NCBI GenBank assembly: GCA_037133055.1
Contig: JBAXOY010000043.1
Location: 1-24,223, forward strand
DNA: 24,223 nucleotides
Reading direction: 5' to 3'
From: Chlamydiota bacterium
GTDB lineage: Bacteria > Auribacterota > Tritonobacteria > UBA1439
The notes beneath the pieces were generated by a model that worked only from the letters and a program-made list of their open reading frames with translations, was not told the DNA's origin and did no database searches. Made by a program: the position numbers and the translations under genes. Position 1 is the first letter of the stretch. Each line of letters starts with the position of its first letter. Shown here piece by piece: positions 1 to 24,223 of this stretch.

Positions 1-1
1 G

Positions 2-55
2 CGCGAGGGCGGCCGCACGGTCGGCGCGGGCAGGGTCTCCGAGGTCATAAAGTAG
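2..55 (+). CDS. tuf: Elongation factor Tu, C-terminal end (partial)
   Basis: Manual translation [17 protein letters not shown] matches the EF-Tu C-terminal signature; lies directly upstream of rpsJ. Confidence 0.95.
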
Positions 56-75
56 GGTTCAAGCGGTTTGAACCC
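55..75. repeat. Short hairpin GGGTTCAA-GCGGT-TTGAACCC, related to the TTGAACCGC 9-mer array at 16989-17050
   Basis: Perfect 8-bp stem; contains TTCAAGCGG, the reverse complement of CCGCTTGAA. Confidence 0.6.
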
Positions 76-108
76 GTTGGGCGGTGTGAACGGATAAGTG
101 AGGGAGTA

Positions 109-417
109 ATGGCAAAGCAGAGAATCAGGATACGGCTGAAGGCGTACGACCACAGGGTGCTCGACCAGTCCTCCGAGGAGATCGTCGAGACGGCCAAGAG
201 GACCGGGGCGAAGATATGCGGACCCATCCCGCTCCCCACGGAGATCGAGCGGTACACCGTGCTGCGCTCGCCCCATGTGGACAAGAAGTCGCGGGAGCAG
301 TTCGAGATACGGACCCACAAGCGGCTGCTGGACATCCTCGATCCGACCGCCAAAACGATCGACGAGCTGAAGAAGCTCAACCTGCCCGCCGGGGTGGACA
401 TCAAGATCAAGCTGTGA
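109..417 (+). CDS. rpsJ: 30S ribosomal protein S10
   Basis: [22 protein letters not shown] and [14 protein letters not shown] motifs; SD GAGGGAG. Confidence 0.99.
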
Positions 418-449
418 CGGCGGTGACCGACGGGAGAGGCGTGGAAACG

Positions 450-1067
450 ATGGAGACACTCAGGGTGCTGGATGGAAACGGGCGCGAGGCCGGCACGGTC
501 GCGATATCCGAGAAGCTTCTGAAGGCGCGCGTGAACCCGCAGCTTCTGCACGATGTGATCACGGGCTATCGGCGGAACCGGCGCTCGGGGACCGCCTCGA
601 CCCTCACCAAGGGCGAGGTGGCGGGATCCGGCAAGAAGCCGTGGAGGCAGAAGGGGACCGGGCGCGCGCGGGCGGGGTATCGCCGCTCGCCGGTCTGGCG
701 CGGCGGCGGAGTCACGTTCGGCCCCAAACCGCGAGACTTCGCGCGGGTCATCCCGAAGGCCCTGAGGCGGAAGGCGCTTGCCGCGGCGTTCGCGGACAAG
801 GTGAGGTGCGGCGAGGTCGTGGTCGTGGACGCGGTCGCCTCCCTCGGAAAGACGAGGGAGATGGCGGGCTGGCTGAAGAAGATCGGGGCCGTGAAGAAGC
901 CGCTAATCGTCCTGGGCGCCCCTGACCCGGGTGTCGCGCGGGTCACCCGGAACATCCCCGGGGCCTCCGTGGCCCACCGCGGCGCCCTGAGCGCCTGGCT
1001 GCTGATGGCGCACGGCAGCGTGGTGATGGCACAGAGCGATTTCGAGCTATTGCAGGAGCAACTCTGA
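450..1067 (+). CDS. rplD: 50S ribosomal protein L4
   Basis: [15 protein letters not shown]...SPVWRGGG...GPKPR; start placed at ATG 450 (GTG 441 possible) inside ORF 216..1067. Confidence 0.97.
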
Positions 1068-1068
1068 G

Positions 1069-1353
1069 ATGAGGGACACACACGGTATTATCAGGGGGCC
1101 GGTGATCACCGAAAAGGCCGGCGCGGACATGGACGAGGGCGGCAAGTACGTCTTCGCGGTGGACACCCGGGCGAACAAGATCGAGATCAGGAAGGCCGTG
1201 GAGGTCGCCTTCAAGGTGAAGGTGACGAAGGTGAACACCATCAGCATGCGGGGGAAACTGAAGAGGGTCCGCTGGCAGATCGGCAAGACCCCCGACTGGA
1301 AAAAAGCGATCGTGACGCTCAGGAAGGGCGACAAGATCGAGTACGCAACATAA
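1069..1353 (+). CDS. rplW: 50S ribosomal protein L23
   Basis: PVITEKA, ANKIEIRKAVE and WKKAIVTL motifs. Confidence 0.98.
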   Translation: MRDTHGIIRGPVITEKAGADMDEGGKYVFAVDTRANKIEIRKAVEVAFKVKVTKVNTISMRGKLKRVRWQIGKTPDWKKAIVTLRKGDKIEYAT

Positions 1354-1364
1354 ACAATAGTGGT

Positions 1365-1425
1365 GCCACAGGGGACACAGAGGGCACCGAGAAAAATCAG
1401 CGGTTTCCTCTGTGACCTCTGTGGC
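1365..1425. repeat. Palindromic element, GCCACAG...CTGTGGC family, copy 1
   Basis: Arms 1365-1383 and 1407-1425 are 17/19 complementary; homologous to 6519-6583. Confidence 0.85.
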
Positions 1426-1451
1426 GAATCATCAACGTGGTGGAGTGAAAT

Positions 1452-2297
1452 ATGGGAATCAAAAATTACAAGCCGACGACCCCGAGCCGCCGCTGGACCA
1501 CGGGGCATGACTTCAAGGAGATCACCACGCGCACCCCCGAGCGGAGCCTGACCGTCGCCGTGCGGAAAAAGGCGGGCAGAAACTTCATGGGGCGCATCAT
1601 GGTGCGCCACATCGGCGGCGGGCACCGGCGGCGCTTCCGGATCATCGACTTCAAGCGCGACAAGGCGGGCATCCCCGCGCGGGTCGCGGCGATCGAGTAT
1701 GACCCGAACCGGACGGCGCGCCTCGCGCTCCTCCACTACGCCGACGGGGAGAAACGGTACATCCTGGCCCCCATCGGCCTCGGCGTCGGCGACAGCGTCG
1801 TGTCGGGCGAAAACGTCGAGGCGCGGGTCGGCAACGCGATGCCGCTCTCGCAGGTCCCCCTGGGGACCCAGATCCACAGCGTCGAGCTTGTCCCGGGGGG
1901 CGGGGGGATCCTCGCCCGCGGGGCGGGCATCGCCGCGGAGCTCATGTCGCGCAAGGGAGACCAGGCGAACGTCAGGCTCCCCTCGGGCGAGGTGCGGCTC
2001 GTGCACGTCAGGTGCATGGCGGTCATCGGGCAGGTCGGCAACACCGAGCACGAGGCGTTGAGCCTCGGCAAGGCGGGCCGGAGCCGGTGGATGGGGCGCC
2101 GCCCGAAGGTCCGCGGCGTGGCCCAGAACCCGGTCGATCACCCGATGGGCGGCGGAGAGGGAAGGTCGTCGGGCGGCAGGCATCCGTGCTCGCCCACCGG
2201 GGTGCTGGCGAAGGGCGGCAAGACCCGTTCGAAGAGCAAGCCCACGCGCCACATCATCCAGCCGAGGGTAACAAAGCGCCGGCGGGGCGGGGGCTGA
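1452..2297 (+). CDS. rplB: 50S ribosomal protein L2
   Basis: IEYDPNRTA and [18 protein letters not shown] motifs. Confidence 0.99.
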
Positions 2298-2345
2298 TAG
2301 GCCTGACACGCGCGCCGCGCGCCGGGAAACACGTGAGGAGAGACA

Positions 2346-2630
2346 ATGGCAAGATCGATACGGAAGGGTGCGTTCGTCGACGAGAAACTGCTCAAGAAGG
2401 TCGAGCGGATGAACCGCAGCGATGAGCGGAGGCCGCTCAAGACCTGGGCGCGGAGGAGCACCATCGTGCCCGATTTCGTGGGACACACCTTCACGGTGCA
2501 CAACGGGAAGAAGTTCATCCCGGTGTTTGTCACCGAGAGCATGGTCGGGCACAAGCTCGGGGAGTTCTCTCCCACCCGGACCTTCAGGAAGCACGGCGTG
2601 CACACCGAGAAGTCGGCGGCCGTTAAATAG
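2346..2630 (+). CDS. rpsS: 30S ribosomal protein S19
   Basis: [16 protein letters not shown] and [13 protein letters not shown] motifs. Confidence 0.99.
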
Positions 2631-2652
2631 CTATCGAGCTATCGAGCAATAG
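2629..2652. repeat. 8-mer tandem repeat AGCTATCG AGCTATCG AGCAATAG
   Basis: Three units read directly in the rpsS-rplV spacer. Confidence 0.65.
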
Positions 2653-2659
2653 GGGATAG

Positions 2660-3055
2660 ATGATGAAAGAGGCAAGGGCGGTAGGCAACTATTTGCGGAT
2701 TGCGCCGCGGAAGGCGCGCCTTGTGGTCGATCTCATCCGCGGGCGCAGTGTGAACGACGCGATGAACGCGCTCGCGATGTGCCGCAAACGGGGCGTCCAG
2801 CCGGTGCGGAAGATCCTGGTCTCCGCGATGGCCAACGCGGCCGGGAAGGAAAAGCCGGTGGCGATGGTGGTGAAGGACGCCTATGTGGACGAGGGGCCGA
2901 CGCTGAAGCGGTACATGCCGCGCGCCATGGGCCGCGCGACGCAGATACGGAAGCGGACGAGCCGGATCACCATCGTGCTCCGGGAACAGGAGACGAAAAA
3001 CGAGCCCGTGAAGGCGAAGGCGCAGGGAAAGACGCGCGCGGCGAAGAAGGCCTGA
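2660..3055 (+). CDS. rplV: 50S ribosomal protein L22
   Basis: [16 protein letters not shown] and [18 protein letters not shown] motifs; Lys/Ala-rich tail. Confidence 0.98.
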
Positions 3056-3101
3056 GCGGCTCGCCGCGCGGAACGCACTGAGGAATGACAGGGAGGTATG
3101 C

Positions 3102-3773
3102 GTGGGGCAGAAAGTTAATCCGATCGGGTTGCGGCTCGGGATCAATCAGGAGTGGCGCTCGAAGTGGTACGGCTCGAAGCGCGACTTCGGGACCATGCTC
3201 AGCGAGGACGTGAAGATCAGGGACTTCATAAAGGAGCGCCTGGGCTTCGCGGGCATCGCCCGGGTCTGCATTGAGCGGTACGGGAAGAGGGTCAGGATCA
3301 ATATCTGGAGCGCCCGGCCCGGCATCGTCATCGGCCGCAAGGGGGCCGAGATCGACAAGCTGCGGGACGAGCTCGTCGGGATGACGGGGCGGGAGATCGT
3401 GCTCGACGTGACCGAGATCAAGAGGCCGGAGGTCGAGGCCCAGCTCGTCGCGGAGAACGTCGCGGGTCAGCTCCTCAAGCGGGTTTCCTTCCGCCGGGCC
3501 ATGAAGCGCGCCGTGTCGCTCACCATGGACGCGGGGGCGCAGGGGGTTAAAATCCGCTGCGCGGGCCGGCTCGGGGGCGCCGAGATCGCGAGGTCGGAGG
3601 CGTACCGCGAGGGGAAGATCCCCCTGCACACGCTCCGCGCGGATATCGACTACGGGTTTGCCGAGTCGCGCACGGCCTACGGGCAGATCGGCGTCAAGGT
3701 ATGGATCTACAAGGGCGAAAAGGTTCTGGGAAGGGAGGTCGTTGGGGATGGTGCTCCAGCCCGTAAAAACTAA
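3102..3773 (+). CDS. rpsC: 30S ribosomal protein S3
   Basis: [22 protein letters not shown] and [12 protein letters not shown] motifs; GTG start with SD GGGAGG. Confidence 0.99.
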
Positions 3774-4167
3774 GTTCAGGAAGCAGCAGCGCGGGATCAT
3801 GAAGGGTCACGCGACCCGGGGGACCACGGTCGCATTCGGCGAATACGGGCTTCAGTCGCTCGAGAACGCCTGGGTGACCACGACGCAGATCGAGGCCGCG
3901 CGCGTCGCCGTCACGCGGCACCTGAAGCGCCGGGGGAAGGTCTGGATACGCATATTCCCGGACAAGCCGGTCACCAAGAAGCCGGCCGAAACCCGGATGG
4001 GGAAGGGCAAGGGCGCGCCCGAGACGTGGGTGGCCGTGGTGCGGAAGGGGCGGATCATGTACGAGATCGACGGCATCACCCCGGCCGTGGCGCAGGAGGC
4101 GATGAGCCGCGCGGCGGCGAAACTCGGGATCAGGACCAGGTTTGTCTCGCGGAGCACCATGCGGTAG
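3748..4167 (+). CDS. rplP: 50S ribosomal protein L16
   Basis: KFRKQQRG and [13 protein letters not shown] motifs; ATG 3748 lies inside the 3' end of rpsC, SD GGGAGG at 3733. Confidence 0.97.
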
Positions 4168-4209
4168 GCGCGACGCGCGCGTGACCGCGCACGACGAGGG
4201 GTAACGACG

Positions 4210-4434
4210 GTGAAAGCGAAGGAAATGAGGGGAAAGGCGCCGGGCGAGCTCATGCATCTTCTCGCCGGATGGCGGGAGGAGCTGTTCAAGCTCAATGTGC
4301 AGGCCATGACGGGGCAGATGGAGCAGTATAGCCGGGGGGGCGCCCTGCGGAAGGATATCGCCCGGGCACTCACGGTGCTGAAGGGGCAGCCCGCGACGGG
4401 CGAGGCGGATGCGAAGGAGAAACAGGCGTCATGA
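4210..4434 (+). CDS. rpmC: 50S ribosomal protein L29
   Basis: Position between rplP and rpsQ; EELFKL and [12 protein letters not shown] motifs. Confidence 0.93.
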
Positions 4435-4859
4435 CGAACCCAGCCAGGGGCAAGAGAAAAAGGCGCGTCGGGACGGTGGTCTCGGACGCGAGCGGGAAGA
4501 CCGTGATCGTGGAGGTGGGGCGCGTGCAGCGCCACGCGAAATACGACAAGGTGATGCGCGCGCACACGCGATGCTACGTCCACGACGAAGGCGAGGAGGC
4601 CGGCACGGGCGACGTGGTCCGCATCGAGGAGTGCAGGCCGATGAGCCGGCTCAAGCGGTGGCGCCTCGTCGAGATCGTCAAAAAGGGCAAGGGGGTCTCG
4701 GGCCCGGCGGGGACCGAGGAGGATGTCCGCGAGATCGAGGAGTCGATCCGCGGCAGGAAGGAAGCGGCTCCCGCCGCCGCGGCGGCGATCGAGGAGAGAG
4801 ACCGCGTTTCACCGGGGGCCGGCGCGGCCGTGGATGAGCGCGGGGGAGCGGCGACGTGA
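4431..4859 (+). CDS. rpsQ: 30S ribosomal protein S17 with C-terminal extension
   Basis: GTVVSD..KTVIV, HDE and [23 protein letters not shown] motifs. Confidence 0.97.
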
Positions 4860-5224
4860 TACAGCTCCGCACAAGGTGTGACGTGGCCGACAACACCGGC
4901 GCGCGCATGATCGCGTGCGTCAAGGTCCTCGGGGGGACCGGCAGGCGCTACGCGCACGTCGGGGACGTGATCATCGCCTCGGTCAAGGAGGCCGCCCCCG
5001 ACGGGATCATCAAGAAGGGCGAGGTCGTCCGAGGGGTCGTCGTTCGGACGAGGCAGCCGATACGGCGCGAGGACGGGTCGCTCCTCAGGTTCGACAGGAA
5101 CGCCGTGGTGATCATCGACCAGCAGAACAACCCGAAGGGCACCAGGATATTCGGCCCGGTCGCGCGGGAGCTGCGGGACAAGAACTTCATGAAGATCATC
5201 TCGCTCGCCCCGGAGGTCATCTGA
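4856..5224 (+). CDS. rplN: 50S ribosomal protein L14
   Basis: [19 protein letters not shown] and KIISLAPEV motifs. Confidence 0.99.
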
Positions 5225-5289
5225 GGGGCGGTCGGCGGGATCGCGGGGAACCGGCCCCGCAGGCACAGGAACGGAGCGGGATTAGAGCG

Positions 5290-5619
5290 ATGAAGACGAG
5301 AATACGGAAAGGCGATGTGGTCATCGCCGTCGCGGGGAAGGAGCGCTTCGCCCGGAGGACGGGCGCGGTGCTCAGGGTGTTCCCCTCCACGGGGCGGGCG
5401 ATCGTGGAGGGATTCAACCTCTCGAAGCGGCACATGCGTCCGACGCAGAAGAACCCGAAGGGCGGCATCGTGCAGAAGGAGCGGTCGATCCACATGTCCA
5501 ATGTCATGCTCTACTGCGCGAAGTGCCAGCGCGGGGTCCGGGTGGGGAGCAAGGCCCTTGCCGACGGGACGAAGGCGCGGTGCTGCAGGAAGTGCGGAGA
5601 AGTGGTGGGGAAGGCATAA
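5290..5619 (+). CDS. rplX: 50S ribosomal protein L24 (Cys-containing form)
   Basis: IRKGDVV and GGIVQKERSIHMSNV motifs, plus CAKC...CRKC; start ATG 5290. Confidence 0.97.
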   Translation: MKTRIRKGDVVIAVAGKERFARRTGAVLRVFPSTGRAIVEGFNLSKRHMRPTQKNPKGGIVQKERSIHMSNVMLYCAKCQRGVRVGSKALADGTKARCCRKCGEVVGKA

Positions 5620-5621
5620 CG

Positions 5622-5742
5622 AAATCCCAAATCCCAAATCCCAAATCCCAAAATAGCGGGACTTGTGACGAGGGAACTGTATCCGTGGTCGCGAGGTATA
5701 AGACGTTAACTGTTGGGATTTGGGATTTGGGATTTGGGATTT
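5622..5742. repeat. Perfect 30-bp inverted repeat made of 7-mer tandem repeats: (AAATCCC)4AA - 61 nt - TT(GGGATTT)4
   Basis: Arms 5622-5651 and 5713-5742 are exact reverse complements. Confidence 0.97.
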
Positions 5743-5757
5743 ACCGAAAGGTGTGCC

Positions 5758-6300
5758 ATGTCGAGGTTGCGTGACAGATATCACAAGGAGATCGTGCCCG
5801 AACTGATGAAGCGCTTCGGCTACACGAACAGGCTGCAGGCGCCGCGCCTGGAGAAGATCGTCATCAACATGGGGGTGGGCGAAGCGACCCAGGACTCGAA
5901 GATCCTCGATGATGCGGCGGCGGATCTCGCCCTCATCTCGGGGCAGAAGCCCGCCCTGAGGCAGTCGTCGAAGAACATCTCCAACTTCAAGCTGCGCGCC
6001 GGGGTAAAGGTCGGCTGCAAGGTGACGCTCCGCGGCGCCATGATGTACGAGTTCTTCGACAGGCTGGTGAGCATTGCGCTCCCCCGCCTCAGGGACTTCC
6101 GCGGGGTTCCGCTCAAGTCGTTCGACGGACGCGGGAACTACGGGCTCGGCTTCTCCGAGCAGAGCATCTTCCCCGAGCTCGATCCGGACAAGATCAAGAG
6201 GGCCCAGGGGATGGACGTCGTCATCGTCACCACCTCGAAGACGGACGAGGAGGCGAAGACACTGCTCCAGTTCATGGGGATGCCGTTCGCAAAGAAGTGA
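5758..6300 (+). CDS. rplE: 50S ribosomal protein L5
   Basis: [24 protein letters not shown] and FDGRGNY motifs; ATG 5758. Confidence 0.99.
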
Positions 6301-6325
6301 GACGGAAGATGTGAGATGAGGAGAC
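6297..6325. repeat. Degenerate 7-mer tandem GTGAGAC GGAAGAT GTGAGAT GAGGAGAC
   Basis: Period-7 pattern in the rplE-rpsN spacer; the last unit overlaps the SD. Confidence 0.45.
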
Positions 6326-6326
6326 C

Positions 6327-6512
6327 ATGGCAAAGACGTGTCTGAGGGTGAAGGCTTCCCGAACACCGAAGTTCGGCGTCCGCGGGTATTTCCGCTGCAC
6401 GCGGTGCGGCCGGTCGCGGGGCTACCTGCGCAAGTTTCAGATGTGCAGGATCTGCTTCCGCCAGCTCGCGTCGCGGGGCGAGATCCCGGGCGTGGTGAAG
6501 GCCAGCTGGTAA
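6327..6512 (+). CDS. rpsN: 30S ribosomal protein S14, type Z (Zn-binding)
   Basis: 61 aa; CTRCGR...CRIC and [11 protein letters not shown] motifs. Confidence 0.98.
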
Positions 6513-6518
6513 GGTGTC

Positions 6519-6583
6519 GCCACAGAGTTCACATGGCGCGCAGAGATACGGGGGATAGGGTTTCCCTCTGCGCCCCCTGTGGC
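6519..6583. repeat. Palindromic element, GCCACAG...CTGTGGC family, copy 2
   Basis: Terminal GCCACAG/CTGTGGC, internal GCGCAGAG/CTCTGCGC; aligns with 1365-1425. Confidence 0.8.
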
Positions 6584-6608
6584 TCAATGATGAATAAGGA
6601 TGGATTAC

Positions 6609-7007
6609 ATGACGATGACCGATCCGATCGCGGATATGCTGACCAGGATCCGCAACGCCAGCAAGGCGCGCAACGAGTTTGTGGACATCCCGAAATCCAG
6701 CGTGAAGCTCAATCTGATCCGGCTCCTCAAGAGCGAGGGGTTCGTCGAGGATTTCAAGATCGTGGACGCCGTGCCGCAGGGGTTCCTGAGGGTGTTTATG
6801 AAGTACGCGGCCGGCGGGGAGCCGGTCATCCGCGGCCTGAAGAGGGTGAGCACCCCCGGCAGCAGGAAGTACGTGGGGAAGAAGAAGATCCCGCGGCCGC
6901 TCGGGGGGCTCGGCATCGCGATAGTCACGACCCCGAGGGGGATCATGACGGACACGCAGGCCCGCAAGGAGGGTGTGGGCGGGGAGTTGCTCTGCTACGC
7001 CTGGTAG
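6609..7007 (+). CDS. rpsH: 30S ribosomal protein S8
   Basis: TDPIADMLTRIRNA, GGLGIAIVTT and GVGGELLC motifs; start chosen from SD AAGGA at 6596. Confidence 0.98.
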   Translation: MTMTDPIADMLTRIRNASKARNEFVDIPKSSVKLNLIRLLKSEGFVEDFKIVDAVPQGFLRVFMKYAAGGEPVIRGLKRVSTPGSRKYVGKKKIPRPLGGLGIAIVTTPRGIMTDTQARKEGVGGELLCYAW

Positions 7008-7046
7008 GGAAGCGGAACAACCGCTACTCTAAATGGGAGTACGACA

Positions 7047-7592
7047 ATGTCGCGCGTAGGAAAAAAGCCGGTTGACCTGACGCCCGGGGTCCAGGTGACT
7101 ATCCAGGGGCGGAGCGTCGCGGTCAAGGGCCCCCTGGGAGAACTGAAGCTGAACATGGCCTTGGGCATCTCGGCCGCCCAGAAGGGAACGCAGGTGCTGG
7201 TCGCATGCGCGCCGGGGGCCAAGAACGGCTCCGCGCTTCACGGGGTCACGCGGACGCTTATCGCCAACATGGTGCACGGCGTCTCGAAGGGGTACGAGAA
7301 GACGCTCCAGATAATCGGCGTCGGCTACAAGGCGAAGATCGAGGGGCGGCACATCATCTTCTTGCTCGGCTTCTCGCACCCGATCGACTACGAGATTCCG
7401 AATGGAATCACGATCGTCCCCGGCAAGGAGAACACCCTGACGGTGTCGGGCTGCGACAAGCAGCTCGTCGGCCAGGTCTCCGCCGAGATACGCAGCTTCT
7501 ATCCGCCGGAGCCGTACAAGGGCAAGGGGATACGGTACAGGGACGAGTGGGTCCGCCGCAAGGCGGGCAAGGCGGTCGCATCGACGTCATGA
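7047..7592 (+). CDS. rplF: 50S ribosomal protein L6
   Basis: SRVGKKPV, LGFSHP and PPEPYKGKGIRY motifs. Confidence 0.99.
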   Translation: MSRVGKKPVDLTPGVQVTIQGRSVAVKGPLGELKLNMALGISAAQKGTQVLVACAPGAKNGSALHGVTRTLIANMVHGVSKGYEKTLQIIGVGYKAKIEGRHIIFLLGFSHPIDYEIPNGITIVPGKENTLTVSGCDKQLVGQVSAEIRSFYPPEPYKGKGIRYRDEWVRRKAGKAVASTS

Positions 7593-7639
7593 GGCAGTCG
7601 CGGCATGCACAGGCGCATTAACAAGGGGTTCTCGACACG

Positions 7640-8011
7640 ATGAAGAGAAGCGAGGGGACACGGTGGAGAAGGAAGATGCGCGTCAGGAAGCGCATCCACG
7701 GAACGGCCGCGCGGCCGCGGCTGAGCGTATTTCGCAGCTCCCTGCACATCTATGCCCAACTGATCGACGACGACAGCGGCGCCACGCTCGCCGCGGTGTC
7801 GACCCGCTCCCCCGCGTTCAGGGAGAAGGCCGCGGCGGCCGGGCAGAAGGCAGCCAACAAGGTTTCGGCCGGGGTCGTCGGGGATCTCATCGCCGGGATG
7901 GCGAAGGAGAAGGGGATCGCCGCGGTGGTCTTTGACCGGAACCGCTACCGCTACCACGGGCGGGTGAAGGCCCTGGCGGACGGGGCGCGGGCGGGCGGGC
8001 TCGCATTCTGA
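7640..8011 (+). CDS. rplR: 50S ribosomal protein L18
   Basis: [18 protein letters not shown] and [20 protein letters not shown] motifs. Confidence 0.98.
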
Positions 8012-8091
8012 CGTTTCGACGATAACGGCGTGACGGCCGGGCAACGGAGAAGACACGGACGCGGCATCGCCGCTTCTGTAAGGAGGACCTG

Positions 8092-8619
8092 GTGGCGGAG
8101 AGACGAGAGAGGGATCGGGACAGGAATCGGGATCGGGACAAGAAGCGCGAGGCGGTCCCGGGCGAGATACAGGAGAAGGTGGTGAGCATCAACCGCTGCG
8201 CCAAGGTGGTCAAGGGCGGGCGCCGCTTCAGCTTCAGCGCCCTGGTGGTGAGCGGAGACAGGAACGGGAATATCGGCTACGGCTTTGGAAAGGCGAACGA
8301 GATCGCCGAGGCGATCAAGAAGGGGTCTGACTCATCGAGGAGGCAGGTCCTGCACATCCAGCGCCGCGGCGCCACCATCCCCCACGAGACGATAGGGGCG
8401 TACGGGGGCGCGCGCGTGCTGCTGAAGCCCGCGGCCCCGGGCACGGGCATCATCGCCGGCGGCGGGACGCGGATCGTCCTCGACCTCGCGGGGGTGAAGG
8501 ACGTGCTCGCGAAGTCGCTCAAGTCGAAGAACCCGATCAATGTTGTGAAGGCGACCTTCGACGCCCTCGAAAGTTTGAGGACGCGGGAACAGGTGATGGC
8601 GGCACGGGGGCTCGACTAA
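8092..8619 (+). CDS. rpsE: 30S ribosomal protein S5
   Basis: [16 protein letters not shown] and [12 protein letters not shown] motifs; SD AAGGAGG. Confidence 0.99.
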
Positions 8620-8620
8620 G

Positions 8621-9085
8621 GTGAAACTGCACGAGCTGAAGAACAATCCGGGGGCGCGCACCCCCATAAAGCGCAGGGGAAGAGGGCCCGGTTCGGGCCA
8701 CGGCAAGACGAGCTGCCGCGGGCACAAAGGGCAGAAGGCGCGCTCGGGCGCGAAGCTCAGGCCGGGGTTCGAGGGCGGGCAGATGCCGCTCATCCGGAGA
8801 ATTCCCAAGCGGGGATTCCGCGCCCCGCGGGGGCCGCGCTTTGACGCGGTCAACGTGGAGCGGCTGAACGCCTTCGACGAGGGCAGCGTCGTGGACATGA
8901 AGGCCCTCGTTGCGCGCGGCATCGTGAAGCGGCTCAGCGACGGGGTGAAGATCCTCGGGAACGGCGCCCTCACGAAGCGGCTGGAGGTCGTCGCGGACGC
9001 GTTCAGCGCATCCGCGCGGAAAAAGATCGAAGAGGCGAAGGGCGCGGCGCGGATCGCGCGGGCGACGACGGGGGCGAAGGCCTGA
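8621..9085 (+). CDS. rplO: 50S ribosomal protein L15
   Basis: GRGPGSGHGKT..RGHKGQKARSG and FEGGQMPL motifs. Confidence 0.99.
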   Translation: MKLHELKNNPGARTPIKRRGRGPGSGHGKTSCRGHKGQKARSGAKLRPGFEGGQMPLIRRIPKRGFRAPRGPRFDAVNVERLNAFDEGSVVDMKALVARGIVKRLSDGVKILGNGALTKRLEVVADAFSASARKKIEEAKGAARIARATTGAKA

Positions 9086-9141
9086 ACCCCGCGCGGGGCG
9101 TTGCCCCGCCGGCGAGTGGACACTGTGGGGAGTGGAGTACG

Positions 9142-10470
9142 ATGATAGCGGCGTTCAGGAATATGTTCAGGATCGGCGAGCTCAGGAGCCGGATATTGCT
9201 CACGCTCGGCCTGCTGATCGTGTACCGCCTCGGCGCGTGGGTGCCCACCCCGGGCATTGACGCCAAGGCGCTCGGGGAGATATTCAAATCCCTCGCCCAG
9301 GACAGCGGCGGGAATCTGTTCGGCATGATGAACATGTTCTCCGGCGGTGCGCTCTCGAACTGCACCATCTTCGCGCTCGGAATCATGCCGTACATCAGCG
9401 CCTCGATCATCCTCCAGCTCCTCACCGCGGTCATCCCGTCCCTCGAGCGGATGGCCAAGGAGGGGGAGTCCGGGCGCCGCAAGATCAACCAGTACACGCG
9501 GTACGGGACGGTGCTCCTCTGCTTTTTTCAGGCGGCCATGATCAGCCGCTACCTTGAGACGATGAAGAGCCCGACAGGGACGGGGGTCATCCCGCACCCC
9601 GGCTGGGCGACGCGCCTCATGATCATAATCACCATCACGGCCGGGACCATCTTCATCATGTGGCTGGGCGAGCAGATCACCGAGAACGGGATAGGGAACG
9701 GCATCTCGCTCATCATCACCGCCGGGATCATCTCGCGGATGCCCAACGCCGCCTACGAGGTCTACGAGCTCGTGCGGACCGGCACCATCCGCCCCTTCGC
9801 GGTCGTGGGAATGGCGGCGCTCGCGGCGTTTGTCGTCGCCGCGGTGGTGCTCGTCACCGAGGGGCAGCGCCGGATCCCGGTCCAGAGGCCCAAGCAGATA
9901 CGCGGCAGGAAGATCTACAGCGCGCAGAGCACCTACATTCCTCTCCGCGTCAACCAGGCGGGCGTCATCCCCATCATCTTCGCCTCCTCGATCCTGCTCT
10001 TCCCCGCCACGATCGGGAGCTTCGTCCAGACGGAGTGGCTCAGGGCGGCAATGGGGACCCTGCGCCCCGGGGGCCTGATGTACACGCTCCTCGAGGTCGT
10101 GCTCATCATCTTCTTCTGCTACTTTTACACGGCGATCACCTTCAACCCGATCGACCTCGCCGACAACATGAAGAAGAGCGGGGCGTTCGTGCCCGGCATC
10201 AGGCCCGGCAAGCCCACCGCGGAATTCTTCGAGCGGGTCATGAACCGCATCACGCTGCCCGGGGCTTTCTTCCTCGCCGGCATCGCGGTTTTCCCGAGCA
10301 TCATCGCGGGCTACATGAACGTGAGCTACACCATCTCGCAATTCTTCGGCGGGACGGGCCTTTTGATCATCGTGGGCGTCATGCTGGACACCATGCGGCA
10401 GGTGGAGTCGCACCTGGTGATGCGCCACTACGAGGGGTTCATGCGGAAGGGCAGGATACGCGGCCGCTGA
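9142..10470 (+). CDS. secY: Preprotein translocase subunit SecY
   Basis: FALGIMPYISASII, WLGEQIT..GIGNGISL, AGVIPIIFA and FGGTGLLI motifs; multiple hydrophobic segments. Confidence 0.99.
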   Translation: MIAAFRNMFRIGELRSRILLTLGLLIVYRLGAWVPTPGIDAKALGEIFKSLAQDSGGNLFGMMNMFSGGALSNCTIFALGIMPYISASIILQLLTAVIPSLERMAKEGESGRRKINQYTRYGTVLLCFFQAAMISRYLETMKSPTGTGVIPHPGWATRLMIIITITAGTIFIMWLGEQITENGIGNGISLIITAGIISRMPNAAYEVYELVRTGTIRPFAVVGMAALAAFVVAAVVLVTEGQRRIPVQRPKQIRGRKIYSAQSTYIPLRVNQAGVIPIIFASSILLFPATIGSFVQTEWLRAAMGTLRPGGLMYTLLEVVLIIFFCYFYTAITFNPIDLADNMKKSGAFVPGIRPGKPTAEFFERVMNRITLPGAFFLAGIAVFPSIIAGYMNVSYTISQFFGGTGLLIIVGVMLDTMRQVESHLVMRHYEGFMRKGRIRGR

Positions 10471-10479
10471 CTGAACACT

Positions 10480-10519
10480 GATCTCAGATCTGAAATCTGA
10501 GATCTAAAATCCGAGATCG
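10480..10519. repeat. 7-mer tandem repeat (RATCYRA-like) with internal 10-bp hairpin
   Basis: GATCTCA GATCTGA AATCTGA GATCTAA AATCCGA GATCG; GATCTCAGAT pairs with ATCTGAGATC. Confidence 0.85.
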
Positions 10520-10524
10520 GTAAC

Positions 10525-11178
10525 ATGAGAATACTGTTGTTCGGACCCCCGGGAGCCGGGAAGGGATCGCAGGCGAAGGTGCTCTGCAAAGAGTTCAAGA
10601 TCCCGCACATCTCGACCGGCGACATGTTCCGCGAGGCCTACAAGGCGGGGACCGAGCAAGGGGTGATGGCCCACGACCGGTACTGGGGGAAGGGCGATCT
10701 GGTGCCGGATGATGTCACCATCGGGCTCGTGCGCGAGCGCCTCTCGAAGGCGGACTGCCGCGGGGCGGGATTCCTCCTCGACGGATTCCCCCGCACGCTC
10801 CCCCAGGCGGAGGGGCTCGACGCCCTGCTCAAGGAGATCGGGCAGAAGCTGGAAAGGGTTTTCTACATGAAGACCCACCAGGACGTGATACTCCAGCGCC
10901 TGGGCGGACGGAGGGTCTGCGCGTCATGCGGCGCGACGTTCCACGTCGTGAATATGCGCCCGAAGATCGAGGGGGTGTGCGACGCGTGCGGCGGGGCGCT
11001 CCACCGGAGGGCTGACGATTCCGAGGAGACGATCCTCAACCGGCTCAAGGTGTACGAGGCTCAGACCGCCCCCCTGATCGACTACTATCGGGCGCGCGGC
11101 ATCCTGGCGACGGTGAACAGCGACGCCCCCGTGCAGGGAACGTTCATGCAGATCATGCGGGTGCTGGGGCGGGAATGA
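10525..11178 (+). CDS. adk: Adenylate kinase (Zn-lid type)
   Basis: GPPGAGKGSQ P-loop, HISTGD, LDGFPRT, and lid CASC...CDAC. Confidence 0.99.
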   Translation: MRILLFGPPGAGKGSQAKVLCKEFKIPHISTGDMFREAYKAGTEQGVMAHDRYWGKGDLVPDDVTIGLVRERLSKADCRGAGFLLDGFPRTLPQAEGLDALLKEIGQKLERVFYMKTHQDVILQRLGGRRVCASCGATFHVVNMRPKIEGVCDACGGALHRRADDSEETILNRLKVYEAQTAPLIDYYRARGILATVNSDAPVQGTFMQIMRVLGRE

Positions 11179-11936
11179 TCATCATCAAATCCGCGAACGA
11201 GCTCGAGAAGATGCGCGTCTCGAGCGGCATCACCGCCGCCCTAATGGCGGCGCTGGAGGCGATGATCGCCCCCGGGGTGACGACGGGGGAGCTTGACCGC
11301 GCGGCCGCGGAGTTCATCAAAGAGCGCGGCGCGCGCTCGGCGTTCATGGGGTACCGGGGCTACCCCGCGAGCATCTGCGTCTCGGTGAACGAGGAGGTCG
11401 TGCACGGCATCCCGGGGCGCAGGGCGCTCGTCCCGGGCGATATCGTGAGCCTCGACGTGGGCATCGAGCACGGGGGGTATTTCGGGGACATGGCGCGCAC
11501 CTTCGCGGTGGGCGCGGTCAGCCCCGAGAAGGGGCGCCTGGTGGAAGCGGCCCGGCTCGCGGTCGCGGACGCGGTGGCCCGTGCCCTGGCGGGGGGGTGG
11601 CTCTTCGACATCTCGCACGCGATCGAGAGCCGCGCCTTGTCCAACGGATTCACGGTGGTGCGGGATTACGTGGGGCACGGTATCGGCGCGCGGCTCCACG
11701 AGGACCCGCAGATACCGAACTACGGGAAGCCCACTACGGGGCCGCGGCTGAAGCCGGGGATGACGTTCGCGGTGGAGGCCATGGTCAACGCGGGCACGCA
11801 TGCGGTGAGGGTGCTGTCGGACGGGTGGACCGTCGTGACGCAGGACGGGAAGGCCGCGGCTCATTTCGAGGACACGATCGCAGTCACGGAAGACGGGCCC
11901 GAGGTGTTCACATGTCTAAAAAAGAGGAAGCCATAA
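11175..11936 (+). CDS. map: Type I methionine aminopeptidase
   Basis: [27 protein letters not shown] and AHFEDT motifs. Confidence 0.99.
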
Positions 11937-12133
11937 GGGTCGAGGGGGTCGTTGCGGAGGTGCTCCCGAACACGATGTTCAGGGTGGACCTCCAGAACGG
12001 GCATCGGGTCCTTGCCCACATCTCGGGGAGGATGCGGATGCACTTCATCAGGATACTCCCGGGAGACAAGGTGCTGATCGAGATGTCCCCCTACGACCTT
12101 ACAAAGGCGAGGATCGTCTACCGCGTCAAGTGA
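11912..12133 (+). CDS. infA: Translation initiation factor IF-1
   Basis: [45 protein letters not shown]. Confidence 0.98.
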
Positions 12134-12171
12134 GGGCAGGCGCACATTCACGGGGGCTCCGAGGGGAAACC

Positions 12172-12285
12172 ATGAAGGTCAGAGCGTCGGTGCGCAGGAT
12201 ATGCGAGAAGTGCAAGATCGTCCGCCGCAAGGGAGTGGTGCGGGTGCTCTGCAGCAACCCGCGGCACAAGCAGAGACAGGGCTGA
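12172..12285 (+). CDS. rpmJ: 50S ribosomal protein L36 (not in ORF track)
   Basis: Manual translation [37 protein letters not shown]. Confidence 0.98.
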
Positions 12286-12293
12286 CGGCCGTT

Positions 12294-12330
12294 GATCTGA
12301 GATCTTGAATTTGAAATCGCACGAAGTGCG
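12294..12330. repeat. 7-mer tandem repeat ending in a CGCAC-GAA-GTGCG mini-hairpin
   Basis: GATCTGA GATCTTG AATTTGA AATCGCA; same family as 10480-10519. Confidence 0.75.
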
Positions 12331-12348
12331 GGAAGAAGGAGCAGTGCT

Positions 12349-12747
12349 ATGCCGCGTATCGTAGGGGTCGACATACCGAAGGATAAGCGGGTCGAGGTGG
12401 CCCTCACCTACATCTACGGGATCGGACCGGCGAAATCGGTGAAGATCCTGACCGAGGCCGGGGTGAATCCCGACACGAGAGCGAAGGACCTCACCGAGGA
12501 GGAGATCGCGAAGATCGCCTCCGTGATCCAGAACACCTGCCGGGTCGAGGGAGACCTGCGGCGGGAGGTGGCGGGGAACATCAAGCGGCTCATGAGCATC
12601 GGCTGCTACCGCGGGATACGGCACCGCCGCGGGCTTCCGGTGCGGGGCCAGCGGACGAGCACCAACGCCCGTACCAGGAAGGGGCCGAGGAAGACCGTCG
12701 GCGTGAAGCGCAAGGCGTCGATGAAGAAGCAGGGCGAAATCGCGTAG
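12349..12747 (+). CDS. rpsM: 30S ribosomal protein S13
   Basis: ALTYIYGIG and [19 protein letters not shown] motifs. Confidence 0.99.
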
Positions 12748-12806
12748 CCGTCCGCGCCGGCGGCGCGGCGGCGGATGCCTGCCCGAAACGGGGAGAAAGG
12801 GAGATA

Positions 12807-13223
12807 ATGTCAGAAGAACGGGAGCGGCCGGAGCAGAAGGGACCGAAGGTAGCCGCCAAGAAGAAGGTGTGGCGCAGCGCCCCGCGGGGCATCGCCCACG
12901 TCCTGGCGTCGTTCAACAACACGATCGTCAGCATCGCAGATGCCCGGGGGAACGTCGTCGTCTGGGCGAGCGCCGGCTCCTCGGGGTTCAAGGGGGCGCG
13001 CAAAAGCACCGCATTCGCCGCGACCGTCGTGGCCACCAACTGCGGCAAGCGCGCCCTGGCGCACGGGATGCGGGAGATTGAGGTCAACGTGAAGGGGCCC
13101 GGCGCGGGGCGCGAGTCCGCGATCAGGGCGCTTCAGGCCGCGGGGCTCCAGATCACGGCCATCAGGGACGTGACGCCCATCCCGCACAACGGATGCAGGC
13201 CGCCGAAGCGGCGCAGGGTGTAG
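12807..13223 (+). CDS. rpsK: 30S ribosomal protein S11
   Basis: [21 protein letters not shown] and [18 protein letters not shown] motifs. Confidence 0.99.
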
Positions 13224-13319
13224 CGAACGCCGCGCAGGGAAGGCGCACGTTACCGGTTGCGTGGCTTTCAACCTCATACACAGCACGGGTGAACGTACCG
13301 GCAGGAGGAATACGATACC

Positions 13320-13946
13320 ATGGCAAGATACACAGGTCCGGTGTGCCGGCTCTGCCGCCAGGAGGGGATGAAGCTCTTCCTGAAGGGCACACGGTGCGAG
13401 ATGGCCAAATGCGCGATAGACCGCGGCCGTCCCGCGCCGGGCGTGCACGGGGCGCGGAAGCGCAAGATCACCGCGTACGCCGAGCAGCTCCGGGAAAAAC
13501 AGCGGCTGCGCCGCATGTACGGGATACTCGAGAAACAGTTCCGCGTGATCTTCCGGAAGGCGCAGCGGCGCAAGGGGGTCACCGGCGACATGCTGCTGAG
13601 GCTTCTGGAGACCAGGCTCGACAACGTCGTGTTCCGCATGGGGTTCGCGCCGTCGAGGGCACAGGCGCGCCAGATGGTGTGCCACGGCCACTTCAGGATC
13701 GGCGGGGACACCGTCGACATCCCCTCCTTCCAGTGCAGGGCGGGCCAGGTGATCGAAGTGAAGCCGAAGGAGCGCTTCCGCGAGGCGGTGAAGAAGAACT
13801 TCGAGCTCACCGAGAAGCGGGCGATACCGTCATGGCTCTCGGTGGACCGGCAGGAGTTCAAGGGGTCGGTGGTGCGCCTGCCCGAAAGGTCCGATATCAC
13901 GGTCCCGGTCAATGTGCAGCTGGTGGTCGAACTCTACTCGAAGTGA
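13320..13946 (+). CDS. rpsD: 30S ribosomal protein S4 (Cys-containing form)
   Basis: ARYTGPVCRLCR, LETRLDNVVFRMGF and VVELYSK motifs. Confidence 0.99.
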   Translation: MARYTGPVCRLCRQEGMKLFLKGTRCEMAKCAIDRGRPAPGVHGARKRKITAYAEQLREKQRLRRMYGILEKQFRVIFRKAQRRKGVTGDMLLRLLETRLDNVVFRMGFAPSRAQARQMVCHGHFRIGGDTVDIPSFQCRAGQVIEVKPKERFREAVKKNFELTEKRAIPSWLSVDRQEFKGSVVRLPERSDITVPVNVQLVVELYSK

Positions 13947-13976
13947 CCGCGCGGAAGACAAAGAGAGGTGGCTATC

Positions 13977-14984
13977 ATGGTTATGCGAATGGCGAAGTTT
14001 GAGATGCCCAAACGGTTGATCCTGGATGAGGAAGCCGCGGGGGACAGGAAGGACACGTATGCGAAGTTCATCGCCGAGCCGTTCGAGCGCGGCTACGGGC
14101 ACACCATGGGCAACGCGATGCGGAGGGTCCTCCTTTCCTCGCTCGAGGGCACCGCGATCACCACGGTGAAGATCGCGGGGGTTCTCCACGAGTTCGACAC
14201 CATCGACGGCGTCGTCGAGGACGTCACCGAGATCATCCTCAACATGAAGAAGGTGCTTCTGGTGTCCCACAGCAGGGAGCCGAAGACCCTCGATCTCAAG
14301 GTGGACAAGAAGGGCGAGGTCACCGCGGGTGACATCACGACCGACGGGACCGTCGAGGTCGTGAACCCCGGCCACCATATCGCGACGCTGAACAAGAAGC
14401 TCAAGTTCGAGGTCGAGCTCACGGTCGAGATAGGCCGGGGCTACCGCCCGGCGGAGGCGAACAAGAAGGAGGGGCAGCCGATCGGGGTCATCCCCATCGA
14501 CTCGATTTTTACGCCGGTGACGAGGATCGCCTACCATGTCGAGGACACGCGCGTGGGGCGGATCACCGACTACGACAAGCTGATCCTGGAGATCTGGACG
14601 GACGGCAGGGTCAAGCCGGGGGACGCATTGATGCACGCCTCCTCGATCCTGAGGGAGCACCTCACCGTATTCGTGGACTTCGACAAGCACCCGGTCAAGG
14701 TCGAGGAGGAGGAGAAGGAGGTGAAAGATAAGGAGGAGGAAGTCGAGCACGACAGGAAGCGCAACACCTCCATCACCGAGATCGAGCTCTCCGTCCGGGC
14801 CGCCAACTGCATCAACGCGGCCGGGATCAAGACGATGCGCGACCTCACGCAAAGATCGGAGCCGGAGATGCTCAAATACAGGAACTTCGGCAAGAAATCG
14901 CTGACCGAGATCAAGTTGAAACTCGCCGAGATGGGGTTGTCCCTGGGGATGGATCTCTCAAAGAAGAAGGAGCTGACGGAATAG
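13977..14984 (+). CDS. rpoA: DNA-directed RNA polymerase subunit alpha
   Basis: EPFERGYGHTMGNAMRRVLLSS, ELSVRAANC and NFGKKSL motifs; start chosen from SD GAGGTG. Confidence 0.99.
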   Translation: MVMRMAKFEMPKRLILDEEAAGDRKDTYAKFIAEPFERGYGHTMGNAMRRVLLSSLEGTAITTVKIAGVLHEFDTIDGVVEDVTEIILNMKKVLLVSHSREPKTLDLKVDKKGEVTAGDITTDGTVEVVNPGHHIATLNKKLKFEVELTVEIGRGYRPAEANKKEGQPIGVIPIDSIFTPVTRIAYHVEDTRVGRITDYDKLILEIWTDGRVKPGDALMHASSILREHLTVFVDFDKHPVKVEEEEKEVKDKEEEVEHDRKRNTSITEIELSVRAANCINAAGIKTMRDLTQRSEPEMLKYRNFGKKSLTEIKLKLAEMGLSLGMDLSKKKELTE

Positions 14985-15018
14985 TCTCTGCGCCGGGAGA
15001 GGGGATGGGATATCGACA

Positions 15019-15444
15019 ATGAGGCACAGAAAATATACGCTGAAGCTGAACCGGAAACCGGCGCACCTGCGCGCGATGCTCTCGAACGCCGTGTGCAGCC
15101 TCCTGACGGTCGAGCGCATCCAGACGACCGAGGGGAAGGCGAAGGCCGTCTGCAGGCTCGCCGAGAAGATGGTGACGCTCGGAAAGCGTGGCGACCTCCA
15201 CAGCCGCCGGCGCGCGGCGAGCATGCTCGGCGACGGGGACGCGGTGACGAAGCTCTTCAAGGAACTCGGGCCGCGCTATGCCGCGCGCGCGGGCGGATAC
15301 ACCCGGGTGATAAAGGCCTCCTACCGGCGCGGCGACGGCGCCCCGATGGCCGTGTGCGAGCTGGTGGGCACCACCCGGCCCGTAAAGGTCAAGAAGGCGA
15401 AGAAGGAAGAAGAGAAGAAGAAGGCCAGGAAGGCCAAGGCGTGA
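15019..15444 (+). CDS. rplQ: 50S ribosomal protein L17
   Basis: MRHRK, IQTTEGKAK and GGYTRVIK..RRGDGAPMA motifs. Confidence 0.99.
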   Translation: MRHRKYTLKLNRKPAHLRAMLSNAVCSLLTVERIQTTEGKAKAVCRLAEKMVTLGKRGDLHSRRRAASMLGDGDAVTKLFKELGPRYAARAGGYTRVIKASYRRGDGAPMAVCELVGTTRPVKVKKAKKEEEKKKARKAKA

Positions 15445-15519
15445 GGTGCCGCGCGCGGCGCCTGATCTCCGCGGAAGCACCGGGCACGCACCGGGAATCC
15501 CTGCCGCCCAAGGAGAGCC

Positions 15520-15990
15520 ATGGGCCGAACGCTCAGCCATGTTGACAGCGCCGGACGGGTCCGCATGGTCGACGTCGGCGGAAAGCCTGACGCCGCGCGG
15601 GAGGCGGTTGCCCGCGGCGCCGTCGTGATGAAGCCCGCCACCCTCTCCCGCATCGCGCGCGGCGGGGGACCCAAGGGCGACGTCTTTAACACGGCGCGGA
15701 TCGCCGGGATCCTCGCCGCCAAGCGCGTGGACCAGCTCATCCCCCTCTGCCACCCCCTCGCGGTCACGCACGTTTCGGTCGATTTCATCCTGCGCCGCGG
15801 GAAAGCGCGCGCGCGCGTGGAGATCACGGCGCGGGCGCGGACCGTCGGCAGGACGGGGGTGGAGATGGAGGCCCTCGCCGCCGTCGCGATTGCGGCGCTG
15901 ACGATCTACGACATGTGCAAGGCTGTGGACGGCGGGATGCGGCTCACCGACATCCGCCTGGTCGAGAAAACGAAACGTGCGCCGGTGTAG
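15520..15990 (+). CDS. moaC: Cyclic pyranopterin monophosphate synthase MoaC
   Basis: MVDVGGK, KGDV, LIPLCHP, TGVEMEAL and TIYDMCKAVD motifs. Confidence 0.98.
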   Translation: MGRTLSHVDSAGRVRMVDVGGKPDAAREAVARGAVVMKPATLSRIARGGGPKGDVFNTARIAGILAAKRVDQLIPLCHPLAVTHVSVDFILRRGKARARVEITARARTVGRTGVEMEALAAVAIAALTIYDMCKAVDGGMRLTDIRLVEKTKRAPV

Positions 15991-15994
15991 GGAA

Positions 15995-16441
15995 ATGGGC
16001 ATCGTCAAATCGGTCAACGTGAGCGTGGCGAAGGGGGGGCCGAAACGCCCGGCGGGCGCGGGGGGGTTCGTTCCCGGCCTCGGGATCGAGGGGGACGCGC
16101 ACGCGGGGCCTGGCCCGAAGCAGGTCAGCCTCCTCGCCTGGGAGGGCACGCTCCGCATGAAGGCGGCGGGCGCGGAGGTCGATCGCGGCTCGTTCGGCGA
16201 GAACATCACCACGGAGGGCATCGATCTCCGGGGCCTCCGGGTTGGCGACAGGCTGAAGGTCGGGGCGGACGCCGTGCTGGAGGTCAGCGCGGTGGGGAAG
16301 GAGTGCCCGGCGCCCTGCGCGATATACCGGAAGGTCGGCTCGTGCATCATGCCTGTCGAAGGGGTCTTCTGCAGGGTGCTCGAGGGCGGCGCGGTGCGGG
16401 ACGGGGACGCGATCGAGATGATGCAGGCGCCCGGGAAATGA
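15995..16441 (+). CDS. MOSC domain protein
   Basis: GIEGDAHAG...QVSLL, FGENITTEG and GKEC...C...CIMPVEGVF motifs. Confidence 0.92.
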   Translation: MGIVKSVNVSVAKGGPKRPAGAGGFVPGLGIEGDAHAGPGPKQVSLLAWEGTLRMKAAGAEVDRGSFGENITTEGIDLRGLRVGDRLKVGADAVLEVSAVGKECPAPCAIYRKVGSCIMPVEGVFCRVLEGGAVRDGDAIEMMQAPGK

Positions 16442-16938
16442 GCGGGATACGGGTCGGCGTGGTGGTGGTGAGCGACAGGGCATCCTCCGGCGAGCGGCCG
16501 GACGGGTGCGCCGCCGCCCTCGCGGCGGCCCTTCCGCCGGGCGCATCCCTCGCGGAGCGCCTGATCGTGCCGGACGAGATAGCCGCGATCCGCGGCGCCG
16601 TGGCCGCACTGGCGGACGGGGGCCGTGTGGACGTGGTCCTCACCGCGGGGGGCACCGGTCTTTCGCCCAGGGACGTGACGCCGGAGGCGCTCGCCCCGCT
16701 CATGGGGAAGAATCTCCCCGGGATAGGGGAGCTCATCCGCATGAAGGGGTTTGAAGCGAAGCCGACCGCCATCCTCAGCCGGGCGGTGGCGGGGACCCGC
16801 GGGGCGGTCGTGATCATCGCGCTCCCCGGCAGCCCCCGGGGCGCCGCGGAGAGCCTCGCCCTCGTGTGGCCGGCGATTCCGCACGCGATCGAGACGCTCC
16901 GGGGCGAGGCGAGGGAGTGCGCGGGAAAAACGGACTGA
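16438..16938 (+). CDS. mog: MogA/MoaB family molybdopterin adenylyltransferase
   Basis: VSDRAS, IVPDE, GGTGLSPRDVTPEA, LSRAVAG and LPGSPRG motifs; ATGA overlap with the MOSC gene. Confidence 0.93.
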   Translation: MSGIRVGVVVVSDRASSGERPDGCAAALAAALPPGASLAERLIVPDEIAAIRGAVAALADGGRVDVVLTAGGTGLSPRDVTPEALAPLMGKNLPGIGELIRMKGFEAKPTAILSRAVAGTRGAVVIIALPGSPRGAAESLALVWPAIPHAIETLRGEARECAGKTD

Positions 16939-16958
16939 GAAGGCGGACAAATGCTTTT

Positions 16959-17050
16959 CACCACGGAGGACACGAAGTAACCGTCTCGCCGCTTGAACCG
17001 CTTGAACTGTTTGAACCGCCGAACCGTTTGAACCGCTTGAACTGCTTGAA
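16959..17050. repeat. Composite repeat: CACCACGGAGGACACGAAG half-element, CCGTCTCGCC unit and seven CYGYTTGAA units
   Basis: 9-mer units at 16989-17050 read directly, one with a 1-nt deletion. Confidence 0.9.
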
Positions 17051-17075
17051 CAAGTAGGGACTTTCGGGAGACGCC

Positions 17076-17600
17076 ATGGTCAACATAAGCATGAACCGCG
17101 CCGTGCACATCGCGCGGCGTGACGCCCATTACCGGTGGTGCATCCGGCTCATCGAACAGCGGTTCGAGGAATCCCCCCTCATCAAGCGGCGCAAGAGGCT
17201 GGAGGGGATCCTCCATCACCTTGAGGAGGCGATCCGGGAGGCGACGTGCGCCCTGAGGGGCAACCGCGGCTGGCGCGACGAGAAGATATTTTTGAAGTAT
17301 CTCCAGCTGGTCCACGACGGCGTGAAGGCCGCCCTGGTCATGCTGGAACACGAGGCCCTGCTGAAGGAGGACAAGAGCTTCCTGAAGCGGCTCCTCGGCG
17401 GAGGCACTGCGATGCTCGCGACCTTCGAGGAGCGCAGCAGGAGCATGGAGCGGGAGATACTCGACCACGTCGCCCAGCTCGTCCTGTACGCGAGCTCGAC
17501 CTACAGCGAGCTCAAGAAGGCAAACCACGATTCATTCTCCAACGCGGACCAGGGGCGCTACCAGATCGCCTATGACGCGGTGCTGCCGGACGAAGGGTAG
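17076..17600 (+). CDS. Hypothetical alpha-helical protein (174 aa)
   Basis: SD GGGAG, GC3-rich codons, amphipathic helical pattern; no family recognised. Confidence 0.75.
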   Translation: MVNISMNRAVHIARRDAHYRWCIRLIEQRFEESPLIKRRKRLEGILHHLEEAIREATCALRGNRGWRDEKIFLKYLQLVHDGVKAALVMLEHEALLKEDKSFLKRLLGGGTAMLATFEERSRSMEREILDHVAQLVLYASSTYSELKKANHDSFSNADQGRYQIAYDAVLPDEG

Positions 17601-17606
17601 GGCTAC

Positions 17607-17636
17607 GGTTGAAAGTTCAAGGGTGCGGGTTGAAAG
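17607..17636. repeat. Degenerate 7-mer repeat GGTTGAA AGTTCAA GGGTGCG GGTTGAA AG
   Basis: Period-7 pattern; GGTTGAAAG occurs twice, 21 nt apart. Confidence 0.5.
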
Positions 17637-17642
17637 CGGCGT

Positions 17643-18011
17643 ATGAGTAAGAAAAAGCCGGCCGAACAGCTGGTGCAGGAGATCATCGCGCGGGACAACA
17701 GGTACGCATTCGACGCGTACCAGTTCGTGCTGGAGGCCCTCGAGTACACGTACCGCATGATCGGTAAAAAGAGGCACGTCACCGGCGGGGAGCTCCTCGA
17801 GGGCTCGCGTCGGTGCGCGCTCGAACGCTACGGCCCCATGGCCAGGACCGTTCTCGATCACTGGGGGATCCGCCGCTGCGAGGATATCGGCGAGGTGGTG
17901 TTCAACCTTGTGGGAAACGGCCTCCTCAACAAAACCGAGCAGGACAGCCTGGACGACTTCAAGGGCGGCTACGATTTCCGGGACGCGTTTGACCGTATGT
18001 TCGACGATTAG
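17643..18011 (+). CDS. Minf_1886 family (TIGR04138-like, Planctomycetes/Verrucomicrobia) protein
   Basis: RDxRY..AYxFV.EAL, RHVTGxELL, YGPMARTVL.HWGI..EDIGEVVFNLV and DS.DDF motifs recognised from memory. Confidence 0.85.
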   Translation: MSKKKPAEQLVQEIIARDNRYAFDAYQFVLEALEYTYRMIGKKRHVTGGELLEGSRRCALERYGPMARTVLDHWGIRRCEDIGEVVFNLVGNGLLNKTEQDSLDDFKGGYDFRDAFDRMFDD

Positions 18012-18042
18012 TTCATGGTGCAGAGCCGGGAGCGGGCGCGTG

Positions 18043-18128
18043 CATGAAACGGCGTGCGGGCGAACGGGCGAAACGGCGATAGGTCACAGCGTCGCCCACC
18101 CGCCGATTCGCCGTCTCGCCGGTTCATG
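18043..18128. repeat. Imperfect 38-bp inverted repeat whose arms are 8-mer (GGCGAAAC-like) tandem repeats
   Basis: Arms 18043-18080 and 18091-18128 are 27/38 complementary; GGCG phase is kept in every unit. Confidence 0.8.
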
Positions 18129-18170
18129 GGCGGGGGAGCTGGTTCAGTATTCATCAGGAGGGTTGGTGCC

Positions 18171-18623
18171 ATGGCTGAGGATAGTAACAAGCTGCACGAG
18201 GCGAGGTTTCTCTCCCTGGTGTTGAGTCTCCACGGCTCCGCGTGGATGGCCATGGGCAAGGTGGCCAACCCGATGACGGGGAAGGTGGAGAAGGACATCG
18301 AGGCCGCGCGCGGCAGCATCGATCTTCTCGAGACATTGAGGGTCAAGACGCGAGGCAATCTCACGAGGGAGGAGGAAAAGATACTCGCGAACGCCCTGGG
18401 CGTGCTCCAGCTTAACTTTGTCGATGAGATAGCGCGGGGGGGGGAGGAGGATAAATCCCAAATCCCAAATCCCAAATCCCAACAGAAAAATTCGACGGAC
18501 GGACAACCCCAAAATCAAAACTCCCAACCGGAAGATGCGGCGGGCGGAGGGGCGGACAAGGCCGCCGGGCAGGAGGGCGGCGCGGCCCCCGCGGGGGAGG
18601 CCGGGAAAGCCACGGGCGCGTGA
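18171..18623 (+). CDS. DUF1844 domain protein with low-complexity tail
   Basis: FLSLVLSL..SAWMAMGKVANPMTGK...AR.SIDLLETL..KTRGNLT.EE..L...L..LQLNFV; SD AGGAGG. Confidence 0.88.
   Translation: MAEDSNKLHEARFLSLVLSLHGSAWMAMGKVANPMTGKVEKDIEAARGSIDLLETLRVKTRGNLTREEEKILANALGVLQLNFVDEIARGGEEDKSQIPNPKSQQKNSTDGQPQNQNSQPEDAAGGGADKAAGQEGGAAPAGEAGKATGA
18452..18527 (+). repeat. (AAATCCC)4-AACAG element read in frame inside the DUF1844 gene
   Basis: First 34 nt are identical to the reverse complement of 5710-5743; 61/76 ungapped identity with 20211-20286. Confidence 0.92.
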
Positions 18624-19183
18624 CGCGCGGTGCGTGGACCGGTACCATGGCCAGGAACCCCCGGGAGTGGCACAGCATCAAACGGGCAAAGCGCTGTATG
18701 CGCTGTGCCCGCGACTTTGCGGACGGGGAGCAGTACGCGTCGATACTTTTCGCCCGTGGGGACGGCTATGTGCGCGAGGATTACTGCGCGGAATGCCGGG
18801 CGGAGCTTGACGGCCCCGCCGGATCGGATTGCGGGCCGGCCCTATCCTCATGGAGGGGGCGCTTCAAGCCCGAACCCCCGAAGGTGAAGGAGGAGCCGAT
18901 CTCCAGGAGCACGATCGAGCGGCTCCTCACGAAGTACCTCGAGTCTCGCGAGCCCGCCCATGTCAACGTCAGTTACATCCTCGCCTTGATGCTGGAGCGG
19001 AAGAAGAAACTCCTGCCGCGCGACCGGATCGTCGAGCCGGGCACCGGGAGAAGGCTCGTAGTCTACGAGTTCTCGGGGAGCGGGGAGACGCTTCTCGTGG
19101 AGGATCCCGGGCTCGGGGTCGGGCAGGCGAAAGAGGTGCAGAAGCAGGTGCGCGAGCTCCTCGACCTCGAGGGCGTCAAGTGA
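18620..19183 (+). CDS. Conserved hypothetical protein with two CxxC motifs (alternative start ATG 18647)
   Basis: CMRC...CAEC, SSWRG, YILALMLERKK and VEDPGL motifs resemble a PVC-type hypothetical family; GTGA overlap. Confidence 0.75.
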   Translation: MTRGAWTGTMARNPREWHSIKRAKRCMRCARDFADGEQYASILFARGDGYVREDYCAECRAELDGPAGSDCGPALSSWRGRFKPEPPKVKEEPISRSTIERLLTKYLESREPAHVNVSYILALMLERKKKLLPRDRIVEPGTGRRLVVYEFSGSGETLLVEDPGLGVGQAKEVQKQVRELLDLEGVK

Positions 19184-19224
19184 CCGCGTGGTGAATACAA
19201 AGCCGTTCTTTAACGCAGGCGAAG

Positions 19225-20382
19225 GTGTATACAAAATTCTACAATCTCCGGGAGCGGCCGTTCAACCTCACCCCCGACTCCCACTTCCTCTACCTGAGCT
19301 CCCAGCACCGGGAGGCCCTGGGCCATCTCATCTACGGCATCAGGGAGCGCAAGGGGTTCATTCTCGTGAGCGGGGAGGTCGGCACGGGGAAGACCACGCT
19401 TTGCCGGGCGCTCATCACGGAGATGGAGAAGGAGGCGGAGGTCGGGTTCATCCTCAACAGTTTCCTCTCGGCCGATGAGCTCCTGAAGACCATCAACGAG
19501 GACCTCTCCTGCCATCGCGGGGCCGTCTCGAGGAAAGAGCTCGTCGACGAGCTCAACCTATTCCTTCTCGCGCAGCACGAAGCGGGGCGCAACGTCGTCC
19601 TGCTCATCGACGAATGCCAGAACCTCGCCCTGCCGGTGCTCGAGCAGTTGCGCATGCTCTCCAACCTTGAGACGGAGAAGGAGAAACTGATCCAGATCGT
19701 GCTTGTGGGACAGCCGGAGCTTCGGGAGATGATCGAGAGCCCCGCGCTCCGGCAGCTTGCCCAGCGGGTCACCGTCACGTACCACCTGCACCCGCTCACC
19801 TGCCCGGAGACGGTGTGCTATATTCGGCATCGCCTGGCAGTCGCCGCCGGGAGCGAGGAGACGAACCCGGTGCAGTTCACCGGTTCCGCCGCGAAAAGGA
19901 TCTATCGCTATTCGGAGGGGCTCCCTCGGAAGATCAACATCGTCTGCGACCGGGCGCTTCTCGTCGGGTACGTGCGCGGCAGCAAAAAGATCACGGACTC
20001 GATCGTGCGCCGTGCGATCGAGGAAATCCAGAGTCACCCGAGGACGCGGCATACGCCCGGGCGTCGGGGCGGGGCGGCCCGCGTGTGGAGAGCCGCCGCC
20101 GCCGCGGCATTCGTGGCCGCGGCCGCCGCCGCGGTGCGCTATGCCGCACGGCAGTCCCCGGTCCCCGCCCCGCACGCAGGGACGGCGCGCCCGGAAATCG
20201 CCGGTGAATATAAATCCAAAAGCCCAAATCCCAAATCCCAACAGAGAGATGCGACGGTCGGGCACATACCAAATCCAAAATCCAAAGATTCGGAGGCCGG
20301 TGACATCATGAGGAAAGGCGGCGCGGAGGACATCGCCTTGTCGTCCCGGGAACCGGCGCCCCCGGGGGGGGCTCACGCGTGA
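19225..20382 (+). CDS. exeA: ExeA/GspA family AAA ATPase, N-terminal part (AAA domain plus TM helix)
   Basis: PF.LTPD..FLY, Walker A GEVGTGKTT, Walker B LLIDECQ, LVGQPEL, G.PRKIN..CDRALL and an Ala-rich TM segment. Confidence 0.92.
   Translation: MYTKFYNLRERPFNLTPDSHFLYLSSQHREALGHLIYGIRERKGFILVSGEVGTGKTTLCRALITEMEKEAEVGFILNSFLSADELLKTINEDLSCHRGAVSRKELVDELNLFLLAQHEAGRNVVLLIDECQNLALPVLEQLRMLSNLETEKEKLIQIVLVGQPELREMIESPALRQLAQRVTVTYHLHPLTCPETVCYIRHRLAVAAGSEETNPVQFTGSAAKRIYRYSEGLPRKINIVCDRALLVGYVRGSKKITDSIVRRAIEEIQSHPRTRHTPGRRGGAARVWRAAAAAAFVAAAAAAVRYAARQSPVPAPHAGTARPEIAGEYKSKSPNPKSQQRDATVGHIPNPKSKDSEAGDIMRKGGAEDIALSSREPAPPGGAHA
20211..20286 (+). repeat. AAATCCC-family element read in frame inside exeA
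   Basis: TAAATCCA AAAGCCC AAATCCC AAATCCC AACAG ... AAATCCAAAATCCAAA; homologous to 18452-18527. Confidence 0.88.
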
Positions 20383-21095
20383 TGGCCGCGCTGGCGGTGA
20401 AGGCCCCGGTCGAAAATACCCCGTCCCCGACGGCGCCGCGCGCGGCGCCCGTGCCCGGTGAGCACGCCGTCCCCGTCGCCGCGACGACCCGCGAGGCCGA
20501 AGCCGCCGCGCTTCTCGCGGCGTTCTGGGGGAAGAAGGAGCTGAAGCCTGAGATGCTCGGCGATTCGCGGGACATCCACGCGCTCGCGGCCCGGTGCGGG
20601 ATGAAGTCGGTCTCCTGCTGGGGGGACGTTGATTTCATCCGTCGGATGAATCTCCCCTGCATCCTCTCGCTGCGCGGGGGCCCGGGAGGGGGGCCCGTCA
20701 GGGCGGTGCTTGCCCTGGTCAGGGACGGCCGGGCGGTGCTCCTGTGGCCGGGGGGCGGGAAAAAGTTGTTCGACGCGCCGGAGCTCCAGGCGGCGCTGTG
20801 CGGTCGGGCACTCTATTTTTATCCGGCCGGCATCGCGCTCCCCAACGCTCTTGCGCCGGGCATGCGCGGACCGGAGGTGCGCGCCCTCCGGCAGTCCCTC
20901 AAAAGGGCGGGGGCGCTCCGCGGCGGCGAGGGAGACCTGTACGGACCGGAGACCGCCGAGGCCGTGGGGCGGTTCCAGGAGCGCCACGGGCTGCCGGTCG
21001 ACGGTGTGGCGGGGACGGGCGAGTGGATGCTGCTCAAGAGCCTTGACGCGGGGGACGGAGCGCCACGCCTTGTCCCCGGCGCTCCGCAGGGGTGA
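20379..21095 (+). CDS. ExeA C-terminal part with peptidoglycan-binding domain (probably the frameshifted continuation of exeA)
   Basis: GMRGPEVRALRQSL...YGPETAEAVGRFQERHGLPVDGVAG (PG_binding_1 pattern); no signal peptide; adding one G in the G8 run at 20364-20371 fuses it to exeA. Confidence 0.8.
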   Translation: MMAALAVKAPVENTPSPTAPRAAPVPGEHAVPVAATTREAEAAALLAAFWGKKELKPEMLGDSRDIHALAARCGMKSVSCWGDVDFIRRMNLPCILSLRGGPGGGPVRAVLALVRDGRAVLLWPGGGKKLFDAPELQAALCGRALYFYPAGIALPNALAPGMRGPEVRALRQSLKRAGALRGGEGDLYGPETAEAVGRFQERHGLPVDGVAGTGEWMLLKSLDAGDGAPRLVPGAPQG

Positions 21096-21099
21096 TCGT

Positions 21100-21570
21100 A
21101 TGAGCACGATTCTGAAAGCGCTGAAGAAGGCCGAGGACGGCAGGGCGAAAGAGACGCTCCCGGGCAGGATCGTGACCGGGGAACCGCCCGCGCCCCGTGG
21201 GATGGGCCGGGAGATGTTCAAGCTTTCAGCCGCACTCCTGCTCCCGGCTCTTGTTGCCGCGGCGGTTTTCATGCACTACGAGTCCATCGCGGCGAGGGTG
21301 CGCGCGGGCACATCCGCGTCCTCCGCAGCGAAACCCTCTCCCCCGGCAGCGGTCAGCGCGCCCGCGCCGCCGGCGGGCGGCGGAGGGGAGGAGCCGGCGC
21401 TGCGCCTCTCCGGGGTCATATGGGACAAAGAAAACCCGATCGCCATCGTGAACGGCAAACCCATCACCCGGGGGGAGGAGCTGTCGGGGGCCCGCGTGGT
21501 GAAGATCACGATTGAAAGCGTCACCTTCCGCCGCGGAGGGAGGGAGTTCACGCGCACGGTTCAGGAGTGA
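21100..21570 (+). CDS. General secretion pathway protein GspB/ExeB-like
   Basis: MSTILKALKK N-terminus, a single TM helix and LSGVIW...AIVNG..I..GE.L.GARVVKI; follows exeA. Confidence 0.85.
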   Translation: MSTILKALKKAEDGRAKETLPGRIVTGEPPAPRGMGREMFKLSAALLLPALVAAAVFMHYESIAARVRAGTSASSAAKPSPPAAVSAPAPPAGGGGEEPALRLSGVIWDKENPIAIVNGKPITRGEELSGARVVKITIESVTFRRGGREFTRTVQE

Positions 21571-21617
21571 CCGGACTCGGATGAATACGGACGAGAACAG
21601 GGGAAGCCATAACGTAG

Positions 21618-21706
21618 CACGCAGATGAACGCAGATTGTCAGGATGGGCGCAGATACTAATGCGGCAAAAAGATGAAGAGGCGTTCGGGATTCAGATGAA
21701 CGCAGA
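21618..21706. repeat. CGCAGAT-type 9/10-mer repeat cluster
   Basis: CACGCAGAT GAACGCAGAT TGTCAGGAT GGGCGCAGAT; CAGATGAACGCAGA recurs at 21693-21706. Confidence 0.8.
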
Positions 21707-21714
21707 GGTATAAG

Positions 21715-22017
21715 GTGAAGAAAATGAAGCCACGGATCCGGGTGTGCGGCCTCCTCGCCGCCTTTCTCCTCACCGCTCCGGGCGGGTATTCACAGGATCG
21801 TCCCGAGCCCGCGGTCGAGGCGGAGCGCCTGGCCCGCACCGCCATCGACCTCATGGGGCACGGGAGGCGGCTGCTCGGGCAGGGCGACGCGCGCCGCGCG
21901 GCGATGGAGTTCGAGAAGGTCATCCAGTTCGATCCCTCCAACTCCGCCGCGGCGGATCTTCTCTCCCAGTGCATCGCGGCCGTGTCCTGCGGCGTCGTGC
22001 AGGATACGACACGATAG
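21715..22017 (+). CDS. Small exported protein with one TPR-like repeat
   Basis: Signal-peptide-like N-terminus; AAMEFEKVIQFDPSNSAA TPR pattern. Confidence 0.7.
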   Translation: MKKMKPRIRVCGLLAAFLLTAPGGYSQDRPEPAVEAERLARTAIDLMGHGRRLLGQGDARRAAMEFEKVIQFDPSNSAAADLLSQCIAAVSCGVVQDTTR

Positions 22018-22040
22018 TCCAAAGTGCCGGGCGGAGTGCA

Positions 22041-22069
22041 TTCCGATCCCGCCCTGAGTATGCTACAAT
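22041..22069 (+). promoter_or_regulatory. Possible sigma70 promoter TTCCGA-17-TACAAT with extended -10 TG
   Basis: TGcTACAAT at 22061-22069; weak -35. Confidence 0.35.
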
Positions 22070-22079
22070 GCCGAACAGC

Positions 22080-23282
22080 ATGAAAAATTTTGTTTTTCCG
22101 ATGATCATGGCCGCCTTCTGCATCGCGACGCTCGCCGTCTCCCTTTCCTTTGCGGGTGAATCCGACGAGGGGGGACAGAACGCGGAGTTCTACATACGGC
22201 TCGGCAACACCTTCATGGAGGGGGGGCAGTACGAGCAGGCCCTCTCGATGTACGAGAAGGCGGCTTCCCTCGCTCCCGAGGTGGATCTGAAGGAGAGCAT
22301 GGCCCGCGCGCACGTGAGTCTCGCGGACATGCTGCTCCGGAAAGACGATCCCCGCCCCGCCGCCGAGCATTACGAGGCGGCGCGGAAGCTCGATTCCAAG
22401 CTCGACCTCTTGGGGAAGCTGGAGGAGGCGCGCCGCGCGCAAGGGGCCCGCGCCCTCAAGGAGGGGGACGCCGACGGCGCCATCGCCGCGGCGGACAAGG
22501 CCCTGGCCCTCAAGGCCGGGAGCATCGAGGCCCTGAGGATCAAGGGTGACGCGCTGCTCAAGAAGGGCGACATCGAGGGGGCGCTCGTCCAGTTTGCCGA
22601 ACTCACCAAGGCCTCGCCCGCGGACGATGAGGCGGGGATGAAGGTGGGGCTCCTGAACGAGAGACTCGGGAGGAACCGGGCCGCCGTGCAGGTCTACACG
22701 GGGATACTGGATCGGAACCCGAACTTCATCCCGGCGTACCTCGCCCTCGGCGAACTCCAGGAGCGAAGGGGGAACCTCAGCGCGGCGGTGGAGGTCTACC
22801 GGCGGGGAATCGAAAAGGCCCCCGCGGACGTAGCCATGCATACCAACCTCGCCTGGGCCCACATCAGCGCGGATGATTACCGCGGCGCCTACAAGGAATG
22901 CCGGACAGCCATCGACCTTGACCCGGATAACGCGCACGCCTACAACTACCTCGGCTTGATCTTCATGCATATCCAGCGATACCCTGACGCCCAGGAGGCG
23001 TTCAGGAAATCGCTCTCGAAGAAACCGGACTACGCGGGCGCGAAGATGAACCTCGCCTTTCTCTTCGGCGTGATGGGAAAGAGCGAGGACTCGATCAGGG
23101 AGTACAAGGAGATTATCGAGAAGGACCCGCAGAACGCCGAGGCCCACTATAACGTCGGGATCAACTACAAGAAGGAGGGCCGGTTCGTGCTCGCCAAGTA
23201 TCACCTCGAGCGGGCCGCGGCGCTCTACGGGAAGGATTCGACCCTCGGCCAGCGCGCCCTCGATCATCTGAAGAAAAAATAG
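22080..23282 (+). CDS. Exported tetratricopeptide repeat protein (~400 aa)
   Basis: Signal peptide MKNFVFPMIMAAFCIATLAVSLSFA; many TPR units (AYNYLG, AHYNVG, DPDNA); ATG 22068 possible. Confidence 0.92.
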   Translation: MKNFVFPMIMAAFCIATLAVSLSFAGESDEGGQNAEFYIRLGNTFMEGGQYEQALSMYEKAASLAPEVDLKESMARAHVSLADMLLRKDDPRPAAEHYEAARKLDSKLDLLGKLEEARRAQGARALKEGDADGAIAAADKALALKAGSIEALRIKGDALLKKGDIEGALVQFAELTKASPADDEAGMKVGLLNERLGRNRAAVQVYTGILDRNPNFIPAYLALGELQERRGNLSAAVEVYRRGIEKAPADVAMHTNLAWAHISADDYRGAYKECRTAIDLDPDNAHAYNYLGLIFMHIQRYPDAQEAFRKSLSKKPDYAGAKMNLAFLFGVMGKSEDSIREYKEIIEKDPQNAEAHYNVGINYKKEGRFVLAKYHLERAAALYGKDSTLGQRALDHLKKK

Positions 23283-23329
23283 TGCGGCATTCAGGGTGGC
23301 CCGCGTCCCCGGTGCGGCGCCGTCCTTTT

Positions 23330-23366
23330 TGTCCGACGGGTCAAACCTGTCGGACAGGTCTGACAA
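23330..23366. repeat. GTCCGAC-type 9-mer tandem forming a 12-bp hairpin
   Basis: GTCCGACGG GTCAAACCT GTCGGACAG GTCTGACAA; TGTCCGACGGGT pairs with ACCTGTCGGACA. Confidence 0.75.
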
Positions 23367-23423
23367 ATGTCGCGCCCTGAAGGCCGCCCCGCCAACCAGT
23401 TCGCGGCCCGCGAGTGGCGGGGG

Positions 23424-23470
23424 AGAAAACAACAGCCCCGATCCGGATCCCCGGATCGGGGCTGTTCTGT
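23424..23470 (-). terminator. Probable intrinsic terminator for the bactofilin gene, possibly bidirectional
   Basis: Perfect 16-bp stem 23431-23446/23451-23466 between convergent genes; U-rich tail on the minus strand. Confidence 0.75.
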
Positions 23471-23486
23471 CGCGCGCACGGCTGGG

Positions 23487-24044
23487 TCAGTCCGCGGAAG
23501 CCCCCGGGCCGAGCCTCTCGCCGCCTATCTTGTCATCCCTGACCTTCTTGAAGTCGGGGCGGGCGGGACGGTCCTGCTTGAATGCCTCCGCCGCGGGCTT
23601 CTGGGCGCTGACGGAGCATTTGCCGACGATGTTGACGCCCTCGGCGATGGTCAGGCGCGCCGCCTGGATGTCGCCGAACATCTTCGCGGTCGCCCTGAGC
23701 TCGATCTTGTCCTCGCAGGTGACGTTCCCCTCGACCTTGCCCTCGACGATGACGTTGCCCACGTGGACCTCGGCCTTCACGATGCCTGTTTTCCCGATGA
23801 AGAGCGTGCCCCCGGAGTCGATCTCTCCCTCGAAGCTCCCGTCGATCCGGAGCGAGTCCTTGAACTTCACCGATCCCTTGAACTCCGCGTCGGGGCTCAC
23901 GACCGTTTCCTTGAGCTCGCTGTGCGCGATCGGCTGCTGCAGTTTGTCCTGGATGACCATGGTCTGACCCTCCTCCCTGCCGGGGTAATTGGAAATGCTC
24001 TGGCCCGATCCGTCAGCGCCGAGCCTCCTCAGGATATTGCTCAC
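23487..24044 (-). CDS. Bactofilin (polymer-forming cytoskeletal protein); second in-frame start at 23960
   Basis: TVVSPDAEFKGSVKF..SLRIDGSFEGEI....LFIGKTG.VKAEV....VIVEG.VEGNV.C..KIEL......GDI....L.IAEG beta-helix. Confidence 0.93.
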   Translation of the reverse strand: MSNILRRLGADGSGQSISNYPGREEGQTMVIQDKLQQPIAHSELKETVVSPDAEFKGSVKFKDSLRIDGSFEGEIDSGGTLFIGKTGIVKAEVHVGNVIVEGKVEGNVTCEDKIELRATAKMFGDIQAARLTIAEGVNIVGKCSVSAQKPAAEAFKQDRPARPDFKKVRDDKIGGERLGPGASAD

Positions 24045-24106
24045 TCATTCCCTCCTCCCGCGGACCTCGACAACCGCGGACACTTGGCTTCCAACCCGTG
24101 GGCGTG

Positions 24107-24135
24107 ATTAAACCATGTTCCTACGCCGCTGTCAA
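24107..24135 (-). promoter_or_regulatory. Sigma70-type promoter TTGACA-17-TTTAAT with extended -10 TG, upstream of bactofilin
   Basis: Perfect -35 at 24135-24130, 17-nt spacer and TGgTTTAAT; lacks the -11 A. Confidence 0.6.
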
Positions 24136-24223
24136 GCGGGAAAGCCTGTCGCGGTGCGCTGGGTCACTTACGGGGGGTATCTTCTTCCGGATGTCATTCC
24201 CGCCCCGCTTTTCGCCGGGGTAA

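Follow-up and report, generated by a model that had tools for sequence, protein, structure and literature searches.

Short repeats between ribosomal genes of an Auribacterota genome very probably derive from repeat-armed cassettes that have lost their genes

The short repeats which lie between ribosomal and neighbouring genes in the window (the whole stretch of DNA analysed, 24,223 nt) are very probably gene-less remains of repeat-armed cassettes, because they match the inverted arms of small gene cassettes in this genome (G000) and in its relatives. A complete cassette would comprise a tandem array, a four-helix-bundle or GxxExxY gene and an inverted array. We give a probability of about 0.6 to the full reading, in which the repeats are cassette remains, insertion takes place at the DNA level and the cargo protein is predicted to help. 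Whether the window families would themselves move at the DNA level in a cargo-dependent manner is an even call.

Results

Repeat elements in the window

All ten unit families reported in the earlier note were present where it had placed them, and Tandem Repeats Finder (TRF) called arrays at 2629-2647, 5622-5652/5713-5742, 10480-10518 and 16989-17051. The elements (z, folding against shuffles) are:

55-75, + strand: minimal 9-mer-family hairpin (GGTTCAAG / TTGAACC), tuf-rpsJ junction, overlapping the tuf stop codon
1365-1425, + strand: gene-less hairpin of the CACAGAG family (GxxExxY-type arms), rplW-rplB, z = -5.86
2629-2652, + strand: single left arm of the AGCTATCG 8-mer, starting within the rpsS stop codon
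5622-5742, + strand: gene-less hairpin with AAATCCC heptamer arms, rplX-rplE, unique 61-nt loop
6297-6325, + strand: eroded two-unit array (GTGAGA), the weakest member, overlapping the rplE stop
6519-6583, + strand: decayed hairpin of the CACAGAG family, rpsN-rpsH, z = -1.36, not significant
10480-10519, + strand: GATCTGA heptamer array/hairpin, secY-adk, z = -3.81
12294-12330, + strand: decayed GATCTGA-type arm, rpmJ-rpsM, folding no better than shuffles
16958-17051, + strand: composite located after mog, in which a CACGGAG left arm precedes a CCGCTTGAA 9-mer array; multi-copy composite class
17607-17636, + strand: GGTTGAAAG heptamer-phase single arm
18043-18128, + strand: gene-less hairpin of the GGCGAA 8-mer family, 9 two-armed copies in the genome
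18453-18482, + strand: AAATCCC array within a DUF1844 gene, encoded peptide not in 5 orthologues
20212-20286, + strand: AAATCCC-type arrays within an exeA-like gene, near its split from a PG-binding domain
21612-21706, + strand: left-arm module of the CGCAGAT family (GxxExxY type), of which the genome has 59
23330-23366, unstranded: GTCCGAC period-9 hairpin, convergent spacer, z = -4.27

The AAATCCC arrays inside genes (18453-18482 and 20212-20286) and the CACGGAG arm at 16958, ahead of the 16989 array, had been missed earlier.

No cargo gene was found within the window, where the copies have no ORF and are hairpins and single arms only. Two general descriptions given earlier held in part. Elements were said often to begin just after a stop codon, and 9/13 lie ≤ 11 nt from the upstream stop (three overlap it), with the other 4/13 at 19-47 nt. 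They were also said often to be inverted-paired, but of the 11 elements folded only 4 did better than shuffles (z -3.8 to -10.7), and the others are single arms, short or decayed. In the 5622-5742 hairpin, positions 5622-5651 pair with 5713-5742 at 30/30; its 61-nt loop was found in 0/7 relatives and had no cassette match (score 26 against a shuffled best of 30-32), and the loops of AAATCCC hairpins are each unique. The 16958-17051 composite belongs to a cluster of 10 similar spacers, with sense orientation in 9/9 co-directional copies, while the family dictionary made no call for the 12294-12330 arm.

Recurrence across the genome

When 6-mers that recur within 7-30 nt were counted de novo across 1906 spacers, with the mean of 10 dinucleotide shuffles as null, observed/shuffled counts were 74/0.5 for ACGCAG, 59/4.0 for AAATCC, 48/1.5 for GTTCAA, 48/1.8 for CACGGA, 23/4.6 for GGCGAA, 14/0.6 for CACAGA, 14/2.3 for ATCTGA and 13/0.3 for AGCTAT. 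Using family patterns picked after the data had been seen, the numbers of spacers with an array among 1740 (observed/shuffled) were: CGCAGAT 79/1.0, AAATCCC 70/4.4, TTGAA-type 63/3.8, CACAGAG 53/0.6, GGCGAA 26/2.6, AGCTATCG 19/0.2, GATCTGA 17/0.4 and GTCCGAC 6/0.2. The earlier note had taken single-copy motifs at the level of shuffled spacers as the outcome that would count against it; instead, 9/10 families recur genome-wide far above shuffled spacers, and recurrence is weak for GTGAGAT alone (3 arrays genome-wide, 2 copies in the window). For the 9-mer pattern, 73 matches were counted in G000 against 0-5 in each of 7 relatives, which points to a burst in this lineage.

Among spacers of 20-120 nt, arrays or hairpins occupied 102/799 co-directional, 14/104 convergent and 1/46 divergent ones. 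Arm polarity was fixed in two-armed spacers (27/27, 25/25, 5/5 and 4/4).

Arms around cargo genes

The earlier note had suggested that similar repeats flank four-helix-bundle (TIGR02436) and GxxExxY (TIGR04256) genes in other bacteria, and this is borne out: inverted arrays bracket 5/6 such genes in G000. These 6 are all the cargo genes found in the 92% complete genome, where most window families have none. Across the phylum, inverted arms were present at 77/112 four-helix-bundle loci and the remaining 35/112 failed the arm test; controls gave 11/112 for same-orientation arrays, 6.2% when swapped and 8% of 465 host genes. Within the family, inverted arms were found at 11/14 full GxxExxY loci. 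These loci show what we mean by a repeat-armed cassette, namely a tandem array and its inverted copy with fixed polarity and the same unit around a cargo gene. One such cassette is carried by a Nostoc punctiforme plasmid. To our knowledge the four-helix-bundle protein has no catalytic activity, and we know of no function for the large families PF05635 and GxxExxY.

The arms of PF05635 or PF13366 (GxxExxY) genes, here or in other genomes, clearly match 8/10 window families; the match is loose for GATCTGA and there is no clear one for GTGAGAT. Arms of the CACAGAG type at 1365-1425 also surround GxxExxY genes in G002:C23 and G004:C4, and the module at 21612-21706 matches that upstream of GxxExxY gene G000:C111. 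Four-helix-bundle genes are bracketed by the AGCTATCG family in G006:C213 and by arms related to 17607-17636 in G004:C1 and G005:C124, whilst the GGCGAA element at 18043-18128 was matched to period-8 four-helix-bundle cassettes (G003:C215 and G007:C118). Full AAATCCC-family cassettes occur at G005:C43 and G007:C46. In G003 and G005, GTCCGAC period-9 units were seen within four-helix-bundle-suffix (TIGR04258) genes and also upstream of them. The GATCTGA family of 10480-10519 also occurs in G002, and a four-helix-bundle locus of G030 has an arm like it. The 9-mer family was later found beside period-9-clade genes in other phyla; in a profile search, the 9-mer of 55-75 flanks period-9-clade four-helix-bundle genes in 5/58 GTDB loci.

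Arm period was 7, 8 or 9 in 70, 13 and 3, respectively, of 87 called four-helix-bundle loci, and 9-10 for GxxExxY cargo. Period clusters on the cargo tree (11 changes vs 16.3 shuffled, reached in 0/200 shuffles), although this is a quick tree of 107 columns on which kin share labels. Period tracks cargo clade while unit sequence changes fast, and the cargo protein is predicted to recognise its own arms. Cargo is co-oriented with flanking genes in 32/34 upstream and 36/39 downstream cases with callable flanks, longest-ORF orientation calls being available for 50/112 upstream and 62/112 downstream flanks.

Turnover at orthologous junctions

Of 17 junctions where a relative has a full cassette, assigned to classes by eye and with 22/49 loci lacking a syntenic pair, 4 carry in G000 a relic of that cassette's family, 6 a different family and 7 nothing. 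The same-family relics agree with the earlier description of the repeats as scars. Such junctions were filled in G000 more often than background (10/17 vs 251/1336, p = 3e-4). Across eight family genomes, 12/34 operon junctions hold disjoint families and 22/34 vary between filled and empty from genome to genome, as scored with a family dictionary built from the same sequences; in G004, 0/34 are filled. Relatives have different families or none at rplW-rplB, the AAATCCC family is also found at rplX-rplE in G005 and G007, and G003 carries a related TAAGAC array at the 6297-6325 site.

In a comparison with near relatives, as proposed earlier, the rplX-rplE element is absent from a close relative (X10 contig), but no clean insertion footprint was seen, since the empty site has 3 other letters and could represent a deletion. 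This filled/empty evidence from near relatives is a single comparison (X9 and X10 contigs); at the 6297-6325 site X9 has 98 letters vs 24. Scanning metagenomes with rplX yielded 6 loci, none of which added a filled/empty pair.

An IS66-type MITE and target duplications

Outside the window, the CAGGAGTCAG family has 23 gene-less copies in four deletion classes, with 7-8 of 8 bases duplicated in 15/22 end pairs. Its GTAA-type ends (GTAAC...GTTAC), 8-bp duplication, internal deletion and lack of a transposase make it an IS66-type MITE. It is sense-biased (14/17) and stop-proximal (13/17 within 33 nt). A cognate transposase was not found in G000, but an IS66 in G007 has ends related to this family, and IS66 elements had GTAA-N4-TCAG ends at 10/26 loci. 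No transposase was seen beside GTAACTRYTCAG in 30 loci.

The ten window families, unlike this IS66-derived MITE or a mobile insertion cassette, have neither GTAAC...GTTAC ends nor duplications, and so do not show the short terminal inverted repeat and target-site duplication of the IS66 type. In a test whose positive control scored 13/25, duplications were found for CGCAGAT in 2/35 cases (null 6.5%; the module ends may fall outside the 32-nt flanks tested), AAATCCC in 1/6, the 9-mer in 3/44 and GGCGAA in 0/9. The window families also had no consensus target. A likeness to integron attC sites, with their TAAC...GTTA cores, was considered but set aside, as the ends differ among families.

The single repeat-generating system proposed in the earlier note is too simple a view: the two unrelated cargo families, together with hitch-hiking on IS66 in one MITE family, argue against it. 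Only in the CAGGAGTCAG family, which lies outside the window, does the pattern of copies show action in trans, and for window families we infer it.

Discussion

Alternative explanations

The elements might act at the RNA level, their transcribed arms pairing like rRNA intervening sequences (IVSs), being cut by RNase III or stabilising mRNA, under selection and with spread through an RNA step. The Coxiella 23S IVS offers a precedent, in that it carries heptamer repeats and an ORF of PF05635 and is excised by RNase III according to the available text of PMC4990558, and PF05635 is likened to the RNA-binding DGR protein Avd in that of PMC10053308. The co-orientation of cargo with flanking genes, the 30-bp perfect stem of 5622-5742 and a mild G-U excess in gene-less hairpins of G000 (G-U vs A-C 138/100, p = 0.016, among related copies) also fit. 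However, G-U vs A-C mismatches show no excess in cassettes (126/141) or operon spacers (28/29), shuffled sequences fold as well as 7/11 of the window elements, and the IS66-type MITE has the same kind of orientation and position bias without RNA. The 92% complete G000 has no RVT_1 match, and the reverse transcriptase of a diversity-generating or other retroelement was not seen here. We regard this explanation as unlikely. Passive hitch-hiking, in which IS66, other transposases or recombination move cassettes with cargo and arms as passengers, is suggested by the duplications and four deletion classes of CAGGAGTCAG and by the IS66 GTAA-N4-TCAG ends, yet convincing IS66-type ends were present in only 1/112 cassettes and flank repeats in 5/80 (null 2.2%). 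None of the window families has duplications, and passive hitch-hiking would leave the period-clade link unexplained; we think it quite unlikely.

That the repeats are REPs moved by the RAYT (Y1) transposases of G000 is very improbable. There are 8 Y1_Tnp genes, target duplication is absent, one GGGTCAAACCT lies inside the 23330 hairpin, and hairpins occur in co-directional and convergent spacers with 1/46 in short divergent ones, as for REPINs in the available text of PMC3116915. Those Y1 genes which have flank repeats nevertheless carry other ones, mostly of the GGGTCAGACCT type (about 40 copies), and the rest none; the window units flank non-Y1 genes. Hardly credible, finally, are independent slippage products serving as terminators or ribosomal-operon regulators. 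Some elements fold into strong hairpins downstream of stops, T/A tails accompany 23330-23366 in its convergent spacer, and a regulatory role has been proposed for TAACTGA repeats (PMC4679880, available text), but copies of the same units, of fixed polarity, are scattered over tens of unlinked loci and surround cargo genes, G004 has 0/34 junctions filled, and no + strand terminator was called at the elements (10 sites vs 12.6 expected). Polarity, cargo and junction counts largely refute slippage, and single sites may still have put elements to a secondary use.

Proposed origin and movement

Under the cassette reading, cassettes would probably insert at the DNA level into the gap that separates a stop codon from the following ribosome-binding site, and the cargo protein would recognise its own arms and help insertion. 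GxxExxY may act as a nuclease and a four-helix-bundle pentamer as an array binder, presumably in trans on gene-less copies and without target duplication. Deletion between short repeats would then drop the cargo, leaving hairpins and later single arms hugging a stop or start codon, with position and sense orientation plausibly due to selection.

More tentatively, the cassettes could form a transposase-free and RT-free class of mobile DNA whose cargo oligomer measures period rather than sequence. Arrays would be engaged either by the GxxExxY nuclease, at about one helical turn, or by the four-helix-bundle pentamer, at a period of 7, 8 or 9. Both arms would be remade jointly from a single unit, with gene-less copies spreading in trans. 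If true, the orphan heptamer repeats seen in cyanobacteria, Xanthomonas and Beggiatoaceae would have an explanation, and two large protein families that now lack a role would gain one.

Relation to known systems

Among the known systems nearest to these elements is the Coxiella burnetii IVS (S23p/PF05635; PMC4990558), which in the available text has a four-helix-bundle ORF in an inverted-repeat loop, tandem heptamers and ORF decay by deletion. Full cassettes elsewhere likewise have a PF05635 ORF between inverted repeats; the elements here, however, lie between or within protein genes and not inside an rRNA gene, at mRNA operon junctions, with many unit families, a second cargo (GxxExxY) and mostly gene-less copies. 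REP/REPIN-RAYT systems, as the available text of Bertels and Rainey (2011, PMC3116915) describes them, share many extragenic gene-less hairpins, few repeat-flanked protein genes and a repeat which tracks protein lineage. Extragenic hairpin doublets in many copies, seldom lying in divergent spacers, were also found here, whereas the arms are periodic tandem arrays, the partner is not a Y1 HUH protein, and the repeats flank none of the 8 Y1 genes, the RAYTs of G000 having separate ones.

Heptamer repeats in bacterial spacers have so far been reported without a mechanism: GGGAATC in Xanthomonas (PMC4692102), TAACTGA in Beggiatoaceae (PMC4679880) and the cyanobacterial STRR (PMC2670836). In the available texts they resemble the elements here in period 7, intergenic position in co-directional spacers including ribosomal operons, inverted pairs, and one strand near stops with the other near starts; those of PMC4692102 and PMC4679880 gave 0 term hits for four-helix-bundle or S23 genes. 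Our search, mostly of openly available papers, found no paper describing the repeat-armed cassette as a unit, and the PF05635/GxxExxY cassette appears to be a barely described class of mobile DNA. About a dozen arm families occur together in G000, which shows full cassettes, hairpins, single arms and in-gene arrays as stages, and the IS66-type MITE, formed from the same cassette, serves as an internal control; a simple test of cargo clade against arrays of its own period is thus possible.

Effects on host genes

The elements alter host genes by adding peptides and by occupying places where ribosome-binding sites should be. In-gene arrays add KSQIPNP peptides (23 arrays, 22 in one orientation). 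The exeA-like gene and the PG-binding domain form one fused ORF in G002 and G007, and repeat elements may have helped to split it here.

Repeat families in the window and the genome

We found that the repeats of the window are real and genome-wide, and that they are very probably gene-less remains of repeat-armed cassettes (a tandem array, a four-helix-bundle or GxxExxY cargo gene and an inverted array, the arrays being the arms), an origin to which we assign a probability of about 0.9. The assembly which holds the window (G000; 2.99 Mb, 191 contigs, 64% GC, 92% complete) yielded 2655 genes with a hexamer-trained caller. The window contains the end of tuf, the S10-spc-alpha ribosomal operons (gene names assigned from reading translations), moaC/MOSC/mog and genes for DUF1844, an exeA-like ATPase, TPR and bactofilin; no cassette cargo or transposase was found among the 13 non-ribosomal ORFs scanned. 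Between rpsJ and rplD (417-450) rplC is absent in G000 and in its family relatives G002, G003, G004, G005 and G007; this interval is ~700 bp in G008, G012, G015 and G037. The exeA-like gene (19225-21095) is split into an ATPase ORF and a PG-binding ORF overlapping by 4 nt, with AAATCCC arrays in the linker, and is a single ORF in G002 and G007. A perfect, non-periodic 16-bp hairpin lies in the convergent TPR-bactofilin spacer (23431-23466).

The earlier note had described ten unit families, all of which were found at the positions claimed. When 1906 spacers were surveyed de novo, window-family cores were 5- to 150-fold above shuffles. A separate count, using patterns chosen afterwards, gave 6-79 spacers per family vs 0.2-4.4 in shuffles. 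This comparison, which the note had proposed, bore out a genome-wide excess for all families except GTGAGAT (3 arrays only). The polarity of two-armed elements was constant (27/27, 25/25, 5/5 and 4/4), and for spacers of 20-120 nt arrays occurred in 102/799 where the flanking genes are co-directional, 14/104 where they converge and 1/46 where they diverge. Only 4 of the 11 window elements folded did better than shuffles, indicating that a good number consist of one arm or have decayed. AAATCCC arms standing alone act like half of a two-armed element: on the sense strand 26/31 are at a stop or within a gene, and the mirror arm terminates 2-7 nt ahead of a start codon in 9/19. Of 23 in-gene arrays 22 encode KSQIPNP, which is inserted in frame within ORFs at G000:C74:6454-7476 and C57:6053-7249, which look like HemB and QueA by their motifs.

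Arms around cargo genes

That similar repeats flank TIGR02436 (four-helix-bundle) and TIGR04256 (GxxExxY) genes in other bacteria had been stated in the earlier note, and the link holds in G000: inverted arrays bracket 5 of the 6 profile matches (4 TIGR02436 and 2 TIGR04256, scoring as PF05635 and PF13366). The PF05635-type proteins match the solved structure XCC0516 (PDB 2GSC), a homopentamer (PMC4990558). The four-helix-bundle gene at G000:C49:2825-3145, immediately upstream of a tRNA-like sequence, has no clear arms; its closest relatives (G002, G004, G005, G008) are armed, with differing units.

Window families and their links to cargo genes
CACAGAG: arms around GxxExxY genes (G002, G004)
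AGCTATCG: arms around a four-helix-bundle gene (G006)
AAATCCC: arms around four-helix-bundle genes (G005, G007)
TGAAAG type: arms around four-helix-bundle genes (G004, G005)
GGCGA type: arms around four-helix-bundle genes (G003, G007)
CGCAGAT: flanks both GxxExxY genes of G000
GTCCGAC: units within and upstream of TIGR04258-type genes
GATCTGA: likeness to an arm in G030

Within the family genomes no cargo gene was found beside the 9-mer CCGCTTGAA. It adjoins a four-helix-bundle gene in 5 of 58 GTDB loci having the triple unit, each gene being closest to the period-9 clade, and its arm polarity varies because the unit is near-palindromic.

We fetched 115 listed TIGR02436 loci and scored the 112 distinct ones, finding inverted arms at 77 vs same-orientation arrays at 11 (inverted-arm controls: swapped flanks 6.2%; host genes 8%, n = 465). 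Full-length GxxExxY loci had inverted arms in 11/14, with a unit spacing of 9 or 10. On the Nostoc punctiforme plasmid pNPUN02 (L283:897-1318), an operon junction is filled by a four-helix-bundle gene that has inverted CAGGAGT-type arms on either side.

The period could be called at 87 of the 112 loci (7 in 70, 8 in 13, 9 in 3 and 10 in 1). On a quick protein tree (109 rows, 107 columns) it changed 11 times vs 16.3 with shuffled labels (0/200 shuffles). Period thus clusters on the cargo tree; as kin share labels, this does not by itself imply co-evolution. Unit sequences often differ between tree-neighbour proteins, and since both arms switch unit together, concerted rewriting or strong selection would be needed.

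An IS66-type MITE and the proposed movement of cassettes

Outside the window, GTAAC...GTTAC ends are common to one full cassette (G000:C135:447-890) and its 23 gene-less copies, with 7-8 of 8 flank bases duplicated at 15/22 end pairs. The copies sort into four deletion classes (n = 15, 3, 3 and 2), from which it follows that copying went on once the deletions had arisen. This is clearly an IS66-type MITE derived from a four-helix-bundle cassette. The rpsJ-rplD interval of G003 holds the main deletion class with its own 8-bp duplication, and the ends are abundant in G007 (47 matches). Related GTAA-N4-TCAG ends are borne by IS66 elements, in G007 and at 10/26 loci, one of these with an 8-bp duplication. 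A profile search of G000 gave no PF03050 match. IS66-type ends were convincing in 1 of the 112 cassettes and no target duplications were found in the window families, which shows that IS66 accounts for one family only and does not generalise to the others. The MITE equals the other families in sense bias and stop proximity, so such biases require only selection.

Multi-copy forms other than the MITE include CACGGAG plus 9-mer composites, GGCGAA hairpins and CGCAGAT modules, and the 9-mer burst is particular to G000 (73 matches vs 0-5 per relative). Copying through RNA or by a Y1 transposase fits less well. Among mismatched arm positions, G-U pairs are not over-represented in cassettes or operon spacers; in the gene-less hairpins of G000 they are mildly so. 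No reverse transcriptase was found in the 92% complete G000. Its 8 Y1_Tnp genes (C17, C64, C88, C11 and others) and ~40 GGGTCA(A/G)ACCT repeats form a separate REP/RAYT-like system with repeats of its own. Given these data and the MITE biases, we prefer that cassettes would insert at the DNA level, aided by cargo proteins, and then decay in place; the odds of a cargo-helped enzyme step are roughly even. The earlier suggestion of a single repeat-generating system is too simple, with IS66 explaining one family and two cargo families present; that of scars is supported by same-family relics at 4 of 17 junctions.

Repeat-armed cassettes are a variant between IVS, REPIN and MITE and a member of none. 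The Coxiella IVS has an S23p ORF, heptamers and excision by RNase III (PMC4990558), the REPIN/RAYT system is described in PMC3116915, and PF05635 resembles Avd (PMC10053308). TAACTGA repeats precede start codons and also occur within ribosomal operons, the available text giving no mechanism and no mention of four-helix or S23 (PMC4679880); GGGAATC repeats form inverted pairs, again with neither mentioned in the available text (PMC4692102), and the function of STRR is stated as unknown (PMC2670836). Two further papers (10.1101/2021.01.26.428298 and PMC8813620) had no bearing on these elements. No description of the cassette as a unit was found in the literature searched. The window adds many families together, orthologous-site relics, the period-clade pattern and the control limiting IS66 to one family.

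Turnover at orthologous junctions

Comparing filled and empty sites in relatives, another check proposed beforehand, showed variation at 22 of 34 S10-spc-alpha junctions across eight family genomes, with disjoint repeat families at 12/34. Filled junctions numbered 8/34 in G000, 16/34 in G003, 15/34 in G007, 11/32 in G005, 3/31 in G002 and 0/34 in G004, counts which favour these genomes because the dictionary was built on the same sequences. At rplW-rplB, four families and an empty state occur. The relatives' 49 cassette loci had a syntenic pair in G000 for 27, giving 17 readable junctions which, classed by eye, held a same-family gene-less relic (4), another family (6) or none (7). Occupancy was 10/17 vs a background of 251/1336 (p = 3e−4), which used a smaller dictionary and may be low.

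In sequencing run X10, a contig fuses window 5619 to 5746 via three letters, lacking the rplX-rplE element, the run's other pieces being ~96% alike; rplE-rpsN has 98 letters in a contig of run X9 vs 24 in the window. Operon spacers of G003, G005 and G007 (L004, L007, L009) contain hairpins with different arms and a common loop core resembling AAA(C/G)ATAT(A/G)(A/G)GGTTTT, which may represent the opening codons of a gene for a four-helix-bundle protein.
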